Shown here: positions 1-64,000 of the stretch, one piece after another
Layout: each line of letters opens with the position of its first letter
Position numbering within the stretch: position 1 is the stretch's first letter
IMG/VR virus record: IMGVR_UViG_3300006749_000011
Location: 21,818-85,817 of that record
Reading direction: 5' to 3' (one strand)
Length of the DNA stretch: 64,000 bases
Source of the DNA: a virus
Position numbers and translations under genes: made by a program
The notes under the pieces: model-generated
Told to the model about the DNA's origin: nothing
Databases searched by the model: none
What the model saw: the letters and a program-made list of their open reading frames with translations, nothing else

Positions 1-1
1 C

Positions 2-3000
2 CCAGACGAAGCTCAAAATATGATAGACGAAAAACAACAAGAAGTTGATAACTATACAGAAGAACTAAGACAAGAAGAAGAAAAGCGTGATGCCCTAGGC
101 CCCGATCCGGTTCTTGTAAATACACAATCAGAAGACCCAATGCAGACTTCTTATGGAGGAAGTACGTCTATATACAAATCAGGCACTGATGATAAATTAA
201 GACAAGCCCAGGATGACTTGGCAACCTTGGAACAAGAAAAAACGCATACTGAACGGAATATCAAAGCAAAAGAACAAACAATAGCAGACAACGAAGATGT
301 CGAAGGTTATACTTTTGGATTTGTTTCAGGCCAAGCCGGTACATCAACACAACAGCAACTAAAACAAATGAACTTTGATGGAAAAATGAGCCAAGTTGTA
401 CAAAAAATAGCAGGAGCTTATATTGAAGCTTTCATGAAAGTTGTAGATCCTAGTGATCTTTTAGGATACTTAGACAAGCTACCAGTATCTACAGTTGTAA
501 GAAATCTTTTAGCCATAATATTTCAAAGAGCGTATTGCCCAACACCTACTCTCAAAGCCTTTAGTGATATTGGTCAACTAATACCAAAGTTTAAAATTGA
601 CATATGTGATCCAACATTTGCAATAAAAATACCAAAGCTTCCAAGATTACCAAGACTTATACCAAACTTTAGAGAAGAACTGTTTAAGAGAGTAAAACAA
701 AAAATAATGGAATTAATAATGAAGCTCTTACTTAGCATAGTTATTAAAATTATTAAACTAATTGATGATGCTATTTGTAAAGGTTTGAATGCTTTGCTAG
801 AAGGTCAAAATGATTTCCTAAATTTTCTAGGAAACTCTCTATGTGATGATGATGATCCTTCAAAAAACAATAGAAACCCCCAACGCGCATTGGACGATGC
901 TCTAAGAAAAGCTGGCTTAGATCCAAATGATAGAACTGTTAATTGCTTATCAAATTCAGTTGCTTCAGTAATGACAAAAAGAGAAATGATGTCTGCGTGT
1001 ATAGGCACTTTGAATACACCTGGAGCTTATGATAGAGTTGCTAGATCAATACAAGTGAGCTGTCCGGACTTAGGAGATATGTTTCCAAATGGCGTGGCTG
1101 TAAAGTCTATATTCGATATATGTTCTGATTATATACCTTTAGACATAAAGTCAGCCATCGCAGATCAGTTATTTGATGAATCCTTGCAAGACACATTGGA
1201 AAGTCCAACTTGTGACTTGTTATGTTTATCTAATCAAGACTATAACAATTGGAATAAATATAGAGAGGGGCTATTAACTGGACAGGGCATGCCGTCTGAT
1301 CAAGCTCAAGAAGAAGTAGATAAAATGAATCAAAACACATCTGATGCTTTAAGAGATGCTTTAGATGATATAGAAAATGTTCAAGATAAAATAAGAGACG
1401 CTATAGCTGATCTTTACGGAGCAGGATCTGGTGGTCCAAAGCCGCCGGGTTGTGATCAAAATGGCCTAGCAGGTGGTGATGGTGATGATTCTAACTTGCC
1501 GGCTACTGCTTTTAATTCTAATAAATTGTCTGAGGATAAAAGTGATGATGAGATGTTTGTGCAAACAATCGAATCTTCATTTTATAGACAACTAACAGGT
1601 AAAAGAAAATCAATTTTAGGCTTTATATTATCTGATACAAATGGAAATGTATACAGGTATCACCAATTCATGTCAAATGCTTTTATATTCAAAGATATAG
1701 TGTACGACACACAAGAAGATGCTGATGCTGATGAATTTAGATTAGCTTTTGGCGTTGATCCGCAAGCGTTTTTTCCTAAAACTATAGGAGCTCATTGCAG
1801 AAACAGTCTGCTAGAGACCTTTGAGGGTGAAGATTTAGCTTATAAAAATGAAAATAATATAAATATTTTTACACCTGTTGAGTCAACTAAAAAAAGTGTT
1901 GACATATTTTCACAAAAAGACGCTAGTAAAAAAGCAGATTTGAAATTTGCTTACACAGAGGATGAAGAATACTATATTGAAACTGCTTTTATTAATTCTT
2001 ATAACAACGCTGATGGTGCTTCATACAAAGAAGAAGAAGACTTCGGCTTCACAGTTAGGTCAAGAAATACAGATGGTAACGATATAATGATTAATGAAAA
2101 ATTTAGAAATAGCTATTCGGGGAGCTATTTTCTTAACCTAGAGTCTGTAAACGAACCATTTAACAGAGCTGCTTTTAAACATCTATTTAGAACAAAGATG
2201 CCATTTCCTAAGGGATATGATTTAATTTATAATGAACTTCAAACAATGTTCTTTAAATATGCAACAACTGCAATATTAAGTAGAGACATAGATTTATCAA
2301 CAAATGAATTGCTACCAGATATTGATAGAGAAAAAGTTAAAAAGAAAAATGTTAGCGAGACATTAGAAGAGTTTGACACATTTTCGGAGCAAAGCTCAGC
2401 TGGGTTTGTATTTGGCCATAAGAGAAATAATATAACTGACGAAGATCTGATTTATTATAACCCAGATGGCAAAACTGAATATGACCACGAAGAAGATGAA
2501 GAAATTTTAGGTATTAGTGCAAATCCTGATAAGGTGATATTTTTAGATCCTGAAATATATGGTGGAAAATACACTAAACCAAAAATATACATAAGTCCCG
2601 AGCCTCAATCTGGTTGGAAAAAAGTTTTTGATGCCATGTCAAAGAGCAACAGAGTTTGTGATGAATATGTAGATATTGTATTTCCATTTAAAAAATATAG
2701 AGAGAGGTTGGACAAATTAAAAAATGTAATACCTTTTGATAAAAGACTATATGAAGATAGAAGTTGTTTTCCTGATGTACCTTTTGACACTATATTACCA
2801 CCTGAAACACACGCTCAAATAGATTTTATATGCAGGTCCTCTCTGTTAACCTACTCAATGTCAGAAATAGTAAAAACTTTACCTATTTTAACAAACTTGC
2901 ACTACAATAAAGTAAACTATACAAATGTTTTAGAAAGTATAATTTTTAAAAACATGAAAAGAGAGATGTTCAAAGTAATCGGCGCAGCTGCAACAAGAGA

Positions 3001-4633
3001 CAACAAGTATATCAGAAGACATAGGCATTGGCTAATCTTCTTAGAACAATGTGCGCAAATTTTTGAAAGAGAAGTGCAAATGAAAACAATAGAACCTACT
3101 GAAGAAGAAAAGAAAGTATTGGAAAAAATATTAATGATTAAAAAATATTATCATGATCCAACATTCGATGACATCTCAAAACTAAGAAAACCTGAAAACT
3201 TACAAGTTTCTTTAGGAGAAGAATACAGAAATTTTACCCTAGATGAGGAAACTATCAAAGATGAATTTTTTAGATTGGCTATTGGGTATGATGAAAATCA
3301 AGAACTATGTTACAAAGCATCAGGTTCTCAAACTAAAGACATTCAAAAGCCAAAAAGAATTAGAATAAATAAATTCAAGTTACAAACTAGACTTTTTGCT
3401 ATTAGAACAATTGAAAACGACATTTCAATTCTGGTTAAATCTTTACTAAATCAAGAAATAAAAAGATTTTTTGATGTTTTTAACAAACAACTAGAGCCTT
3501 CAATCTTTGATTTGTCTAAGTATATGTTATCAGAGAACAAGATGTTTGTTGGTTCTCAACTTAATATTGGAAAATATCAAGAGATAAAAAACCTTTCTAA
3601 TAATTTTTCTCATAACTATGGTGACATATCAGAAGTTGAGCCAAACTTAGAAGGTAACTTTATAGATAACCTAGAGCTAAATGATTCTCGGCTTGATGAT
3701 ATTAGAAAGCACGGTGGCTTTGCTTTGCAAAAATACATAAGAATAAATGAAAAAGAAATACCAATTGAACAAAAACCAGTGTCATTTACCGAGAGAACTG
3801 TTGTGGATAAAAATGTTACCACCTTGCAAAATGTAAAGAATATATTATCCAAAGAAGATATAGATAAAGAAAAAAACTTATCTGATTATTTTGGTAATCT
3901 TAGAGTAGAAAATGACGAATTAACAGGCGAATCACCATTACACATGGGAGTTCGAATTTTATATATATGTTCCGAAGGTTTGTTGAAAAAATTTCAAAAT
4001 ATAGAAGAGTTTGATAACTTTTTAGAATTACAGCCAACAATTAACAGAGAAAAAGCAATATATATGGGAAAAAGCGATCATGGTGATAATTTTTCTTTTC
4101 AATTCCCAGTAATAAGTTATGAAATACCGTTAAAAGACCAAAAAATTTCTGAATTTTTAGAAAAGTCAAGTCACTACGACATTGAGTGTTTAATTAAAAA
4201 TTTAACAAAACAAGAAGAATATAAAATCTTGTTTCACCATATATTCTCAGTTAAAGGTGTTTCCTCAGCCGTATTGGCTCAAACCCACTCAACGTTTATA
4301 AATTCAATTGGATACAACGATGGTTGGGCTTTGGACGGAATAGGTATAGGAAGAGATCCTGAAAATAGAATTTCAGACTATGAAACTATACTGAAGGGTA
4401 CAAAAAAACTTTTAAGAAGCAATTTGTCAACACTTGTTAAACTGAGAGATGAAGACTTAGAAAAAGATAGTAGAAAAGATGCTTCTATGAGTCTGTTAGG
4501 TTTTTTAAAAGACCTGGTTCCAAAATACGATTTCAAAGCAGAACTAAAGTGGCCATATTTTAGAAGAATAGTAACTGAACTTGATGATTGCGACGAAAGA
4601 CTACTAGATCAGTTTTTTCCTGATGAAGAATAA
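2..4633 (+). CDS. Large hypothetical protein, probably virion/baseplate-associated (likely 5'-partial)
   Basis: Frame is open from the window edge (CCA GAC GAA GCT CAA AAT ATG); >1537 aa; lies directly upstream of the gp25-like gene; no recognisable catalytic motif. Confidence 0.55.
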   Translation, partial: PDEAQNMIDEKQQEVDNYTEELRQEEEKRDALGPDPVLVNTQSEDPMQTSYGGSTSIYKSGTDDKLRQAQDDLATLEQEKTHTERNIKAKEQTIADNEDVEGYTFGFVSGQAGTSTQQQLKQMNFDGKMSQVVQKIAGAYIEAFMKVVDPSDLLGYLDKLPVSTVVRNLLAIIFQRAYCPTPTLKAFSDIGQLIPKFKIDICDPTFAIKIPKLPRLPRLIPNFREELFKRVKQKIMELIMKLLLSIVIKIIKLIDDAICKGLNALLEGQNDFLNFLGNSLCDDDDPSKNNRNPQRALDDALRKAGLDPNDRTVNCLSNSVASVMTKREMMSACIGTLNTPGAYDRVARSIQVSCPDLGDMFPNGVAVKSIFDICSDYIPLDIKSAIADQLFDESLQDTLESPTCDLLCLSNQDYNNWNKYREGLLTGQGMPSDQAQEEVDKMNQNTSDALRDALDDIENVQDKIRDAIADLYGAGSGGPKPPGCDQNGLAGGDGDDSNLPATAFNSNKLSEDKSDDEMFVQTIESSFYRQLTGKRKSILGFILSDTNGNVYRYHQFMSNAFIFKDIVYDTQEDADADEFRLAFGVDPQAFFPKTIGAHCRNSLLETFEGEDLAYKNENNINIFTPVESTKKSVDIFSQKDASKKADLKFAYTEDEEYYIETAFINSYNNADGASYKEEEDFGFTVRSRNTDGNDIMINEKFRNSYSGSYFLNLESVNEPFNRAAFKHLFRTKMPFPKGYDLIYNELQTMFFKYATTAILSRDIDLSTNELLPDIDREKVKKKNVSETLEEFDTFSEQSSAGFVFGHKRNNITDEDLIYYNPDGKTEYDHEEDEEILGISANPDKVIFLDPEIYGGKYTKPKIYISPEPQSGWKKVFDAMSKSNRVCDEYVDIVFPFKKYRERLDKLKNVIPFDKRLYEDRSCFPDVPFDTILPPETHAQIDFICRSSLLTYSMSEIVKTLPILTNLHYNKVNYTNVLESIIFKNMKREMFKVIGAAATRDNKYIRRHRHWLIFLEQCAQIFEREVQMKTIEPTEEEKKVLEKILMIKKYYHDPTFDDISKLRKPENLQVSLGEEYRNFTLDEETIKDEFFRLAIGYDENQELCYKASGSQTKDIQKPKRIRINKFKLQTRLFAIRTIENDISILVKSLLNQEIKRFFDVFNKQLEPSIFDLSKYMLSENKMFVGSQLNIGKYQEIKNLSNNFSHNYGDISEVEPNLEGNFIDNLELNDSRLDDIRKHGGFALQKYIRINEKEIPIEQKPVSFTERTVVDKNVTTLQNVKNILSKEDIDKEKNLSDYFGNLRVENDELTGESPLHMGVRILYICSEGLLKKFQNIEEFDNFLELQPTINREKAIYMGKSDHGDNFSFQFPVISYEIPLKDQKISEFLEKSSHYDIECLIKNLTKQEEYKILFHHIFSVKGVSSAVLAQTHSTFINSIGYNDGWALDGIGIGRDPENRISDYETILKGTKKLLRSNLSTLVKLRDEDLEKDSRKDASMSLLGFLKDLVPKYDFKAELKWPYFRRIVTELDDCDERLLDQFFPDEE

Positions 4634-4664
4634 TATTTCGTAATATTTATATTGAGGTACAGAT

Positions 4665-5063
4665 ATGATTTTAACACCAGACTTTCCACTTTCTTTTTCA
4701 AATAAAGGTGGATATGAAAAAATTAGAACTAGAAAAAAATTAGCAAAATTTCATTTAACCAATTTACTTTTAACAAATCCGGGTGAAAAAATAAGCATAC
4801 CAGAATATGGTGTTGGTTTGAGAAAGTATTTATTCGAAAATATGTCTGATCAAGTTTTTCAAGAAATTTCTTCTAATATAAGAAGACAAGTCCAAAACTA
4901 TTTATCTTATATAAATTTGCAAAACGTATCTGTAGTACCAAACGAAGAGAACTCCATAAAGATTTCACTATCATACAATTTAGCTGGTACAAATTTAACA
5001 GACCAACTAAACATAGAAATTAACAATTCTTCCAGTTCTTTGGGACTTGGTTCTAGCTATTGA
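4665..5063 (+). CDS. Baseplate wedge protein, gp25/GPW-like
   Basis: NLLLTNPGEK...PEYGVGLRKYLFE...IRRQVQNYLSYI matches the gp25 family pattern; 132 aa; precedes gp6-like gene. Confidence 0.9.
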   Translation: MILTPDFPLSFSNKGGYEKIRTRKKLAKFHLTNLLLTNPGEKISIPEYGVGLRKYLFENMSDQVFQEISSNIRRQVQNYLSYINLQNVSVVPNEENSIKISLSYNLAGTNLTDQLNIEINNSSSSLGLGSSY

Positions 5064-5072
5064 GGATAACAT

Positions 5073-6863
5073 ATGAAAAATAAAAAACCACTTATAAGAT
5101 ACACAGACAGAGATTTTGATTCAATCAAGAAGTCTCTAATAGAGCATGCAAAAAGGTTTTACCCTGATCAATATAATGATTTCAACGATTCTTCTTTTGG
5201 TTCAATGGTTTTTGATGCTGTGGCCTATGTTGGAGACATTATGTCTTTCTATTTAGATTTTCAAGTTAATGAAAGCTTTTTAGAAACAGCATTACAATAC
5301 AATAACGTTAGAAAAATAGCAGAACAAATGGGCTATAAATACTATGGTCGACCATCCTCTTACGGTACTGCAACATTTTATATATCTGTTCCATCTAATA
5401 TACTTGGTTCGGGCCCTAATACGGAATACATACCTGTTCTTAAAAAGGGTAGTCAATTTTCTGCTGGTAGTGCAAATTTCATATTACTAGAAGATGTTGA
5501 TTTTAATAAAAATAACATAGAACAAGTAGCTTCTAAGTTTGATGACACAACAGGAAAACCATCCGAATATGCATTTAGATCTTATGGCAGAGTTAAATCA
5601 GGAGCTAGATTTACTAAACAAATTCCAATCGGTGAGCCTAGAAAGTTTTTAAAAGTTAGGGTTGGCCCATCTATAATTAACGAAATAGAAACAGTTTATG
5701 ATACAAATGGAAATAGATTTTATGAAGTCAACTACCTAACAGAAGATACAGTTTATTTAGAAACCACCAACCCTAGAGCTCAACAAGATGGCGTACCATC
5801 AATTATAAAACCAAAAGTTGTTGCTAGAAGGTTTACTATGGAACAAGATAGTTCCGGAACTTATCTTCAATTTGGATATGGGTCTGATGACGAAACTGTC
5901 ATAAAAGACGTAACAGATCCGTCCACAGTGGTATTAAAAAAAGCAGGTAAAGGGTACATAACAGATGATGAGTTTGACCCAAATGAGCTATTAAATACAG
6001 ATAAATTTGGCGTTACTCCATCTAATACCACATTAACAATAACATATGGCGCCAACACTCAATTAAATGTAAGTGTTGGTATCGGTGAAATTAACACAGT
6101 TACAGACAATATTATGGAGTTTCCAAACACAAATGACTCTAGTACTGTCTCATTTGGTTTAGTTAAGTCTTCATTAGAAGTCTCAAATGATGAAATCATA
6201 ACAGCCAACACAGCTGCGCCAACAACAGAAGAATTAAAATACAGAGCATATGCTTGTAGAGCAGCACAAAACAGAGTTGTTACTAGAAATGATTACGAAG
6301 CATATTGTTACAAAATGCCTCCAAGTCTAGGTTCCATTAAGAGGGTTTCTATACATAATGACCCATCTGGTACAAATAGAAGAATAGCAATGTATGTTAT
6401 TTCTGAAGATGATAGTGGATTCTTAACAGACACAAATATGAGTATTAAAAGTAATTTAAAAACATGGCTACAGAAAAGCAAAATGATTAATGATGGTATT
6501 GATATTATTGATGCACATGTTATAAATATTGGTTTTTCGTACGAAGCTGTTGTAGACCCAAATTTAAATTCACTGACTGTCTTGGCTGATGTTGATGTAA
6601 GATTAAGAAACTTGTTTACTGAAAAAATGTATATTGCTGAGCCTCTTTATATAAACCAAATTTACAACACAATTAACAAAACAAGAGGCGTAGTAGATAC
6701 TGTTAAGGTGACCTTGGAAGTTAAAAAAGGAGCAGGATATTCTTCTATGCCAATTGATATAAGTGATATAACCTCGCCTGATGGCTCTTATATTAAAACA
6801 CCAAAAAACTGTATTTTAGAATTAAAATATTTAGATAGAGACATCAAAGGAGCCTCAGTATAA
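5073..6863 (+). CDS. Baseplate wedge subunit, T4 gp6/baseplate J-like
   Basis: YTDRDFDSIKKSL...YNDFNDSSFG...AYVGDIMSFYLD...ESFLETA and AQNRVVTRNDY motifs. Confidence 0.92.
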   Translation: MKNKKPLIRYTDRDFDSIKKSLIEHAKRFYPDQYNDFNDSSFGSMVFDAVAYVGDIMSFYLDFQVNESFLETALQYNNVRKIAEQMGYKYYGRPSSYGTATFYISVPSNILGSGPNTEYIPVLKKGSQFSAGSANFILLEDVDFNKNNIEQVASKFDDTTGKPSEYAFRSYGRVKSGARFTKQIPIGEPRKFLKVRVGPSIINEIETVYDTNGNRFYEVNYLTEDTVYLETTNPRAQQDGVPSIIKPKVVARRFTMEQDSSGTYLQFGYGSDDETVIKDVTDPSTVVLKKAGKGYITDDEFDPNELLNTDKFGVTPSNTTLTITYGANTQLNVSVGIGEINTVTDNIMEFPNTNDSSTVSFGLVKSSLEVSNDEIITANTAAPTTEELKYRAYACRAAQNRVVTRNDYEAYCYKMPPSLGSIKRVSIHNDPSGTNRRIAMYVISEDDSGFLTDTNMSIKSNLKTWLQKSKMINDGIDIIDAHVINIGFSYEAVVDPNLNSLTVLADVDVRLRNLFTEKMYIAEPLYINQIYNTINKTRGVVDTVKVTLEVKKGAGYSSMPIDISDITSPDGSYIKTPKNCILELKYLDRDIKGASV

Positions 6864-8305
6864 TGGCAATACATAGAATAACAGCAAGTGCTGACAACAC
6901 AATCACAAACGCTTTTGGAGCCAACTTGACAACTAGAGGAACGGGCTCTAATATGGGTGCTTCTGATATTTTGGAAGTGTTTACCATATATGGACAGAAA
7001 ACAACCAACTCATCAGAGATTGCAAGAACACTAATACAGTTTCCTTTAGATACTATAACTACGAAAAGAAACAACAATACCTTACCAGAAAGTGGTAGTG
7101 TTAATTGGATTTTAAAACTATATAACGCTAAGCATGTCGAATCAGTTCCGACAAGTTTTGATTTTTTTGTTTTACCTATATCAAAGCAATGGGAAGAAGG
7201 TGTTGGCTTAGATATGGAAGACTATTCTGATTTAACTTTTGACAGCACAGGTTCTAATTGGCTACAAGCCATACACTCTGCTTCTCATGATGCTGATGGT
7301 AAATGGACAACAGCAGGTGGAGACTATCTATATAATCAAGGGGTAACTGCGTCTTTTAAGTCTGGCTTAGAAGATTTAGAAGTTGATGTAAGTAATATAG
7401 TTGAGGATTGGGTAAAAGGAGCATCTGGTGGCGAATATAACAACTATGGATTTGGAATTTTTCTATCTTCCTCGCAAGAATCAGCACAAAAATCATATTA
7501 TACAAAAAAATTCTTTGCAAGAGGTACTGAATTTTATTATAAAAGACCTGTACTAGAAGCAAGATGGAACAGCTCAGATAAAGATAATAGAGGCAACTTT
7601 TTCTTAAGCTCATCGTTAGCCACAGGTGAACAAAATTTAAACAAACTGTACCTTTATAATAAACCACGAGGGGTGTTAACTAACATACCTGGATTGCAAA
7701 ATTCACAAATAAGCGCCTCTTTGTGTTCAAGTATAGGTGGTTCTTTTCTTGGTACTTTTACTGGTGGACAAGAACTTCCATCAATTGGCATTTACACAGC
7801 ATCTGTTTTTATAGCAGGAACTTATGACACTTTATATGATGTTTGGCATAACGGAGCTGGTGTTCAATATCACACAGGAACTATATCTCCTAAATCTTTA
7901 TCAGCAAACGTTAATAGTGAAGATACAAAATATGTTTTATCATTAACTAATAATAATCATGAGTATCATGTAAACCAAACAGCAAGGTTTAAATTATACA
8001 GTAGGTTAAAAAACTGGTCTCCAAATCTTTTTACAGTTGCGCAATCAAAACCAGAAAATATAATAATTGAAGATGCTTTGTATAAGGTGCTCAGAATATC
8101 CGATGATTTAACAGTTATTGATTATGGTTCTGGTTCAACAAGTCACACCCAATTGTCATATAATGTATCAGGAAATTATTTTGATTTGGACATGTCTTTA
8201 TTTGAACCAAACTATCAATATGGTATCAAGTTTTCTTTTTACAACACATACTTATCTTCATATGTGGAACAGCCTTATATATTTAAATTTAGAGTGGTGG
8301 ATTAA
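6863..8305 (+). CDS. Virion structural protein (baseplate region; DNRLRE-like N-terminal domain)
   Basis: ADNTI...RTLIQF...LKLY...WEEGVG...DVSNIVEDW...NYGF...RPVLEARW pattern; translationally coupled to gp6 (TAATG). Confidence 0.6.
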   Translation: MAIHRITASADNTITNAFGANLTTRGTGSNMGASDILEVFTIYGQKTTNSSEIARTLIQFPLDTITTKRNNNTLPESGSVNWILKLYNAKHVESVPTSFDFFVLPISKQWEEGVGLDMEDYSDLTFDSTGSNWLQAIHSASHDADGKWTTAGGDYLYNQGVTASFKSGLEDLEVDVSNIVEDWVKGASGGEYNNYGFGIFLSSSQESAQKSYYTKKFFARGTEFYYKRPVLEARWNSSDKDNRGNFFLSSSLATGEQNLNKLYLYNKPRGVLTNIPGLQNSQISASLCSSIGGSFLGTFTGGQELPSIGIYTASVFIAGTYDTLYDVWHNGAGVQYHTGTISPKSLSANVNSEDTKYVLSLTNNNHEYHVNQTARFKLYSRLKNWSPNLFTVAQSKPENIIIEDALYKVLRISDDLTVIDYGSGSTSHTQLSYNVSGNYFDLDMSLFEPNYQYGIKFSFYNTYLSSYVEQPYIFKFRVVD

Positions 8306-11300
8306 TGTCAATTAAGAACTTATTTAATAATGATAAAAAAAGCAAAATCATTTCTGCCAATACAGTCCAATCAGCTTCGGTTGAAGTTGAGGGCGTAGAA
8401 TTTGTAAAAACCAAAACTAAAGAAAAAAACAAGTTTGTTCCTCCCTTAGACTTTTCGACTGCTTCAAATTTTGCTAAATTTGGTTCCGCAAAGCTTTACT
8501 ATGAGTATGGCTTTAAAAGAATATATCAACAATATCCTTATGATGGCACATTAGCAGAAAAACAAGCATTTGAATACAGTGGTAGTTATCTAGATACTTA
8601 CATATTTGATAATCTTTATCCTCGAACCAATGGATACGTCAATTTTAATATTCTAACAGATGGTAAGATAACTGGTGGCTCTGTTAGTAATGGTTATTAT
8701 CAAAGTGCTAACAATAAAGAGTATATTCAAATTCTTGGAGGTCCACATACTGCATCAGGTGGTATGACTGGTCTTAAATATCATGACACTTTTGATGAGT
8801 CTACTCTTTACGACCCAACAAACAAAAGAGAAAACAACTTAAAAGTGGATTTGTTGACTGGTAATACGATTGAGTTTTGGTTAAAGAAAACAGGATATGA
8901 TGTCTCTTTAGGACACAGAGAAGTTCTTTTTGACCTAACAGATCAAGAAAACAAAAGTTTACAATTATTTTTATCTGCTTCTGGGCATGACCACGCAGGT
9001 AGAAACGCTTTAAACATAAGATTCAAAGGAGTTGGGCCCCTAGCTATAGATGCTCCTTTAACTTTAGATTCTTATACAACAAACTCTGTAGGCGACGGGA
9101 ATTGGCATCACTATGCGGTCACTTTGAAAAGTAACTCTACTGACAAAGTAACAACCAAATTATTTATAGACTCTGTCTTGCATAAAGAACAAGAAATAGC
9201 GTTTCCTGCTTCTGTATGGACTGAAATTGATTCAAACACATATGGTTTGTTGGCAACAATAGGAGCAGGAAGTGGTCACTATATTCCAACAGGGAAAGGA
9301 GACGGACAGCTTTTTTCAGCCTCTGTAGATGAGTTTAGGTTTTGGAAATCAGAAAGAAATGGTAAACAAATAGGTCAAAACTGGTTTACTCCAATTGGTG
9401 GAGGTACGGATGACAGTTTAGACAACATTAACTTAGGTGTATACTTTAAATTTAACGAAGGTATAACCCTAACATCTTCCACAGATTCTACAATATTAGA
9501 CTACTCTGGTCGTTTATCTAATGGAACGTTTGTGGGATATCACGCAGATACAAGAGAAACAGGTTCTGCTATAGTAGAATCGGGAGTAGTCACATCAGAA
9601 TTTAAAGATCCTATTATATATTCTTATCACCCAGATGTTGTGTCAAAACAAGCTGAGCTAACCACAACAGGCTCTTTACAAGACTATGAGAATACTTCAT
9701 TGTTTTATCACTTGATGCCATCTTGGATTATCGAGGAAGACAAAGAAAATGGAAATTCTAATTTAGAATATTTATCACAGATAATAGCTAGTTATTTTGA
9801 TACTTTAAACGCTCAAATTTCCTATTCTAATAGGTTTAAAGACAAAAGGTACTATGGTCCTACCGTAAACAAAGATAGGCTCACTGATGAGACATCTGTG
9901 ACGTTTTCTGGTTCAATGAAACCAATGCCGTTTACAAATAAATTGTTAAGAGAACAAGGTTTTGTTTTACCTGAATTGTTTGTTGATGCTGACATTATTC
10001 AAGAGTTTAGAAAATATGACCAAAATCAAATTTACGAAAGAGATTTATCAGAGGTAAGAAATTTAATATATCAAAATCTCTACAACAACTTAACAAACAT
10101 ATATAAATCAAAAGGTACTGAAAAATCATTTAGAAACTATCTCAAATGTTTTGGTTTAAATAGTGACTTGATTAAATTGAACTTATATGCCGATGGAGCA
10201 ACGTACACTCTAAAAGACAATTATGAATTAAAAGCATTAGATACAAGAGTTTTAAACTTTGATCATGAAAACAATCATTCCGCAAACGTCTACATGAATA
10301 CAGGCTCTGGTGATTTTGCCTACATCAAAGGAAATGTAAACACAGATACTATGCACAGTGCTTTTAGTATCGAATCGGAAGTGATAATTCCTCAAAAACT
10401 TAAAGAAGACCATCCATCTTATACAAATAAATCATTTACCACATCCAGTATATTCGGTTTTCACCAAATAGATACAACTTCCGCCCCTTTTAATGATTAT
10501 TACGGTGGTGCTCAACTAGATGCTCCAAATAAAAATATAAAAATTCTTTTAGCATCTACAACTAATCGTGACGAAAGTAAGTTTGTAATATCTGGTTCTG
10601 ATAATTTATACTTAACCTCTTCAATAATAAAAAACGCCTATAGCAATTCAAAGTGGAACTTAGCTTTAAGAGTCAACAATTCTAAGTATCCTTATTCTCA
10701 ACTGAATGGTACAGGAACACCAACTGTAGATGTTAGTTTCTATGGAATAGAGTTGGTGAATGGAGAGATTAATAATTATGTAAATTTAACAGCTTCAAAT
10801 ATTACTGATGGTAGACAATACCTAACATCAAGCAAGAAGGTTTTTGTCGGAGCAGAAAAAGAAAACTTTTCTGGTAGTATTATAAACCATTCTGACATTA
10901 AGATTGGAGATGTTAAGTATTGGCAATCTTACATCACAAATGAAGACTTGAAGCAACATGCACTGGATTTAGACAATTCAGGGTTTTTAAACCCTTATAG
11001 ATCAGATAATATATTTACACTAGATAACCAGCATGTGCCAAAAATAGATACTTTGGCGTTCCACTGGAATTTTAATCAGAACACAACAACAGATACAAAT
11101 GCAGAAATGGAAGTGTTAGATATATCTTCTGGGTCTGCTAGCTTAATTAATAGATATAACTGGCTTAGTAACATAACAAAAAGAAAATATCACGGACTAG
11201 CTCATGGGTTTCCAGCTTCCTCTACCAATGTAATTGAAAAAACATACATCAGTACAGCTAAGAAAAAATCACCAAGCTCAGTCTACACTTCTGATATGGT

Positions 11301-14300
11301 AAAGATAGTAGACAATGAAAAGAAAAACTTTTTTCAAGATGATGATGTGTCTGACAATTTTTTCTCTTTTGAAAAGTCTATGCAAGCTGTTATAACTGAT
11401 GATATATTAAATATTTTTGCATCTATAAAAGATTTTAATAATTTAATTGGGAACCCAATCAACAAGTATAGACCAAACTACAAAGAAATGCAAGCTTTAA
11501 GGTCTTTGTATTTTGAGCATATTGAAAATGAACCTGATCAAGAAAGGTTTTTTGAATTTTATAAGTGGATTGATTCTTCTGTTTCGTTCGGAATAAATCA
11601 ATTATTACCAGCTTCCTCTAGATTCTCAGAAGGAATAAAAAACACTATTGAAAGTCACGTCCTAGAGAGAAACAAATATCAACATAAGTTTCCACTAGTC
11701 TCGCAAAAAACCTCTACTGAAGGTGTTATCAAATCTGTTAATGAACTTAAGTATAACTGGAAGCATGGTCATTCACCATTACAGACTAAAGCCACTGCCA
11801 CAATTGTTGTCTCTAATGCTGGTGGTGTATTTAATGGAGATACATTTGTTTTAATAGACCCATCAGGGATTAGCACAACCTATACTGTAAATGGTGGTGT
11901 TGCACAAGCATCTGGTGGTGGTTCTGGTGGTTCTGCAACTGTTGGTTTTGCTGGTGTTGGTGGAGGAGTATCTGGAAAAATAGCAGCTGCATCTGCAATC
12001 GCTATAGCAATCAACGCCACAACAGATGCTAATTATACGGCTATCTCTAATGGTGTTGATACTGTAACTATTACACAGGGAGTATTTGGCAATACAGGAA
12101 ACAGAACAAATACTGATTCAATCTCAGGAGTAACTGTTTCTAACTTCACCGGTGGCAATAGCAAACATAATGAAAACTGTCTCTGGGATAGAAAACGAAG
12201 AGAAAGAGAAACAACAACAGCAGAAACTATTAGAAAAGCTATAAACACTACAAGTAAAGTAGAGAATAAGATACTTGCCGAGGTAGATGGTACTAGATAT
12301 TTTTTAGAAGATGATTTAGAAAAAACAACAGCCAGAGTCCATCAAATAGAATTGATCAAAAGAAATACAATTCATGGTGGAATAAATTATAGAAACAACA
12401 AAAATAGAGATTATTATTTAGAAAAAACCCACATTCACGGAAATATAAACTCAGAAGGTGTACCCGAAAATGTTTTGGTAGTTGGTGTAGGAGAAGGTCA
12501 AGGTTTAGATACCAATGTTTCTTGCCAAAGTGAAGTTGATTCTCGAAAAAAATACCACTGGGATTTCACAGCAATTGTCGGTATGTTTTCAACTACAACT
12601 GGAGATCATCCTTTAGATGATTTATACTCTAGTAAAAGCTTAATCAAAGGACACTATGCTTTTCCGTTTAACTTTATATCGGGAAACATTAGCTCAGGGT
12701 ACAACAGAGAAGTAAGTAGTAGTTACAGAGGTGATGTAATCTTAACCAACATTCACTCTGATACCACTTATCGCTCAAATGATGTACCTATGCAAGGTCC
12801 ATTTACTGAAAGACATGTTGGTGGATTACAGTCAAGACACCAACCAATTAACAGTTATAACTCTTCTAAAAATTCTATTAATAAAATAGATGATGCTTTA
12901 TTAAGAGCTGAATCATTTTTAATATTAATTGGTGAGCATCCTGATGAGTCGATAACAGACGGTGCTTTAGGTATAACTGGTCCTGACTATGGAGGCCCTT
13001 ATCCTGCTAAAAACCAACCTTTTGGAATAAGATATAGAAATCAAAGAGCTAAGCGACCATTAAATGTAAGAAACATTCAACATAACACTTCTTCCAATAT
13101 TGCTGGTAATTATAATAAAAATTATGAATTTTTTAGTTCTGTTGGAAGAAAAGAAAACAATTTTAGATTTAGATCAATTGAAGACCAAGTTGATTTTGTA
13201 GAGCCAACTTTAAAAGCGGCATTGCCTCATACTAACGTGAACGCTTCTTTAGTTGCACAGAAAACAGGCGGAGATGGAAATGTGTTGTCCAGTAATTCAA
13301 ACCGGTTTAATGACAACGTAAAGTCTCACTTAACACCAGAATTATCAACAGTCGAAGACAACAAGCCAACAAAATCAATAATAACACAAAAGTTCTCAGC
13401 TCCTGGTGGGTTTGAAACAATGTCCAGAGTTTTTCTGGATGCTATAGATGGCGAGAGAAGTGTCTACAATGCTTTACCGTTTAGAAATTTGTCTGTAAGG
13501 TCGAGTGGTAGTGGAGAGTTTGTAGAAAATACAAGTCGTTCTTGGCTACCAAGCGATGACCACGACAGTACAGATCTTGCAATTTGGCTATCGCAAGACT
13601 CTGGTTTGGTCGAAAACTCAGGAAGAGTTGACACTTGGACAGATAGACAAAATGGTGTTGTATTTCGAATGCAAGCTGGTAACCACAATACATATAATAC
13701 AGGCACAAACTCTCCCTCAATAGTATCAGCAGGATCGTATAATTTTATACGTTTTGATGCGTCAAACCATGAATTTCTAGCTGCAACCTTTGACAATTCT
13801 TTAATGAACCTCTATAATTCAGACTACTCTATTGTGGTTGTGTATAAAGCTTCTACATCAAATTCTCCACCAAGTGTTGGAGATCTTCAGCAACAAGGCT
13901 CCAATATACGTAGAGGTCCTCTCTTAAACATTGGAGAAGACTTAGAACTATCTTTAATGGAGGATACACTTGGTAGTGGCTTTGACAACGCAATTATAAT
14001 CGAAAACGAAACAAGTGCTACCTCATATCTTCAAAGTATAACGAAGGGAAGTGAATTTCAAGTTGTAATTTATGTATATAAAGATGGAGGCGGAAGTAAT
14101 TATGGATTCTTTGCTGATGGAAAAACATCAACAGTTTTGGAAGCTAGAGGCTTGTCCAACGACAATCCACAAACCCTAGTGCCTATGAGTCTTTTATCTT
14201 CTGATTCTAATGGAAGTACACCTAATATGAGAATAGGTAGAGATCCTGATTACGCATATGGCAATCAAACTCAACAATTTGATTATGCATTTGGAGAGTT

Positions 14301-14862
14301 TGATTTAGTCGAAGTGATGCTCTTTAAAAAAGCTTTAGAAACAGATGAAAGGGAAAAGATAGAAGGTTACGTATCACACAAATATAGCATCGAATCTAAC
14401 TTAGTTAGTGGCCACACCTATGAATCAAGTCCTCCACCCGGAATCGTTAGTACAGGCATAAACACTCCAAGAGTAAACTCTCACAACAACAGAAGAGAAG
14501 GTCTAAGAACTCTCTTAACAAGACCTATGGGTAGGTTTGGAATTGACTCTCAATACGGAACAGTTACCGCTGAAACATACACAACAGAGGCAAGCTTCCA
14601 GAAACAACACAGAAACAACAGATACAGTGTGTCTTCTTCAACAGAAGGTTACAATCCAATAAGTGATAATGCTTTTGTATCCACACAAATACCAGCAACT
14701 GATTTACAATATTCTTGGACGGCTAAGTTAGCCAAAAACGAATATAGTATGACCGGAGGTCTCCATAACACCTTTAGATATGGAAATAAAACAGGTAAAG
14801 TGATAATTAATAATCAGGTAGAAAATATAATTAATTACCCAATATCATCATCTTTTGATTAA
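8305..14862 (+). CDS. Giant baseplate protein (gp7-like) with LamG/ConA-like domains
   Basis: NIYKSKGTEKSFRNYLKCFG (gp7/P2 gpI-type KGT motif); LamG signatures TIEFWLK...DGNWHHYAVT...VDEFRFW; 2185 aa. Confidence 0.7.
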   Translation: MSIKNLFNNDKKSKIISANTVQSASVEVEGVEFVKTKTKEKNKFVPPLDFSTASNFAKFGSAKLYYEYGFKRIYQQYPYDGTLAEKQAFEYSGSYLDTYIFDNLYPRTNGYVNFNILTDGKITGGSVSNGYYQSANNKEYIQILGGPHTASGGMTGLKYHDTFDESTLYDPTNKRENNLKVDLLTGNTIEFWLKKTGYDVSLGHREVLFDLTDQENKSLQLFLSASGHDHAGRNALNIRFKGVGPLAIDAPLTLDSYTTNSVGDGNWHHYAVTLKSNSTDKVTTKLFIDSVLHKEQEIAFPASVWTEIDSNTYGLLATIGAGSGHYIPTGKGDGQLFSASVDEFRFWKSERNGKQIGQNWFTPIGGGTDDSLDNINLGVYFKFNEGITLTSSTDSTILDYSGRLSNGTFVGYHADTRETGSAIVESGVVTSEFKDPIIYSYHPDVVSKQAELTTTGSLQDYENTSLFYHLMPSWIIEEDKENGNSNLEYLSQIIASYFDTLNAQISYSNRFKDKRYYGPTVNKDRLTDETSVTFSGSMKPMPFTNKLLREQGFVLPELFVDADIIQEFRKYDQNQIYERDLSEVRNLIYQNLYNNLTNIYKSKGTEKSFRNYLKCFGLNSDLIKLNLYADGATYTLKDNYELKALDTRVLNFDHENNHSANVYMNTGSGDFAYIKGNVNTDTMHSAFSIESEVIIPQKLKEDHPSYTNKSFTTSSIFGFHQIDTTSAPFNDYYGGAQLDAPNKNIKILLASTTNRDESKFVISGSDNLYLTSSIIKNAYSNSKWNLALRVNNSKYPYSQLNGTGTPTVDVSFYGIELVNGEINNYVNLTASNITDGRQYLTSSKKVFVGAEKENFSGSIINHSDIKIGDVKYWQSYITNEDLKQHALDLDNSGFLNPYRSDNIFTLDNQHVPKIDTLAFHWNFNQNTTTDTNAEMEVLDISSGSASLINRYNWLSNITKRKYHGLAHGFPASSTNVIEKTYISTAKKKSPSSVYTSDMVKIVDNEKKNFFQDDDVSDNFFSFEKSMQAVITDDILNIFASIKDFNNLIGNPINKYRPNYKEMQALRSLYFEHIENEPDQERFFEFYKWIDSSVSFGINQLLPASSRFSEGIKNTIESHVLERNKYQHKFPLVSQKTSTEGVIKSVNELKYNWKHGHSPLQTKATATIVVSNAGGVFNGDTFVLIDPSGISTTYTVNGGVAQASGGGSGGSATVGFAGVGGGVSGKIAAASAIAIAINATTDANYTAISNGVDTVTITQGVFGNTGNRTNTDSISGVTVSNFTGGNSKHNENCLWDRKRRERETTTAETIRKAINTTSKVENKILAEVDGTRYFLEDDLEKTTARVHQIELIKRNTIHGGINYRNNKNRDYYLEKTHIHGNINSEGVPENVLVVGVGEGQGLDTNVSCQSEVDSRKKYHWDFTAIVGMFSTTTGDHPLDDLYSSKSLIKGHYAFPFNFISGNISSGYNREVSSSYRGDVILTNIHSDTTYRSNDVPMQGPFTERHVGGLQSRHQPINSYNSSKNSINKIDDALLRAESFLILIGEHPDESITDGALGITGPDYGGPYPAKNQPFGIRYRNQRAKRPLNVRNIQHNTSSNIAGNYNKNYEFFSSVGRKENNFRFRSIEDQVDFVEPTLKAALPHTNVNASLVAQKTGGDGNVLSSNSNRFNDNVKSHLTPELSTVEDNKPTKSIITQKFSAPGGFETMSRVFLDAIDGERSVYNALPFRNLSVRSSGSGEFVENTSRSWLPSDDHDSTDLAIWLSQDSGLVENSGRVDTWTDRQNGVVFRMQAGNHNTYNTGTNSPSIVSAGSYNFIRFDASNHEFLAATFDNSLMNLYNSDYSIVVVYKASTSNSPPSVGDLQQQGSNIRRGPLLNIGEDLELSLMEDTLGSGFDNAIIIENETSATSYLQSITKGSEFQVVIYVYKDGGGSNYGFFADGKTSTVLEARGLSNDNPQTLVPMSLLSSDSNGSTPNMRIGRDPDYAYGNQTQQFDYAFGEFDLVEVMLFKKALETDEREKIEGYVSHKYSIESNLVSGHTYESSPPPGIVSTGINTPRVNSHNNRREGLRTLLTRPMGRFGIDSQYGTVTAETYTTEASFQKQHRNNRYSVSSSTEGYNPISDNAFVSTQIPATDLQYSWTAKLAKNEYSMTGGLHNTFRYGNKTGKVIINNQVENIINYPISSSFD

Positions 14863-14879
14863 AATAATAAGGAAACATA

Positions 14880-17800
14880 ATGCCAACAGAAGCAATACAC
14901 ATCAATACAAACCTTGAACTTATTGATCCAATTGAAACCGATGAAGGTTCTTTTGGTGAATATAGTAATACTTTTGGTTTAGCGAATTACAAAGTACTTG
15001 TCGCACCAGCGCTTGCGGGATACATTGTAGCAAAACCAGTTCGAGAAAATAATGCAGATTTTGTAAGACTACCACTTCTTAATATAAAAAGAAATGGCCC
15101 TTATGGTTATCCTTCGTGGAAGCAAATACGAGCCGGAGAAAACAATATATCTAGAACACATAGAAAGAACAACATTTTGACTTTTGTTAATCATCCCGTA
15201 GAAAAAATTATAATTCAAAATGGCAAAAGACATGTTGTATCTCATCGAGACGACACAATTCAAGTTTATGACGAACCAGCTGTTGTTGCGAAACACAAGC
15301 CTTTAGAAATAATGTTATCAAGACCTCTGAGAGAAGGAGGGTCTCCATTTCCATTTTTAATTAAAGTTGATTACAACAATGGCTTAAACATGATGACAAA
15401 CAAAGAAGTCAATGCTTATGCAAAAGCAATTACAAAAGAACCAGAGTCTTACAATAGCATCAAGAATATGTATCTAGATGGAGGTCTTCAAGACCCATCT
15501 TCACCAATTAGTGGATTTCACTATTTAAAATTTAATCAAACAGTATTTCCAGTAGAAAAAAGAACTTTTAAAGCAGAAAACAGGATCAGAGTGAGCATTC
15601 CAACAGGAGAATTTTGGAAAGACAGAAGGTATGAGAGATCGGCAAATACTGACAAAGAAGCAGTAACAGCTGATGGTTTTTGGTACAATGGTGAAAGAAC
15701 AACTCGTAAAGTAAACAGTTCTGCTTGGCCATTGGATGTATCACAGACCTGGGCAACTAGAACCACAGCGCCTTTACTTGATAGCCAGCCATCTTTTTTC
15801 ACTCAATCAAATTCCACAGGTATTGGTGGAGTTAACACTAGAGTTGATTTTGGTATTTTACAAAATAACTATAACATGATTGTTTCCGGAGGATTACAGA
15901 TATCAGGACCATCAGACAATCTAGATGCATTAAATATAGCATATGGTGGCGCAACAAGAGCAGCACCACTATACAGTAGAAAACACACAAGATTAGAGAG
16001 GCTTTCTGTTGTAGCACCCTCTGGTAGACGAGATTTAATTCCTGCTAATGACTTAGAGGCTGATGAAAGATATGCGGGAGAAGCCGCTTGGGATGCCCCT
16101 GCACAAGCTGGTAGGGGCCCTTTTGATGATAATGTAGAAGTTTTTACTCAACACACAAAAACAAAATATAAAAACTATGGTGTTGTTCCTGAATACAAAA
16201 TCAATTCTCATATAGATTTTTATCTAGAAAATGGAATAAAAGCTCAAAACTTAGATTTATTTGAATTACCAGAAGGTGGACCTGGTGGACAAGAAACAGA
16301 TGTTTCCTCTGAAGAGAATTTTTATAAAATATATTCCACATCCGATTTTTTAGAAAATTTTAATATAATAACAGAAGAACATAAAGGTTTTGCTGAACCT
16401 TCATCTATTAAATTAACCTGTAATGCAGTTTTAAAACTAATGCCTTACGACGGTTTTTACCCAGCTCAAAGATCAGTAGATCTAGCTCAGACCTTTTATG
16501 ATTCTTATAAAGATAATATTAAATACCTTCAGATCAGTTCTACAGATGATAAAAGACTAAAGGACCCATTTGGAACTAGTTTGTACGGATATGATTATAC
16601 AAAACCTTTTTTACAACCATTATTCTCACCAGGTGTTTTTTTTAATACAATAAAATCTGGCATAGCAGTAGACCATGCTATTCATAATTCCAACCTACTT
16701 CAAATCCCAGCTGGAGACTCGAATGCTGCTGCCAGAAACCCAATATACAACGTAGGCACTGGTACAAAGCAAAATGCTTTTGTTTATAACTTCGCAGGTA
16801 CAGTTACAGGCTCTCGCAATCAAGATTTGGATAGAATACCTTTTGAAGCTTTAGTTGAACCAGAAGAGTTTTTAAAAAATAAACTTATATATCAACAAGA
16901 ACCAAATCTTAGCGCTTCTATTGATATATTAAACGATGCATCACTAAGTACGACTGAGAAAGAGCAATCTGCTAAACCTATAATTTGGGACGGTCAGGGA
17001 AAAATTAATTATAAAAAAATGATCAATAATTTTTTAGCTGAAACACCAGAATTTTTTCTAGAAAACAAAAACTTCACAACTTACAAGTCGCTTAGACAGG
17101 ATGATCCAAGCTTTGGTAACTTAAAAAGAAACGTCAAATATGCAATGAGAGTTGCAATAGCAAAATCTACTTTTGGTGGAAAATTCAAAATATCGGGCTC
17201 GTCTGACGATCAAGAGCCACATGAAGTTCCTAGTATGACTTCGTTTTTAACTGGTGCATACACAAATGACCCAACAGATGACAATGAATCAAAGATTATG
17301 GAAAATATAACTATGTACTCTAGACCATCAGCTTTCGGCCCTGACTTTCTTATGGCAGACATTAAGGACGATTGCACTACTGGTCATTATCAAGTCCACA
17401 CTCCACCGTATTATGACGGAGCAGCTTGGACACACATTGAATTTACACCAACTGAAACAAAAAAATATACTAGTAAAGAAATATTAGAGGGAAGTAGTAT
17501 GTCTCACTATAGATATTCTTATATAATGCTTACCTCAAGTCTCGCTCAGGGTCATATCTATGGTATGGGTAAAACATTTCTTGAAGGTGTAACAACTTCA
17601 ATAAACTTAGTTGCTATGCAAAATGATGCTAGCTTAAACATATTTAATATAGAGAGTAAAAACGAAGGAACAGTTCTTTTTATTTCTTCAAGCCAAGGAG
17701 ACAGTATTGAACAATCTGATTCCAGATTAACTATACAAACAAAATTTGAAACGCCAATACTAAACTTTAATAAATCCCATTTACTTACAATCCCTCAAAA

Positions 17801-18737
17801 AGGTTCCGGTTCGGTTCCGCGTGGGATGTGGCATCAATTTGGTTCTATACCAAAAAAAGACGAACTAATATCCCTAGAGATATCCGACATACCGTCTGAG
17901 TGGTATGATCAAGCAGCAGGAGCAAAGGGTGGTGGTACTAGTGCCGAGTCTCTCGCAGACGCTCTTGGCTTTGAAAAAAGTCGAAGAAGGCTTGGAGAGT
18001 TAGCAAAAAGCAAAAAAATAAAAGAAGCTGTTGTTGCTGTTCCTTTTTATGACCAAGGAGCAGAAAGAAAGTTTTTTAGAATACCAAGAACAGACATAGA
18101 TAATGCGATAGGAAATAACGAACAACAAAAACTAGTTGGCTCTACTGTGCTCGATATGGTGAACAAGATGAAACAGTACAACTTTCCTCCATCAATGGAT
18201 TTTCTAACGTATAACAATGTAGATCCTTTTGCAATGTATATATTTGAATTTGAGCATGTTTTATCTAGACAAGATTTGTCATATATTTGGCAAAATTTAC
18301 TACCAGATATTGGCATGCAACACAAAGAGGCGTCTGCTACTATTACACACGAACTACTAGCTCATGAGCTTTTAGGTGGTGGTTCTAAAGTTGTTAACAC
18401 CGGTGGAGGAAAAGTACTAGACATATCTGCTAAAGGAAAAGACTTTAATCCTGAGATACGTTGGATGGTTTTTAAAGTAAAATTTAAAGCTAAGCACGAT
18501 TACTACGAAAAAATAATAGGTAAAAGGTCTAAGCTTGACGTAACAACGGCTAACATAAATTACAATTGGCCTTATGATTTCTTTTCTCTTGTAGAACTAG
18601 TTAAATTAGACGCATCTGTCGAGTTATCTCAAATTGAACAAGATGAGAAAACTGGTGTAAGAAAACTTAAACCCGTAAACTCTCCAAACCCGATGCCTGT
18701 TACAAGAAACTTTAGAAATGGAATTAAGAAAAAATGA
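14880..18737 (+). CDS. Large virion structural protein, function unknown
   Basis: 1285-aa ORF with AAGGA RBS in the tail operon; rich in [ST]GS motifs. Confidence 0.55.
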   Translation: MPTEAIHINTNLELIDPIETDEGSFGEYSNTFGLANYKVLVAPALAGYIVAKPVRENNADFVRLPLLNIKRNGPYGYPSWKQIRAGENNISRTHRKNNILTFVNHPVEKIIIQNGKRHVVSHRDDTIQVYDEPAVVAKHKPLEIMLSRPLREGGSPFPFLIKVDYNNGLNMMTNKEVNAYAKAITKEPESYNSIKNMYLDGGLQDPSSPISGFHYLKFNQTVFPVEKRTFKAENRIRVSIPTGEFWKDRRYERSANTDKEAVTADGFWYNGERTTRKVNSSAWPLDVSQTWATRTTAPLLDSQPSFFTQSNSTGIGGVNTRVDFGILQNNYNMIVSGGLQISGPSDNLDALNIAYGGATRAAPLYSRKHTRLERLSVVAPSGRRDLIPANDLEADERYAGEAAWDAPAQAGRGPFDDNVEVFTQHTKTKYKNYGVVPEYKINSHIDFYLENGIKAQNLDLFELPEGGPGGQETDVSSEENFYKIYSTSDFLENFNIITEEHKGFAEPSSIKLTCNAVLKLMPYDGFYPAQRSVDLAQTFYDSYKDNIKYLQISSTDDKRLKDPFGTSLYGYDYTKPFLQPLFSPGVFFNTIKSGIAVDHAIHNSNLLQIPAGDSNAAARNPIYNVGTGTKQNAFVYNFAGTVTGSRNQDLDRIPFEALVEPEEFLKNKLIYQQEPNLSASIDILNDASLSTTEKEQSAKPIIWDGQGKINYKKMINNFLAETPEFFLENKNFTTYKSLRQDDPSFGNLKRNVKYAMRVAIAKSTFGGKFKISGSSDDQEPHEVPSMTSFLTGAYTNDPTDDNESKIMENITMYSRPSAFGPDFLMADIKDDCTTGHYQVHTPPYYDGAAWTHIEFTPTETKKYTSKEILEGSSMSHYRYSYIMLTSSLAQGHIYGMGKTFLEGVTTSINLVAMQNDASLNIFNIESKNEGTVLFISSSQGDSIEQSDSRLTIQTKFETPILNFNKSHLLTIPQKGSGSVPRGMWHQFGSIPKKDELISLEISDIPSEWYDQAAGAKGGGTSAESLADALGFEKSRRRLGELAKSKKIKEAVVAVPFYDQGAERKFFRIPRTDIDNAIGNNEQQKLVGSTVLDMVNKMKQYNFPPSMDFLTYNNVDPFAMYIFEFEHVLSRQDLSYIWQNLLPDIGMQHKEASATITHELLAHELLGGGSKVVNTGGGKVLDISAKGKDFNPEIRWMVFKVKFKAKHDYYEKIIGKRSKLDVTTANINYNWPYDFFSLVELVKLDASVELSQIEQDEKTGVRKLKPVNSPNPMPVTRNFRNGIKKK

Positions 18738-19762
18738 GTTTTTTCAATAAAAAAGAAGATGTCCTCCACATAGAATTAACGCCATACGGAAGGCACTTGC
18801 TTTCTCTTGGAAAACTAATGCCGGACCATTATCGCTTTTTTGATGATGATATAATGTACAATTCAAATCACATACCAGCTGGTGGCTTCAGTGAAAACCA
18901 GAATGATGCACATGGTAGGATATTAAATGATACTCCTAAAATAAAACCAAATGGTAATTTTAAAGGTGTAGAAAGTGATATAAATAAATTAAATAGTGAT
19001 GAAATTGAAGGCTATGAAGTAGGCAAGGACCTTAGAAATTATAGAAAAGAAAATAATGAAATACATATAAATAAATTACCCTATTCTATGGGAAGTATCA
19101 AATACGACCAAATACAGACCCCTGCCTTGAAAATTGATATGTTTAACGGTGAAATTTCAGATTCAACTGATAAGTTTTTAACAGGCTCTAACAACCATGT
19201 CATCAACATACCACAAATAGAAATTGATGTTGAATGGAATTACTCTGTTGTAGAAACTCAAAATGCCTCTTTAGTGTCCAATATTAACAATATAAAGTCC
19301 GTTTACAAGACAGAAGAGGTAGGAGGGCAAGTTGTAAAAATAATGCCTGAAATACCCATTATTAGAACTAAAATGGAAGGCGCCTTTGACGTAAAAGATA
19401 GCTTCTATATAACTGCGTATATGTGTGAAGAACTTGACGGTGAAATTGTATATAATAAATTAAAAAGAACACCGGTTGGCAATTACATAAAAGATGATAT
19501 GTTGGTTCTTAATGAAATGGAGTTAAACAACGATTTTTTATCAGATGGAGATATAAATCCGGATTATTTAGAACACTACCTTAGTATTGTCACAGATCGT
19601 TTAATACCAAACGAAGATTTGTGTGCTACGGTTGGAGAACTTGAGGTAAAAAATATATACTTAGATGAAAAGCTTGATTGCGAAGACTACCAAGGTGATG
19701 ACCTCACACTTAATCCATACGCCTCTAGAGTAACTTTAGATGACCTTAAGGGAGAGTGCTAA
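18734..19762 (+). CDS. Tail/baseplate protein, N-terminus paralogous to 24936..25886
   Basis: IELTPYGRHLLSLG...RFFDDDIMY resembles VVLTDEGRKRLAKG...ALGDDEINY; ATGA overlap with upstream gene. Confidence 0.6.
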   Translation: MSFFNKKEDVLHIELTPYGRHLLSLGKLMPDHYRFFDDDIMYNSNHIPAGGFSENQNDAHGRILNDTPKIKPNGNFKGVESDINKLNSDEIEGYEVGKDLRNYRKENNEIHINKLPYSMGSIKYDQIQTPALKIDMFNGEISDSTDKFLTGSNNHVINIPQIEIDVEWNYSVVETQNASLVSNINNIKSVYKTEEVGGQVVKIMPEIPIIRTKMEGAFDVKDSFYITAYMCEELDGEIVYNKLKRTPVGNYIKDDMLVLNEMELNNDFLSDGDINPDYLEHYLSIVTDRLIPNEDLCATVGELEVKNIYLDEKLDCEDYQGDDLTLNPYASRVTLDDLKGEC

Positions 19763-22554
19763 TGATAGATAAAATTGGTTTTGAAGTATTACCAAATGTA
19801 TATTTTAGAGACATCTTTGTTACAAAAGTTGTTACTCATAGTGATAATGTAAATAAAAGAATTTTCAAAAGATTAGAATTTAAAGTAAAACTTATTTGTT
19901 ACGACGACATAGTAACCAAAACTTGGTCGAAAAATGATTCAACGATAATGCCATTAATGCAAATTAAACTAAATGTCCTTTTTGGCGATGATATACAAGA
20001 AGAATATGTTATTCCTATATCTGCTAATAAAGAGATAGAGCATCAGTTTATGCTATCAGAATCAACAATGAAATTGTATAGCAACTATAGAAAAGAAGAT
20101 AACATATTATTAGAATGTTGTGTTTTTTTAGATAGTAATAAACTAAAATCATATTATGCTATTGATATAAACGAGGAAATAAGAGGACCAAAAAGCTCAG
20201 AAATAATAATCAATGGCAAAGAACATAAACATGTAACACCTCAAAAAACATATATTTATGTTTATGAAGACGGTAGACCTGTGTATGGTCCGTATCATCA
20301 ACATATAGCACCTCCAGAAGTAACTCAGGAAGTTGTGATGCAAGGTTCGTTTCATAGGAACAAAGCGCATAAAAAGATTTTTAGAAAAGAAATAGCAAGT
20401 GCACAAAAAATATCATATAATGTAAAGCATGAACCAATTTTTAATATTAACTTGAATGACCCTAAGCCAATAGGAAACCTTCCCTATGATTTTAATTTTA
20501 AAGGGGATAATATCCCCTTGTTATCAGAAGAGATATTAAACAGATTAAAGCCTACCTTAATAAGCAACTTTTCTCAAAATGACAAAAAATCAAAATTTAA
20601 TATATCTTTTTCTAAAAACATCATGGGTCTTCAAAACAAGAATTGCAAAACCTTATACAAGACAAACCCAGAGTTGTTTCTATCTTTACAAAATAAAATT
20701 AGTGTAAAAAGTATGACTGTTTTAAGAGCAGAGATAAACTCTCAAGTCATAAGAAACAGATGTAATGTTATAATAGGAGAAACCGAACAGGAACTTAAAT
20801 ATGAAAAAGTTTCTTATATTGTTTTTAAAGATAACAACGTTGATGAAACAATAACTTTTAGAACCAACGATGGCCGCCTTAGATACATCGATAAGAAATC
20901 AATTAAAAAATTAGAAGATAACAATTATAAAACAAACGATTTCACAACAAGAGGCTTGAGAGACTCTAAAGTGATTTGTTCTGTAAAAAAATCATCCGTG
21001 CAAATGGAGGATGTGGAGACTTTAGATTTTGTAGACAACTCCCTAGATGAAACAAGTAATACTAAATACAAATATTCAATTGAATATGAAGTAGAAACAA
21101 AACTTGATAGTATTATAGCAGAAACTGTTAACAATTTAAGAAAGCAAGTTTCTGAAATTAATGGTATATTAAGAAGAGTCGAAAGAAAAAAACATTTTAA
21201 TTTTAGAACTAATCGGTTTACAAAATCTTTTATGATTGAACTACACAGTTATTATGACATGGTGCTTTTTGAAGAGAACGGATTATTAAACCTAATACAG
21301 AACAACTCTACAAACAATGTTAAAGCTTATTGGATTCAAGCGCCTTTTTTATTATCAAAAGTCACAGAGTTCTCTAGAGGCAAAGGTGACCAAATATATA
21401 AGGATGTCTACAACTTGTTATCCCCAATGACTACATCTCCGATAAAAATTAGAAAAGCTGTCACCATAATGAATAAGGAAATTAAATATATAGAAGACAA
21501 ATACAATCTACCAAGTAATAAAAAAACCAGTAAGGTAGTGAAAAAGAATCAAAGTAAACCAAAAAACAAGTTTACTATAAGACACAGTTCAAACAAAATT
21601 ATAAAAAATAAAAAAATGTTAAACAAAACTTCTTTTATAAAAAACATAAAAAATGGAAAACTAAAGAAATCAGAATTAATCAAAAGAGGCAATGTTGAGG
21701 TTAATAAGTTTTTTAACACTCAACCTGTGACCTCAAATTTAAAATTTGAGTCTCTAGATAATGATGAAAAGATAGCCTTATCTGATATCACTGAAAATTT
21801 GACTTACTTCACTCCTCAATCTATAAAAATAGGTTCTCAAGAAAAAGACCTGTCGGGTAACAATATTGATAAATTTAATCTGGATTTTTTTGATAAGATT
21901 GTTGATGCAAAAATAAAAAATTCTTTACAGTTTTCAACTCCAAAAACTAATGTAGCAAATCTAATTTCATTACAAGTGGTTGATGACCCTAACGTAAAAG
22001 ATTATTTAGGTGATGATACTCTATTTGTAAGTGAAAACTTACAAGCAACCGAGCAGTTTAAAAGACTTAAAGCTTTTAACAATAGTTTTGCAAAAAATTT
22101 GTCTATTAATAAAAAGAACAAGTTAAACACCGCAAAGTTTGATCCTGATTCTAATAAGTTTTCTTTAAAAAAATATAACAAAGTAGATAAAAAATCAAAA
22201 CTAAAAAATCTTCCGCTTTCCATAAAGTCTATATTACTTGGAAATAACGAAACTATTACAAAATTTCCAATAAGAAATGGTCTGTTTGACCCTTTAAAAA
22301 GCCCAGAAACCAGTGAAGCCACAAAACAAAACTTTACTAGAATAAAAAAACTTGAATATTTAAGCGGCTATAGTTTTAAAGGTGGCTTTCCTATACTTAA
22401 TAAACCAAAGTGGGTCAAGTTTGATAAAAGCTCAATAAATTATTCTAAAAAAATACTATGTAGAATGATTGATTATGAAGACGAAGATTTTGATATAACA
22501 GTTGATAACAACGAAATACCATCTGTTGATGATGTGTTTACACTAGAGGATTGA
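19762..22554 (+). CDS. Hypothetical protein (Lys/Asn-rich) in tail operon
   Basis: ~930-aa ORF; ATG at 19762 overlaps upstream TAA and follows GGAG. Confidence 0.6.
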   Translation: MIDKIGFEVLPNVYFRDIFVTKVVTHSDNVNKRIFKRLEFKVKLICYDDIVTKTWSKNDSTIMPLMQIKLNVLFGDDIQEEYVIPISANKEIEHQFMLSESTMKLYSNYRKEDNILLECCVFLDSNKLKSYYAIDINEEIRGPKSSEIIINGKEHKHVTPQKTYIYVYEDGRPVYGPYHQHIAPPEVTQEVVMQGSFHRNKAHKKIFRKEIASAQKISYNVKHEPIFNINLNDPKPIGNLPYDFNFKGDNIPLLSEEILNRLKPTLISNFSQNDKKSKFNISFSKNIMGLQNKNCKTLYKTNPELFLSLQNKISVKSMTVLRAEINSQVIRNRCNVIIGETEQELKYEKVSYIVFKDNNVDETITFRTNDGRLRYIDKKSIKKLEDNNYKTNDFTTRGLRDSKVICSVKKSSVQMEDVETLDFVDNSLDETSNTKYKYSIEYEVETKLDSIIAETVNNLRKQVSEINGILRRVERKKHFNFRTNRFTKSFMIELHSYYDMVLFEENGLLNLIQNNSTNNVKAYWIQAPFLLSKVTEFSRGKGDQIYKDVYNLLSPMTTSPIKIRKAVTIMNKEIKYIEDKYNLPSNKKTSKVVKKNQSKPKNKFTIRHSSNKIIKNKKMLNKTSFIKNIKNGKLKKSELIKRGNVEVNKFFNTQPVTSNLKFESLDNDEKIALSDITENLTYFTPQSIKIGSQEKDLSGNNIDKFNLDFFDKIVDAKIKNSLQFSTPKTNVANLISLQVVDDPNVKDYLGDDTLFVSENLQATEQFKRLKAFNNSFAKNLSINKKNKLNTAKFDPDSNKFSLKKYNKVDKKSKLKNLPLSIKSILLGNNETITKFPIRNGLFDPLKSPETSEATKQNFTRIKKLEYLSGYSFKGGFPILNKPKWVKFDKSSINYSKKILCRMIDYEDEDFDITVDNNEIPSVDDVFTLED

Positions 22555-22558
22555 ATAA

Positions 22559-22834
22559 ATGCCAACCGAAGCAGAGTTATTAGAAGATTACACAATAGAA
22601 TTAAAAAATTTAATTAATGCAAACATAGATGCAGCTAGCACAAACCCTTTAGTTGAACAAGAACCTAACTTTGCTGGGGATTTTATTAAACAAAATTCAC
22701 CAGTAAAAGATATTTATGAATATGAAGATATACTAAACGAGAATTTAAATGAAGTTAATACAACAGAAACACAACCTACTGATTCCAGAAACACTACAGA
22801 GCCCAACAACTCTGGACAGTCTTCTAGCTACTAG
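22559..22834 (+). CDS. Acidic 91-aa ORF, possibly the N-terminal part of a frameshifted gene
   Basis: GAGGA RBS then ATG; ends at TAG inside a 7-nt imperfect duplication. Confidence 0.55.
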   Translation: MPTEAELLEDYTIELKNLINANIDAASTNPLVEQEPNFAGDFIKQNSPVKDIYEYEDILNENLNEVNTTETQPTDSRNTTEPNNSGQSSSY

Positions 22835-24902
22835 TTATAACTCAAGTGGTGATTTGGTCGAAAGTGATCAGGATTTCAGCTATTCAATCCCTGAAGCATT
22901 TATTACTGATACTGATAATGATTTATCCGAAATTATCACCATTTTGTCTCCAAGGAACTCAGAAATAAACGATAACTTATCAAACACAGGTGATTCATTT
23001 GTATACAGCTTATTAGCTAACAAACCAGCAACTTTTTCGTTACATTCAATTTACAATTATGAATTTTTTACTTATGAACAGTTAACAAAAAACTTAGACA
23101 GCTTATTATTGCCAAGCTACAATCTGTTTAGACATGACGTTAACACAGATATAAATACAGTTAAATCTTACGGAGGCAAATACAATCCCAATGATGTAGC
23201 ATCGAAAGTTTTAATTAAGAATATTAACGACAACACTATAAATCACTACTATACTTTTTTTGATAAAGCCAACCAAAAGCTTGGAAACGAGGTAAAAGAT
23301 TACGATGATAACTATTACAAGTGGCTTACTGATACAGAAATGAGAAACCCTTCTTTACCAAACGACTATCACTTAAAAACAAAAAATATTTTTATGGAAT
23401 CTACCAGCAACAAAGATACTGCATATATACCTTTTTATAATTTAATAAAAATTAATAAAATGCAAAAATCTGATGAATATTCTTTGATAGACATATTGAA
23501 AGATTTAGATATATTTTTCAACATCATGGTTCACACAAAAAGAGAACAACCAGAAGTATCTAGACACAAACAAGGTGCAAGGAACATTTCTATAAAAAAA
23601 TGGGATTTAAACCTTGAACAATTAAACGATGGTGTACAAGAACTAGATGATGAGACATTTTTAAAAAACAAAAGTATTAAAAACAACAAAACACTAAGCA
23701 CTTCGCGCCCAATAGAAAAATTAAAAAACTATTTTGATGATAGATTAAAAAAGTTTATTTTATATAAAAAATTACAACAAGTCAAAAAAGAAAATGTTCT
23801 AAACTTTGTGGACATGATTATAAACAAAAAACCTATAAACAAAGTTTTTATAGGTTTCAAAATAGAGAAAAAACTTTCTTTAGGCGGAACAACTACACAG
23901 ACCTTTTACATTCAAAGTAATGATGTACAATTAATAGATACACAAATACAATATGACAGAACATATTATTATAAAATTTCAGAACTTTTTTTGTCATATG
24001 AAAACGAATATAGCTATTCAACCAGTGAAGAAATAGTCCTTAGTTATGATGATTTTGATTACCAAAATAAAATTGAACTTTTGTTTTCATCAAACGTAAA
24101 TATGAAAATTATAGAAATACCAACAGGGATGCTTGAAAGAAGGGTCCTTGCTCCTCCACTATTTAAACCAGATATTAGAGTTTATACCAACACACAAGTA
24201 GACCATAAAGTAAAATTTTTAGTTAGCGATAGATTTGGTAACTCAACAACAAGAGAAGATTTTTATACTGTTTTAAACGAATCAGACAGAGAATACAGAG
24301 AAAGACTTAAATTAGCTGGTATAGTAAACTCTTCAAATCGATCTTATTTCTCATACAGAAGCAGGACAGGTACTTTTAGAGTGTATAAATTAGAAAAGAA
24401 GCCTACAAAATATGAAGATTTTGCTGATTCTTTCTTGGGAGTAATTGGAGATACAAGCAATCTTGACGGAGTGCCATCAGCATTGTTCACTGATCACATA
24501 AAGTACGAACAAAAATATTATTATCTATTTGTACCAATAAGTAGGCAAGGACAAGGAGGTAACCCTTCTTTTGTTCAAGAAGTTCAGTTGTTAAAAGATG
24601 CTGATGAAAATATATTAAGATACAGTTCTTATGAATTATCAGAACCTGAAGAAGACTATATCAACGAAACATCTTATAGAAAATTTATTCAAGTTGTACC
24701 TAATTATAATCAGACAATACCAAAAAGTAATTTAGACATGGTACAAATAAGCGAAACTAATGAAAATCCAAAATTACTTGGACCTGATGAAAATAGCTTA
24801 TGGGATTTAAGAGGAAACAAGTTTATAAAACTTAGAGTAGAATCAAAATCAACAGGAAAGAAATTTGATTTGAACTTAAGATTTAAATTAAAAAAACCAT
24901 AG
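22749..24902 (+). CDS. Hypothetical tail-region protein (start uncertain; possibly the continuation of 22559 by +1 shift)
   Basis: 717-aa frame; no RBS at 22749; FN3-like IDTQIQYDRTYYYKI and FTDHIKYEQKYYYLF segments. Confidence 0.6.
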   Translation: MKLIQQKHNLLIPETLQSPTTLDSLLATSYNSSGDLVESDQDFSYSIPEAFITDTDNDLSEIITILSPRNSEINDNLSNTGDSFVYSLLANKPATFSLHSIYNYEFFTYEQLTKNLDSLLLPSYNLFRHDVNTDINTVKSYGGKYNPNDVASKVLIKNINDNTINHYYTFFDKANQKLGNEVKDYDDNYYKWLTDTEMRNPSLPNDYHLKTKNIFMESTSNKDTAYIPFYNLIKINKMQKSDEYSLIDILKDLDIFFNIMVHTKREQPEVSRHKQGARNISIKKWDLNLEQLNDGVQELDDETFLKNKSIKNNKTLSTSRPIEKLKNYFDDRLKKFILYKKLQQVKKENVLNFVDMIINKKPINKVFIGFKIEKKLSLGGTTTQTFYIQSNDVQLIDTQIQYDRTYYYKISELFLSYENEYSYSTSEEIVLSYDDFDYQNKIELLFSSNVNMKIIEIPTGMLERRVLAPPLFKPDIRVYTNTQVDHKVKFLVSDRFGNSTTREDFYTVLNESDREYRERLKLAGIVNSSNRSYFSYRSRTGTFRVYKLEKKPTKYEDFADSFLGVIGDTSNLDGVPSALFTDHIKYEQKYYYLFVPISRQGQGGNPSFVQEVQLLKDADENILRYSSYELSEPEEDYINETSYRKFIQVVPNYNQTIPKSNLDMVQISETNENPKLLGPDENSLWDLRGNKFIKLRVESKSTGKKFDLNLRFKLKKP

Positions 24903-24935
24903 TTTGAGATAATTATAGAGAATAGGAGAATATAA

Positions 24936-25886
24936 ATGGCATTTCAAGACAACAGTGGAGACATAATCTTTGACGTAGTTCTTACCGATGAAGGTAGAAA
25001 ACGCTTAGCAAAAGGTGATGGTAGTTTTAACATAGCACAGTTTGCCCTCGGAGACGATGAGATAAATTATGCCTTGTATGATAAAACAACCACAACAGCA
25101 ACACAAGATTTATCTATTTTGCAAACACCTGTGTTTGAAGCTTTCACTAACAATATGTCTTCTATTAAGACAAAACTTATGACAATACCAAGAAACGATT
25201 TGTTGTACCTTTCTGTTTTAAAATTAAATGAATTACCAAGAGGCGCAGCCATGCACTCTAATGGCGCATTTGTTGTAGCTGTTGACGGAACAACAGAAAA
25301 CAATAACGAAGCAGAAACACCCACAACAGCAATTGGTATAGCCAGCGATAAAAAAATAAACGAAGGTATAATTTTTGGTAAGACAATCAAAGAACAGTCA
25401 ACCTATATCAGAATCGATTCTGGTTTAGATACCACCGAAATACCACCAGACGGCACATATATTTCAGATTTGCAAGAAACTGGTTTTATAATTGAAATTG
25501 ATAATAGGTTAGGAAACATATGTTCTAAAGATGGTTCAATAATTAAAACACCAGATTTTATTGATGATGATAATGTCGCAAGTTATTCATTCCAAGCAGG
25601 AACTGCTGGAGACCCTCAGTTTGTTCAGTTTAATACCAGCACTGTGAATGGTGGAACAGAAACTATTGCCGGTCCTCGTGGCATCATGATTGAATTTAAA
25701 ATTAAATCATCTATTGATTTAGAAAAAAGCTCACACTTGTTTACTTTGTTGGGAACAGATAGCACTATGACTAAAGCTGCAACTGGTCAACAAGCAATTA
25801 AACAAATAGACTCTGTTGTTAGAGTTATAGGTGAAAGCACAGGCTACGCTGTAAGCGTTCCTGTTAGATTTGTTAAAGTAGTATAA
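24936..25886 (+). CDS. Virion structural protein (tail/baseplate)
   Basis: AGGAG RBS; N-terminal LTDEGRKRLA...FALGDDEINY resembles the N-half of phage fibre-attachment domains. Confidence 0.65.
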   Translation: MAFQDNSGDIIFDVVLTDEGRKRLAKGDGSFNIAQFALGDDEINYALYDKTTTTATQDLSILQTPVFEAFTNNMSSIKTKLMTIPRNDLLYLSVLKLNELPRGAAMHSNGAFVVAVDGTTENNNEAETPTTAIGIASDKKINEGIIFGKTIKEQSTYIRIDSGLDTTEIPPDGTYISDLQETGFIIEIDNRLGNICSKDGSIIKTPDFIDDDNVASYSFQAGTAGDPQFVQFNTSTVNGGTETIAGPRGIMIEFKIKSSIDLEKSSHLFTLLGTDSTMTKAATGQQAIKQIDSVVRVIGESTGYAVSVPVRFVKVV

Positions 25887-25899
25887 AAAAGGATATAAA

Positions 25900-27048
25900 A
25901 TGGCTAATACGTTTAAAAATATAGAACCAAATGATGTAATATCAACAAGAACTCTTCTTCATGAAGCAATTCCATTAACAGGAACAATTGTTAGTGGAAC
26001 TTACGGAACAACTAATAAAATACTTGGTGATGAAGAGAATGTAAAAAACTTTTCACACGGAATGTTCCAGTCTGTTTATGATTACCCGTTTCTCAGTTCT
26101 TCAGCAAATCATATTTTTGATATAACTGTGGGATATGCTAATAGTTCTACTCTAAGTTCATCTGCAAACGCTCAAAATGCTAAGAAAATTAATTTATATA
26201 ATCAAATGGCACAAGTTTGTATGGGTTATGACAAAACAGGTTCTATACAATTGTTTGATGAAGATGGAGATTTAGCGTCTGGTACAAAAATGAAAGAGTG
26301 TATGTTTTTTAACTTTTCAAGACTTCTTGTCAAAGATGAGATTAAAAAAGGCTCTTTTCAATTAGAGTTAGGAATCCACCCGAGTTTTGAACAAGCAGGT
26401 GCTACTACAATGAACAATAGAATTAAAATAACTGATTCCAGTGGCTCTAATGGATACAAGACTAATTCACCTGTTGGCGAATATGGTGTTCTTTTTGCTA
26501 CTAGTAGTACAACCACCCCAGCAAATACTCTTCAAGCTGGTGTCACATCTACAGGTGTTGGTCAACCTGCTGTTGGTTTAATATTTTATCAAGCAGGAAT
26601 CGCAGTAATTTCGGGATCAGTATTCAGCAAAGCTAATGCTGGAGGAATACTTAATAATTCTGCCACTGGAATAGATACAGTAAAACTTTCAACTAATAGT
26701 GGTAACACTGGTTTTGGCTTTGTGACAGGTTCTCAAATTTCATCTTCCGCCGATGCAATAAGAAACAGAATTTATAATATTCAATTCAATAATACAACGG
26801 AATTAAATTCAACAATATATTTCTGTCGTGTAAATCACAATGAGTACAACTATTCTGGTAATCCAACTTATCTTTCAAGTTCAAAGATTGTTGTAAAAGA
26901 CAACATTGGAGACCAACCAATATCTTATATTACCTCTGTTGGGCTTTATAGCGCAGATGGTGCTCTTATGGCTGTTGGTAAATTATCAGAACCTCTTCGT
27001 AAAGACCCATCAATTGAATATACTTTACGAGCTAGACTAGACTACTAA
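25900..27048 (+). CDS. Virion structural protein with C-terminal fibre-attachment-like motif
   Basis: C-terminal YITSVGLYSADGALMAVGKLSEPLRK...ARLDY; paralogue of next gene. Confidence 0.65.
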   Translation: MANTFKNIEPNDVISTRTLLHEAIPLTGTIVSGTYGTTNKILGDEENVKNFSHGMFQSVYDYPFLSSSANHIFDITVGYANSSTLSSSANAQNAKKINLYNQMAQVCMGYDKTGSIQLFDEDGDLASGTKMKECMFFNFSRLLVKDEIKKGSFQLELGIHPSFEQAGATTMNNRIKITDSSGSNGYKTNSPVGEYGVLFATSSTTTPANTLQAGVTSTGVGQPAVGLIFYQAGIAVISGSVFSKANAGGILNNSATGIDTVKLSTNSGNTGFGFVTGSQISSSADAIRNRIYNIQFNNTTELNSTIYFCRVNHNEYNYSGNPTYLSSSKIVVKDNIGDQPISYITSVGLYSADGALMAVGKLSEPLRKDPSIEYTLRARLDY

Positions 27049-27049
27049 A

Positions 27050-28282
27050 ATGAATTATGAAAAGTTTAAACCAGATGACATCATTATCAATAGAATAAAA
27101 GCTCATCCAAAACAAAGCTTTTTCATATACGATCAAGAAGTCTACATAAACACAAGAAATAATCTTGTTGGAGCATATGCAAACGAGTTTTCTGTTGCAA
27201 CAGGTTCTGTAAGTTTGTATGAATTAAACATAGACAGAGCGCCTGTGGTAGATGGCAAACAACAATCTTTTATAGAACCATCAGTTGTTGGATACAAAAC
27301 TGTTCTAGCTGATAAGAAACAGTTTAATACCATGTTGGGCAAAGCACACTCAGATTCTCTCTACAGCCCAGCTTCCTCCGGTGAGTACAGGATGAGTGCT
27401 TCTATAACAAGAATATACTCTGAGCCTACATCTGTTAAATATTTAGGTGTTGAACAAAATAAAAATACCCATATACTAGCTTTACAAAATTCTGCTGATA
27501 CTTATACAACATTAAGCAAGCACTATAACTTTACATCCTCGAACTATTTGTCTCGAGACCTTACTGAAGCAACTGTGAACATTATCGACATACCTACAAT
27601 ATTTTATGAATCATCACTTAAAAAAGGTTCTGTAAATTTAAAGTTTTATTTAACAGGATCGTTAATCGGAGAATGTGCTGATACAAAAAGAAACGGTGAG
27701 TTGATAGAAACCACAGGCTCTAATGCCGGACAGTGCGTTGGTATTGTTATGTATAATGAAGGTGTTATTGTTTTAACTAGTTCTAATGCCATAGACTCAA
27801 CAGGTGGTTCTTGGGTTAATTTTAATGGAACTGCTGGTACTGAACAAGCATCTTGGCTTTACTATGCAGCTGGTGCAAATGACGGAATAACTCACGACAC
27901 CGCAGGAGCAGATCAAATTGCTAATGCTAGTTTTAATTTAGAGTTTGAGGGTACTTCTTATACTAATACAATGACATTGTTTTGCCATGCGGATAAAGGT
28001 AAACTTAACTATTCCAATAATCCAACGTTCCTAGAGAGTGGTTCATTTTGTTCTACTTTTAACACTTCATCCTATTCTTACTCTGAGCCGGCCATAAGTA
28101 TTAAAAATGTTGTATCATCTTCTTATTCTGGACATAATGAAAACTTTGAAAGAACAACTTATATATCCAAAGTTGGTATTTACGATGAAGAAGGACACTT
28201 AGTCATGATTGCATCTTTAGCAAAACCGATAAGAAAGAAAGAGAACGACGAGTATACATTTAAATTAACTTACGATATTTAA
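27050..28282 (+). CDS. Virion structural protein, paralogue of 25900..27048
   Basis: Shared KKGS, G(L/I)xxYxxGxxV, FCxxxxxxxNYSxNPT(Y/F) and YISKVGIYDEEGHLVMIASLAKPIRK motifs. Confidence 0.65.
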   Translation: MNYEKFKPDDIIINRIKAHPKQSFFIYDQEVYINTRNNLVGAYANEFSVATGSVSLYELNIDRAPVVDGKQQSFIEPSVVGYKTVLADKKQFNTMLGKAHSDSLYSPASSGEYRMSASITRIYSEPTSVKYLGVEQNKNTHILALQNSADTYTTLSKHYNFTSSNYLSRDLTEATVNIIDIPTIFYESSLKKGSVNLKFYLTGSLIGECADTKRNGELIETTGSNAGQCVGIVMYNEGVIVLTSSNAIDSTGGSWVNFNGTAGTEQASWLYYAAGANDGITHDTAGADQIANASFNLEFEGTSYTNTMTLFCHADKGKLNYSNNPTFLESGSFCSTFNTSSYSYSEPAISIKNVVSSSYSGHNENFERTTYISKVGIYDEEGHLVMIASLAKPIRKKENDEYTFKLTYDI

Positions 28283-28291
28283 AAAAAATAC

Positions 28292-28320
28292 TTGACAAAC
28301 CAAAATTTATATGTTATAAT
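28292..28320 (+). promoter_or_regulatory. Sigma70-type promoter (extended -10)
   Basis: TTGACA-17 nt-TATAAT with TG at the extended -10 position, intergenic. Confidence 0.85.
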
Positions 28321-28328
28321 AGATTATT

Positions 28329-28853
28329 ATGATTATTTTAGGACTAGATATAAGTTCAAGCAGAATAGGTTATTGCTTGATAAACGAAAACGAAGACCTG
28401 CTTCTTGTTGATGAGATAAAACTAAAACCATCTCAATCTCTCGAAGAACGTGCTGATATCTTCAAAAAAGAAATGGAATGTATTATAAGGTCTTTACAAC
28501 AACAGGAGGTAGATTATGTTTTTATTGAACAACCATTCGTGGCATTCTCGGGAGGCAAGACAACAGCAGCGACAATGGCCAAGTTACAACGTTTTAATGG
28601 TATGTGTAGCTATGTGGTGCACGATTTATTTGGCGGCCCTGCAACTCTCCTTCAGGCGAACAAAGCTCGGGGTCTCGTTGATCTCAAAATCAAAAGGGGT
28701 GATAACACGAAGCTCAAGGTTATTGAGTGGGTTAGTGATAAATATCCAAAAGAATTCATAGTTGAGTACACAAGACACGGCAATCCAAAACCCGGAACCG
28801 ATGATAAAGCCGATGCAATTGTTATAGCAAATGCTGGGTTAAAAACTATTTAG
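28329..28853 (+). CDS. RuvC-like Holliday junction resolvase
   Basis: ILGLDISSSRIGY, VFIEQPF and DDKADAIVIA give the RuvC acidic tetrad. Confidence 0.85.
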   Translation: MIILGLDISSSRIGYCLINENEDLLLVDEIKLKPSQSLEERADIFKKEMECIIRSLQQQEVDYVFIEQPFVAFSGGKTTAATMAKLQRFNGMCSYVVHDLFGGPATLLQANKARGLVDLKIKRGDNTKLKVIEWVSDKYPKEFIVEYTRHGNPKPGTDDKADAIVIANAGLKTI

Positions 28854-28864
28854 ACATAAAGAGG
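28840..28864 (+). repeat. 25-bp direct repeat A, copy 1 (late-promoter motif + RBS)
   Basis: TAAAAACTATTTAGACATAAAGAGG identical to 29385..29409. Confidence 0.9.
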
Positions 28865-28871
28865 AATTATT

Positions 28872-29339
28872 ATGTCAAACGATATGAAACTTATAATGGA
28901 ATCTTGGAGAACAAACCAACTTTTGTTAGAATCAGGCCAAAAAAATGTTATAAACTTTGCAAAAAACATTGCATCCAATAAAGTATCAGATGAAAAAATC
29001 GAACAGGTTTTTGATAAATTAGAGAAGAATGAAGACTTTTTAAAACTTGTAGATATCTTTAAAAAATTAGAAGAAGAACCTATTGAAGAAGGAGCTTTGC
29101 TTGACGCTGAAGCAACAGTGTCGATTAAAGGAATGCAACTTATGGATTACATAAAAAGACAACCCGGCGGGAATGCTCTATTAAAAGCATCAGGCCCAAT
29201 TATGGCTATGGCTTATATATATACCAAAATAAAAATGGGTCGAGGAGATCTTGACCCTACAGATCTACAATCCGCAGCCGAAATAGCCACAAAAGGAACT
29301 AGTGCAGATCTTGTAGATATCGCCACTGGTGGTGGATAA
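28872..29339 (+). CDS. Hypothetical protein with MKLIMESW leader
   Basis: 155 aa, GAGGA RBS; leader MKLIMESWRTNQLLLE. Confidence 0.7.
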   Translation: MSNDMKLIMESWRTNQLLLESGQKNVINFAKNIASNKVSDEKIEQVFDKLEKNEDFLKLVDIFKKLEEEPIEEGALLDAEATVSIKGMQLMDYIKRQPGGNALLKASGPIMAMAYIYTKIKMGRGDLDPTDLQSAAEIATKGTSADLVDIATGGG

Positions 29340-29357
29340 AAAAAATAAAAAAATAAT

Positions 29358-29409
29358 TTGACAAATTTTCAAAACGTGTTATACTAAAAACTATTTAGAC
29401 ATAAAGAGG
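29358..29409 (+). promoter_or_regulatory. Overlapping sigma70 promoter (repeat B copy 1) and late motif/RBS (repeat A copy 2)
   Basis: TTGACA-16 nt-TATACT (with TG extension) followed by CTATTTA and GAGG. Confidence 0.8.
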
Positions 29410-29416
29410 TACCTTT

Positions 29417-30142
29417 ATGCAATTGATTATGGAAAACTGGAAACAATTTATAAAAGAAAATGTTGGCTCAAAGTTCAAAATTTTTTTAGATATGGACGGA
29501 GTTCTAGTAGCATTTACCAAAGGTCATGCAGAAGCCATCATAGCATCTATTCAAAAAGACCCAGAGACAATCAAATCTAAAAGTTCAAAAAAAATATTAA
29601 AAAAAATTAACGCCTATCAAGGAGAAGATCGAGAAGAGATTACCATAGACTTTTTAAATAATTTATTAGTTAAAAGAGACAACAAACTTGAAATGACAAA
29701 GTGGGAAAAACTAATAAAAAGTTTTCAATTTAAACCAATAACCAACAACATGGACTATTGGGTTAATTTAGAAAAGGCTGAAGGTTGTGATGAACTAGTT
29801 AAAGGTTGCCGCGATCTTGTTGGCTATGAAAATGTTTACATTTTATCTGCTCCAATAAACAACGACGAAGGCTCTTATCAAGGAAAAATGGAATGGTTAA
29901 AAAACTCTGGTCTTGGCTTTGATGAGGAGCACATTATTTTAAATTCAGAAAAACAAGAAGTGACTGATCGGTTTCCAAACGCTACATGTATTTTAGTAGA
30001 TGATAGAGAAAAATATTTAAATAAATTTGCAGATGAAGATTTGGAAAATCCTGGAATTGGAGTGTTACATTCGCCAAAAGCATCATTAAATGGAGCTAGC
30101 AACTCTTTAAACAAACTTAAAGAAATTATAAAAACTTCTTGA
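29417..30142 (+). CDS. HAD-family 5'(3')-deoxyribonucleotidase (NT5C-like) with MQLIMENW leader
   Basis: IFLDMDGVL (motif I), YILSAP (II), GKMEWL (III), ILVDDR (IV). Confidence 0.8.
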   Translation: MQLIMENWKQFIKENVGSKFKIFLDMDGVLVAFTKGHAEAIIASIQKDPETIKSKSSKKILKKINAYQGEDREEITIDFLNNLLVKRDNKLEMTKWEKLIKSFQFKPITNNMDYWVNLEKAEGCDELVKGCRDLVGYENVYILSAPINNDEGSYQGKMEWLKNSGLGFDEEHIILNSEKQEVTDRFPNATCILVDDREKYLNKFADEDLENPGIGVLHSPKASLNGASNSLNKLKEIIKTS

Positions 30143-30170
30143 CAAATTTTCAAAACGTGTTATACTAAAA
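30139..30170 (+). promoter_or_regulatory. Sigma70 promoter for primase (32-bp repeat B, copy 2)
   Basis: TTGACAAATTTTCAAAACGTGTTATACTAAAA identical to 29358..29389. Confidence 0.85.
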
Positions 30171-30184
30171 TCACGGAGGAAATT

Positions 30185-31120
30185 ATGGAGGAAAAAAGAA
30201 AGATGTTAACCGACATGCTCGGTTCATATCATCGTAAGGGTAATGAACATTTGTATCACTGTCCTTATTGTAAACACCACAAAAAGAAAATGTCTGTAAA
30301 CTTTGCAAATGGATTCTTTAAATGTTGGGTTTGCGATATTCGTGGAAAGAACATTTACAGGATTGTAAGAAAATTTGGCAATTACCAACAGAGGCAACGT
30401 TGGTTAGAGCTTGATGGTAGACTTGATCTCAAAGACTTTGATAAAATATATAAAGAAATAAACGAAATCGAAGAAGAGCCAACCTGCGACCTGCCAAAAG
30501 AAATAATTTCTCTTTGTAATAAAAGACTTCCACGCTCATCTCGTAAAGCAATTGATTATCTTCACAATAGAGGTATTGACGATTACCAAATAAAACTATG
30601 GAAAATTGGATATTGTACCGAGGGTAGATACGGAGGTAGAATCATTATCCCATCTTTCAATTCTAACGGAGATCCAAACTTCTTTATTGCTCGTTCTTAT
30701 GTCGGACACAGAATGAAGTACCTCAATCCAAGAACCACAAAAGACATTATATTTAATGAATTAATGATTGACTGGGATGAGCCTGTTACAATTGTTGAGG
30801 GAGCCTTTGATGCTATCGTCGCAGGAACACAAGGCATTCCAATTCTTGGTTCAACTCTTAGACCACAGTCTCGTTTGTTTCAAGCTCTTGCGATAAACGA
30901 CACACCAGTCTACATTGGTCTTGACCAAGATGCGGAGAAGAAAGCATCGTGGATGATTAAGAAAATGATTGAATACGACATGGAGGTCTACAAGATAGAC
31001 ACTTCTGCCGTTGAAGATGTCGGTTCTATGACTCCTCGACAATTCGAGAACGCAAAAGATAGGGCTCAACCTATAGACCCCGACTATTTCTTTTTTGATA
31101 AATTACTAAACGCTATCTAA
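30185..31120 (+). CDS. DNA primase (T4 gp61/DnaG-like)
   Basis: Zn finger CPYC...CWVC; YLHNRGI; RIIIP; TOPRIM IVEGAFDA and GLDQDA. Confidence 0.92.
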   Translation: MEEKRKMLTDMLGSYHRKGNEHLYHCPYCKHHKKKMSVNFANGFFKCWVCDIRGKNIYRIVRKFGNYQQRQRWLELDGRLDLKDFDKIYKEINEIEEEPTCDLPKEIISLCNKRLPRSSRKAIDYLHNRGIDDYQIKLWKIGYCTEGRYGGRIIIPSFNSNGDPNFFIARSYVGHRMKYLNPRTTKDIIFNELMIDWDEPVTIVEGAFDAIVAGTQGIPILGSTLRPQSRLFQALAINDTPVYIGLDQDAEKKASWMIKKMIEYDMEVYKIDTSAVEDVGSMTPRQFENAKDRAQPIDPDYFFFDKLLNAI

Positions 31121-31133
31121 CCATGGAGGATAT

Positions 31134-34100
31134 ATGATAAAAATAGCACACTTTGCGGATACACATATTCGTAATCTTAAATTTCATGACGAATACAGGT
31201 TTGTATTCAATCAGATATACAAAAAACTACAAAGCCAAAAGCCGGACTACATTGTTCATTGTGGTGACTTGGCTCATACAAAGACACAGTTGTCACCAGA
31301 GTATTTTGCTCTGGCCTCTGAGTTTTTAAAGAATTTGGCAGACATAGCACCGACCTACATCATTCTTGGGAACCATGACGGTAATCTAAAGAACTCTGAT
31401 AGGGAAGATGCTGTATCGCCTATTGTAAATGCACTAAACCACCCACAGCTCCACTTGTTGAAGAACTCTGGTCGTGTTTCTCCACAAGACGGTTTATGGT
31501 TCAATGTTCTTTCTATTTTTGATAGAGGTGCTTGGATGCGACCAAAAACCGGAGATATAAATATTGCTCTTTATCATGGTGCTGTTATGGGCTCTAGAAC
31601 AGGTTCCGGCTGGGCTATGGAACACGGAGATGATGATATTAGTATCTTCAAAGGTCATGATTATGTTATGCTTGGAGACATACACAAACCACAGATTTTA
31701 GATACTGAGGGCCGCGTTCAGTATGCTGGTTCTACAATACAACAAAACTTTTCAGAGGACGGAAGAAAAGGATACAAACTTTGGACAATTAGATCAAAAG
31801 ATGATTTTGATGCTCAACATGTTATCTTTTCAAATCCCCGACCATTTGTTACTATTAATCTAGATGACAAGGGCAAGATACCTCAACACTATCACATTCC
31901 ACATGGGTGTCGTCTTAGACTAATCTCAACTGTAAACATGGATAGCTCATCCATCCGCAAAATTACCGATTTAGCGCGTTCTAAGTACAATCCGGTGTCT
32001 TTATCCTTTTTAAACAAAGGGACGTCTAATTTCACATCCTCAGACGGTCAAGAACACAAAATGGAGAATATGCGAGATGTCTCCGTTCAAGAGAGGTATA
32101 TTCGAGAATATCTAAAAGATTATGAACTAGAAGAGGACTTGATGAGTCAAGTGCTAGATCTAAACACTAAGTATAATAAAGAGGTCGAGAAAATTGAAGA
32201 GGTACGAAGAAACGTCAAATGGAATATTAAAGAGATGGAGTTCTCAAATCTCTTTAACTATGGACAAGGTAATACTTTGGACTTTGCAAATCTCTCTGGA
32301 ACTGTTGGCATTTTTGGCAAGAACTACAGTGGGAAGTCTTCTGTTATTGATTCTGCTCTTTATGGCATTTATGGCGGAACCAGCAAAGCCGAGAAGAAGA
32401 ACGTTCACCTCGTCAATCAAAACAAAACTAAAGCCTCTATCAAGATGGTGGTCGAAGCAGATGGTCAAGAGTACCAAATTACTCGTAATCTTAATAAATC
32501 TTATAAAACCCAACGAGGAAAGTCCATCCCTGTGGCCTCTGGTGATCTTGACTTCCATAATCTCACTACCGATAGTTCTTGCAACGGTGATTCTGTAAAA
32601 GATACTGAGGCTAACATAAGAAAGATTTTTGGTAATATTGAAGACTTCATGATTACTTCCATGGCATCACAGTTGGACTCTCTTGCATTTATCAAAGAAG
32701 GGTCTACAAAGCGTAAGAATAAATTGGCCAAGTTTCTTGACCTTGACATCTTTGAACAAAAGCTAAGCTTTGCAAAGAAAGACTCTTCTGAGATATCCGC
32801 ACTAATAAAGCGTCTTAAAAATAAAAAAATTACAGAACTGTTAGTAGCCAAGCAAGAAGAGATAGAAGAAATCAATGATGATATAGACCACCAAACAGAT
32901 TTGTGCAAAAAATACAACACACGTTACGAAGAACTACTTGAAGATTTTTTAAAGATAGAAGAAGAGATTAGTTCTATTCCACAAAATATCATTGATATTG
33001 ATGAACTAGAAGATGAAATAGATCGTCTTGATTTAGAAATTCACAAAGCTGGTGTAAAAGTATCTGAAAACAAACAGCAGATAAAACAAAACCAACTTGC
33101 TATTCAACAAGCAGATGATATTGTAGACTCTATAAACAAACATAGGCTTACGAAAATTTTAGAGCAGTGTAGTGAGTTCGAAGAAGCTCTAAAGTCCTCA
33201 GAACAAGAACTTAAGAAGCTTAAAACAACAGAAAAACAATCTATTAAAAAAATCAATATGCTTCATGACCATAAGTACGATCCTGATTGTGAGTATTGCT
33301 CTAACAACAAATTTGTCAAAGATGCTACAAAAGCCAAAGATTATCTCCCAACTCTTGAAGAAGAGATTGAGGAAGTAGAAAAAATAATTGATGGTTGGAA
33401 ATTGAGTATCTTTGGCCTCGATAAAGAATCAGCTAAGAAAGAATTGCAAACTTTGGATAACAGTATAACTAAAAGAGACAAGTTTATGGCTACAAACAAG
33501 AATTTAGAAATAACAAACGAATCTCTTGTTTCTAGAATTTCTTTGATGGGTAACCAAAAATCATCTTTGGAACAAGAGCGAGATGAATATAATGCTAACC
33601 GCCAAGCGATTGAAAATCTTTCCTCCTTGGTAAAATCTAAAAACGCAGTTAAGATAAAAATGTCTGAGTCCAAAGAAAGAAAAGAAAAATGTGACAAAAA
33701 GATTCAAGATTATCTTGTTGAACTTGGAGCTGTCAAAAGTACCATCAAGCGCCTTCATGTCGAAAAGCGAGAGCAAGATGAGCTGGAAGAGTCGTTTATT
33801 GCCTATGAGTTGTTTATGCGCTGTATGCATCCCAACGGAATTGCCTATGAGATAATTAAACAGAAATTGTCGCTTATTAACGAGGAAATACAAAAGTGTC
33901 TTGCAAATATTGTCGACTTTGAAGTTATGTTCGAAGAAGATGGTCGAAACCTTGACATAAATATCAAGCATCCAAAGTATGACTCCCGTCCTATCTCCAT
34001 GGGCTCTGGTGCTGAGAAGACAATTGCTGCCATGGCTATACGCCTCGCTCTGATTGAAATAACGAACTTACCCAAGTCTACTTTGTTTATTATGGACGAA

Positions 34101-34274
34101 CCAGCAACGGCTCTTGACCAAGAACACATGGAAGGCTTTGTTCGTTTAATCGATATGATAAAGGATAAGTTCAAAACGGTGTTATTGATTTCTCACTTAG
34201 ATGTTTTAAAAGATTGTGTTGATAAGACGATAGACATACAAAAAGTCGGTGGTTATGCTAAAGTAAACTGTTAA
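31134..34274 (+). CDS. Fused Mre11/SbcD nuclease - Rad50/SbcC ATPase (gp47-gp46-like)
   Basis: DTH, GD, GNHD, HG, GDIH phosphoesterase motifs; Walker A GKNYSGKS; zinc hook CEYC in a coiled coil; signature GSGAEK; Walker B IMDEP; ISH. Confidence 0.93.
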   Translation: MIKIAHFADTHIRNLKFHDEYRFVFNQIYKKLQSQKPDYIVHCGDLAHTKTQLSPEYFALASEFLKNLADIAPTYIILGNHDGNLKNSDREDAVSPIVNALNHPQLHLLKNSGRVSPQDGLWFNVLSIFDRGAWMRPKTGDINIALYHGAVMGSRTGSGWAMEHGDDDISIFKGHDYVMLGDIHKPQILDTEGRVQYAGSTIQQNFSEDGRKGYKLWTIRSKDDFDAQHVIFSNPRPFVTINLDDKGKIPQHYHIPHGCRLRLISTVNMDSSSIRKITDLARSKYNPVSLSFLNKGTSNFTSSDGQEHKMENMRDVSVQERYIREYLKDYELEEDLMSQVLDLNTKYNKEVEKIEEVRRNVKWNIKEMEFSNLFNYGQGNTLDFANLSGTVGIFGKNYSGKSSVIDSALYGIYGGTSKAEKKNVHLVNQNKTKASIKMVVEADGQEYQITRNLNKSYKTQRGKSIPVASGDLDFHNLTTDSSCNGDSVKDTEANIRKIFGNIEDFMITSMASQLDSLAFIKEGSTKRKNKLAKFLDLDIFEQKLSFAKKDSSEISALIKRLKNKKITELLVAKQEEIEEINDDIDHQTDLCKKYNTRYEELLEDFLKIEEEISSIPQNIIDIDELEDEIDRLDLEIHKAGVKVSENKQQIKQNQLAIQQADDIVDSINKHRLTKILEQCSEFEEALKSSEQELKKLKTTEKQSIKKINMLHDHKYDPDCEYCSNNKFVKDATKAKDYLPTLEEEIEEVEKIIDGWKLSIFGLDKESAKKELQTLDNSITKRDKFMATNKNLEITNESLVSRISLMGNQKSSLEQERDEYNANRQAIENLSSLVKSKNAVKIKMSESKERKEKCDKKIQDYLVELGAVKSTIKRLHVEKREQDELEESFIAYELFMRCMHPNGIAYEIIKQKLSLINEEIQKCLANIVDFEVMFEEDGRNLDINIKHPKYDSRPISMGSGAEKTIAAMAIRLALIEITNLPKSTLFIMDEPATALDQEHMEGFVRLIDMIKDKFKTVLLISHLDVLKDCVDKTIDIQKVGGYAKVNC

Positions 34275-34284
34275 ATCTATTTCC

Positions 34285-34325
34285 AAAGCCTATTTAGTGT
34301 AAAAGCTATCTAGGCTTTTTCTTTT
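34285..34325 (+). terminator. Probable intrinsic terminator containing a late-promoter motif
   Basis: AAAGCCTA...TAGGCTTT then T-tract; CTATTTA at 34290..34296. Confidence 0.6.
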
Positions 34326-34336
34326 GGAGATTAAAG

Positions 34337-34609
34337 ATGAAACTCACAGAAAAACAAATCAAAAAGATTATCAAAGAAGAACTCAATAAAATTCTTAAAG
34401 AAAGTATGAGCCCTGATCACCCTGACTATGATCATGTTGCTGGTATTATTATGAGAACTTTTCAAAACATGATGCACCTTGCTCCATTGGTAAAACAAGG
34501 CATGGGGCATATGTTCGAAAATGACATTTATCATCATGTTGCTGAGGAAGCTCCTGAGCATGCAGAGTATATAACCCAAAGAGTAATGCAAATGCTTAAG
34601 GAAGTGTAA
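34337..34609 (+). CDS. Small protein with KEEL-type leader
   Basis: MKLTEKQIKKIIKEELNKILKE; GGAG RBS. Confidence 0.75.
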   Translation: MKLTEKQIKKIIKEELNKILKESMSPDHPDYDHVAGIIMRTFQNMMHLAPLVKQGMGHMFENDIYHHVAEEAPEHAEYITQRVMQMLKEV

Positions 34610-34884
34610 TGACTAGAGAAGAATTTTTAAAAGCAGGAGAAAAAATGGAACAAGAAAGAAAAGAAAGTCTGAAACAACAACTATACCTTGACAATAAACA
34701 AAAAGGTATCCTTGATGCTCTACAAGAGAAAGCAATCTCTCGTAAGCTGCTTGTGTTTGTATCAGCAACAGCTTTGTTATGGAACGCACAACTAGACCCT
34801 GAAACTTGGGGAATGATTGCTATGATGTATATTGGTGGACAAACCGCCGTTGACTTTGCCAAAATGTGGCGACACGGTGGTTAG
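34609..34884 (+). CDS. Putative holin (two TM segments)
   Basis: SRKLLVFVSATALLW and WGMIAMMYIGGQTAVD hydrophobic helices; 91 aa. Confidence 0.5.
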   Translation: MTREEFLKAGEKMEQERKESLKQQLYLDNKQKGILDALQEKAISRKLLVFVSATALLWNAQLDPETWGMIAMMYIGGQTAVDFAKMWRHGG

Positions 34885-34886
34885 TC

Positions 34887-35222
34887 ATGATCTGGTTGTA
34901 CAAAGCAAAGAATTGGATTGTAGCTCATAAGAACTGGTTGGTTCTTATGGGTTTGTTCGTTTTATCTTATGCTCTTGGCAAGAAAGCAAACAAGAACTAT
35001 CTTGAAATGGCTAACTTAGCTAAAAAACAATACAAGAAAGATAACGAAGAACTTGAGCATTTACAAAAAGCAAAACAAGCTAGAGATAAGAAAGCAAAAC
35101 AAAAAGCAAAAGCTGTAAAGGTTGCTCTTGAATCTGAGAAAGAAAAAAGATTAAAAGAATTAGAAACACAAAAAGCTGATCCTGATGATGTCTTTAAAAA
35201 CTTAGGAATAAAAAAGAAATGA
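34887..35222 (+). CDS. Putative inner-membrane spanin-like protein
   Basis: N-terminal TM (WLVLMGLFVLSYAL) followed by a Lys/Glu coiled coil; follows holin-like gene. Confidence 0.45.
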   Translation: MIWLYKAKNWIVAHKNWLVLMGLFVLSYALGKKANKNYLEMANLAKKQYKKDNEELEHLQKAKQARDKKAKQKAKAVKVALESEKEKRLKELETQKADPDDVFKNLGIKKK

Positions 35223-35608
35223 TTTTCTTACTATCTTTAGCATTTGCAGACGCACCCGAATACACCTACCTTGAAACAGGGGAACCAGCTCCGTTTGCTG
35301 GTCGTTTGTTTAACGACGAAGCGTCACAATTGATAGCTAACCAAGTCCAAGATGCAACAGATAAGTGTCTTATTGAACTGGACTATCAAGTCGGAATGGC
35401 TCTTGCAAAGAAAAACGAAGAAATTCAAGAGATAAGATCAAAGCATATCTACCAAAAGAAAGCCCTAGCATCTAAGATTGAATCCCAACAGAAGCGGATA
35501 GAAGACTTGGAGAAATTAAAAACACCATCAAAGAAGGAGCTTTGGTTCTCTTTGGGACTAATTAGTGGTGTAGCAATCACTATAGCTATAGCAAACGCGG
35601 TGAACTAA
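35219..35608 (+). CDS. Secreted/membrane coiled-coil protein, possible second spanin component
   Basis: Short signal-like MIFLLSLAFA, coiled coil, C-terminal TM LWFSLGLISGVAITIAIA. Confidence 0.4.
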   Translation: MIFLLSLAFADAPEYTYLETGEPAPFAGRLFNDEASQLIANQVQDATDKCLIELDYQVGMALAKKNEEIQEIRSKHIYQKKALASKIESQQKRIEDLEKLKTPSKKELWFSLGLISGVAITIAIANAVN

Positions 35609-35610
35609 AA

Positions 35611-36027
35611 ATGTTAATAAAAATTATTAAAAAAGTAAAGGACTTGGTATGCCCACCAGCAACTCAGGACCTAGCTCTTAACACAAAGAACCGAGATGCA
35701 ACAATAAAAAAATATAATTACGGTCCTCTAAATGTTGACGAACCAGCAGATTACTGGAAAAAAATAGCTAAGTATTGGAAAACAACTGAAAAAGCAGCTA
35801 TGAAATCTGTGTGTTATAATTGCGTTGCCTTCGACATCTCTCCTCGTATGAAAGATTGTTTACCTGGAGATACTTTTGATGATGACGGTATTTTAGGATA
35901 CTGTTGGATGCACCATTTTAAATGTCATTCTGCTCGTGCCTGTCACACTTGGGCTAAAGGCGGACCAATAAAAAACAATAAAGAATCAGCAGAGTGGCAA
36001 AAGAAAAACTCTGGTGGTATGAAATGA
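35611..36027 (+). CDS. Cys/His-rich hypothetical protein
   Basis: CYNCVAF...C...GYCWMHHFKCHSARACHTW. Confidence 0.7.
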   Translation: MLIKIIKKVKDLVCPPATQDLALNTKNRDATIKKYNYGPLNVDEPADYWKKIAKYWKTTEKAAMKSVCYNCVAFDISPRMKDCLPGDTFDDDGILGYCWMHHFKCHSARACHTWAKGGPIKNNKESAEWQKKNSGGMK

Positions 36028-37082
36028 AAATAACAAAACAAGATATAAAAAGAATGATAAAAGAAGAACTCCGAAGATTTCTTGATGAAGACTTATCATT
36101 ATTAAGAGACATGACGCCCGGCGATGTTCTCGAGTACATGAGACGAGAATTGAACGGAAAGACTTGGTTTTTTTGGGATTTAGAAACAATTGGTTTTGAT
36201 GGACAGATTACACAATATGGAGCTATAGCTTATAAGATTGATGATATTGATGGTCCGATTCCAACTAAGCCATTGGCCAGATTTGATGTAAATGTTGCTT
36301 TAAATGAAGAAACACTTGAAAGACATATTCTAGAACAGGACACAATAAACAAAGCAGATAAAGTTTTTAGTGATTTTGAAAAAACCCGTGAGCGCACAAG
36401 AGAAATAGATTTTTTATTGAAATTACAAGATAAACGAAAAGAAGGAGTACCTTTCACTGTGGCTGATATGATTGGCTACACAAATTATGTAACAAGACCC
36501 GACGACAGAACTGAGGTTGAAGCTATGGAAGAATTTCTAGCATGGGTTAAAGCTTTAGGTCCAAATGTTGTTTCTGTTGGTCATAATATAAAGTCTTTTG
36601 ACAGAAATAAAATTATAAAAGAAGGGCAAAAACTTGGAATTGATACCAAGGCTTTTGAACAAATAGATATCTTCGACACAGTAAACTTCCAAAGACAAGT
36701 GCTAAAGCAAATAGCACAGTATCAAATGGAACAAGGAGATCCGAGAATGACTCGTTTCTTTGACGGAAAAGAAAAAGAAATAAAAGGCGAAGTAAAAACC
36801 ATAATGTCTTTCAATGGAAAACTTCAAAGAATGATGGATATATATGGACCAGGACCAGATTACATTCAATTGCACACGGCAATTGACGACACAAGGCAAC
36901 TAATTACTGCTTTTTTTAATATGTATACTGAAGTGAAAGACCTTATTATGACTAACGAAAAAATAAGAAACCTATCATCAGCTATAAATGTACCAAGAGC
37001 ACAAAAAGAACTAGGTACGAAAGATACAAAAGACCCATTAGATATCAGTAAAGCACTTAAACGAACAAAGAGGGGATTATGA
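36024..37082 (+). CDS. DEDDh 3'-5' exonuclease with KEEL-type leader
   Basis: ExoI WDLET, ExoII GHNIKSFD, ExoIII LHTAIDD; start at ATGA overlap giving MKITKQDIKRMIKEELRRFLDE. Confidence 0.85.
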   Translation: MKITKQDIKRMIKEELRRFLDEDLSLLRDMTPGDVLEYMRRELNGKTWFFWDLETIGFDGQITQYGAIAYKIDDIDGPIPTKPLARFDVNVALNEETLERHILEQDTINKADKVFSDFEKTRERTREIDFLLKLQDKRKEGVPFTVADMIGYTNYVTRPDDRTEVEAMEEFLAWVKALGPNVVSVGHNIKSFDRNKIIKEGQKLGIDTKAFEQIDIFDTVNFQRQVLKQIAQYQMEQGDPRMTRFFDGKEKEIKGEVKTIMSFNGKLQRMMDIYGPGPDYIQLHTAIDDTRQLITAFFNMYTEVKDLIMTNEKIRNLSSAINVPRAQKELGTKDTKDPLDISKALKRTKRGL

Positions 37083-37453
37083 AAAAGAATGATCCAAACT
37101 ATATTGTAAAAGTGGAAAAAGCAATTGCAGAAAAATACGGTGAAGAAGCAATTGATAATCCAAAGCGACACTGGACTGATGAAAAAGAGAAAGAATATGT
37201 AAAGCAACTAAAAGACCTTTACACAACATCAAACGAAAAAGACAACTTCCAAGTTGAAGTTGGTGGCGTTTTTATTGCAGAGAAACTAATTACGAAAGAA
37301 TCTAAACGTTCTTGTCCTGTTTGTAATACTTATTCATTTAAATCAAGAGACGATGTCTATATGGCAAAATTTGATTGTTGTGAAAAATGTTATATTCAAT
37401 GGATTGAAGGGCGCGAAGAACGATGGCTTAAAGGATGGAGACCAAATGAGTAA
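37079..37453 (+). CDS. Hypothetical Zn-finger protein
   Basis: CPVC...CCEKC; ATGA-coupled. Confidence 0.7.
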   Translation: MKKNDPNYIVKVEKAIAEKYGEEAIDNPKRHWTDEKEKEYVKQLKDLYTTSNEKDNFQVEVGGVFIAEKLITKESKRSCPVCNTYSFKSRDDVYMAKFDCCEKCYIQWIEGREERWLKGWRPNE

Positions 37454-38000
37454 CACAACATTAGAAATTATACAAGGACTAGCACAAGCAGCAGCAAACG
37501 TTTATGACGGAGCCCATGACGAAAGATTTTCCTATGATGGTGAATCAAGAACAATGGGTCTAAAACGAGAAGAAGGCTGTCCAATAATGGACAGCAGAGT
37601 TATAGACGGATTTAAAGTTCGTTTTTATGGAGACTCAATGATTCTTTCATATCAATCAGATATCTTATTGAAAGAAGTTTATACAGGTAGGTTTGAACAA
37701 GACATAGAATCTATGCTAAATGACATTAAAAAGTTTTTAGAAAAAGAATATAGAGCCGTAACAGGTAAATCTGTCTCTCTCACTTCTAAAGGTGAGCCAA
37801 ATATTCTTGTTCAATCAACATCAAGGGTTCGTTCTTTTGTTGAGGCTAACCAACATTTTAAAATTGGTGGAATAGAATCTATGCCGATTCTTGAACCCTC
37901 AATTGACACTACAAGAGATGTAACAAGAAAGTTTCTAGAACAATTTTCAGACAAGCGACCACCAAACGATAAACGTAAAAAAGGAGCAAGTTCAAAATGA
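37446..38000 (+). CDS. Hypothetical protein
   Basis: GGAG RBS before ATG at 37446; 184 aa. Confidence 0.7.
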   Translation: MSNTTLEIIQGLAQAAANVYDGAHDERFSYDGESRTMGLKREEGCPIMDSRVIDGFKVRFYGDSMILSYQSDILLKEVYTGRFEQDIESMLNDIKKFLEKEYRAVTGKSVSLTSKGEPNILVQSTSRVRSFVEANQHFKIGGIESMPILEPSIDTTRDVTRKFLEQFSDKRPPNDKRKKGASSK

Positions 38001-38743
38001 AAATTTCCAATGAGCAATTAAAGCAAGTTATTCGTGAAGAATTAAACAAAGTTCTTAATGAAAATATAACTGAAAATGGCACTTATCCTATAATAAATTG
38101 GCAATTAATAGAAGAGCACGAAGATACAGATACTCCTTTTGAAATTAATGATGAAGTTGTTGAGATGTTTGCTGGAGATGACGACACATGGATTCGAAAC
38201 ATCTTAGGTGATGAACGTGCCGATAAAATAAGAAAAATGTTTGAAGGAGAAACAGTAGCAGAGTTTTTTGGTAACCCTGCTAATGGGCCAGCAGTTAACC
38301 AATTCTTTTCATTAGTAGAGACCTTAACAGACGTAGAAATAAAATATCCTGTTGGTATGTTGATTCTTGGTGGTGACACACATATTCGTGGATACAAATT
38401 TACCTTTGTTCCTGGTATTGGGTTTTCCTTTGTAGGCGAAAGCGAAAATTTGATAAGCGCAGTTGAAGCAGAGGGAACTGATGGTAAGGTTTACTTTGAA
38501 CCGGGCTACACATCAACTGATAGTTTGTTTGGTAACATGGAATATGTTTTACAAAGATATGGTGTTTTAGAACTTGAAAAAGCAATAAGAATGCATGGTC
38601 GACGTTCCAGGTATAGCGGAACCTCAGTTGATGCTGTTAATTTAGATTTTAACAAACTTATAGAACTTTTAAATAATGGAACATTAGCGGCTAAATGGAG
38701 CCATAGATATTACGGTTACATTATAACAACTCCCTATGAGTAA
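37997..38743 (+). CDS. Hypothetical protein with KEEL-type leader
   Basis: MKISNEQLKQVIREELNKVLNE; ATGA-coupled. Confidence 0.75.
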   Translation: MKISNEQLKQVIREELNKVLNENITENGTYPIINWQLIEEHEDTDTPFEINDEVVEMFAGDDDTWIRNILGDERADKIRKMFEGETVAEFFGNPANGPAVNQFFSLVETLTDVEIKYPVGMLILGGDTHIRGYKFTFVPGIGFSFVGESENLISAVEAEGTDGKVYFEPGYTSTDSLFGNMEYVLQRYGVLELEKAIRMHGRRSRYSGTSVDAVNLDFNKLIELLNNGTLAAKWSHRYYGYIITTPYE

Positions 38744-40329
38744 TGACTTTAAAACTATCAAAACAAGAAATAATAAAAGAAATCCTTAAATGCGGCAAAG
38801 ATCCTCTTTATTTTATAAATAATTATTGTAGGATCTCTCACCCTCTTAAAGGTTTAATTCCTTTTAACACTTATCCATACCAAGATGATTTGGTCAAGGA
38901 CTTCAACGATTATCGCTTCACAGTTATCCTTAAAGCAAGACAGTTAGGAATCTCCACGATATCAGCTGCTTATGCTGTTTGGTTTATGTTGTTTCACAAA
39001 GAAAAGAATATCTTGGTCATGGCGACCAAGTTCGGAACAGCAGCCAACTTGGTAAAGAAAGTAAAAATGGTAATGAAAAACTTGCCAAAGTGGATGCAAG
39101 TAGCAAGTATTACAATTGACAACAGAACCTCGTTTGAACTATCAAATGGGTCATCAATCAAGGCAGTCGGAACATCAGCAGACGCTGGTCGTTCAGAGGC
39201 GCTATCTTTATTAATTATAGATGAGGCAGCACACGTTGACGGCCTTGATGACCTATGGGCAGGTCTTTACCCTACTCTATCAACAGGGGGTCGCTGTATT
39301 GCTTTATCAACGCCTATGGGCGTTGGAAACTGGTTTCATAGAACTTACATAGACGCAGAGAATGGAGACAATGAATTTCATCCTGTATCTTTGCCTTGGG
39401 ATGTTCATCCTGAGCGTGATGAAAATTGGTTTGTTAAAGAAACCAAAAACATGTCAAGAAGACAAATAGCTCAAGAGCTTGAGTGCAACTTTAATACGTC
39501 CGGTGAAACCGTCATACATCCTGATGATATTCATTGGATTTACGAAATCCAACAAGAACCAGAGTACAAAACAGGCTGGGATAGAAATATGTGGATATGG
39601 GAAAAGTATCAAGAAGGTGTTCCTTATCTTATGGTTGCTGATGTTGCCAGAGGCGATGGAGCAGACTCTTCCGTATTTCATGTACTAAGAACAGATACTA
39701 TGGATGTAGTCGCAGAATATCAAGGTAAGCCAACTATGGATCATTTTGCAAAAATTTTATTTGATGCAGGAAAAGAATATAACAATTGTCTTATGGTAAT
39801 TGAAAACGTTGGTATAGGAATAGCAGCATGTGAAAAAGTAAGAGACCTTGGGTATCCTAATCTTTATTATTCAATTAAATCAACTCATCAATATGTTGAC
39901 TCTCTAGAAGGTGAATATAACGATAGAGCTGTTATTGGCTTTACTACTTCGATGAAAACAAGACCACTAATAGTAGCTAAGTTAGAAGAATACATAAGAA
40001 ACAAATTGGTTAAACCAAAATCTTCTCGTTTGTTTCATGAGTTTAAAACATTCATATGGAACAATGGTAAGCCACAAGCTATGAGATCGTATCACGATGA
40101 TTTAATTATGGCTCTTGCAATTGCTTGTTGGGTTCGAGACACAGCTCTAGAAGTTTCGGAAAAAGATAAGTTATATCAAGAAGCAATGATAAATTCTATT
40201 AAATCATCACAGACCACAATGAATACAGCTATCAAAGGAATGCGAGGCTTTGGTAGTACCAAAACACAAGAATCGTTAGAAGACTTTCAAAAGACCTATA
40301 AAGATTTTGCATGGATTTTTAAAGGTTAG
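38743..40329 (+). CDS. terL: Terminase large subunit (T4 gp17-like)
   Basis: KCGKDPLYFI, PYQ, Walker A KARQLGIST, Walker B IIDEAAH, STPMG; nuclease ADVARG, IEN, HDDLIMA. Confidence 0.97.
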   Translation: MTLKLSKQEIIKEILKCGKDPLYFINNYCRISHPLKGLIPFNTYPYQDDLVKDFNDYRFTVILKARQLGISTISAAYAVWFMLFHKEKNILVMATKFGTAANLVKKVKMVMKNLPKWMQVASITIDNRTSFELSNGSSIKAVGTSADAGRSEALSLLIIDEAAHVDGLDDLWAGLYPTLSTGGRCIALSTPMGVGNWFHRTYIDAENGDNEFHPVSLPWDVHPERDENWFVKETKNMSRRQIAQELECNFNTSGETVIHPDDIHWIYEIQQEPEYKTGWDRNMWIWEKYQEGVPYLMVADVARGDGADSSVFHVLRTDTMDVVAEYQGKPTMDHFAKILFDAGKEYNNCLMVIENVGIGIAACEKVRDLGYPNLYYSIKSTHQYVDSLEGEYNDRAVIGFTTSMKTRPLIVAKLEEYIRNKLVKPKSSRLFHEFKTFIWNNGKPQAMRSYHDDLIMALAIACWVRDTALEVSEKDKLYQEAMINSIKSSQTTMNTAIKGMRGFGSTKTQESLEDFQKTYKDFAWIFKG

Positions 40330-40330
40330 C

Positions 40331-40370
40331 TTGACAAACAGCTAGCTTTATGCTATAATAGAACTATTTA
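40331..40370 (+). promoter_or_regulatory. Sigma70 promoter plus late motif upstream of portal
   Basis: TTGACA-17 nt-TATAAT (with TG extension); CTATTTA at 40364..40370. Confidence 0.8.
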
Positions 40371-40388
40371 CTACGAAAAGGATGAGCT

Positions 40389-42305
40389 ATGCCAAAATAT
40401 AAAAAGTCGCCTTACAATCCACAGTCGGATTTATTCAAGGCTTTAACAAAATTGTTGTCCGGCCCAATAACACAAAGAAGAACACAAACTGGTCGAATGC
40501 TGCGGAGAAGACAGCTAGATAACTATGCAACAAAATTTAAATCAGCATCTGGTGCACAGTTTAAAAAATGGGAATATAATCCCATAAACAACGTTACCCT
40601 TAACATGATATCAAATAGAAACAGAGCTGAGCGTTATGTTGATTTTGATGAAATGGAATACATGCCTGAGATAGCATCATCATTGGATATTTATGCTGAT
40701 GAGATGACAACTCATACTGCGCTTCGCCCAATGCTTAATATTAAATGTGCGAATGAAGAGATTAAACACATCCTCCATAACTTATATCATAATGTTTTGA
40801 ATATTGAACACAATCTTTTTGGTTGGGCAAGAACAATGTGTAAGTACGGTGATTTCTTTCTATATCTTGATATTGATGAAGATTTAGGAATTCGATCCGC
40901 TATTGGTTTACCGACAAGAGAGATTGAGCGTCTTGAGGGAGAGGACCAAAGTAATCCAAATTACGTTCAATACCAATGGAACACAGCAGGACTAACTCTG
41001 GAAAATTGGCAAGTTGCTCATTTCAGAATCCTTGGTAATGACAAACACTCTCCTTATGGAACATCTGTTCTCGAAGCTTGTAGGCGTATCCACCGTCAGC
41101 TTATACTATTAGAAGATGCCATGATGGCTTATCGTATTGTTCGTGCTCCTGAGCGTCGTTTGTTTAAGATTGACGTTGGTGGTATTCCACCGCAAGAAGT
41201 TGAACAGTACATGCAAAAAGTCATGACTCAGTTAAAACGACACTCTGTTGTTGACCCAACCACTGGTCGTGTTGATTTACGCTACAACCCCTTGTCAATC
41301 GAAGAAGACTATTATATACCAATTCGTGGAGGCCAATCAGCTACTGACATCTCAAGTTTACCAGGTGCTTCTTACAATGGTGGTATCGATGATGTTAAAT
41401 ACCTTAGAGATAAGTTGTTTGCTGCTCTCAAAATACCACAGTCTTACTTGACAATGGGTGAGGGCGCATCAGAAGATAAAACTACCCTTGCACAAAAGGA
41501 CATTCGCTTTGCAAGAACAATTCAAAGACTTCAACGTGTAGCAATAGCAGAACTCGAAAAGATTGGAATTATTCACCTTTACACGCTTGGTTATAGAAAC
41601 GATGATCTATTAACTTTCAAGCTACAGCTAAACAATCCGTCCAAAATTGCTGAATTACAAGAGCTCGAGCATTGGGACAAAAAGTTTCAAGTTGCTGCGA
41701 ACGCAACAGAAGGATACTTCTCAAAGCGCTGGATAGCAGAAAACATGTTTGGGCTATCTGAAGATGAATTTCTTAGAAACCAAAGAGAAATGTTTTTTGA
41801 CAAGAAGTACATGGCCAAACTTGAAGCGGCTGCTGCTGGTGGAGAAGGTGGAGAAGAACCTGGAGGAGGCGGTGGGCTTGCTGGTGGGCTTGGAGATCTT
41901 GGCGGAGCAGGTGGAGACTTAGAAGGTGACCTTGGTGGTGACCTTGGCGGTGGAGACACCGGTGGAGGTGATGTCGGCGGCGACGAAGGGGGTGACACTG
42001 ATCTGCTCGCCGAACCCTCTGCAAAACGTGATGAGCCACCACCAATTAGAGGAAACTATAAACGTCACCAGTCTTCTTATGACAAAGGCGGCATGAAAAA
42101 ATCAATGCTCGGAGCAACAGGTATAGAAGCTGCTCATTCAACTGGTCGTAACATATATAAAGGATACGTTGGGAACGAATATTCTCTCTCAAATGTATCC
42201 GGCGGCTATTTAGAAGAAGAACAAAAACTAGAAACAGTATCTCGAGAAGTTGAGATGCTTATCGAATCATTAAACACAAAGGAGAAACAAAATGAAGATA
42301 ACTAA
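40389..42305 (+). CDS. Portal protein (T4 gp20-like)
   Basis: PEIASSLDIYADE, LEDAMMAYRIVRAPERRLFKIDVG, EDYYIP.RGG, DVKYLRDKLFAALKIP; Gly/Asp-rich C-terminal tail. Confidence 0.97.
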   Translation: MPKYKKSPYNPQSDLFKALTKLLSGPITQRRTQTGRMLRRRQLDNYATKFKSASGAQFKKWEYNPINNVTLNMISNRNRAERYVDFDEMEYMPEIASSLDIYADEMTTHTALRPMLNIKCANEEIKHILHNLYHNVLNIEHNLFGWARTMCKYGDFFLYLDIDEDLGIRSAIGLPTREIERLEGEDQSNPNYVQYQWNTAGLTLENWQVAHFRILGNDKHSPYGTSVLEACRRIHRQLILLEDAMMAYRIVRAPERRLFKIDVGGIPPQEVEQYMQKVMTQLKRHSVVDPTTGRVDLRYNPLSIEEDYYIPIRGGQSATDISSLPGASYNGGIDDVKYLRDKLFAALKIPQSYLTMGEGASEDKTTLAQKDIRFARTIQRLQRVAIAELEKIGIIHLYTLGYRNDDLLTFKLQLNNPSKIAELQELEHWDKKFQVAANATEGYFSKRWIAENMFGLSEDEFLRNQREMFFDKKYMAKLEAAAAGGEGGEEPGGGGGLAGGLGDLGGAGGDLEGDLGGDLGGGDTGGGDVGGDEGGDTDLLAEPSAKRDEPPPIRGNYKRHQSSYDKGGMKKSMLGATGIEAAHSTGRNIYKGYVGNEYSLSNVSGGYLEEEQKLETVSREVEMLIESLNTKEKQNEDN

Positions 42306-42612
42306 TAAACAACTAAAACAAATAATCAAGGAAGAACTTGCAGAGGCTATGGGAATGGACTATGCTTCTGATGAGAACATGTCAAGACGAGAAGAATTGG
42401 GACACATTGCCAGTATGCCAACAGAACAACTTATCCAAGCACTAGATGCTATTAAAGCAGATACTCTAGAGATGGGACAAGTTATCGAAATGCTTGATTC
42501 AAATACTGATGGAGAGAAGATAAAAGCAATTGCTATGCATATTTTAAAATTTGATCCTCAAGACAACCAAGCTCAAGGTGTGATGGGCACTCGTGTTCCT
42601 ACCGGATTATAA
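42292..42612 (+). CDS. Small protein with KEEL-type leader
   Basis: MKITNKQLKQIIKEELAE; AAGGAG RBS. Confidence 0.75.
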   Translation: MKITNKQLKQIIKEELAEAMGMDYASDENMSRREELGHIASMPTEQLIQALDAIKADTLEMGQVIEMLDSNTDGEKIKAIAMHILKFDPQDNQAQGVMGTRVPTGL

Positions 42613-42630
42613 TTTAATAAGGAGAAAATT

Positions 42631-43434
42631 ATGAAACATAATAAGAAAAGAAATACCGCTTTTCTTTACGAGTGCTTAATCAAAGAAATGACAAAGGCAG
42701 TTGTAAGAGGAGAGCTTCAAAAGAAACAACAAATCGTTGAGACCCTAAAGGGATACTTCTCAAAAGGAACTCCTCTGTATGATGACCTTCAATTATACAA
42801 ACAATTAATGGAAACCAAGAATTTAAAAGAATCTCTTGGGATTCGTTTTATGGAAGAAGTAAAAAAAGATTGGGAGAATTTAGACAGAAAAGAAATTTTC
42901 AACCAACAAACCCAATTGATAAAAGAATTTAACAACAGCTTACCAGAAGCATTTGGTAATTTTATTCCCAATTATAAATCAATTGCAACAGTTGGCCAGT
43001 ATTTCAATTCTGGAGGCCTTAAAGCAAAGACCCGTCTATTGATAGAGGAAAGACTTAAAACGCTTGTTATTTCGCATTCTGAGGCGGTTAAAGAGCAAAA
43101 ATTAAAAACGGTAGATAGTCTTACTTACAATACATTCGTTAATAAGTTCAACGACACATATAAAGAAAATCTTTTAAAAGAACAAAGAGAATTATTGACA
43201 AACTATATTACATCATTCTCAGATAACGGATTAGGGCTTAAAGTGTTTATGAACGAAGAGCTTGGAAGACTAAAAGAACAATGTGAAAACTTAAACAAAG
43301 ATAAATGGCCTGACAAAATAAGGCTAATTAAACAGAAGCTTGAAGGCTTTAAAAAGAAACCTTTAACAGAAGAAGTTGTCAAAGATGTCTTTCACATCCA
43401 ACAGCTACTATCGGAGATTAAACAAAATGTATAA
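42631..43434 (+). CDS. Hypothetical head-module protein (helical)
   Basis: AAGGAG RBS; 267 aa; lies between portal and protease. Confidence 0.75.
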   Translation: MKHNKKRNTAFLYECLIKEMTKAVVRGELQKKQQIVETLKGYFSKGTPLYDDLQLYKQLMETKNLKESLGIRFMEEVKKDWENLDRKEIFNQQTQLIKEFNNSLPEAFGNFIPNYKSIATVGQYFNSGGLKAKTRLLIEERLKTLVISHSEAVKEQKLKTVDSLTYNTFVNKFNDTYKENLLKEQRELLTNYITSFSDNGLGLKVFMNEELGRLKEQCENLNKDKWPDKIRLIKQKLEGFKKKPLTEEVVKDVFHIQQLLSEIKQNV

Positions 43435-44110
43435 ACCACCACAAGACATTATAACAGAACTATTAAAAGAAGACATTGGAGTTGACATCAATAGACCACC
43501 TATAACAGTTAACTTAAAACAAAGAATGTCAAATAGAAAAATTGGTGTGAATGTTGATGAGCCAACTTCTATCAACTACAAACCACAAATTAGTGTTGAT
43601 GTTGTTAACCCTAATGAAAGAAAGCATGAATTTTCTCTCAATATGAGAGAAGCGCTCAATGGTGATCTGATGTTTATGGATCACAAAGATATAGACATAA
43701 TACTTATGAAAGAAAAAAAGAAAATTGTTGCATTTCCGAAAGATTTGATGTCTGAAATTGTATATGGTGCCGAGTCTAGATTAATGGAGCATTTAAGAAA
43801 AAAAGGTGTTGTCCAGTTTGATTCTATTCAAGGCGGAAACGTCTATGGTTCTCTTGAAGGTAAAATACTTGAATCAAATGAAACAGATGAAATAGCAATA
43901 ACAGTCTTTGAATTAAGTGAATGGATTAAGTCTGAAGTTGGACCTTCTGCTCGTAAAGAAAAATATACACAACAAATCAAAAACAGAGAATTGTACCCCA
44001 ACGAAGAAGAAGCAACAGAACTAGGAGAAGTTCCCCATGCTGAGGAAAAGGGTTCAATAAAGCAACATAATTTATTTGCACCATACTTATACGGCAGATA
44101 TACTTATTAG
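43427..44110 (+). CDS. Hypothetical head-module protein
   Basis: GGAG RBS before ATG at 43427. Confidence 0.7.
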   Translation: MYKPPQDIITELLKEDIGVDINRPPITVNLKQRMSNRKIGVNVDEPTSINYKPQISVDVVNPNERKHEFSLNMREALNGDLMFMDHKDIDIILMKEKKKIVAFPKDLMSEIVYGAESRLMEHLRKKGVVQFDSIQGGNVYGSLEGKILESNETDEIAITVFELSEWIKSEVGPSARKEKYTQQIKNRELYPNEEEATELGEVPHAEEKGSIKQHNLFAPYLYGRYTY

Positions 44111-44120
44111 GAGAAATTAG

Positions 44121-45362
44121 ATGAAAATCAGAATAATAAAAAACAAAAAACAACTTAATGAAGAGTTTTATTTTGAACAAGGCTTTGACCAAGAACAGAG
44201 ACCTCCGGCAAACCCCTTATCGTTAAAATTGGTTAAGCTTATTATTAGCAAATTACCAGGTGCAAAAAAATTTAGTATGCGTACTCACAAAATGCGACCA
44301 CTACAAGCATCAGGAGCAGAAGGGGTTGTTGTCGGTATAGATGACAAAAGAGTAATAAAACTTTTTCATGATGTTAGCAACGCTGCAAAAAACCTGCACT
44401 TGGTTTCTCAAGATATTCCTGAAACCGCTCAAGTTTACTCTATGGGAAAAATTATTCTTAATGATCCTGTGGTTTATTATAAATTTGGGTCTTCTCATAA
44501 TGCGAGAACTCTCGCTAATCCAACAAAAGAATTATACTTTATAGTCATGCAGAGAGTTGTTCCGGATAGTTATATATATCGATATGTCGATGAAGTTTGG
44601 AAAAAACTAAATATGGTTTTCCAAACAACCTCAGATGCTTTTGTAAAGATGTTTTCCACAGGTGACCCTTTCATCAAACGAAGAATAAATAAAATTTATG
44701 AAAAAATAATGGCAGACCCAGAATTTTACAATGTTCCAGAGAAATTGCAGAATAATTATAAACAAGGAAAGGTTGACACTTTCGACATTCTTATAAAAAG
44801 TAAGAAAGATCTGGCAAGATTCAACACAGCTCTTGGGGTTTATAAAAAGAAAGAAAGAAAAGCAAGAAAACAAAAAGGTTTAAAAGGAGCAGAAGCTCAA
44901 TTATATTTGTTATATGATGTTAAAGGTTATCCAGTTAGTTTAAAAAATCTTATTCTGAATAAAATAGGAGCTAAAGAAGACATACCTTTTATCGATTCTA
45001 TTTGGTCTACACTCATGCAGTCTCCTGAGATGAAAAAAACAGCAAAGAAACAACACCCTTTAAACAAAAACAAAGGAGCCACTTTAGCAGATGATTTACA
45101 AGAAATTACAAATTTAATAAAGGCTATAAGAGTTGACAAAGGTTTAGCTTGGAACGATATTCACCAAGAACAGTTTGGTAGAAATGAAAGGGGAGACCTA
45201 ATAGGTCTAGACTTGGGAATCAAAGGAACAGCAAAAGAACTAGCAGCCGCTCCGGGTAAATTTGAAGCTGCAAACATTATAAGAGTTGCCACAAACTTTG
45301 ACCAACAAGGTCAACCCACAATGACTTTAGCAGAATCTAAAAAAAAAAGTATAAAACGCTAA
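44121..45362 (+). CDS. Protein-kinase-like fold enzyme
   Basis: Gly loop ASGAEGVV, VIK lysine, hinge FIVMQRV, catalytic loop WNDIHQEQ, DLG in the DFG position; large helical insert. Confidence 0.65.
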   Translation: MKIRIIKNKKQLNEEFYFEQGFDQEQRPPANPLSLKLVKLIISKLPGAKKFSMRTHKMRPLQASGAEGVVVGIDDKRVIKLFHDVSNAAKNLHLVSQDIPETAQVYSMGKIILNDPVVYYKFGSSHNARTLANPTKELYFIVMQRVVPDSYIYRYVDEVWKKLNMVFQTTSDAFVKMFSTGDPFIKRRINKIYEKIMADPEFYNVPEKLQNNYKQGKVDTFDILIKSKKDLARFNTALGVYKKKERKARKQKGLKGAEAQLYLLYDVKGYPVSLKNLILNKIGAKEDIPFIDSIWSTLMQSPEMKKTAKKQHPLNKNKGATLADDLQEITNLIKAIRVDKGLAWNDIHQEQFGRNERGDLIGLDLGIKGTAKELAAAPGKFEAANIIRVATNFDQQGQPTMTLAESKKKSIKR

Positions 45363-45859
45363 ACGTTTTTGATTTTGATAGAACCCTGTTTTGGACCATC
45401 GAGAAAGAAGAGGGATCAAAAAAATGGGAAAATATATATGGAAAACCATACCCTCACAAAGGGTGGTTCGGAAGAGCTGAGAGTCTAGATGTGAAGTTGA
45501 ACATTCCAATCAACAAGACAATGAAAAAAATTTATGATACTTTAAGGTCTGATCCTGATGGGCTTTGTGTTTTAAATTCAAATCGATATATCGGACTTGA
45601 AAAAACAATTAAAAGTTTTTTGACATATCATGGTTTCAAAATGGACGCGGTTTTGTTAAAGACTGGAAAAGACAACAAAGGACACAACTTGCAGGAATTT
45701 TGGAATGATTACCCAGAGGTTACTATTATAAACTGCTTTGATGATAAGGATGCGTCTCTAAATCACTACAAGAAATTAGAAGATAGGTATTCTATTTATA
45801 GAGAAGATTTGACTTTTAATATCTACAAAGTCACAAAAAACGGAATAACAAAAGTTTAA
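45341..45859 (+). CDS. HAD phosphatase (Swiss-Army-Knife RNA-repair HAD-like), in the -1 frame of the kinase ORF
   Basis: -1 frame reads KYKTLNVFDFDRTLF...GWF...LNSNR...K...CFDDK; bounded upstream by TAA at 45338..45340; no ATG/GTG/TTG before the DxD motif. Confidence 0.7.
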   Translation, partial: KKKYKTLNVFDFDRTLFWTIEKEEGSKKWENIYGKPYPHKGWFGRAESLDVKLNIPINKTMKKIYDTLRSDPDGLCVLNSNRYIGLEKTIKSFLTYHGFKMDAVLLKTGKDNKGHNLQEFWNDYPEVTIINCFDDKDASLNHYKKLEDRYSIYREDLTFNIYKVTKNGITKV

Positions 45860-45869
45860 TAGGAGAAAA

Positions 45870-46184
45870 ATGCTTAACTTTATACTTGCCGCTTATGGCT
45901 TAACATTTATCCTTGTATATGGAAAGATATTCGAATCTCTCCGACCAAACAAAGACCCAAACAAAATGTGGACACTTTTGTTCTATTGTCCTTTGTGTAT
46001 GGGGTTTTGGGTTGGAGCATTTTTATTTTGCATTAACAATCAAACAGAACTATTTACATTTGATTATACAATCGCCAATTTCTTTATTTGCGGTTGGATT
46101 TCTGCTGGAACATCTTATCTGATTTCTATGTTGGTTGATGATTTTGGCTTTCGCATTTCAAAAATTGGAGATAAAGATGAATAA
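45870..46184 (+). CDS. Membrane protein with CxxC (DUF1360-like)
   Basis: Three hydrophobic segments; LFYCPLCMGFWVG. Confidence 0.6.
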   Translation: MLNFILAAYGLTFILVYGKIFESLRPNKDPNKMWTLLFYCPLCMGFWVGAFLFCINNQTELFTFDYTIANFFICGWISAGTSYLISMLVDDFGFRISKIGDKDE

Positions 46185-46230
46185 AAAATGGATGTTACAA
46201 CCGGTTCGTCGTTGCTGTTCAGGCAGCTGA
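46177..46230 (+). CDS. 17-aa micro-ORF MNKKWMLQPVRRCCSGS
   Basis: GGAG RBS 6 nt upstream; overlaps the stop of 45870..46184. Confidence 0.4.
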   Translation: MNKKWMLQPVRRCCSGS

Positions 46231-46272
46231 CTCAAGCGGGTTGCGCCCGCATTATTTATTATGGAGAAAAAA

Positions 46273-46773
46273 ATGAAAATTACAAACCAACAATTAAGAA
46301 GAATAATTAAAGAAGAACTTGATACTGTTTTAAGTGAAGGAAAAGTTTCTTATTCCGGAGTTGTTCTTGATCCTCAAAGCGTAGAGGCTTTAAAACAAGC
46401 CGCACAACAAATGGGTGTGCCTGAAGGTTTTGTTCACGAAACAAAAGCTGGTAATCCTTTGCCTCATCACATGACAATTGTACCTTTCTCACCTATTGTT
46501 CATCCAAAAGGTAAACATGACTTTAGTGCTGATTATCCTGTTGGTGAACAAGTTTCACTACAAGTAACTCACATTGGATTTGATGATAAAGCTATGGCTG
46601 CTAAGGTCGAACCACCAGCTCCAATTTCTAAGAAAGTAAAGTTTCCACATATTACAATAGCTATTCCTGAGGGTGGAAAACCTTTTAATTCAAATAAAAT
46701 TCCACAGGAAAACTTTCAACCTTTGCTACAACCACTAACTGTAACAGGTGTGGTAGAAGAGGTAGAATCATGA
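46273..46773 (+). CDS. 2H phosphoesterase (2',3'-cyclic phosphodiesterase-like) with KEEL-type leader
   Basis: Two HxT motifs (HHMTI, PHITIA) and GGKPFNSNKI, as in tRNA-ligase CPDase domains; leader MKITNQQLRRIIKEELDTVLSE. Confidence 0.8.
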   Translation: MKITNQQLRRIIKEELDTVLSEGKVSYSGVVLDPQSVEALKQAAQQMGVPEGFVHETKAGNPLPHHMTIVPFSPIVHPKGKHDFSADYPVGEQVSLQVTHIGFDDKAMAAKVEPPAPISKKVKFPHITIAIPEGGKPFNSNKIPQENFQPLLQPLTVTGVVEEVES

Positions 46774-47489
46774 AAATAACTAATGGACAATTGAGAAAAA
46801 TAATCAAAGAAGAGTTGTCTTATGTTTTAAGAGAAAACATGGGTTTAAAAATGTTTGTCCTTGTCGGTCCACCATCTGTTGGTAAATCAACTTGGATTAA
46901 CAGCACATTTGGTGAAAATAGACCCTATGTTATCAATCGTGATGATATAGTTGAAAATGTAGCTTCTGAGTATGGTTGGACTTATGACGATATGTTTGCA
47001 ACACCACCAGAGGACGCACAAATTGGCAGTGTAGATCAAAAATATGGAGAAGTTCAAGAATCACCAAACTGGATGACTTGGGCAAAATCTGTTTTTTCTA
47101 CTGTAATGGAAGCAAATGGTAAGGTCCACAGCTTATTTGCACAAAGAGTATCAGGTGCTGTGGGTAGTGGTCAAGATATTGTCGTCGATATGACAAATAT
47201 GAATGCAAGAGCAAGATCTGGTGCACTAAAAGCAATTGAAGGTGCTGAAGATCAATATGAAAAAATTGCAGTTGTGTTTGAATCTAAAGGTGCTGAGGAA
47301 TTTATCAAAGCTGTTGCTCAAAAAAGAGCCGAAGCAGCTGCGAGAATGGGTAAATCTAAAACAATTCCTCCCGCTGTATTTGACAGAATGTTTGCATCGT
47401 TTGAAGATGTAAGTATGGATGAAGGGTTTGACAAAATAGTAAGTGTAGACAATAGACAATTACTACAAAAACTAGCTAGTGAGATGTAA
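46770..47489 (+). CDS. P-loop kinase (AAA_33/polynucleotide-kinase-like) with KEEL-type leader
   Basis: VLVGPPSVGKST, INRDD, VVDMTN...R, IPPAVFDRMF...EGF; leader MKITNGQLRKIIKEELSYVLRE. Confidence 0.8.
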   Translation: MKITNGQLRKIIKEELSYVLRENMGLKMFVLVGPPSVGKSTWINSTFGENRPYVINRDDIVENVASEYGWTYDDMFATPPEDAQIGSVDQKYGEVQESPNWMTWAKSVFSTVMEANGKVHSLFAQRVSGAVGSGQDIVVDMTNMNARARSGALKAIEGAEDQYEKIAVVFESKGAEEFIKAVAQKRAEAAARMGKSKTIPPAVFDRMFASFEDVSMDEGFDKIVSVDNRQLLQKLASEM

Positions 47490-47493
47490 AACA

Positions 47494-48123
47494 ATGACCA
47501 AACAACTATTAACAGAATTTTTTGAATTATGTCCTGATGGAACTTGCATTGATCGTTTAAGTGAATCTCAAAAACGTGAAGTAATTAAAGAGGGAGCCGT
47601 TTATCTTGTTGGTCGCATTCAAACTGCTGATAAAAAGAATGGCAATGGGCGCGTTTATCCGATGAAAGTTCTTAAAAAAGAAGTAGACAATTATAAAAAA
47701 ATTGTTGCTGATGGAAGAGCCACAGGTGAATTAGATCATCCTGATGATTCTGTGATTAATTTAAAGAATGTTTCGCACATGATCACAGAATGTTGGTGGG
47801 AAGGTAAAGATGTTATGGGTAAAATCAAAGTTCTTGATACCCCTTCTGGTCGTATTCTTAAAGATCTAATTAATGCAGGTGTTAAACTTGGAATTTCTTC
47901 TCGTGGTCTTGGTTCTGTAAAAGAATCAATGGGCGATACTGTTGTTGAGGAAGACTTTCAATTAATTTGTTTTGATATTGTGGCTGAGCCTTCAACACCA
48001 AATGCTTACGTTTATCCAAAAAATAACCACTCAGGAATAAACAGAGGCGCAATGAAATTTAAAATTGCCGAGGGTAAAGAAAACAATATTGATCAACTAT
48101 TTAATAAGATCTTGAGGGACTAA
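47494..48123 (+). CDS. Prohead core protease (T4 gp21-like)
   Basis: KNGNGRVYP, GELDHP, VSHMIT, LDTPSGRI, GISSRGLGS, DIVAEPSTPNAY. Confidence 0.96.
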   Translation: MTKQLLTEFFELCPDGTCIDRLSESQKREVIKEGAVYLVGRIQTADKKNGNGRVYPMKVLKKEVDNYKKIVADGRATGELDHPDDSVINLKNVSHMITECWWEGKDVMGKIKVLDTPSGRILKDLINAGVKLGISSRGLGSVKESMGDTVVEEDFQLICFDIVAEPSTPNAYVYPKNNHSGINRGAMKFKIAEGKENNIDQLFNKILRD

Positions 48124-48542
48124 TGAATAAACAAGAACTAAAGAAAATTTTGAAACCATTAATAAAAGAGTGCATTAAAGAAGTTATATTCGAAGATGGC
48201 ACTCTTTCATCAATTATAAGCGAAGTTGTTAAAGGTGTTGGAGAACCTATTATTGAAACTAAACAAAGGTTCCCAAAAAAACAACAACCTCAATACGAAA
48301 CAAATGAACAAGCAAAAACAAGATTGAAAAAACAAAGAAATAAAATGATGGAAGCAATCGGTAAAGATGCTTACAACGGTGTTAATCTTTTTGAGGGAAC
48401 AACACCGGCACCCGCTCCGCAAGAAAATGGTCGAGGTGCTTTATCTGATGTTGACCCAAGCGACCCAGGAGTTGACATCTCTTCATTTATGGGCAAGTCT
48501 TCATTAATATGGGAAAAAATGGCAGGTAAAAATGGCAAATAA
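48123..48542 (+). CDS. Hypothetical head-module protein
   Basis: TAATG-coupled to protease; N-terminus MNKQELKKILKPLIKECIKEVIFE resembles the leader family. Confidence 0.7.
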   Translation: MNKQELKKILKPLIKECIKEVIFEDGTLSSIISEVVKGVGEPIIETKQRFPKKQQPQYETNEQAKTRLKKQRNKMMEAIGKDAYNGVNLFEGTTPAPAPQENGRGALSDVDPSDPGVDISSFMGKSSLIWEKMAGKNGK

Positions 48543-48738
48543 TTACACTTATAGAGTGAGAAAGAAAGACAATATAGACAGAGTTGTTAAGCGTTTTATC
48601 AAAAAATGTAAAAAACTTGGAATTATTGACGAAATAAAAGATCGTCAACATTATACAAAACCCTCTGAAAAGCGGAGAAGAGCAAAGGAAAGGGCAATTC
48701 GACGTAGGATAAAAGAAGAGAGAAAACGTAGAAAATAA
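48532..48738 (+). CDS. rpsU: Phage-encoded ribosomal protein bS21
   Basis: VRKKDNIDRVVKRFIKKCKKLGIIDEIKDRQHYTKPSEKRRRAKERAIRR matches the bS21 pattern. Confidence 0.9.
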   Translation: MANNYTYRVRKKDNIDRVVKRFIKKCKKLGIIDEIKDRQHYTKPSEKRRRAKERAIRRRIKEERKRRK

Positions 48739-48765
48739 ACTATTTAAATTAGTTTTGGAGTTAAT

Positions 48766-49125
48766 ATGGCAAATAATATATATGGAGTTGGTTTACACAA
48801 TGTTGGTTCATACCAAGTTGCTGGTAAACCTTATTTATCCGCTTCTCTTATTGAAGAAGAAGAGAAGGAGTTTGAGTTCCCTACTGTTACAAAAAAAATT
48901 ACATTAGAGAATACAGGCTCTAATGCTGCTTATTTTTATTTTGTTAGTTCGCCTAGCTTAAAAGCTAAGTTTGAATTACCAGCAGCAAAAAAAGTAGAAT
49001 TAGATGTAAAGTGTGCATCTATATATGTATCAGGCTCAACGCAAACCGGTGTTCAAATGTTTTGTGAATTAACTAATATTCCAAGTATAAGGATGTATTC
49101 TTTAACTGGATTGGATGGTGTATAA
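48766..49125 (+). CDS. Small virion protein, paralogue 1 of 3
   Basis: GLHNVGSYQVAGKP N-terminus; late motif at 48740..48746. Confidence 0.7.
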   Translation: MANNIYGVGLHNVGSYQVAGKPYLSASLIEEEEKEFEFPTVTKKITLENTGSNAAYFYFVSSPSLKAKFELPAAKKVELDVKCASIYVSGSTQTGVQMFCELTNIPSIRMYSLTGLDGV

Positions 49126-49490
49126 TGGCGAGTAATATTTATAGTGTTGGAATTAATAATGTAGGCTCTTATCAAGTTTCTGGTAGACCTTTTTGTGCTA
49201 CTGGTTCTTTGTTAGAGGGAACAGAGAGTATTGATTTTCCAATGATAACAAAAGAAATTTTAGTTTTAAACTTATCAGGCTCTAATGATTTAGATGTGTA
49301 TTTTCACACAGGTAGTATGGACTCAAATAAGTATACAATCTCTGGTGGAGAACAGTACACGTTTTCTGTTAAGTGTAAGGAAGTTTTTCTAAGTGCTTCA
49401 TCTGGTACCGACTATTCTTTATATGCATCATTAACTCAAATAACCTCTAGTCATATGTTTCACATGACAGGTAGCGGTGTTACGGAGTAA
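49125..49490 (+). CDS. Small virion protein, paralogue 2 of 3
   Basis: GINNVGSYQVSGRP...MTGSGVTE. Confidence 0.7.
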   Translation: MASNIYSVGINNVGSYQVSGRPFCATGSLLEGTESIDFPMITKEILVLNLSGSNDLDVYFHTGSMDSNKYTISGGEQYTFSVKCKEVFLSASSGTDYSLYASLTQITSSHMFHMTGSGVTE

Positions 49491-49492
49491 TA

Positions 49493-50593
49493 ATGAGTGA
49501 TAAATTTAGATATACAGCAGGATTAAACAATGTAGGGTCTTACCAAGTTTCTGGTAAAACCTTCATAACTGCATCTACTGTTAATGACGGTGAAGAAGAC
49601 CAGATTGAATTTCCTGATGTGACGAATAACATCAAGGTTAAATTAGACTCTGCTGGTGGTGTTATAAAGAAAACATATGCTATTAATGGACAATTTCAAT
49701 TAAGAGATAACAGTCTCACTTCACCTAATAATTATCAAAATATAACCTTTGTTATGTGGTTAAAAGTTAATAAGATTGCACCCAATGCAGAATATATGAC
49801 AACAACTCCAATTAGATTACTTTTTAAACCAAATAACAACAGAATTACTCTCAGATGTAAAGATGCTGATGATGCTTTTCCAAATGTCTCCTTTCAAGAT
49901 ATTGATGTTAGTAACGTTCATCATTATGTTCTAACACTAGATCATGACGTAGAAGCAAAGCTTTATGTAGATGGAGTGCTCAAAGCGACAATAGATTTAT
50001 CATCTGTCAATAGTGTAACAACTGCTGCCTCTGTCTTTTCATTAGGTTCTGCTGGTAATGATACTGGATTAGAAATAACTGAAGCTGCAATTTTTGATAC
50101 TACTTTTAACCCAACACAAGTTCAGGAAGCATATAATTCAGGAAATTATTTTGATTTAACAAACCACTCTCAAAACGCTTCTTTATCTCACTATTGGTTA
50201 TTTGGAGATAGTGATGGTGATACTTTTGACAATAACCCTAGTGGCCTAGGTACAAATATACAAGCTACTGTTGTTGATACAATAGGTAGTGATGACCTCA
50301 TTGCTTTGTCCCAAGACGGTGATGATGAGATTGCTGAAGGAACACACACATTTGGCGGTGGTGGAGGAGAATTAAGAATCCATTACAGGTCAAAAGACTA
50401 CAACAATGTAATATCACAAAAACATTATTGGACACTTGACTCTCAATATGAGTCAATAAAAATGAATGTAAAATCAAAAGAATTATATCTTTCAGCAGAT
50501 GGAGGAAATTGTGATTATTCAATATCTGCGGAACTAACAAACATACCAACTTCAAGTATGTTTCAACATACAGGATCAGGGGTTGATGAATAA
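49493..50593 (+). CDS. Paralogue 3 of 3 with inserted LamG-like domain
   Basis: GLNNVGSYQVSGKT...HTGSGVDE; internal TFVMWLK...HHYVLT...KLYVDG. Confidence 0.7.
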   Translation: MSDKFRYTAGLNNVGSYQVSGKTFITASTVNDGEEDQIEFPDVTNNIKVKLDSAGGVIKKTYAINGQFQLRDNSLTSPNNYQNITFVMWLKVNKIAPNAEYMTTTPIRLLFKPNNNRITLRCKDADDAFPNVSFQDIDVSNVHHYVLTLDHDVEAKLYVDGVLKATIDLSSVNSVTTAASVFSLGSAGNDTGLEITEAAIFDTTFNPTQVQEAYNSGNYFDLTNHSQNASLSHYWLFGDSDGDTFDNNPSGLGTNIQATVVDTIGSDDLIALSQDGDDEIAEGTHTFGGGGGELRIHYRSKDYNNVISQKHYWTLDSQYESIKMNVKSKELYLSADGGNCDYSISAELTNIPTSSMFQHTGSGVDE

Positions 50594-53500
50594 TGAGCAA
50601 GTTTGGATGGGCACATGTTGAAGGAACGCATGCCAAGGGTGTATCAGGTTCTGTTCAATACAAAGATGGTGAGTTACAGACTTTAACAGGTTCTGAAAGA
50701 TTTGTTTTTAGAGAAGAAGCGGGTCTTTTTGTAACTGGTAATGTGGCCATCTCAGGTACCCTTATAGCTAATGAGTATAGGATAAATGTTGTTGAAGAAA
50801 CAGTAACAAACTTGTTTTCTGAAGGTTCTACAAAATTTGGCAATACAGCAGATGACACACACCAGTTTACAGGTTCTGTATTTTTTGGCAATTCTACTCT
50901 TAATTTATCGTCATCTGGTGTATCTAATCTAATTTATTCAATGAGTACAGATACCTATAACCTTATTCCAGCTGCTAGTAGAGGAGATGTTACAGTTGAT
51001 AATGGTAAGTACTACCTATCTTCTAGTAACGCAGCTCAAAGAGGTCTTTTGAATTTAACTGTTGGTAACAATACTATTGCAGGACTTGCTAGTCTTGATA
51101 GGATTGTTAATCCTGCTTTAATTGTTTCAGGTGCCTCTGTGTTTAACGACCCATTGGCAATTAAGGGTGGTATTTATGGTGCCTCACCTGTTAATATCTA
51201 TGCTCCTCTTTTATTTAGGCGTGATGACTTAGGTGATACTGAAGTTCCTGATGAAGAAATGAAAATTGAAAAAGGTAAATTTGTTGGTAACCTTATCCTT
51301 TCTTCTTCAAATGATGACCATGGGTTATTTATTCAAGGTGCTGGTAGAATTGTAATGAACTCTTTGCAAAATATTAGTGGTACTAATGCTTCTGATGCCG
51401 AACCTGCTCCTGAAATTCTTATGGTTAATAATACACCCGGTCAATTTTCCAAACCAATATTAGATATGAGAAATTTGAACGATGTAAATGTCGATGAACA
51501 TCAATTCTTTTTAACCAGAAGGCATGGTGATTCAAGATTTCACGCAGGTGAAATGAGATTTAGATTAGAACTACCCGTTTTGACTGGTTCCAACTCAGCA
51601 TCAGCTTCGAACTATGAAACTGTTAATTACGATATTTCTAGAGTTTTAATCCAATCAGATCCAAGAAGAAACTCTCATTTATTTTTTATTCAAACTTTAG
51701 AGGCAAACATAGACCCTGAGTATGAAGACCTAGATGCTAACAATTCTTCTGATAGAGACATTTCGGGTAGTGCAAAACCAATTATTCATCCTGATAGTTC
51801 TCTTTATACTGCTTCCACAGACAACTATAGTGGTAACTTATTTAATGTTTTTTCAGCTGGTTCTTTTGCATCACCAGGCCAAGGTAACATCTATGGTGTC
51901 AAAAGAGGAATAACGGTTTTTGGCAATATTCTACCAACCACTCACAGCCTAGATACTTCAGGTTTAACTAAAGTTCAAATTTCTGCTTCGGAATGTACAA
52001 TTGGTCACCCAGTTGCTAGATGGGGTGATTTTTATATTCATGATGACAGATATATAAGATGGGGACAAACAGCAGGATTAACAGCAAAAGTTGCACCATC
52101 ATTTAAAAATTATTATAAATCTAATCCTTTAACAGCTTCTGCTAGAAATGATTCTGGTTCTGTAATGCTTGGATACAATGCTACATCTACTTTCCTAGAG
52201 CTAACTGGTGGAGCGATGTTTTTTGACGATGGCTTAAATGTTACTGCGTCTGGTTACGTAAATTTTGGAACAACAAAAGGCACTGGTGGGTATGGTTTGA
52301 GAGATAACTCTGGTACACTTCAATTTAAAAACTCTGGAGGTGATTGGGCTGATCTTGGTTCTGGTGGTGGAAGTGGAGAAATAGGAGATGCTGAGGATGG
52401 AGACTATGACGACGGATTGTTTACAGATTTTGAAACATCAACACCTATAGGAACACCGATTGATAGATTTAATGAAGTGTTAAAAATTCTTGCGCCATCT
52501 CCTGCTCCTGCTCTGAGTAGAATTAATTATGGTGATGTTCCTAACGGGGCCTCTGCTAAATTATCATTTGACTCTACAAATACTATAACTAACTACACAG
52601 CTTCATCAACAGCTGCGGGTTTTTCTGCTGTTACTAGAAATAATATATATCAAGCTGCCACTAGTGGTAATAATTTTAGACTTGGTGTGTATGATGGCTC
52701 ACAAGAAATAACAGGTACTTTAAACTTTACCACAGGGCCATCTATTACTAATGGATATGTTGCTTTTGCTTCGGGAGCATTTGGAAATGCTGAGACAGGT
52801 TCTTTAAAACTAGAATTGAATGGTACAGTTATACACGAAGTTGTTTTGACAGGCGCAGTAGGTGCTGGTAATCCTGCAACAGGGTCAGCTACTTCTTTAA
52901 CTAATGGCTCAGGTTTTACACACTTATCTGTGACAGCTTCTTCTTTTGATGGCAACAATTCAGAATGGCATATATTTAAACATAGAACAGCCAAGTACAA
53001 AATAGAAGCAAATGATCAAAAAATAGGCTGGAATTATTTAAGGGTTATACATACAATTGCATCTACAAATAATGCGACTAACTATGTTGAATGGATAAAC
53101 GATCCTGATGGACCTTTGGCAGCACTCTCTGTCTCTTTGCCAAGAATAGATGAAGTAAATCTTGTTGGATCAAAATACCTATCAGGTGTTCAATATAACA
53201 CAGACTTAACTGCTAAGTACAAAGCAGATATAAACAATATGTATAAAAATGTTTATCCGTCCACAGCTGATACGATAACTTTTAATGAAACAAATTGTGA
53301 TAATATCACAGCACAATCAGTACCAGCTATCTCTACCAATGAAAATCAAATAGTGCCTATCACTGGTGCTGTTAATAATAATCAAAATCTGCTGCTAGAT
53401 GGAACAATAACTGTGTCTTTAGACGCCACACATCCATTAAAATCTAATCTTTCGAGCACGGGCTCAGCCTCTATTACTGGTATGTTAATTGATAATGACT

Positions 53501-55908
53501 CAAGCAGTCCTAATTCAAATCATTTGGAAACCTTTATTGATGAGGATTTTAGAATTGCTTCTGCTTCTTACACCTCTCAAGCTAATCTAACTGGTAGTGC
53601 TTGGAATTCACAAACTCATATGACAGGGTCGAATGTTGATGGTCACCAAGATGGTCTTATATTTTTTAACAGAAGAGTGTATAGTCCTAAGTTTGATGAC
53701 ATGCCCGGAGCTAGTAATGATTATGGTAATTTTACCAGTCTAGCTAACGTTAGTGCAGGACAACCAGATTATTCTGATGTTTCAGGTTTAAGAACATTTT
53801 ATAGAAAAATTCAAAATACCGGCTCAGCAGCTAGAGATATAAAAATTGTTATGGAAAAAAATAAAAGTAACTCTAGAGGACAATCGCCTGATCCAAATGA
53901 TATAAACATGTTTGTTAAAATTCCTGGAAAAACTGGTTGGATGACAGCAGGTAACCATGGAACCTTCACGTATGGTAGCGTTTTAGATGGGCACCATGCT
54001 TTAATAAATGGAGCTGATAACAATTCTAATATTAATTCAGCGCAAGCTGTTACTTCTTCTATGTGTTTAACATTTGGCACTGCTAGTGTAGCTACAGGTG
54101 ATTTTATATTATTTAAATTGGTTGCTAATAGTACATGGGATGGCTATATGACTAACCTTATGTTCCAAGTTGGAGCAACAAACGCATCAGCGCCAACAGA
54201 ATCTGATGCACTCGACAATATTGATTTAGATGATACAGCAGGTGAAACTGCCAAGCTGTCTTTTGGAACATCAAATGTTTTAGGTGGCTATACAAGTGTT
54301 GCAGGTGGAAAAGGTTCCATGGGTGCTGTAAACTCTAATGGAGTTTATACTGACAACAATAGTACAAATCGTGGAGTATTTAAAACAATTGAGGTTATGG
54401 GTGGTACTTTAAATGAAGATGTTAGTGCTAGTGGAACAAACTTTACTGCTAATTCATTTAAAAATGCCTATACTGGTTCTCTTTTACTAATCGTTAATGA
54501 CACAACAGCTAGTACTCTTAGTTTAGCAAATCTTGATGCAAACAATAATCTATCTTCAGACACAGGGTTTAGTGTTGGAACTGTTGGTTTCTCAACTACA
54601 ACTGATGGTATACCTGATTACACCAAGACATATAGGACAGGGACATATAGCATTGGAACCGGTCAGCAAAGATCTGGTTGGAATTATGCTAGAGTATTAC
54701 ATAGAATCGGAGGAACAGACACAGTTACTAATTATGTACAATGGGTAGTTGATACATCTGGTTCCTCTGATGATACTAGTATTACCGGAACTGAGTTGTC
54801 AAACTTTGGACATACTAGTATATACTACCAATCAGGAATTGGATATTTTGCGGCCAACCCAACAGGTAGCTACACTTGCCTAGGGTCTAATTTTTACAAA
54901 AATGTATATCAAAATGGAACAGCTATAACTTTTCCAACCACGACTGGCTGTACTGTTTCTAATATACGTATTGCTGGGACTGGTGTAACAACATTTAATT
55001 CTGCTGTTTCTTCTGCTGATATGCCGGCACTAAACAACAGTGCTAATTGTGAAAGCACTACTATAGAATTAACTGGTACTATAACGTACAATAGTTCTTC
55101 AACTTCATTAAGTGGAGGCCTAGGTTTATTCGACCCACCAGCCTCTATTACCACAAGAACTCAAATAAATCACCCTTTAAAATCTAATAGACAAGGTTCG
55201 TTAGAAACAAAAAATTATTTTTTAAGACACAGTGGTACTATTGGGAGCACGAACTTGAATACTTTAGAACATTTTGGTTTAGAGACCTATAGAGTTGTAT
55301 CTGGTAATTATGCTTCACAAGCTGACGCTACCGGCTCTTCAAATGCTTGGAGTTCATCCACTCAAATGAATAATGGCGGTACACACGATGATGGTATGGT
55401 AACAATTAATGGTTATTTAATTTCTCCAAAGCAAATAGGAAACTCTGGAGACACTAGAAACACAACCTTTCAAGCACCAGATGGCAATCCAAACTATTCT
55501 TCTCTTACTAATGCCACTAGAACGTATTACAGATATTTTAAGAACAACTCAGGTGGTAGTTCTACTTCTATTGACATTACTCTACACGGTTCTGGTTCTT
55601 TAGTTAAAAAATCTTTAAATCTTGCTGATAATAATGGTTATTTTTATTTAGAAGCAAAAATTCCGGGTACAACAGCATGGCTAGATGTTGGAAAATCTTT
55701 AGGATCTGCTAATCCTCTAGTTGATGGCTCAGGTGCAGGTACTGGTTTTGCTGCTGGTAATCCACCAAAAGATATTGCAACTGGTGGTACAACTATAGGT
55801 TGTAACTTTAATGGATTGGGTCTGGCCTCAAATGATAATGTTTTATTAAAGATATCTGCTCATAAAGACTGGGTTGGTTATATTAACAGAATAACAATAG
55901 GGTATTAG
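50593..55908 (+). CDS. Large virion fibre/appendage protein with tandem ~560-aa duplication
   Basis: GSTKFGNTADDTHQFTGS fibre-like N-terminus; two copies of AKLSF...GWNYxRVxH...TNYVxW. Confidence 0.65.
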   Translation: MSKFGWAHVEGTHAKGVSGSVQYKDGELQTLTGSERFVFREEAGLFVTGNVAISGTLIANEYRINVVEETVTNLFSEGSTKFGNTADDTHQFTGSVFFGNSTLNLSSSGVSNLIYSMSTDTYNLIPAASRGDVTVDNGKYYLSSSNAAQRGLLNLTVGNNTIAGLASLDRIVNPALIVSGASVFNDPLAIKGGIYGASPVNIYAPLLFRRDDLGDTEVPDEEMKIEKGKFVGNLILSSSNDDHGLFIQGAGRIVMNSLQNISGTNASDAEPAPEILMVNNTPGQFSKPILDMRNLNDVNVDEHQFFLTRRHGDSRFHAGEMRFRLELPVLTGSNSASASNYETVNYDISRVLIQSDPRRNSHLFFIQTLEANIDPEYEDLDANNSSDRDISGSAKPIIHPDSSLYTASTDNYSGNLFNVFSAGSFASPGQGNIYGVKRGITVFGNILPTTHSLDTSGLTKVQISASECTIGHPVARWGDFYIHDDRYIRWGQTAGLTAKVAPSFKNYYKSNPLTASARNDSGSVMLGYNATSTFLELTGGAMFFDDGLNVTASGYVNFGTTKGTGGYGLRDNSGTLQFKNSGGDWADLGSGGGSGEIGDAEDGDYDDGLFTDFETSTPIGTPIDRFNEVLKILAPSPAPALSRINYGDVPNGASAKLSFDSTNTITNYTASSTAAGFSAVTRNNIYQAATSGNNFRLGVYDGSQEITGTLNFTTGPSITNGYVAFASGAFGNAETGSLKLELNGTVIHEVVLTGAVGAGNPATGSATSLTNGSGFTHLSVTASSFDGNNSEWHIFKHRTAKYKIEANDQKIGWNYLRVIHTIASTNNATNYVEWINDPDGPLAALSVSLPRIDEVNLVGSKYLSGVQYNTDLTAKYKADINNMYKNVYPSTADTITFNETNCDNITAQSVPAISTNENQIVPITGAVNNNQNLLLDGTITVSLDATHPLKSNLSSTGSASITGMLIDNDSSSPNSNHLETFIDEDFRIASASYTSQANLTGSAWNSQTHMTGSNVDGHQDGLIFFNRRVYSPKFDDMPGASNDYGNFTSLANVSAGQPDYSDVSGLRTFYRKIQNTGSAARDIKIVMEKNKSNSRGQSPDPNDINMFVKIPGKTGWMTAGNHGTFTYGSVLDGHHALINGADNNSNINSAQAVTSSMCLTFGTASVATGDFILFKLVANSTWDGYMTNLMFQVGATNASAPTESDALDNIDLDDTAGETAKLSFGTSNVLGGYTSVAGGKGSMGAVNSNGVYTDNNSTNRGVFKTIEVMGGTLNEDVSASGTNFTANSFKNAYTGSLLLIVNDTTASTLSLANLDANNNLSSDTGFSVGTVGFSTTTDGIPDYTKTYRTGTYSIGTGQQRSGWNYARVLHRIGGTDTVTNYVQWVVDTSGSSDDTSITGTELSNFGHTSIYYQSGIGYFAANPTGSYTCLGSNFYKNVYQNGTAITFPTTTGCTVSNIRIAGTGVTTFNSAVSSADMPALNNSANCESTTIELTGTITYNSSSTSLSGGLGLFDPPASITTRTQINHPLKSNRQGSLETKNYFLRHSGTIGSTNLNTLEHFGLETYRVVSGNYASQADATGSSNAWSSSTQMNNGGTHDDGMVTINGYLISPKQIGNSGDTRNTTFQAPDGNPNYSSLTNATRTYYRYFKNNSGGSSTSIDITLHGSGSLVKKSLNLADNNGYFYLEAKIPGTTAWLDVGKSLGSANPLVDGSGAGTGFAAGNPPKDIATGGTTIGCNFNGLGLASNDNVLLKISAHKDWVGYINRITIGY

Positions 55909-55916
55909 GAGAAAAA

Positions 55917-56960
55917 ATGGCATCACCAGGTACAGGATCAACAAACCAATCTTTAACTTTTGCAGCCTCAAAAAGGGTGTACGGTAAGGCACATACTTCT
56001 AATAAAAGAGAAATATATGATGAATCTATACCATCAAATGTTCAATTAAAGACTAGTTTTATTTTTGGTGAATCTATACCCGAATCACCTATAACATCTT
56101 CAAAAACTGATGATGATACTTTTCAAAATGCAGAATTATATAATAGATTTAGTGCATCAGTTGGTAGTCCTGAAACAGTAGAATTTGTTGAATTTTACAT
56201 TCAAAATATAAACTTTACGGACTATGATGCAAACGATGGTTCATTCGGTGATGTTGGGTTTGGTGGTGGAGACGAAGCAACTGTTTCTGGTTTTCATGGG
56301 TACCAATTGGTATTGACTAGTAGTTATGAAACACTATCATCTGGAAGTTATAATGGCACTGCTCCTTTTGTTAATAATCAAATAGTTCATCAATCAAATG
56401 GTGCTTTACAATTAGTTGGTCCACTGTTTGGCTCACAGACAGCAAATCAGTATGAGCTGGAGCTTTATACTGCCAATCCTAGTAATGGTGGTCTTAAAAT
56501 AGCAAAAACAAGTCCAGCTGAAATACTCATTGACTACTTTAATGGTACACTCTTTATTCAAGATTTTATTTCTAGTGAAATTCCAACTTATGCTAGAGGT
56601 TTTATATATATTGGTAAGTTTGCCGATGAAGTTATCACCGAAGCCTCCTCATCAGGAGGTGGAGATATATCTTATGGCAGAACAGCTGTTACTTCAACAA
56701 TAACTGCTTCAACATCAGCAAAGATACTAGGTGTTTCTGCTTCTGCTGCACTAGATATAAGACTACCAGCAGCATCTGGGTTCTCAGCAGGTCAGTACTT
56801 TACTGTTAAAGATGAAGCTGGGAACGCAAACACAAATAACATAACTATAAAAACAACCGGTGCAGATGAAATAGATGGTGAAACGTCGATTATACTAGAA
56901 TCGCCCTACGCCGCAGTAAACATTTACTCAGATGGTTCTTCAAAATTCTTTATTTATTAG
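55917..56960 (+). CDS. Virion structural protein
   Basis: C-terminal LPAAS...GQYFTVKDEAG...IDGETSIILES domain shared with the next gene. Confidence 0.6.
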   Translation: MASPGTGSTNQSLTFAASKRVYGKAHTSNKREIYDESIPSNVQLKTSFIFGESIPESPITSSKTDDDTFQNAELYNRFSASVGSPETVEFVEFYIQNINFTDYDANDGSFGDVGFGGGDEATVSGFHGYQLVLTSSYETLSSGSYNGTAPFVNNQIVHQSNGALQLVGPLFGSQTANQYELELYTANPSNGGLKIAKTSPAEILIDYFNGTLFIQDFISSEIPTYARGFIYIGKFADEVITEASSSGGGDISYGRTAVTSTITASTSAKILGVSASAALDIRLPAASGFSAGQYFTVKDEAGNANTNNITIKTTGADEIDGETSIILESPYAAVNIYSDGSSKFFIY

Positions 56961-57047
56961 GTCGATAGAAAATCTAGATTCTATTTAATTCTCGAGACAC
57001 CTAATGTGTCTTGTTTTATGTACATATTATTCATGGAGGATTAAAAT

Positions 57048-58691
57048 ATGGCTTATAAATTTCAAAGAGGAGCTGCTACTTTAAGCGGTTCTATTAAAGC
57101 TGAAGATGGTCTTGACGCCAATTCAGCAGGTTTTGCTGGTGCCGGTGCGATTGCAGGTGCTAGTTCTATTGATGGTACTGGTGATCTTACAATGGGCACT
57201 ATTACTATGTCAGGTTTTACTGTTGATGCAGATGGTGACATGACCTGTAAATCAATTGTTATTCCTGATGACGCAACTATTGGTGCTGTTGGTGATACTG
57301 ACATGATTACTTTAGATGCCGGTGCAGATGTTACTTTTGCTAATGATCTTAATGTTGTCGTTAGTAAAGCTGGTGGTCTTAATTTAGCTGATGGTGCTGT
57401 AACTTCAACTGCTGCTGAGCTTAACTTGCTTGATGGTGCTGTATCTGCAAACAATTCTAATGGTGTAAGAGCTGCTATTCTAGACGCATCTAACAATCTT
57501 ACTATCGCTGGTAACTTAACTGTTAGTGGAACAACCACAACAGTTGACACAACTAACTTATTAGTCAAAGACAAACTTATTACTATTAACGACGGTGGCT
57601 CAGCTGCATCTGCTGGTGGTGCTGGTATTGAATTTGAAGAAGATGGTTCGGCCACAGGTTTTATCAAAACTTCTTCTGATAGAGCTGAGTTTGAATTACA
57701 AGCTCCTGCAAACAACAACACTTTAACCATCGACATGGACGCTGCTGGTGAAATCGAATTTGGTGCTGCTAAAAAACTTACTGTTGCTGGTAACTTCAAC
57801 ATTGATGCTGACATCAGTTCAACTGCTGCTGAAATCAACTTGGTTGATGGTTCTTCTGCTGGAACTATTGTTAACAGTAAAGCTGTTATTTATGGTTCAA
57901 GTGGTGAAGTAAATGCTACAACACTTCAAATTGGTGGAACTTCTATTAATGCTACTGCTGCTGAAATTAATTTGATTGATGGTGGTACTGCTAGAACAAC
58001 AAATATTCCTGCTGATGGTGATGGTTTTTTGCATAACAATAATGGCACTATGGAAATGACTACTGTTGACAAAATGGCAGAGTATGTGTTTTCAAAAGTT
58101 ACAGGTGGAGATGCTACTATTGCTTCTAACGGTTCTTTAACTCTTGCGGCTGATTCTGTCGAATCAGCAATGATTAATGACAATGCTATTTCTGGACAAG
58201 TCGAGTTGGCTTCAAGTAGTGATTTGGATGATGCTGATGATTTAATGATTCATGATTCTAATGCTACTGCAAATGCTAGAATCAAGAGAGTTGGTCTTGA
58301 CACTCTTAAGACTTTCTTCCAAACTGGTGTAACTGCTGATACTGCTGGTGGTTTTTCCTACAGCACTTTTGACGTAACATCTTCAGCTATTGCTAATGCA
58401 GCTGGGTCTCCAGGTTTTTTTGTTGCTTCTGGTTCCAACGCTGCTAGTCCTTTGTCAGCTTCTGTTAGTACTACTCTTCACTTATCTGGTGGAAATGCTT
58501 TAGGAGATAATGAATGGGCTAATGGTATGATTGTTTACTTAAAAGCACCTTCAAATGCTTCTAGCTTCAATTTAACTATCGTAGCTTCTGGTTCTGAAAG
58601 AATCGACGGTGAACAACAAATTGTATTAGAATCTGATAATGCTGCTGTTACTCTTTTAAGATGTCACAATAGTAGATGGTCTATCGTATAA
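57048..58691 (+). CDS. Ala/Gly/Asp-rich fibre protein
   Basis: GGAGG RBS; three (S/A)TAAE(L/I)NL(L/V/I)DG repeats; GNLTVSGTTTTVDT; C-terminal IDGEQQIVLES domain. Confidence 0.7.
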   Translation: MAYKFQRGAATLSGSIKAEDGLDANSAGFAGAGAIAGASSIDGTGDLTMGTITMSGFTVDADGDMTCKSIVIPDDATIGAVGDTDMITLDAGADVTFANDLNVVVSKAGGLNLADGAVTSTAAELNLLDGAVSANNSNGVRAAILDASNNLTIAGNLTVSGTTTTVDTTNLLVKDKLITINDGGSAASAGGAGIEFEEDGSATGFIKTSSDRAEFELQAPANNNTLTIDMDAAGEIEFGAAKKLTVAGNFNIDADISSTAAEINLVDGSSAGTIVNSKAVIYGSSGEVNATTLQIGGTSINATAAEINLIDGGTARTTNIPADGDGFLHNNNGTMEMTTVDKMAEYVFSKVTGGDATIASNGSLTLAADSVESAMINDNAISGQVELASSSDLDDADDLMIHDSNATANARIKRVGLDTLKTFFQTGVTADTAGGFSYSTFDVTSSAIANAAGSPGFFVASGSNAASPLSASVSTTLHLSGGNALGDNEWANGMIVYLKAPSNASSFNLTIVASGSERIDGEQQIVLESDNAAVTLLRCHNSRWSIV

Positions 58692-58726
58692 TTTATTAAT
58701 AAGATTATTATCTTTGCTCTTAAAAG

Positions 58727-58753
58727 AAGACCGGACTTTTGTTCGGTCTTTTT
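58727..58753 (+). terminator. Intrinsic terminator
   Basis: AAGACCGGAC-TTTT-GTTCGGTCTT then TTT. Confidence 0.8.
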
Positions 58754-58777
58754 CTATTTATTGAAAAGGAGAACATT

Positions 58778-59851
58778 ATGTCATATAAATTTTCAAAAGG
58801 ATCTCAAATTATCGGAGACCTAAAAGCAGCCGATGATACACAAAGAGACACTAAGATAGATTTCGGAGAGGACTATATTGGTTTAGAAACCAGCGGCTCA
58901 GTAAGGATGGTCATATCTGGTTCTGATGGTAAAGTTGGTATAGGAACTGCTACACCAGATTACACACTTGATGTGGCTGGTGACATTGGAGTTAATCAAT
59001 ATATCTATCACAACGGTGATGCTAACACATGGATAAATTTTACTGATAATAGAATAAGACTTAATGCAGGTGGTAACAATTTCATAGATTGTGAAGATCC
59101 CGGTAGTGCTCCTCATAAAGTTAGAATTAATAATGGTGGTAATAATATTGACTTTGTTATCAAAGATAATAGCGGTAATGTATATTTTACAGCTGATGCC
59201 TCTACTTCTAAGATAGGTATAGGCACGGACACACCCTCTCATAAACTTGATGTTGACGGAGATATAAGAGTGAGAGGAAATGATATAAGAGATAATTCAG
59301 GAAACCCTGCTATTACCTTTGATGGTTCGGCTAACACATCAATAGTTAATGACTTAACAGTTGGTGGAAATGTTTTCGATGCTAACAACAAAAGTGTTAT
59401 AAAACTTATAGACCATGGTGCTTGTGTAATTGACGAATCTAACTCTAATGAAAGATTTTTACCAGATGATATTTTCCATGACTACAATGGTTCTAACCTG
59501 TACACTACGAATGCTCCACCGTTTAGTGGAAGTGTTGATAAGTTAGTAGTTAGAGGTGTTAATAATTCTGATTTATCACTTTTGGGTAATCTAACAGCAA
59601 AAGTTAGAATTGCAGGAGAAGGCACAGATGGATATGACGTAGACACTGATAACCACTGTTCGAACATAGAAAGTGTTACAATAAACAGCTCAGACCTTGG
59701 ACCAAACAAAAACTGTGTTTTTAATTTTACTGGTTCTAATTTTACGCCACAAGACATATATGCTATTACCTTAACCCCAACCAACAATTGGAACAACGGT
59801 GGAGATAAGTATATAAACTTTACGATAGTGACCTCTTATATTATTGATTAA
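58778..59851 (+). CDS. Fibre-like virion protein
   Basis: AAGGAG RBS; N-terminus MSYKFSKG...LKAADD resembles MAYKFQRG...IKAED (57048); two K(V/I)GIGTxTPxxxLDVxGDI repeats. Confidence 0.65.
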   Translation: MSYKFSKGSQIIGDLKAADDTQRDTKIDFGEDYIGLETSGSVRMVISGSDGKVGIGTATPDYTLDVAGDIGVNQYIYHNGDANTWINFTDNRIRLNAGGNNFIDCEDPGSAPHKVRINNGGNNIDFVIKDNSGNVYFTADASTSKIGIGTDTPSHKLDVDGDIRVRGNDIRDNSGNPAITFDGSANTSIVNDLTVGGNVFDANNKSVIKLIDHGACVIDESNSNERFLPDDIFHDYNGSNLYTTNAPPFSGSVDKLVVRGVNNSDLSLLGNLTAKVRIAGEGTDGYDVDTDNHCSNIESVTINSSDLGPNKNCVFNFTGSNFTPQDIYAITLTPTNNWNNGGDKYINFTIVTSYIID

Positions 59852-59914
59852 GTCTTTTCTTTATTGTTAAACTATTTATTGTGATAAACGTTTATTTAAA
59901 AAAGGAGAGTATAG

Positions 59915-60955
59915 ATGTCATCTATGTTGGAACAAGCAATTGTTGATGCAAAGGCTCTAAAAGAAGCTGCATTAAAAAATGCCGAACAGGCAGTAATTGA
60001 TAAATATTCATCTGAGATCAAAGCTGCTGTTGAGTCGTTATTGGAAAATGATGATTCTGGTAAAGAAGTTCTTGAAGAAGAAGTAAGAGCCCCATTAGCC
60101 GCAGGACCAGAAGAGAATGAACAGCAAGATGTTGATGTTGTTTTAGATTATGAATTCAATCCTGATGACTTTGACATTACTTTAAGTGCAGCAAAGACAA
60201 AAGAGGATAAGGAACAAGATGCACAAAATGCATCAATAGAGGAGCCTGCTGTACCTCCTGCGCCTGCGGGAGAAGAAACTGGTGGTGATGCACTGGGTGG
60301 CCTTGAAGGCCTCTTAGAAGAGGGAATAGAAGAAGAAGACGATGATGATTTATTAAGTGAAATTCTTGCGCTTCTTGATGAGGAAGAAGATGAAAAGATT
60401 TTAGATGAATCTCTTGTTGTTGATGTTGATGAAGTTAAGCATGGTCATGTTGTAACAGACAATGGAGCAAGAAAATATGATGCCGAGTTAGCAATGGCAA
60501 AACAAGAATCTTCAGCATATAAAGAAGAAGCTGAAGAGTTAGAAAAACAGGTTGGAGAATTGAATAATTCCATCCTCATGTATCAGAACAAGCAAGACAA
60601 ATTAAGAACTGTTCTTGATGACATGAAAGGTAAGTTAGAAGAAATGGTTATACAAAATGCTAGATTAATTTATAGCAATAAAGTTTTACGCGATGCCTCC
60701 TTGAATGAGCGACAAAAATCAAAAATTGTTGAAGCCATCGCTAAGGCAGAGACTTTGAAAGAAGCAAAAACTCTTTATCAAACTCTTAAAGAAACTACAG
60801 TGGGAACACCTAAACAGCGTGGACCAAAATCACTTAGTGAGTCGGTACAGAGAAAGCAAGTTCTTTCCGCACATCTGCCGCGTCGCAAGCAAGAAAATAT
60901 AGTTCAGGAGCAATCTTTTGCTTCGAGAATGAAAAAACTTGCTGGCATAGACTAA
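59915..60955 (+). CDS. Prohead core/scaffolding protein (gp22-like)
   Basis: Highly acidic coiled coil with many LxE sites; directly upstream of the MCP. Confidence 0.8.
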   Translation: MSSMLEQAIVDAKALKEAALKNAEQAVIDKYSSEIKAAVESLLENDDSGKEVLEEEVRAPLAAGPEENEQQDVDVVLDYEFNPDDFDITLSAAKTKEDKEQDAQNASIEEPAVPPAPAGEETGGDALGGLEGLLEEGIEEEDDDDLLSEILALLDEEEDEKILDESLVVDVDEVKHGHVVTDNGARKYDAELAMAKQESSAYKEEAEELEKQVGELNNSILMYQNKQDKLRTVLDDMKGKLEEMVIQNARLIYSNKVLRDASLNERQKSKIVEAIAKAETLKEAKTLYQTLKETTVGTPKQRGPKSLSESVQRKQVLSAHLPRRKQENIVQEQSFASRMKKLAGID

Positions 60956-60978
60956 TTTTATATAAAGGAGAAAATGAT

Positions 60979-62901
60979 ATGTCTATAATTCAAAAATTAT
61001 CAGAAGGCATCGTAAATCGTGATTTGAAAAAGGAAGGTCAAGCTCTACTCACTAAGTGGGAAGCTACCGGACTTCTTGAGGGTATTGATACCCAACAAGG
61101 CAAGCACAATATGGCGCGTCTTCTAGAAAATCAAGCGAAGGAACTTCTTCGCGAATCTAACGCAATGTCAAACGGACAGGTTGAAGGTTTTGCAACTGTT
61201 GCATTCCCAATCGTTCGTCGCGTTTTTGCAGGTTTGATTGCTAACGATTTGGTATCGGTTCAACCGATGTCTCTTCCTAGTGGTCTTATCTTCTTCCTTG
61301 ACTTTGTTTACTCACCAAGAATTGGTGATAACAACGTTACTGATGCTGGTAGTGCTCAAAATGGTCGTATGGGTAACCGTGCTTCAAAATCAATTTATGG
61401 TACAAACCAAGTCGGTTCAGAAGTAATCAATGGTGTTGATCTTGTCAACAATACCAACAAATCCGGATTTAGTGGTCCTGGTCGTGATGGTATGGTTGGT
61501 TATGGCTATGCTAACGCAACAGCTTCTAGTGATCAGGTTAGTGCTGGTGCAGCTAATATGAAAGTACAAACTTTCTTGTTGGATGGTGCCGTATCTGAAA
61601 CTCGTAAAAAATTAATTAAGTACGATCCTGATCTTTTGGCTCAAACAGACAGCTCGAGAGGTGTTATTGTTTTAGATATTGCTAAAAGTGCAATTACTTC
61701 TTCTCTCGGACCAGCTGATTTTGATAACTTAGCTGCTTTTGAGCTACAAGGCCTTATAGCAGATGGAACTAACGCCAATAATCTTCTTGCAACGTTAGCC
61801 GCTAACAGCTCTGGAATCACTTCTGGTTCTGCTACATCAACCGGTTTGATTGCAGATCACAGTATTGCTCAAGTTAGACGCTTGTCAAGTGTTGTTAAGG
61901 ATGCTGCTGATTCTTATACTTTAACAGCTGGGTCTGGTGACTCTGTTCGTTTTGTAATCTCTGCTGGTAGTTCTGTTGTTACAGCTGCTTCGGCTGCTGC
62001 TCATGGTTCTGATGACTTGGAAGCTGCTGCTATTATCTTCCCAGTTAGAGATCAGTTTGGTGTAAACTCTGGTGCTACTTTAGGTGTTATTGATGACTTC
62101 AACTTCCCATTTGAAGGAAACGGCGACATGCCAGAAATCGACATCAAAGTTGATTCAATCGCGATCACAGCTCAAACCAAAAAGCTTAAAGCTAAGTGGA
62201 CACCTGAGTTGGGACAAGACTTGAATGCTTATCACAACCTTGATGCCGAGGTAGAACTTACATCGATTCTTTCTGAGCAAATTGCTTTGGAAATTGACCG
62301 TGAGTTACTTGCTGATCTTGTAAATGGTGCAACTGCTGCAACATATTACTGGTCTCGTGCTCCTGGGCTTTTTGTAAATCGCCAAACTGGTGCTGAGCTT
62401 GGTGCTTCTTCTGCTGCTCCTGACTTTACAGGAACTGTTTCAGAATGGTATGAAACTCTTATTGAAACCATTAATGACGTTTCTGCACAAATCCACTTGA
62501 AGACACTTCGTGGTGGAGCTAACTATGTAGTTTGTTCTCCTGAAGTTGCTAATATTTTAGAATTTACTTCTGGATATCGTGCAAACGTTACGGCTGATGC
62601 TGACAAGGGAACCATTGGTGCCGTTAAGGTTGGTTCTCTTTCTCGTAAGTTTGACATCATCGTTGATCCTTACTTCCCAAGAAATGCTATTCTTGTTGGA
62701 CGTAAAGGCGGTTCTTTCTTAGAATCAGGATACGTTTATGCTCCTTACGTTCCACTACAAACAACACCTACAATCTTCGGTGTTGAGGACTTTGTGCCAC
62801 GTAAAGGCGTAATGACTCGATACGGTAAGAAGATGGTTCGTCCTGATATGTACGGTCTTGTAATTGTTCGTGGTCTTACAGGTGAAGAAGGTTCTTCCTA
62901 A
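60979..62901 (+). CDS. Major capsid protein (T4 gp23-like)
   Basis: LLENQ, FPIVRRVF, VSVQPMSLPSG, KKLKAKWTPELGQDLNAYHNLDAEVEL...EIDRE, GYVYAPYVPL, PRKGVMTRYG. Confidence 0.97.
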   Translation: MSIIQKLSEGIVNRDLKKEGQALLTKWEATGLLEGIDTQQGKHNMARLLENQAKELLRESNAMSNGQVEGFATVAFPIVRRVFAGLIANDLVSVQPMSLPSGLIFFLDFVYSPRIGDNNVTDAGSAQNGRMGNRASKSIYGTNQVGSEVINGVDLVNNTNKSGFSGPGRDGMVGYGYANATASSDQVSAGAANMKVQTFLLDGAVSETRKKLIKYDPDLLAQTDSSRGVIVLDIAKSAITSSLGPADFDNLAAFELQGLIADGTNANNLLATLAANSSGITSGSATSTGLIADHSIAQVRRLSSVVKDAADSYTLTAGSGDSVRFVISAGSSVVTAASAAAHGSDDLEAAAIIFPVRDQFGVNSGATLGVIDDFNFPFEGNGDMPEIDIKVDSIAITAQTKKLKAKWTPELGQDLNAYHNLDAEVELTSILSEQIALEIDRELLADLVNGATAATYYWSRAPGLFVNRQTGAELGASSAAPDFTGTVSEWYETLIETINDVSAQIHLKTLRGGANYVVCSPEVANILEFTSGYRANVTADADKGTIGAVKVGSLSRKFDIIVDPYFPRNAILVGRKGGSFLESGYVYAPYVPLQTTPTIFGVEDFVPRKGVMTRYGKKMVRPDMYGLVIVRGLTGEEGSS

Positions 62902-62931
62902 TCTTTGATTAGTTGAATTTATTCATCATGA

Positions 62932-62960
62932 GAGCCCCTTGGATTTTCCTTGGGGCTTTT
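62932..62960 (+). terminator. Intrinsic terminator after MCP
   Basis: GAGCCCC...GGGGCTTTT. Confidence 0.8.
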
Positions 62961-62973
62961 CTATTTTTGAAAA

Positions 62974-62980
62974 CTATTTA
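62974..62980 (+). promoter_or_regulatory. Putative late-promoter motif CTATTTA (representative copy)
   Basis: Also at 28846, 29391, 34290, 40364, 45792, 48740, 56981, 58754, 59872 and 63958, each upstream of a + strand gene start. Confidence 0.7.
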
Positions 62981-62992
62981 TTACGACTTGAA

Positions 62993-63064
62993 TTCTGGTC
63001 TCCTTTGAGCGAGGCCCCTGCTCACTGTCTCTACCGGAATGGGGCTGGTAGAAACTGACCAGAA
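62993..63064 (+). ncRNA. Candidate structured cis-regulatory RNA (three-way junction with kissing loops)
   Basis: P1 TTCTGGTC/GACCAGAA, P2 TGAGC/GCTCA, P3 TCTACCGG/CTGGTAGA, loop-loop CCCC/GGGG; GC-rich island in a 5' UTR. Confidence 0.55.
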
Positions 63065-63098
63065 AACAGGTCCATAATTTTAATAAGGAGAATATATT

Positions 63099-63677
63099 AT
63101 GGGAAATAGAAGAATTGGTCGTAAAAGACTTAAGGCTCTCTCGTCAAGAGGTGTCACTGATACAATTACAGCAGGAGCAAGCTCTGCAACTGTAACACGT
63201 CAAACAACTATGAGAATTGGTAACAAAATCATTACTGAAATTAGTGTTGATTTGGCTTCTAACACTAATGCTAGCAACACCAGCGCCGATACAATAATTG
63301 GTAAATCTGGTGCTACTGAGAATTGCTTTATTGCAGAAATCTCTCAGTCTATTCATGGACTTATAACTTATGCTGAACTGGCTTGTTTAGAAGTTCCAGG
63401 TACTGGAGTAGTTGACATTAATGTAGTACTCGGCTCCGCTAGTGATGACAATCAAGCTGCGGCTGTGTCTGGTACTGTAACTCTTATTGATAGTAATGCT
63501 GATCTCACTAAGGGATCTCGTGTTGGTGCAGCAGTAACTGAAGTAGATTATGACTCTGAAACTAAAAAGTATCTCTATCTTACTAGTGGTAAGTCTGGAA
63601 CTACTGGTACATACACGACTGGTAAGTTGCTCATCACTCTAGAAGGTATTGCAACAGATGCAGTACCAGATGCATAA
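63099..63677 (+). CDS. Probable head decoration protein with Arg-rich N-terminus
   Basis: AAGGAG RBS; MGNRRIGRKRLKAL then a beta-rich body; follows MCP. Confidence 0.6.
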   Translation: MGNRRIGRKRLKALSSRGVTDTITAGASSATVTRQTTMRIGNKIITEISVDLASNTNASNTSADTIIGKSGATENCFIAEISQSIHGLITYAELACLEVPGTGVVDINVVLGSASDDNQAAAVSGTVTLIDSNADLTKGSRVGAAVTEVDYDSETKKYLYLTSGKSGTTGTYTTGKLLITLEGIATDAVPDA

Positions 63678-63691
63678 TAAGGAGAATTATC

Positions 63692-63865
63692 ATGAGTTTT
63701 AGTAATTATATTATATCACAAGCAGGTAAAAAAGCAGAAGAAGCTAAACGCAAAGCAGAGGCGGAAGCCGAAGCAAAGCGTAAAGCCGCTGAAGCTAAGA
63801 AAAAAGCTGCTGCAAAGAAAAAAGCCGAAGCTGCAAAGAAAAAAGCGGCTTCTTCAAAGGAGTAG
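63692..63865 (+). CDS. 57-aa Lys/Ala-rich basic protein (not in the ORF track)
   Basis: AAGGAG RBS; MSFSNYIISQAGKKAEEAKRKAEAEAEAKRKAAEAKKKAAAKKKAEAAKKKAASSKE. Confidence 0.75.
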   Translation: MSFSNYIISQAGKKAEEAKRKAEAEAEAKRKAAEAKKKAAAKKKAEAAKKKAASSKE

Positions 63866-63913
63866 ACTAGTTACCTTGTATAGTTAACGCACATGTGTTA
63901 GTCCTCCGCTCTT

Positions 63914-63949
63914 GCCCCTTGCTCTCCAATTGCTTGGGGCTTTTCTTTT
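63914..63949 (+). terminator. Intrinsic terminator
   Basis: GCCCC...GGGGC then TTTTCTTTT. Confidence 0.7.
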
Positions 63950-63985
63950 GTCTAAAACTATTTAAAGGGAACGGAGGCTCTATGT

Positions 63986-64000
63986 ATGTCATTACCCACT
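63986..64000 (+). CDS. Start of next gene (MSLPT..., 3'-partial)
   Basis: CTATTTA late motif, GGAGG RBS, ATG. Confidence 0.5.

Follow-up and report, generated by a model that had tools for sequence, protein, structure and literature searches.

Short N-terminal tags on unrelated proteins of uncultured phages as probable capsid-targeting propeptides

Results

Tagged genes in the window

The window, the whole 64,000-nt stretch analysed here out of an 85.8-kb contig of an uncultured marine T4-like phage, carries on its plus strand the genes of a large terminase (TerL, 38743..40329), a gp20-like portal protein (40389..42305), a prohead maturation protease of the T4 gp21 family (Peptidase_S77, 47479..48123, with the likely true start at the ATG at 47494), an acidic helical scaffold or core protein in the gp22 position, with 16 (L/I)xE sites (59915..60955), and a gp23-like major capsid protein (MCP, 60979..62901; PHROG 138, 9.9e-69). 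Clustered on either side of the TerL-portal pair, and on the same strand, are genes whose products begin with one of two short tags. Six of them open with a 22-aa tag, here type A, with the consensus MK(I/L)TxxxLKxIIKEELxxV(L/M)xE: 34337..34609 (90 aa, cargo of no assigned family; tag residues 1-22 at 34337-34402, MKLTEKQIKKIIKEELNKILKE); 36024..37082 (352 aa, DEDDh 3'-5' exonuclease; tag 36024-36089); 37997..38743 (248 aa), which terminates at the TerL start and whose cargo gave no match in the comparison with Pfam, PHROG and Atlas; 42292..42612 (106 aa), which overlaps the 3' end of the portal gene and occupies the position of T4 gene 67; 46273..46773 (166 aa, 2H phosphodiesterase); and 46770..47489 (239 aa, P-loop kinase). 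These are the six near-identical leaders of the original prediction, and all of them were recovered, every one beginning precisely at the ATG. When a profile of the six was run against all six frames of the contig, it returned the same six only (E <= 1e-10; next E = 0.8), which rules out chance. Pairs of type-A leaders in the window share 8-14 of 18 residues, with 2-7 identical residues per pair differing in codon, and the DNA upstream shows no relationship between genes; as judged from these alignments, type A is kept as a peptide rather than as DNA.

A second tag, type B, is 14 aa long, with the consensus MKL(I/L)(M/F)E(N/S)WR(R/K)(F/Y)LxE, and is found on 28872..29339 (cargo of no assigned family; tag MKLIMESWRTNQLLLE, from the Met at 28884) and on 29417..30142 (241 aa, NT5C/HAD-type 5'-nucleotidase; MQLIMENWKQFIKE). 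Both genes had been listed among the leader bearers as an "LIMExW" pair, and MxLIMExW...hxE is indeed common to them, together with an upstream DNA cassette; the tag is nevertheless a distinct one, and comparison of the two profiles proved it to be a second family, independent of type A. The total for the window is therefore eight tagged genes, six of type A and two of type B, instead of about nine, since the product of 44121..45362 (plus strand, 413 aa; MKIRIIKNKKQLNE), also proposed as a leader bearer, fits neither profile and was rejected. We found no publication describing these tags.

As for possible expression signals, the promoter-like motif CTATTTAG lies 40 nt upstream of the 34337 gene and 19 nt upstream of each of the 28872 and 29417 genes. 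The CTATTTA motif stands ahead of the portal and scaffold genes, of fibre-like genes and of three tag genes (p about 5e-9), and may be a late promoter.

Enzymes carried behind the tags

The product of 46273 has two HxT motifs, H65-H66-M-T68 and H126-x-T128, in which the His residues and T68 are invariant, and T128 is at least 90% conserved, among 60 homologues. Its AlphaFold model (pLDDT 90.7) matched the CNPase catalytic domain with a Foldseek probability of 1.00, and motifs and CNPase/LigT-like fold together identify this cargo as a 2H phosphoesterase (2',3'-cyclic phosphodiesterase). In the model the tag forms a separate helix (residues 5-24) ahead of the confident 2H domain, continuing into its first strand. 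The neighbouring 46770 product matched the AAA_33/polynucleotide kinase (PNK)-like P-loop kinases (5.5e-13), with the Pfam domain starting at residue 28, and the 36024 product (RNase_T, 9.5e-5) has the DEDDh motifs DLET, GHNIKSFD (general form GHNxxxFD) and HTAIDD; its family counts eight tagged homologues from eight sources, the window and seven related loci. The nucleotidase call for 29417 comes from PHROG 2643 (6.8e-12). All four enzyme assignments had been anticipated and were borne out; the other four window cargoes have no family assignment.

Modularity and spread of the tags

The type-A profile matched 10,889 protein-cluster representatives (E <= 1e-3). Each of eight larger relatives searched has 4-9 type-A genes, and one further relative, 47%-complete, gave a single weak match. 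The leader is not equally common in cells: IMG/VR gave at least 120 matches and 596 Gb of prokaryotic genomes two, of which at least one is a mis-binned piece of DNA from this lineage of phages. By these counts type A is virus-restricted and near-absent from prokaryotic genomes, and the carriers of the tags are all uncultured phages.

In the relatives, 133 type-A tagged proteins fell into 79 cargo clusters unrelated to each other, a lower bound, so that at least 79 cargo families are tagged. Most tagged cargo is small (median about 104 aa), and the majority of type-A cargo is acidic (54/79 with a pI below 6; median 5.1). The same cargo can be found with type A, type B or none. Of 76 homologues of the 46273 2H protein, type A is found on 13 and type B on 46; the remaining 17 have neither, or a variant tag, and about nine of them begin at the domain itself. 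A 51%-identical homologue of the 46770 kinase (locus L073) bears type B, and in the STIHFMDWL family, of unknown function, both tags occur, in different phages. Type A and type B are thus swapped between phages in three cargo families, two of them enzymes (2H phosphodiesterase and P-loop kinase) and one unknown. These natural A/B/none swaps demonstrate, at the level of gene comparison, the modularity that the original prediction had proposed, and they constitute a natural experiment on the role of the tag. Small tagged genes also occur as tandem arrays, and multi-tag polyproteins exist, whose internal tag copies lack Met in 68/153 cases with the peptide still kept.

Type A is an amphipathic, Lys/Glu-rich helix with hydrophobic residues spaced 3-4 apart, and type-A genes have an A-rich start (ATG AAA ATH ACN). 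Both features would suit a generic oligomerisation or solubility helix (a coiled-coil handle), or a translation-initiation enhancer, that recombination has distributed over hypervariable genes and that has no part in targeting. We regard this explanation as very improbable, given that the same residues are encoded by different codons behind differing upstream DNA and that the Met-less internal copies keep the peptide, so that the element is not a translation start. Moreover, if the tags were solubility handles, one would not expect two unrelated families of them to stop exactly at a protease motif, nor the cargo to be poor in that motif, as described below.

The protease motif at the end of the tags

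Every leader had been predicted to end in L/I-x-E. This holds for five of the six window type-A leaders, which have L-x-E with P1 at residue 22, while in 42292 the motif comes earlier, as L-A-E at residues 16-18 (P1 at residue 18); in addition, I-(K/R)-E is invariant at residues 12-14 in 6/6. The type-A logo of the 79 cargo families shows no variation at E14 and E15; 85% of the families have a hydrophobic residue at position 20 and 75% have E22, and the composition is random from residue 23 onward; a hydrophobic-x-Glu (h-x-E) motif with P1 at residues 18-26 is found in 76/79 families. In the type-B logo E6 and W8 are invariant and E14 (85%) is the last conserved position. On the logo, type-A conservation stops at the Glu of the hydrophobic-x-Glu motif.

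The protease at 47494 is of the gp21 type: it matched PF03420 (Peptidase_S77, 1.4e-32) and PHROG 207 (1.5e-60), and is 38% identical to T4 gp21 (E 3e-26), with the GEL(D/N)HP and SSRGLGS active-site blocks kept. An S77 protease gene, one per contig and on the same strand, is present in all five large contigs that were found via the tag alone, and LR756508 (484 kb) has 18 tag matches plus an S77 protease. The MCP begins with an N-terminal propeptide of about 59 aa (60979-61155), whose last L-x-E lies 17 residues before PIVRR and whose four L-x-E sites are invariant in eight sequences (the window MCP and seven relatives). The capsid protein and the 59915 scaffold thus bear the same cleavage motif as the tags, as a common protease specificity would require.

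In type-A cargo the cleavage motif is depleted, with LxE/LxD at 0.64 [0.47-0.86] and 0.71 [0.58-0.86], compared with 1.30 [1.08-1.61] in non-tagged conserved genes, a control set that includes naturally site-rich core proteins; in type-B cargo the depletion is weak (0.91 [0.71-1.14]). By these ratios type-A cargo avoids L/I-x-E. The h-x-E ends, the co-occurrence with S77 and this depletion would be accounted for equally well by a protease-removable propeptide with no packaging role, holding enzymes inactive or tethered at assembly sites until its late removal by the prohead or another Glu-specific protease, so that the cargo would act in the producing cell and would not be injected. The tag helix abutting the first strand of the domain in the 2H model, and the acidic cargo, unlike T4 internal proteins, would also fit. 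Nonetheless, we judge this unlikely. T4 gp21 is active only within the assembled prohead (PMC9026906), and a substrate therefore has to be inside for cutting; some 10,000 unrelated proteins, most of them small, are not where a regulatory propeptide would be expected; and the existence of leaderless 2H homologues indicates that the tag is dispensable for domain folding.

Gene neighbourhood

To see the tags in an unbiased context, neighbours were counted across 119 tag-found loci: TerL was present in 66, portal in 62, two post-portal genes in 44 and 39, and the protease in 29. Head and packaging genes and small conserved phage genes made up all of the top 25 neighbour families, among which there was neither a modifying enzyme nor a transporter. 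In loci containing a portal, 0/145 tag genes were opposite to it in strand; in some complete relatives, tag genes are sited far from the head genes.

This census bears on the idea that the tag is recognised by some other machine of the phage or the host, such as a modifying enzyme (as for RiPP-like leaders), a chaperone, a secretion factor or a membrane factor. A conserved leader followed by a hypervariable remainder is what RiPP precursor families look like, and tandem arrays of small tagged genes and multi-tag polyproteins are also known in such systems. Furthermore, the most conserved part of type A, the invariant IIKEE (residues 11-15), lies in the middle of the tag, where neither cleavage alone nor a simple "cut at the end" model explains it. 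On the other hand, a frequent modifying enzyme or transporter is missing from the census, the cargo includes whole folded enzymes of 166-352 aa, and the two unrelated tags are interchangeable, each with an h-x-E end. A Sec/Tat signature was sought in the type-A logo, and the hydrophobic core or run was absent; being highly charged without such a core, the tag is not a Sec/Tat signal. Taken together, a recognition sequence of this kind seems unlikely.

Discussion

We consider it probable that both tags are capsid-targeting propeptides cut by the gp21-family protease, an expanded and non-homologous analogue of the T4 capsid-targeting sequence (CTS). The motif-ending tags, the S77 protease, the TerL, portal and protease neighbours and the motif depletion in type-A cargo all support this capsid-targeting reading, which the original prediction had advanced. 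Most likely, tagged proteins would be loaded into the capsid and delivered together with the DNA, as T4 internal proteins are. Core binding, packaging, cleavage and ejection are inferred from T4. A cargo protein, produced late in infection with its N-terminal amphipathic helix of type A or type B, would bind through the tag to a component of the assembling prohead core, for which the scaffold/core protein 59915 is a candidate docking partner. Being bound to the core, the cargo would be enclosed as the capsid shell forms. The protease would then cut after the Glu of the terminal hydrophobic-x-Glu, possibly with a second cut after the invariant I-K-E at residues 12-14, and the mature protein, freed inside the head, would exit with the DNA at the next infection.

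The window enzymes, if injected, would have nucleic acids or nucleotides as their substrates at the onset of infection. The 2H phosphodiesterase and the kinase next to the protease hint at RNA-end or cyclic-nucleotide chemistry packaged in advance, a timing that would be new for counter-defence of this sort. Should the tags work as proposed, phage-injected proteins would be a major, fast-diversifying arm of marine phage biology, beyond the three or four of T4, with thousands of unrelated proteins each bearing a legible address; candidate first-minute effectors (anti-defence, host take-over) of uncultured phages could be listed from sequence. More speculatively, and with rather more doubt than confidence, a large uncultured marine T4-type group may possess an open "cargo platform", in which two non-homologous interchangeable tags and protease-cut multi-tag polyproteins would let a graft of 14-22 residues turn any gene into a virion-delivered effector. 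Over ten thousand injected proteins, including the 2H protein and PNK-like kinase, the DEDDh exonuclease and the nucleotidase, might thereby counter host defences before phage gene expression. The tags could also carry the T4-style protein-packaging technology over to other hosts.

Comparison with known systems

Variable cargo is guided into HK97-fold shells also by encapsulin cargo-loading peptides and by the MuF module of polymorphic toxins, in which, as here, a short peptide (encapsulin) or a conserved N-terminal module (MuF) does the targeting. Encapsulin peptides, however, are usually C-terminal and uncleaved, and MuF domains are large and folded; the present analysis saw neither MuF nor encapsulin-type elements. 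In phiKZ-like giant phages (phiKZ gp175, 201phi2-1, SPN3US), inner-body and ejection propeptides are cut at S/A-x-E, and the likeness lies in the many head-internal proteins processed after Glu, at redundant sites, by a diverged gp21 homologue (PMC9026906). Those propeptides are long, with no single short common tag, and differ from ours in the P3 of the cleavage motif; moreover, the phiKZ-like cases are based on virion proteomics, whereas the present tags were recognised in sequence.

The closest parallel is T4, where head targeting needs no more than the first 10 residues of IPIII and the cut by gp21 falls after L/I-X-E (PMC9026906). T-even internal proteins are diverse, with the CTS as their sole common element (PMC3012670), and there is precedent for both enzyme cargo (Alt) and engineered cargo such as GFP and nucleases (PMC9026906, PMC3012670). 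Like the CTS (MKTYQEFIAE in IPII/IPIII, from the T4 record; also on IPI and Alt, and removed by gp21), the tags are short N-terminal peptides on otherwise unrelated, diverse and fast-evolving proteins, ending in the hydrophobic-x-Glu motif of gp21, in phages with a gp21-family protease. Homology to the CTS is not detectable: the type-A and type-B profiles had no match at E <= 10 in the T4 IPII/IPIII frames, and no homology to gp67/gp68 was detectable, IKEE being all they have in common. Packaging is here a prediction from gene sequences, type A has 22 aa compared with the 10 of the T4 CTS, and the cargo is mostly acidic whereas T4 internal proteins are basic. Differently from T4, recognisable nucleic-acid enzymes serve as cargo, multi-tag polyproteins occur and two interchangeable tag families coexist within one lineage, and where T4 has 3-4 such proteins, this half-genome has 6+2 tagged genes and the overall count runs to 10,889 protein clusters.

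The head module of the phage

The parent contig measures 85.8 kb (IMG/VR), its completeness being estimated at about 47%; the window covers its bases 21818-85817, and all the long ORFs of the window lie on the + strand. They include a T4-like head module made of a large terminase (TerL, 38743-40329, +), a portal (40389, +), a prohead protease (47479-48123, +; Peptidase_S77, 1.4e-32), an acidic helical scaffold (59915, +) and a gp23-like major capsid protein (MCP, 60979, +). TerL has 45% identity with its counterpart in Flavobacterium phage vB_FspM_immuto and 43% with the one in Microcystis phage Mel-JY01, T4-like cyanophages being more distant. The protease shares 38% identity with T4 gp21 and keeps the GEL(D/N)HP and SSRGLGS blocks. 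The MCP propeptide has four L-x-E motifs that do not vary between the window and seven relatives, and the final one always lies 17 residues before PIVRR.

Other features of this region were also recorded. The C-terminal region of the portal carries a long Gly/Asp/Glu-rich low-complexity insert, GGEGGEEPGGGGGLAGGLGDLGG...GGDEGGD (41830-42000, +). Directly after the protease, a 139-aa protein (48123-48542, +) begins MNKQELKKILKPLIKECIKEVIFE, an amphipathic helix that resembles the tags and contains three I-x-E motifs. Neither tag profile described below matches this protein, which is conserved in 21 loci reached through the tag alone and possibly represents a core protein bearing a propeptide of its own. 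Two genes past the protease lies a phage-encoded bS21 ribosomal protein (TIGR00030, 1e-12; 48532-48738, +), and in Mel-JY01 an annotated RpsU occupies the equivalent position. Three adjacent paralogues of 119, 121 and 366 aa (48766-50593, +) share the N-terminus (N)NVGSYQV(S/A)GKP and end in TGSGV(T/D)E, or TGLDGV in the first. These three genes, a 1771-aa ORF (50593-55908) and fibre-like genes make up an insert of about 11 kb that separates the protease from the scaffold and is missing from cultured relatives. Upstream, a single ORF of 1046 aa (31134-34274, +) joins an Mre11-like phosphoesterase N-terminus (T4 gp47-like) to a Rad50/SbcC-like ATPase (gp46-like), and is kept as one gene in 34 tag-found loci.

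A conserved leader peptide on unrelated proteins

The original prediction of a near-identical leader on six ORFs, named here by start coordinate (34337, 36024, 37997, 42292, 46273 and 46770), was borne out: all begin MK(I/L)(T/S)xxQ(L/I)(K/R)x(I/V/M)I(K/R)EEL, and a profile scan of the whole contig in six frames matched those six only (E <= 1e-10; next E = 0.8). Within this type-A tag, identical residues often have different codons, and the DNA ahead of the genes is unrelated; thus the conserved unit is the peptide. Of the about nine carriers first proposed, ORFs 28872 (tag from Met 28884) and 29417 do share a motif, M(K/Q)LIME(S/N)W..., and an upstream DNA cassette, but this is a distinct second tag (type B), and 44121 matches neither motif and was dropped. 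Near the end of ORF 44121-45362, at an A10 run about 15 nt before its stop, the -1 frame enters a HAD-type phosphatase frame (45339-45859, +; open 45341-45859) with its catalytic FDFDRT at 45368 and no canonical start codon ahead of that motif. Either a homopolymer sequencing error or a slippage fusing the 413-aa protein to the HAD domain could explain this arrangement; no HAD homologue was found among the fetched relatives, and in a close relative (L006) the homologue of 44121 stands by itself.

In 80 loci fetched through the protease (70-97% identity), the type-A profile gave 131 matches in 55 loci, all on the protease strand and 127 starting exactly at Met. When the tag was removed from the 133 tagged proteins, window included, 79 mutually unrelated clusters remained, as expected of a modular element. 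A logo built from one representative per cluster showed invariant E14 and E15, I12 at 98%, a hydrophobic residue at position 20 in 85% and E22 in 75%, with random composition from residue 23 on. The proposal that the leader ends in a cutting motif holds in 76 of the 79 clusters, in which a hydrophobic-x-Glu (h-x-E) places the Glu before the predicted cut (P1) within residues 18-26; the invariant centre, IIKEE, may determine docking or provide a second cut site, I-K-E. The tag is modelled as a helix in 46273. Given the codon-independent conservation of the peptide and its end at the protease motif, a generic helix or expression element is a very improbable explanation.

The tag is widespread. 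A stringent 48-nt degenerate DNA pattern was found in at least 120 IMG/VR stretches, often 2-4 times per locus, and in only 2 places in prokaryotic genomes (596 Gb), at least one being a mis-binned fragment of this phage lineage. When a tag profile of 72 sequences was run exhaustively with HMMER, 10,889 cluster representatives (50% identity clusters) matched at E <= 1e-3, and all the members sampled were metagenomic. Complete relatives of 184-186 kb carry 4-8 type-A genes apiece, seven of them head-to-tail in one, and the uncultured LR756508 (484 kb) has 18 matches of a variant, M(R/K)(L/I)(S/T)E(R/K)KLR(K/R)I(V/I)KEE..., some adjoining its S77 protease. No clear type-A tag was detected in cultured phages by tblastn and profile searches. 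Genes 190 and 183 of immuto have weak tag-like starts: in immuto 13-6C (L086; 4822-5421, 8154-8912) the NT5C nucleotidase (gene 183) begins MKKVMGNLADLLLEE and the hypothetical gene 190 begins MKKSQLRQIIKEALDAS, making immuto, which infects Flavobacterium sp. LMO8 and is the nearest candidate in culture, a possible experimental system for the tags.

Tag swapping and polyproteins

Type B was counted 68 times, in 54 of the 199 related loci, and it heads many cargos (the proteins behind the tag). Its logo, xKL(I/L)(M/F)E(N/S/G)WR(R/K)(F/Y)(L/V/I)xE, has invariant E6 and W8, and conservation stops at E14 (85%). The two tags replace each other on the same cargo. Among 76 homologues of the 2H enzyme 46273, 13 carry type A, 46 type B and 17 neither or a variant, about nine of the latter starting directly at the conserved YSGVVLD; the 'leaderless' ones (P0211, P0241) are so named from called protein sequences. 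Moreover, the P-loop kinase of the window bears type A and a 51%-identical homologue bears type B, and the 'STIHFMDWL' family has type A in one phage and type B in another. Since unrelated tags swap on the same cargo and both end in h-x-E, a shared function read at that motif is argued for.

Among the best 150 of the 10,889 profile matches, 129 hold 2-4 copies of the tag, as in the metagenomic polyproteins P0004, P0007, P0009, P0022, P0034 and P0077, with modules of median 123 aa; a two-tag ORF also lies in a seven-gene tag array (G009, L222:778-1632, -). Of 153 internal copies, 68 have no Met at position 1 and so are not separately initiated genes, which shows that the tag is preserved as a peptide element. 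This suggests that the head protease could cut polyprotein chains into modules. The h-x-E motif is enriched ahead of internal tags (68% vs 24%); this was not counted as evidence, because former ribosome-binding sites read in-frame would also yield Glu.

The cargo proteins

The predicted diversity of enzymes was confirmed by domains, motifs and structure matches, which identified a 2H phosphoesterase, a P-loop kinase, a DEDDh exonuclease and a nucleotidase. In the 2H protein 46273 both HxT motifs are conserved over 60 homologues (His and T68 invariant, T128 at least 90%), and its model (pLDDT 90.7) sets the tag apart as a separate helix, residues 5-24. Structurally it came closest to the catalytic domain of CNPase (probability 1.00) and to CPD domains of the tRNA-ligase type from giant viruses, whereas Acb1 (anti-CBASS) structures matched less well (TM about 0.4). 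No Rnl2-type RNA ligase (PF09414) was found in the contig or in three complete relatives, and a complete RNA-repair pathway is therefore not claimed. ORF 46770 encodes an AAA_33/PNK-like kinase whose Pfam domain begins at residue 28, 36024 has three of three DEDDh motifs, and 29417 is an NT5C/HAD-type nucleotidase. ORFs 34337, 37997, 42292 and 28872 showed no recognisable family, the ESM Atlas returned nothing for 37997, and PDB searches by sequence alone were uninformative for the 2H, kinase and exonuclease cargos. Cargo proteins of the various families tend to be short, with a median length of 104 aa, and most are acidic, the median pI being 5.1.

Links to head assembly

It is known that gp21 cleaves after the Glu of L/I-X-E and that the first 10 residues of T4 IPIII suffice for head targeting, residues 4 and 7 serving targeting and 8 and 10 processing (PMC9026906). 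In our data, each of five out of five large contigs found via the tag alone contained one S77 protease. In a census of 119 loci found in the same way (271 tag ORFs), the commonest neighbours were TerL (66) and the portal (62), followed by small conserved genes equivalent to 37353, 37079 and 35219 (59, 51 and 49), the post-portal genes 42631 and 43376 (44 and 39) and the protease (29). Tag genes concentrate in two zones around the portal end, one 2-15 kb upstream and the other 1-4 kb downstream, and none lies on the opposite strand. A different machine might read the tags; given that no modifying enzyme or transporter was among the frequent neighbours, we regard this as quite unlikely.

The + strand of the contig holds 21 copies of a promoter-like motif, CTATTTA, in the form (A)ACTATTTA, and the - strand two; ten of the 21 stand 10-60 nt ahead of a gene start (p about 5e-9). 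The copies at 28846, 29391, 34290, 40364, 48097, 48740, 56981, 58754 and 59872 (+) and one outside the window precede the portal, scaffold and fibre-like genes, 48123, 48766, the tag genes 28872, 29417 and 34337, and one gene upstream of the window. The remaining tag genes lie closely packed in these same runs of co-directional genes. The T4 late promoter TATAAATA lies upstream of 0 of 132 tag genes, and CTATTTA may replace it.

If the cargo shares a prohead with a protease that cuts at L/I-x-E, selection should act against such sites within it. For (L/I)xE in type-A cargo, the ratio of observed to expected was 0.77 and 0.89, against 1.19-1.26 for (L/I)xD and 1.35-1.40 for the reverse Ex(L/I) in the same proteins. 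The normalised LxE/LxD ratio was 0.64 (0.47-0.86) and 0.71 (0.58-0.86), compared with 1.30 (1.08-1.61) in non-tagged conserved genes; in type-B cargo the effect was weak (0.91, 0.71-1.14). A propeptide removed by the protease without packaging would account for both the h-x-E end and this depletion just as well; we hold it to be unlikely. The predicted complex of tag and scaffold 59915 gave no verdict (score 0.00), which speaks neither for nor against. Taken together, our analysis indicates that the tags are probably capsid-targeting propeptides, as first proposed, this being the best explanation.

Comparison with T4

No homology of either tag to the T4 capsid targeting sequence (CTS), gp67 or gp68 was detected; a relationship of type A with gp67 (LIKEEK...FLIE) or gp68 was considered and rejected, as IKEE alone aligns. 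No description of a tag of this sequence was found in the literature searched. In T4 the sequence MKTYQEFIAE is present on both IPII and IPIII (T4 record), and the CTS has already been proposed as a means for T4-like phages to load varied proteins (PMC9026906; PMC3012670). The T4 internal proteins are basic, whereas the cargo here is mostly acidic. The kind of system is already known from T4, and what is new here are the tags as such, the way they replace each other, the scale, the enzymes among the cargo and the polyproteins.

What the first reader, a model, noticed from the sequence alone, without database searches (positions are those of the whole stretch)
45321..45400. Hidden -1 frameshift at an A10 run fuses a protein-kinase-like domain to a HAD phosphatase
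Seen: the kinase ORF reads ...TTA GCA GAA TCT AAA AAA AAA AGT ATA AAA CGC TAA (10 A at 45339..45348). The -1 frame opens right after TAA at 45338..45340 and encodes KYKTLNVFDFDRTLF..., continuing in frame into the ORF annotated from 45491. The catalytic DxD therefore has no start codon of its own. The 0-frame linker contains TLAE, another LxE site. Known: A-AAA-AAA heptamers support -1 ribosomal shifting and runs of 9 or more A support transcriptional slippage. Inference: programmed kinase vs kinase-phosphatase fusion products, possibly split by the prohead protease; or phase variation; or a homopolymer assembly error.
Basis: partly seen in the sequence, partly recalled or inferred. Interest (0 to 1): 0.75.

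Follow-up and report, generated by a model that had tools for sequence, protein, structure and literature searches.

The report
Poly-A slip site joins kinase to phosphatase
In this uncultured marine T4-like phage, a run of ten A's breaks a kinase-phosphatase fusion gene that relatives carry unbroken, so the start-less phosphatase half is probably still made by slippage at the run, a known trick found here in an undescribed head-module gene.

Summary
A10 lies at 45339-45348. The kinase-like ORF stops 12 nt later, and the -1 frame opens at 45341. That frame encodes an intact HAD phosphatase whose DxDxT motif lies 40 codons before the first start codon.

Relatives at 38-66% identity are in-frame kinase-HAD fusions. 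A one-base slip at the run would give ...ESKKKKYKTLNVFDFD..., exactly the junction of natural fused relatives (P0008, P0038, P0040).

A10 is not an assembly error in this lineage. It is seen in the window, in an IMG/VR contig and in a Logan contig at depth 13.8. About eight further contigs of this lineage carry split gene calls, and no fused form is on record.

The same break recurs in at least five diverged lineages. One 404-aa split protein has a kinase part identical in amino acids to a 570-aa fused one. The HAD part stays 87-91% identical between split genomes, where the kinase parts are 69-81% identical.

A10 is the longest homopolymer in the 85.8-kb contig, and the genome otherwise avoids such runs.

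Best reading (about 0.6): slippage at the run, more likely by RNA polymerase than by the ribosome, makes mostly kinase plus some kinase-HAD fusion. Relatives toggle the genomic state. Expression was not tested.

This scan has noted A10 slip sites in other phage genes on other DNA. It is a new member of a known kind.

The parts
44121..45362 (+). 0-frame ORF, 413 aa (P0002): protein-kinase-like enzyme ending ...TMTLAESKKKSIKR*
   Evidence: ORF list and translation. AlphaFold model has pLDDT 86 and pTM 0.84. All 50 best VIA hits are protein-kinase-like folds, Z 5.3-6.7. Invariant residues are the G-loop SGAEG.V, K80, D346...Q351 and D364-L-G. No Pfam or PHROG hit. Only 25 representatives among 1.84 billion proteins.
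44121..44162 (+). N-terminal leader MKIRIIKNKKQLNE with a conserved L12-x-E14; candidate capsid-targeting tag ending in a protease site
Evidence: E14 is invariant, and L12, E15, F16 and Y17 are nearly invariant, in 22 homologues. In L002 the ORF that replaces the HAD starts with the same kind of leader. Packaging has not been tested.
45327..45335 (+). Linker motif L403-A404-E405 ([LIV]xE) just before the Lys run; candidate cleavage site of the T4-type prohead protease
   Evidence: [LIV]xE occupies this column in all 26 aligned sequences, although the linker is otherwise variable. A Peptidase_S77 gene lies at 47479-48123. T4 gp21 cuts after Glu following a short motif (PMC9026906). Cleavage is inferred.
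45338..45340 (+). TAA that closes the -1 (HAD) frame upstream, so a productive shift must happen at or after the run
   Evidence: Sequence and frame arithmetic.
45339..45348 (+). A10 slippery run. It contains the 0-frame heptamer A_AAA_AAA (45341-45347).
   Evidence: The same A10 is found in IMG/VR contig L001 and in a Logan contig of run X1 at depth 13.8 with no gaps. An 88%-identical in-frame relative also has A10, followed by TATAT (loose end at 45348).
45352..45354 (+). TAA stop in the third frame (KKKV*). Transcripts with A9 or A12 would also end here and give kinase only.
45360..45362 (+). 0-frame stop of the kinase ORF. The same stop is used by relatives, and by L002, which has lost the HAD.
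45341..45859 (+). -1 frame, 172 codons (P0001): HAD phosphatase domain without a start codon of its own
   Evidence: PF10307 HAD_SAK_1 at E 4.8e-5, 23.7 bits against a cut-off of 25.6. 90.7% identical to the HAD part of the fused P0008. Foldseek hits of the fused model: Pnkp1 4xru_D at E 9e-4, Lem4 HAD and many other HADs.
45371..45385 (+). HAD motif I, DFDRT (DxDxT nucleophile), 40 codons upstream of the first possible start codon in this frame
   Evidence: D409, D411 and T413 (P0008 numbering) are invariant in 15 fused homologues.
45353..45369 (+). Small hairpin AAAACG-CUAAA-CGUUUU, 5 nt after the heptamer; not better than shuffled sequence and probably not a stimulator
   Evidence: Fold of 45349-45400: -4.4 kcal/mol, z = 0.25. 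Longer stretches give z = -1.1 and -1.2.
47479..48123 (+). T4 gp21-type prohead protease gene (context, not part of the slip site)
   Evidence: Peptidase_S77 at E 1.4e-32. Portal_T4 lies at 40389-42305.

Best explanation
**What it is.** The kinase-like gene and the HAD phosphatase were ancestrally one gene, lying in the head module between the portal and prohead-protease genes. In a sub-clade the linker became Glu-Ser-Lys-Lys-Lys, encoded by a run of 9 to 11 A's. In the window's lineage the run is A10. Standard decoding therefore stops after SKKKSIKR and yields the kinase alone.

**How the HAD is made.** A minority of messages or ribosomes slip by one base on the run. Either RNA polymerase adds one A (or drops two), or the ribosome shifts -1 on A_AAA_AAA. 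Decoding then continues into the HAD frame and gives a 585-residue kinase-HAD fusion with the junction ESKKKKYKTLNVFDFD. Slips into the third frame stop two codons after the run. The outcome is two products: mostly kinase, some kinase-HAD.

I favour RNA polymerase slippage. The run has 10 A's, the flanks show no stimulatory RNA structure or SD-like element, and T4-type phages transcribe late genes with the host's multi-subunit polymerase.

**Evolution.** Over evolutionary time the same tract toggles between out-of-frame and in-frame states in close relatives. This changes which product is the default one.

**Shown:** the anatomy, the ancestral fusion, that A10 is real in this lineage, the recurrence of the break, and the conservation of the HAD.

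**Inferred:** that slippage occurs, its rate, and which machine slips. Also inferred: the kinase's leader carries the fusion into the prohead, and the protease then cuts at the conserved LAE to free the HAD.
For: 1. **The fusion is ancestral.** 15 homologues of 532-582 aa at 38-66% identity, and six loci with DNA, carry kinase and HAD in one frame. Their linkers hold no homopolymer of 7 or more A/T.
2. **The predicted junction exists in nature.** The slip product equals the junction of natural fused relatives P0008, P0038 and P0040, ESKKKKYKTLNVFDFDRTLFWTIEKEEGSKKWE.
3. **The HAD cannot start on its own.** The first start lies 40 codons after DxDxT. Stand-alone HADs at 20-38% identity all have an ATG 5-10 codons before the motif.
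4. **A10 is real here.**
   - It is seen in the window, in L001 and in an X1 Logan contig at depth 13.8 with no gaps.
   - The 413-aa form is on record from 5 contigs.
   - Separately called HAD fragments at 90% identity or more (cluster 1), excluding those that sit on contigs of other lineages, come from about 8 contigs.
   - No fused form of this lineage is on record.
5. **The same break recurs.** The tail SKKKSIK[RH]* is found in P0004, P0005, P0007, P0036 and P0037, at 65-71% kinase identity to the window. The tree needs 5 changes of state, and at least 3 are forced by well-supported branches.
6. **The HAD stays conserved in split genomes.** It is 87-91% identical between split genomes against 69-81% for the kinases in the four pairs without evident module exchange. 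This matches fused-fused pairs. All four HAD motifs are intact.
7. **The genome avoids such runs elsewhere.**. Relatives with known DNA at this site keep A10, both split and in-frame.
8. **Both other frames stop within 2-5 codons**, as at known slippage sites.
9. **Precedents.**
   - The A11 run in C. rodentium tssM1 gives two length variants by transcriptional slippage, and both are needed (PMC4256274).
   - Bacterial RNA polymerase slips efficiently on runs of 9 A/T, and 12-50% of transcripts are corrected at endosymbiont poly(A) tracts (PMC5009743).
10. **A synonymous clue.** The R/H difference in the 0-frame tail (CGC/CAC implied) is synonymous in the HAD frame. This is weak evidence.
Against: - **No direct evidence of expression.** No RNA run holds the stretch, and only contigs, not raw reads, could be laid.
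- **No stimulator found.** No RNA structure above shuffled controls and no SD-like element.
- **The frame state is not conserved.** One split protein (P0037) has a kinase part identical in amino acids to a fused one (P0040). That is what a hypermutable tract or homopolymer miscalls would also give.
- **The HAD is dispensable in at least one lineage.** L002/P0009 has lost the HAD, broken the run, and kept the 0-frame stop.
- **Polymerase data are mixed.** E. coli polymerase slipped poorly on A runs up to 8 in one reporter study (PMC6260861). The host and its polymerase are unknown.
- **The selection test is soft.** HAD conservation was measured at protein level only, and module exchange at the junction blurs it. 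No dN/dS could be computed.
Confidence: 0.6

Rival explanations
1. DNA-level phase variation only. The tract changes length during replication (A10 <-> A11). A10 genomes are true OFF variants that make no useful HAD. The HAD stays intact because the population keeps flipping back to the in-frame state, where selection acts on it.
For: - Split and fused forms sit in the same 90% cluster.
- P0037 (404 aa) has a kinase part identical to P0040 (570 aa).
- The tree needs 5 changes of state.
- No RNA-level evidence exists.
Against: - In the window's lineage only the split form is on record, in about 8 contigs from several sources, with no fused variant.
- Several split lineages are 65-71% identical to each other in the kinase part, so the state persists for long periods while the HAD stays 87-91% identical.
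- One in-frame relative differs not in run length but in the bases after an unchanged A10. Not all flips are therefore simple length changes.
- A run of 10 A is expected to cause polymerase slippage in any case (PMC5009743), so a fully silent OFF state is unlikely.
Confidence: 0.2
2. Decay in progress. A frameshift mutation at a mutable run inactivated the HAD, which is dispensable and on its way to loss. Its intactness reflects only recency.
For: - L002/P0009 has lost the HAD altogether and kept the 0-frame stop.
- Kinase-only relatives exist at 35-48% identity (L006-L008, L013).
- P0010 (406 aa) is also short.
Against: - The break is shared by at least five diverged lineages, and 12 distinct HAD fragment sequences from split genomes are all full-length to the C-terminus.
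- The HAD is the best-conserved part of the locus between split genomes.
- The 172-codon frame is open in a 35% GC genome. By my own estimate from base composition, a random frame there would meet a stop about every 13 codons. This was not run as a test.
- Motifs I-IV are intact.
Confidence: 0.12
3. Homopolymer sequencing or assembly error. The true genome has A11 and a plain fusion gene.
For: - Runs of 10-11 A are error-prone.
- The fused and split forms with identical kinase parts (P0040, P0037) come from short ENA contigs.
- The Logan contigs of run X4 break at the run.
Against: - A10 is seen in the window, in an independent IMG/VR contig and in a Logan contig at depth 13.8 that spans the run with no gaps.
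- Split gene calls for this lineage come from JGI, ENA, Logan and MetaClust assemblies, with no fused call.
- L002 has fixed the 0-frame stop after losing the HAD, so a split ancestor truly existed.
- The X1 run may be the sample the window came from, so it may not be independent.
Confidence: 0.06

Closest known systems
Citrobacter rodentium tssM1 (and Yersinia pseudotuberculosis tssM): transcriptional frameshifting on an A11 run (PMC4256274)
   Same: - A poly-A run lies just before a premature stop.
- The downstream domain is in another frame and has no start codon.
- Homologues elsewhere are single in-frame genes.
- No SD-like or structural stimulator is present.
- The result is a short and a full-length product.
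   Different: - The tssM1 case is proven by mass spectrometry of transcripts and by genetics. Nothing here has been tested.
- This case is a phage head-module gene, with A10 rather than A11.
- Here the frame state toggles among near-identical relatives.
Thermus thermophilus dnaX tau/gamma by transcriptional slippage on a 9-nt A/T run; reversed dnaX arrangements in other bacteria (PMC5009743)
   Same: - A homopolymer lies at a domain boundary.
- Stops lie close by in the alternative frames.
- There are two products with a shared N-terminal part.
- Relatives differ in which product is the standard-decoded one.
   Different: - In Thermus the long form is the in-frame one. In the window the short form is.
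- The protein family and its biology are different.
Poly(A)-tract frameshifts rescued by polymerase infidelity in Buchnera and Blochmannia (cited in PMC5009743)
   Same: - Frameshifted genes in A+T-rich genomes stay conserved.
- The break sits in a long A run.
- 12-50% of transcripts are corrected.
   Different: Those cases are read as tolerated damage in genomes under weak selection. This is a phage genome that otherwise purges runs of 9 or more A, so the run looks retained rather than merely tolerated.
Ribosomal -1 frameshifting in E. coli dnaX (A_AAA_AAG) and in phage tail-chaperone G/GT genes
   Same: - A slippery Lys heptamer (here A_AAA_AAA) is present.
- The fusion product shares the N-terminal part with the short product.
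- The site lies in a phage late gene.
   Different: - No upstream SD-like element and no significant downstream structure.
- The run is longer than a heptamer needs.
Phage T4 capsid-targeting sequences and gp21 processing of internal proteins (IPI-III, Alt) (PMC9026906, PMC3012670)
   Same: - The locus lies between a T4-type portal gene and a Peptidase_S77 gene.
- A conserved N-terminal leader ends in LxE.
- A second conserved [LIV]xE lies at the domain linker.
   Different: - The leader sequence is unrelated to the T4 CTS.
- As far as I know, a two-enzyme polyprotein cargo cut at an internal site is not described for T4.
- Packaging and cleavage have not been tested here.
T4 Pnkp and bacterial Pnkp1: kinase plus HAD-type phosphatase end-healing enzymes
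   Same: - A kinase is fused to a DxDxT HAD phosphatase.
- The best structural hit of the HAD part is Pnkp1 (4xru_D).
- The neighbouring genes encode a 2H phosphodiesterase and an AAA_33 kinase.
   Different: - The kinase here has a protein-kinase-like fold, not a P-loop.
- The substrate is unknown.
- PF10307 scores just below its cut-off for the window's copy.

Membership tests
Recoding by slippage on a homopolymer (transcriptional slippage type: tssM1, Thermus dnaX, Shigella spa13) | Run of 9 or more A or T exactly at the frame junction | tested here: met
   A10 at 45339-45348. The productive zone is bounded by TAA at 45338-45340 (-1 frame) and TAA at 45360-45362 (0 frame).
Recoding by slippage on a homopolymer (transcriptional slippage type: tssM1, Thermus dnaX, Shigella spa13) | The downstream frame encodes a conserved domain that cannot start on its own, and homologues carry the two parts in one frame | tested here: met
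   The first start lies 40 codons after DxDxT. There are 15 in-frame fused homologues. The slip product matches the junction of P0008, P0038 and P0040.
Recoding by slippage on a homopolymer (transcriptional slippage type: tssM1, Thermus dnaX, Shigella spa13) | The slip site and the out-of-frame arrangement are conserved in relatives under selection | tested here: inconclusive
   - The same break is found in at least 5 lineages and the HAD is conserved.
- A10 is present in the three kinds of DNA available at this site.
- The frame state toggles, L002 broke the run, and DNA of most relatives could not be fetched.
Recoding by slippage on a homopolymer (transcriptional slippage type: tssM1, Thermus dnaX, Shigella spa13) | Heterogeneous run length in mRNA, or a trans-frame protein, detected | not testable with these tools
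   No RNA run holds the stretch, and only contigs could be laid.
Programmed -1 ribosomal frameshifting (E. coli dnaX type) | X_XXY_YYZ heptamer in the 0 frame | tested here: met
   A_AAA_AAA at 45341-45347.
Programmed -1 ribosomal frameshifting (E. coli dnaX type) | Stimulatory element: a downstream stem-loop or pseudoknot, and/or an upstream SD-like sequence | tested here: not met
   Folds of the downstream 52-101 nt give z = 0.25 to -1.2 against shuffles. The only hairpin has 6 bp at -4.4 kcal/mol. No GGAG-like element is visible in the roughly 20 nt upstream.
Phase-variable (contingency) homopolymer tract | Different frame states in otherwise near-identical genomes | tested here: met
   P0037 (404 aa, split) and P0040 (570 aa, fused) have identical kinase sequences. 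P0036 (split) sits in the same 90% cluster as P0008 and P0038 (fused).
Phase-variable (contingency) homopolymer tract | Length heterogeneity within one population in raw reads | not testable with these tools
   The runs are kept as Logan contigs only.
HAD superfamily phosphatase (HAD_SAK_1, PF10307) | Motifs I-IV (DxDxT, S/T, K, DD) and a Rossmannoid HAD fold | tested here: met
   - Motifs seen: VFDFDRT, LNSNR, KTGKDNKG, CFDD. They are invariant in 15 homologues.
- Foldseek hits to HAD structures and Pnkp1 at probability 1.00.
HAD superfamily phosphatase (HAD_SAK_1, PF10307) | Pfam gathering score reached | tested here: not met
   23.7 bits against a cut-off of 25.6 for the window's copy. Several fused homologues carry a precomputed PF10307 hit. 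I therefore call it HAD_SAK_1-like, not a curated member.
Protein-kinase-like (PKL) fold enzymes | Gly-rich loop, VAIK-type Lys, catalytic Asp loop, DFG-type Asp | tested here: met
   S64-G65-A66-E67-G68-x-V70, K80, D346-I-H-x-E-Q351 (Gln where Asn is usual) and D364-L-G366 are all invariant in 22 sequences.
Protein-kinase-like (PKL) fold enzymes | Bilobal kinase fold | tested here: inconclusive
   All 50 best of 48,161 chains are kinases or APH/Rio (Z 5.3-6.7, 125-175 residues aligned). However, Z below 8 is in the range the tool calls middling. There is no Pfam or PDB sequence hit.
T4-type capsid cargo processed by the prohead protease | Leader ending in the protease motif, and a matching protease encoded nearby | tested here: met
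   L12-x-E14 is conserved. The linker [LIV]xE is present in 26 of 26 sequences. Peptidase_S77 scores E 1.4e-32 at 47479-48123, and Portal_T4 lies at 40389-42305.
T4-type capsid cargo processed by the prohead protease | Presence in the virion and cleavage at the motif | not testable with these tools
   This needs virion proteomics or an in vitro protease assay.

The most novel reading that the evidence does not exclude
The A-run is a dosage dial for capsid cargo. The HAD phosphatase has no targeting leader of its own. It reaches the prohead only as a passenger on the leader-tagged kinase, and the prohead protease then frees it at the conserved LAE|S site. That cut also trims the short product's tail, so both products yield the same mature kinase.

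Slippage on A10 would set how many HAD molecules are loaded per kinase. Heritable toggling between out-of-frame and in-frame states would let related phage populations switch between low and high HAD loading, a form of bet-hedging against host RNA- or nucleotide-based defences.
Probability: 0.25. Interest if true: 0.65.

Novelty: new member of a known kind. Interest (0 to 1): 0.45.

Why it matters
- **Annotation.** Gene callers split this locus into a 413-aa hypothetical protein and a 112-122-aa fragment that lacks its catalytic aspartates. The real unit is a kinase-phosphatase protein.
- **A new case of recoding.** It adds a case of homopolymer-based recoding in the head module of marine T4-like phages. 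It is one of the few cases where natural relatives show both frame states. This gives a natural experiment on how product ratios evolve.
- **A link to capsid cargo.** If the cargo reading holds, recoding would control the stoichiometry of enzymes delivered with the DNA.
- **An undescribed enzyme family.** The kinase-like family has only 25 representatives among 1.84 billion proteins. It sits beside RNA end-healing enzymes.

Tried and rejected
DNA of the key relatives (P0004, P0005, P0007, P0008, P0036-P0040) could therefore not be fetched. Their run lengths and dN/dS remain unknown.
It returned only distant HADs and a few fused relatives.
- **Other collection scans.**
  - Genome contigs: nothing.
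  - IMG/VR holds only one contig of the window's lineage plus L002 in the close clade.
  - GenBank phages: no blastn match, and only four tblastn hits below 32% identity, in huge phages.
- **Sequencing runs.** No RNA holder is listed. Run X3 laid no contig. The X4 contigs of the window's strain end at or near the run and do not bridge it. Only contigs were available, so minor length variants cannot be seen.
- **Downstream RNA stimulator:** not above shuffled sequence.
- **Terminator scan:** nothing at the junction.
- **Independent HAD start:** rejected. There is no ATG, GTG or TTG before DxDxT, and the nearest start (GTG at 45491) would give a protein without motif I.
- **Annotation libraries.**
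  - PHROGs: no hit for either part.
  - Profile search of PDB sequences: nothing relevant.
  - Foldseek on the two-domain model gave only weak APH hits for the kinase part, so the kinase was folded and searched alone.
- **Literature:** the paper that defined the 'Swiss Army Knife' HAD family was not found in the held library.
- **Rate comparison** of HAD against kinase in split and fused pairs is confounded by module exchange at the junction.
Full report
**1.

- The window reads ...TTA GCA GAA TCT AAA AAA AAA AGT ATA AAA CGC TAA, with exactly ten A's at 45339-45348.
- The 413-codon ORF 44121-45362 ends SKKKSIKR*.
- The -1 frame is closed by TAA at 45338-45340. It is then open for 172 codons (45341-45859): KKKYKTLNVFDFDRTLFW... 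It passes in frame through the GTG at 45491, where an ORF finder would start.
- The third frame stops two codons after the run (KKKV*).
- No ATG, GTG or TTG precedes the DxDxT motif at 45371-45385. The first start is codon 50 of the open frame, and the motif is at codon 10.

**2. The run is exceptional for this genome**

- It is the only run of 9 or more A/T in the window, where dinucleotide shuffles give 15.6 matches to the 9-A search pattern.
- A-run counts in the window are 193, 113, 41, 5, 0 and 1 for lengths 5 to 10.
- In the whole 85,817-nt contig the chance of extending a run falls from about 0.42 to about 0.2 beyond six A's. The only other long runs are two A9. One is in frame at the start of a gene, the other is intergenic.
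- Of nine KKK tripeptides in + strand ORFs of 100 aa or more, eight contain an AAG. Only this one is AAA AAA AAA, although AAA is 76% of Lys codons.
- E. coli shows the same avoidance, with a single AAA_AAA_AAA in its coding sequence (PMC5009743).

**3. What the two halves are**

The downstream half is a HAD phosphatase.
- It matches PF10307 HAD_SAK_1 at E 4.8e-5, just under the gathering score.
- Motifs I-IV are present and are invariant in the family.
- In a confident model of a fused homologue (pLDDT 83) this part hits Pnkp1 of the Pnkp1/Rnl/Hen1 repair complex and many other HADs.

The upstream half has no Pfam, PHROG or PDB sequence match.
- Its model (pLDDT 86, pTM 0.84) finds only protein-kinase-like folds among the 50 best of 48,161 chains: ULK4, MAPKs, APH(2''), Rio1, at Z 5.3-6.7.
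- The Gly loop, the VIK lysine, D346...Q351 and D364-L-G are invariant.
- The family is tiny: 25 representatives among 1.84 billion proteins.

The locus lies between a T4-type portal gene (40389-42305) and a Peptidase_S77 prohead protease gene (47479-48123). A 2H phosphodiesterase gene and an AAA_33 kinase gene lie next to it.

**4. Relatives settle the main question**

- A search with the kinase returned two length classes: 403-413 aa and 532-582 aa.
- The long class is an in-frame kinase-HAD fusion.
- Six loci with DNA confirm one open frame of 536-577 codons, with no A/T run of 7 or more at the linker. The fusion is therefore ancestral, and the A-run is a later feature of a sub-clade whose linker reads ESKKK.
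- The closest fused proteins read ...TMTLAESKKKKYKTLNVFDFDRTLFWTIEKEEGSKKWE... (P0008, P0038, P0040). One extra A in the message, or a -1 ribosomal shift on A_AAA_AAA, would produce exactly this from the window.
- HADs with their own ATG exist only at 20-38% identity.

**5. A10 is real in this lineage**

- An independent IMG/VR contig (L001, 99% identical) has the same A10.
- A Logan contig of run X1 at depth 13.8 spans 45241-45800 with one substitution and no gap. X1 may be the source sample, so it may not be independent.
- In the protein collection the 413-aa form occurs on five contigs. The separately called 112/122-aa HAD fragments of this lineage occur on about eight contigs, from JGI, ENA, Logan and MetaClust.
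- No fused form of this lineage is on record.

**6. The break recurs, and the state toggles**

- P0004, P0005, P0007, P0036 and P0037 are 65-71% identical to the window's kinase. All end ESKKKSIK(R/H)*.
- HAD fragments lie on the same contigs as P0005, P0036 and P0037, judged by matching contig lengths.
- On a tree of the kinase parts the split state needs five changes, at least three of them forced by well-supported branches.
- P0037 (split) is identical in its kinase part to P0040 (fused), and its HAD fragment P0034 is identical to the same part of P0008.
- An 88%-identical relative in run X4 reads A10 followed by TATATAAAACGTTAAATG... This is in frame (SKKKIYKTLNVFDF, the P0023 type). The run itself is therefore kept in an in-frame genome, and the difference lies in the bases after it.
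- In L002 (P0009 type) the run is broken (AAAAAAGGTTTAAAAAAA). The kinase ends at the homologous TAA, and the HAD has been replaced by another leader-bearing ORF. This shows two things: a split ancestor really existed, and the kinase alone is a viable product.

**7. The HAD is maintained in split genomes**

- Between split genomes the last 112 HAD residues are 87-91% identical. The kinases are 69-81% identical in the four pairs without evident module exchange.
- Fused-fused pairs show the same pattern.
- Twelve distinct fragment sequences from split genomes all run to the normal C-terminus.
- Some pairs show the reverse pattern: kinase 94-95% identical, HAD 87.5%. This points to exchange of modules at the junction and limits the test.
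- The R/H variation in the 0-frame tail would be synonymous in the HAD frame. This is weak evidence.

**8. Mechanism**

Both non-fusion frames stop within 2-5 codons of the run. Any slip other than +1 or -2 bases therefore still gives kinase alone.

I found no stimulatory RNA structure (z = 0.25 to -1.2) and no SD-like element. This argues against a dnaX-type ribosomal signal.

Evidence from the literature on polymerase slippage:
- Runs of 9 or more A/T cause efficient slippage by bacterial RNA polymerase.
- Poly(A) tracts in endosymbionts are corrected in 12-50% of transcripts (PMC5009743).
- The A11 run of C. rodentium tssM1 yields transcripts with 10-15 A's and two required protein forms (PMC4256274).
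- One reporter study found weak slippage by E. coli polymerase on A runs up to 8 (PMC6260861). The rate at A10 in the unknown host is therefore open.
- Ribosome sliding on iterated AAA codons (PMC4363877, listed) could add to the effect.

T4-type phages use the host polymerase for late genes. That is established for T4 and inferred here. I therefore favour transcriptional slippage, with a possible ribosomal share.

**9. A functional rationale (inferred)**

- The kinase starts with a conserved leader, MKIRIIKNKKQLNE, in which L12-x-E14 is conserved.
- The linker keeps [LIV]xE in all 26 aligned sequences, although the rest of the linker varies.
- T4 gp21 cuts after Glu following a short motif and removes capsid-targeting leaders (PMC9026906).
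- The HAD has no leader of its own.
- A simple model follows. The HAD rides into the prohead on the kinase and is released at LAE|S. The cut would also trim the short product's tail. The slip rate would set the ratio of HAD to kinase.
I checked only the conservation of the motifs.

**10. Verdict**

- Assembly error is unlikely for this lineage.
- Phase-variation-like toggling among relatives is real at the level of gene calls.
- Whether A10 genomes make the fusion, and by which machine, remains to be shown.
- The mechanism is of a known kind, and this scan has noted A10 slip sites in other phage genes on other DNA. The gene pair, its place in the head module and the natural coexistence of both frame states are new details.

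Noticed in passing
L002 4257-5480 (IMGVR_UViG_3300007960_000119): In this relative the HAD is gone. A 407-aa ORF of unknown function follows the kinase, and it starts with the same kind of leader (VKIKIIKKSNLNE). The 104-aa membrane-like ORF and the AAA_33 kinase gene follow as in the window, but the 2H gene is missing.
   Followed up: partly
proteins P0036/P0046 against P0008 and P0023 (no window coordinates): Signs of module exchange at the junction. The contig encoding P0036 has a kinase 94.7% identical to P0008, but its HAD is only 87.5% identical to P0008's and clusters with P0023's HAD. The linker with the A-run may also be a recombination joint.
   Followed up: partly
window 44121-44162, and homologues P0012-P0022: The same kinase-HAD family carries two different N-terminal leaders: MKI(R/K)I(I/V)K...QLNE in the close clade and MKLLMENWRSYLNE...L(D/N)EEFYF in the distant clade. 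Both contain LxE motifs.
   Followed up: no
window 45156-45173 (D346...Q351 of P0002): The catalytic loop of the kinase-like protein reads D-I-H-x-E-Q, with an invariant Gln where protein kinases have Asn. A helical insert of about 190 aa separates the hinge from the catalytic loop.
   Followed up: partly
contig C1:1140-1148 and C1:4012-4020 (upstream of the window): These are the only other runs of 9 A in the contig. One is in frame at the very start of a gene (ATG GCA AAA AAA AAT, MAKKN...). The other lies in an AT-rich intergenic stretch just upstream of a TTGACA.
   Followed up: partly
window 46236-46250: A GC-rich hairpin, GCGGGTTGCGCCCGC, followed by ATTATTTATT is the only terminator-like site on the + strand near the locus. 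It lies between the 104-aa ORF and the 2H gene.
   Followed up: no
window 48532-48738: A 68-aa ORF rich in Arg and Lys (MANNYTYRVRKKDNIDRVVKRFIKKCKK...) lies just after the protease region. I did not test this.
   Followed up: no
protein P0010 (406 aa, on a 20,281-nt contig): Another short form of the kinase ends ...TMTLAEDKNKMR*, without a K-run.
   Followed up: no

Follow-up and report, generated by a model that had tools for sequence, protein, structure and literature searches.

The gene that follows the major capsid protein (MCP) gene in about 100 uncultured marine T4-like phages is preceded by a 5' leader belonging to a conserved, uncatalogued RNA family. The leader folds into a three-way junction with a kissing-loop pseudoknot, its fold and sequence are conserved among relatives, its genomic position is fixed, and it carries a pyrimidine tract complementary to the Shine-Dalgarno (SD) sequence of the gene behind it. 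We infer that the leader alternates between two states and that translation is the step controlled: it would act as a two-state translational tuner, in which closure of the basal stem P1 competes with pairing of the anti-SD tract to the SD. The probability of this reading is put at roughly one in two. The leader probably sets the yield of the downstream capsid-surface protein.

The leader behind the capsid gene

The window analysed, 64 kb in length, is the final part of an 85.8-kb IMG/VR viral contig with an estimated completeness of 47%. The features of the locus, in window positions, are the following.

60979..62901, + strand: MCP gene, gp23 type, 640 aa (Pfam PF07068 Gp23, 5.8e-72; PHROG 138)
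62933..62968 (hairpin 62933-62957), + strand: terminator-like hairpin AGCCCC...GGGGCU with a U-rich tract, 3' of the MCP stop codon (read from the sequence)
62972..62980 (CTATTTA 62974-62980), + strand: late-promoter-like motif AACTATTTA (from its enrichment and its spacing to genes)
28843, 29388, 40361, 48094, 48737, 59869 and 63955, + strand: further copies of AACTATTTA, among others (exact matches)
62985..63072, + strand: core folded domain with P1a, P1b, P2 and P3 (minimum-free-energy fold, family alignments, covariance model)
62985-90/63067-72, + strand: P1a, outer stem GACUUG/CAGGUC, added here to the stems described previously (minimum-free-energy fold)
62993-63000/63057-63064, + strand: P1b, UUCUGGUC/GACCAGAA, the P1 of the preliminary description (sequence, minimum-free-energy fold)
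62999..63005, + strand: anti-SD UCUCCUU, made up of the last 2 nt of the P1b 5' strand and the junction strand J1/2 (complement of 63085-91)
63006-63010/63020-63024, + strand: P2, UGAGC/GCUCA (sequence, minimum-free-energy fold)
63030-63037/63045-63052 (63030-35/63047-52 in the core domain), + strand: P3 (sequence, minimum-free-energy fold)
63013..63046, + strand: L2-L3 kissing-loop helix, GGCCCC 63013-18 with GGGGCU 63041-46 (complementarity, family covariation)
63073..63101, + strand: weak start-codon helix, CAUAAU 63073-78 with AUUAUG 63096-101, SD AAGGAGA 63085-91 in its loop (minimum-free-energy fold)
63099..63677, + strand: gene of a 192-aa protein with the Arg-rich N-terminal arm MGNRRIGRKRL and a modelled jelly-roll body (open reading frame, AlphaFold2)

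A preliminary description, made from the sequence alone, had placed a GC-rich untranslated region behind a terminator of the MCP gene and a CTATTTA motif, and both elements are present. The terminator-like hairpin is not listed by a consensus terminator scan because its loop exceeds 8 nt; relatives carry a GC-rich hairpin with a U-tract at the equivalent post-MCP position, with differing sequences. Exact matches to AACTATTTA number 10 in the window, every one on the + strand, where 2.3 would be expected (0 of 100 shuffles); most of them precede an SD-led start codon by 15 to 35 nt. The motif is a candidate for a late promoter, from which transcripts would likely start a few nucleotides downstream. 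T4-type late promoters consist of a short AT-rich −10-type motif a few nucleotides upstream of the late transcripts, without a −35 element; the sequences differ, the candidate being AACTATTTA here and the T4 motif TATAAATA. CTAnTTA is located 24 to 27 nt 5' of the sequence CUCCU in 86 leaders, and the leader element begins 4 to 6 nt past it. From the motif to the ATG at 63099 the GC-rich leader of the window spans 118 nt (62981-63098); other late-type leaders in the window comprise just 15 to 35 nt, so that the post-MCP leader is an exception.

Several further observations were made in the window. The Gp23 profile matches two separate stretches of the 640-aa MCP, an N-terminal part and residues 379-625, which points to the insertion of a large domain (roughly 250 residues). 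Directly 3' of the gene at 63099 lies a 57-aa Lys/Ala-rich open reading frame (AKKKAAAKKKAEAAKKK; 63692-63865, + strand), followed by a second terminator-like hairpin (63915-63950) and another AACTATTTA at the window end. Three consecutive open reading frames (119, 121 and 366 aa; 48766-50593, + strand) have a common N-terminal N(N/I)VGSYQV.G(K/R) motif, and the third of them contains a ConA-like Laminin_G_3 domain. ARAGORN detected no tRNA or tmRNA in the window.

The minimum-free-energy fold of the leader (−38.3 kcal/mol, z = −2.76, 3 of 200 shuffles as good) reproduces the three-way junction, and the stems P1, P2 and P3 can be read from the sequence at the positions proposed earlier. The complementarity of the two loops noted there (CCCC 63015-18 with GGGG 63041-44) can be extended to 6 bp, and TCTCCTT at 62999-63005 is, as claimed, the exact complement of AAGGAGA at 63085-63091. 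The innermost two pairs of P3 (63036-37/63045-46) compete with the kissing helix. The covariance model R1 scores the core domain at 71 bits (E 4e-16), and its retention, with compensatory changes, in about 100 relatives places the structure far beyond chance. The weak start-codon helix is treated as doubtful: its native duplex energy differs from that of swapped partners by a small bias (−5.34 versus −4.95), compensatory changes were found in neither type A nor type B of the leaders (see below), and it is not retained in type C. A leader peptide is unlikely, as the 12-codon reading frame opened by an ATG at 63038 lacks an SD and this ATG is missing from type B. A transcription attenuator is likewise unlikely, as between the fold and the SD there is no GC-rich hairpin directly adjoining a U-tract.

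Conservation and covariation among relatives

Relatives were collected from IMG/VR by three routes, a search with the downstream protein, a DNA pattern of the core and a pattern of the start-codon region independent of the fold. Pooled over these routes, 98 loci carry the element, with 96 distinct sequences. On reading, about half of the DNA-pattern matches proved to be due to chance in GC-rich contigs, and these were removed; one of them (L088, a 131-kb record) has no match to the model. The CUCCU core and L2 formed part of the DNA search pattern, so that their invariance is circular in that subset, and only the protein-anchored and start-anchored sets are unbiased. In these sets the leader stands before every gene with a true N-terminus and enough upstream DNA, with the exception of two tandem second copies.

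The element is always located between a gp23-type MCP gene and the next gene. The MCP gene is the invariable upstream neighbour, with homologs of 52 to 100% identity (tblastn) in all related loci having upstream DNA. R1 finds exactly one copy in the contig of the window, one copy each in three complete or near-complete genomes of 185 to 195 kb, and one match per locus in the 98 loci, across 736 kb. An Rfam search, proposed with the preliminary description, matched no family: cmscan against Rfam 15 of window positions 60000-64000, with E up to 10, gave nothing inside 62981-63101, and on eight related loci, with E up to 1, it gave a single chance-level match located elsewhere. A blastn search of 50,697 phage records with a type B leader gave no match, and literature searches found no described post-capsid RNA motif. 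By MCP, the nearest cultured relatives are Flavobacterium phage immuto (44% identity) and Microcystis phage Mel-JY01, neither of which has the element; their post-MCP leaders are short and AU-rich, and the genes downstream differ. Six RNA runs contained 7 to 10% of the sampled words. Contigs from four of these runs cover only the conserved 3' part of the MCP gene of relatives and a low-complexity Lys/Ala stretch; none extends over the leader, and they are uninformative on its expression.

In a model-based alignment of the 96 distinct sequences, 95.6% of the cells pair, compared to 83.5% after shuffling and 28 to 46% with slid partners, and compensatory changes occur in 16 of the 22 pairs. The kissing-loop three-way junction in a late-gene 5' leader, as originally proposed from a single sequence, is thus genuine, by its fold as well as by covariation across the homologous post-MCP leaders. 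G-U outnumbers A-C by 309 to 34 across the family, which means that the fold is selected as + strand RNA and not as DNA. The kissing loops of 86 leaders exist in three versions (GGCCAC/GUGGCU, GGCCCC/GGGGCU and GGCGGC/GCCGCU), which are always complementary, and 100% of the cells of the kissing helix pair.

Three types of leader can be distinguished. Type A (n = 22), to which the leader of the window belongs, has the kissing loops GGCCCC/GGGGCU and a long P1 with a freely variable inner half; 8 of its 14 P1 pairs show compensatory changes and 98.5% of the cells pair. Type B (n = 64) has the kissing loops GGCCAC/GUGGCU or GGCGGC/GCCGCU. Compensatory changes were found in 7 of its 8 P3 pairs, and its kissing helix of 7 bp is paired in 100% of the cells, two pairs showing changes on both sides. 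P1b of type B (UAUUC/GAAUA) was omitted from the model because just 86% of its cells pair. Type C comprises 8 sequences. Divergent leaders have the P2 variants GGUC/GACC, GGGAC/GUCCC and GGGUC/GACCC, a rewritten P1a (CCUAAGAAAU/AUUUCUUGG) and three versions of an extra hairpin. Within type B the junction strands J2/3 (AGAAAG) and J3/1 (UCAUUGA) are conserved, whereas both differ completely among types A, B and C. An extra perfect palindrome, absent from type A, lies directly 3' of P1 in type B (e.g. L017:1465-1480), in the forms GUUAUUGCAAUAAC, GUUAUCGAUAAC or GGUUACGUAACC (variants in L091, L169 and L189). The palindrome shares its first bases with the P1a 3' strand, which puts the extra hairpin and P1a in competition.

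The anti-Shine-Dalgarno tract, the downstream protein and the function of the leader

Conservation of the anti-SD was borne out independently of the DNA pattern, since every leader retrieved by way of the protein has the CUCCU core. Every leader has an anti-SD:SD complement of 7 to 8 bp, with a mean duplex energy of −10.4 kcal/mol. Because the bases 62999-63000 of the anti-SD lie inside P1, the two pairings overlap by two bases and are mutually exclusive. In a nested model without tertiary terms and without a null distribution, the closed P1 and the anti-SD:SD pairing are almost equal in energy (ddG +1.1 in type A, −0.7 in type B), the difference staying within 3 kcal/mol in 61 of 83 leaders.

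Compensation between the tract and the SD differs among the types. For types A and B the native anti-SD:SD duplex is no better than a swapped one (−10.37 versus −10.42; 1430 of 2000 permutations as good), and changes in the anti-SD flank are uncompensated, UCCUCCUU facing AAGGAGAAA and CUCCUC facing A or U. The SD is fixed by the ribosome, so that its conservation cannot separate pairing from another role of J1/2. In type C (L175, L192, L201, L236, L237, L239 and L241), CUCCU is replaced by UUUUCUUC, C-to-U changes by which pairing to GGAGG is preserved through G-U wobble. In five of the seven complete type C leaders the start codon is preceded by a lineage-specific CCUUGA(A)GGAGG that is complementary over 12 bp to J1/2 and the P2 5' strand; this pairing would also unzip P2. 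The type C tract forms a duplex of −13.3 with its own SD region, compared to −5.9 to −9.2 with those of other types. Covariation thus appears to support the anti-SD:SD pairing in one subgroup, type C, and the evidence for selection on this pairing, as judged from the alignments, is mixed.

In the two-state model, 62981-63098 would be the 5' leader of a late transcript for the post-MCP gene, folding into a three-way junction of P1a with P1b, P2 and P3, with the loops of P2 and P3 joined by a kissing helix of 6 to 7 bp. With P1 closed, the ribosome site would be free. With P1 open, the tract would pair with the SD about 80 nt away; the kissing-loop domain would then be enclosed by a long-range helix and the ribosome site masked. 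Transcription reaches P1 before the SD, and the open-site state would therefore form first. The balance of the states, or the folding kinetics, would determine the amount of the post-capsid protein relative to MCP. A riboswitch-like or autoregulatory translational switch, or a small structured non-coding RNA, had been suggested for the region; of this suggestion the structured late-gene leader with an anti-SD is supported. A free small RNA is unlikely in view of the lack of a terminator between the fold and the open reading frame and of the position of the ATG, which is fixed at 97 to 118 nt past CUCCU.

The protein encoded at 63099 begins with the Arg-rich MGNRRIGRKR noted in the preliminary description, and this N-terminus is conserved together with the leader. 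No Pfam or PHROG family was matched by the 192-aa protein. Its AlphaFold2 model (pLDDT 88, pTM 0.84) is a jelly-roll with a separate N-terminal arm, residues 1-27 being placed outside the jelly-roll with lower confidence. Foldseek against the PDB gave nothing at E <= 0.001, and the matches in BFVD are all uncharacterised. The top three structural matches among 48,161 PDB representatives (VIA-align) are trimeric phage capsid cement proteins, 7eel_H (Pam1, Z 8.1), 8h89_J (GP4, Z 8.1) and 7dou_4 (KHP40, Z 7.8). Like these, the modelled protein is a jelly-roll of similar size (113 to 140 residues aligned, rmsd 3.4 to 3.9) and its gene adjoins the capsid gene; sequence identity, however, is only 6 to 14%, and the Arg-rich arm lies outside the alignment. 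A Z of about 8 is borderline and within the range common among beta-sandwiches, so that the assignment is likely but not proven; judged from the model, the protein is probably a capsid cement or decoration protein.

Proteins behind the leader (149 to 309 aa) belong to one large family of 65 members and at least 7 others without blastp similarity after residue 50. All of them start with MG[NSKR]RR.[GS]..R[LI], and these first approximately 12 residues and the leader RNA are all that the families have in common. By sequence comparison, the post-capsid slot, in loci including L051, L052, L058, L084, L090, L091, L098, L103, L122 and L131, is a mosaic cassette with a constant left flank and at least 8 blastp-unrelated families. 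In two loci (L040:1282- and L047:1501-) the post-capsid gene is duplicated in tandem: the second paralog has no leader of its own, and just an SD separates it from the first.

Other readings of the leader were weighed against the two-state model. A phage protein may operate the leader as a translational operator, by binding the kissing-loop domain or J1/2 and shifting the RNA to the hidden-SD state; the binding partner could be the product's own Arg-rich arm, which would give autogenous, assembly-coupled feedback, or another phage RNA-binding protein. This is unlikely overall, and still the pattern of conservation speaks for it. The sequences of L2, L3, P2 and J1/2 are conserved beyond what pairing needs, whereas P3 and P1b vary freely, and only three kissing versions occur in about 100 leaders. 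All genes behind the leader share their start despite at least 8 unrelated families, and residues 1-27 are modelled as an arm separate from the jelly-roll. However, the arm is also present on the leaderless tandem paralogs (the second copies in L040 and L047), a capsid-binding role would explain its conservation without RNA, and arm variants are not tied to RNA subtypes, the range of arms being the same in types A and B.

It is rather unlikely that the fold merely stabilises the mRNA at its 5' end, guarding the late transcript against 5'-end-dependent decay, or defines a processing site in read-through MCP transcripts, with no direct role in initiation. A location 4 to 6 nt past the promoter-like motif would put the fold at the extreme 5' end of the RNA, P1 closes the domain, and types A and B lack co-variation of anti-SD and SD, all of which would fit such a role. 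A simple 5' hairpin would suffice for it, however, and it leaves unexplained the invariant pyrimidine tract matching the SD, the co-variation in type C and the restriction of the element to one late gene.

Leader and Arg-rich arm could together form one portable module, a proposal to be regarded as improbable. The unassembled protein, of whichever family, would use the shared arm to bind the kissing-loop domain and push the RNA towards the hidden-SD state, so that synthesis of the capsid-surface protein would be held back until the arms are taken up by expanded capsids. Translation in a tailed phage would in this way be under autogenous control coupled to assembly, like the feedback by ribosomal proteins. 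As an extra layer, a phage bS21 might change the competition of the ribosome with the anti-SD. A bS21 homolog is encoded in the window (48532-48738, + strand; Pfam Ribosomal_S21, 2.3e-14), between prohead protease/scaffold genes and a late-promoter motif, and bS21 was found in 4 of 4 leader-carrying genomes checked, which are related and hence not independent. Since the site of action of bS21 is the anti-SD end of 16S rRNA, it may matter for a leader that masks the SD.

A small-molecule riboswitch, in which a tuning-fork junction like that of the purine riboswitch binds a metabolite and gates the anti-SD, is very unlikely. The three-way junction with its L2-L3 contact and a conserved J1/2 beside an anti-SD resembling an expression platform would be in keeping with it, as would the conserved J2/3 and J3/1 within type B. 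These junction strands, however, differ among the subtypes, which leaves no common ligand pocket; no Rfam riboswitch model was matched at E up to 10, and the regulated gene encodes a virion protein with no metabolic link. Hardly credible, finally, is a feature acting at the DNA level without RNA function, whether as a palindrome bound by a protein or as a conserved linker at which recombination exchanges the variable post-capsid gene: the mosaic slot with its at least 8 unrelated families between conserved flanks and the perfect palindrome TTATTGCAATAA of type B might be taken for it, but the strand-asymmetric wobble indicates selection on the + strand transcript, and compensatory changes in four helices and a loop-loop helix are unexpected for a DNA site.

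Comparison with known systems

The element is a large uncatalogued structured-RNA family with a kissing-loop pseudoknot proven by covariation, and its hosts are abundant, uncultured marine T4-like phages of 185 to 195 kb. It marks one late gene handled unlike all others in these phages, behind which unrelated surface proteins are swapped with leader and N-terminal arm constant. As a compact kissing-loop junction of about 90 nt it would also make an attractive target for structural work.

The aptamer of the purine riboswitch (RF00167) is a three-way junction of approximately 70 to 90 nt, in which the paired loops of P2 and P3 hold the arms parallel. The present leader is similar in architecture only, being a three-way junction with a P2-P3 loop-loop contact in a 5' leader upstream of the SD. 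It differs in that it does not match the family model and its junction strands are unconserved across subtypes, in that the loop-loop contact is a Watson-Crick helix of 6 to 7 bp, and in the position of the anti-SD, which lies on the 5' side in J1/2 and not in a 3' expression platform. In the operator of T4 gene 32, a small H-type pseudoknot serves as the nucleation site for a single-strand-binding protein, which binds cooperatively. This operator and the present leader are both pseudoknotted 5' mRNA ends in T4-type phages followed by an AU-rich unstructured stretch up to the ribosome site; here, however, a kissing-loop junction with an anti-SD takes the place of the H-type pseudoknot, and the product is a jelly-roll protein, as modelled, with no match to a nucleic-acid-binding family.

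Among known systems, the leader in front of the maturation (A) protein gene in MS2 and other Levivirus comes closest. In that leader an upstream complementary sequence, which adjoins a 5' helix on its 3' side, can base-pair with the distant SD; the resulting helix encloses several hairpin arms, and an alternative local pairing keeps the site open (PMC4615214). In the proposed model the arrangement of upstream tract, 5' helix, enclosed arms and SD would be alike in both, and, as in MS2, a low-copy virion protein would be controlled relative to the coat protein. P1, which is made before the SD, could play the role of the kinetic trap that delays the inhibitory fold in MS2. There is no sequence relationship between the two, and the present leader belongs to the transcript of a DNA phage whereas that of MS2 belongs to a replicating genome. 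Covariation of the long-range pair is documented in MS2 and is seen here in type C only, and the enclosed arms are locked by a kissing loop here but not in MS2. A leader RNA able to mask its own ribosome site is thus of a kind already known; the present family is homologous to no catalogued one and pairs such masking with a kissing-loop junction. If the two-state model is true, DNA phages would use long-range masking of the ribosome site in the manner of MS2 to set the stoichiometry of their virions.
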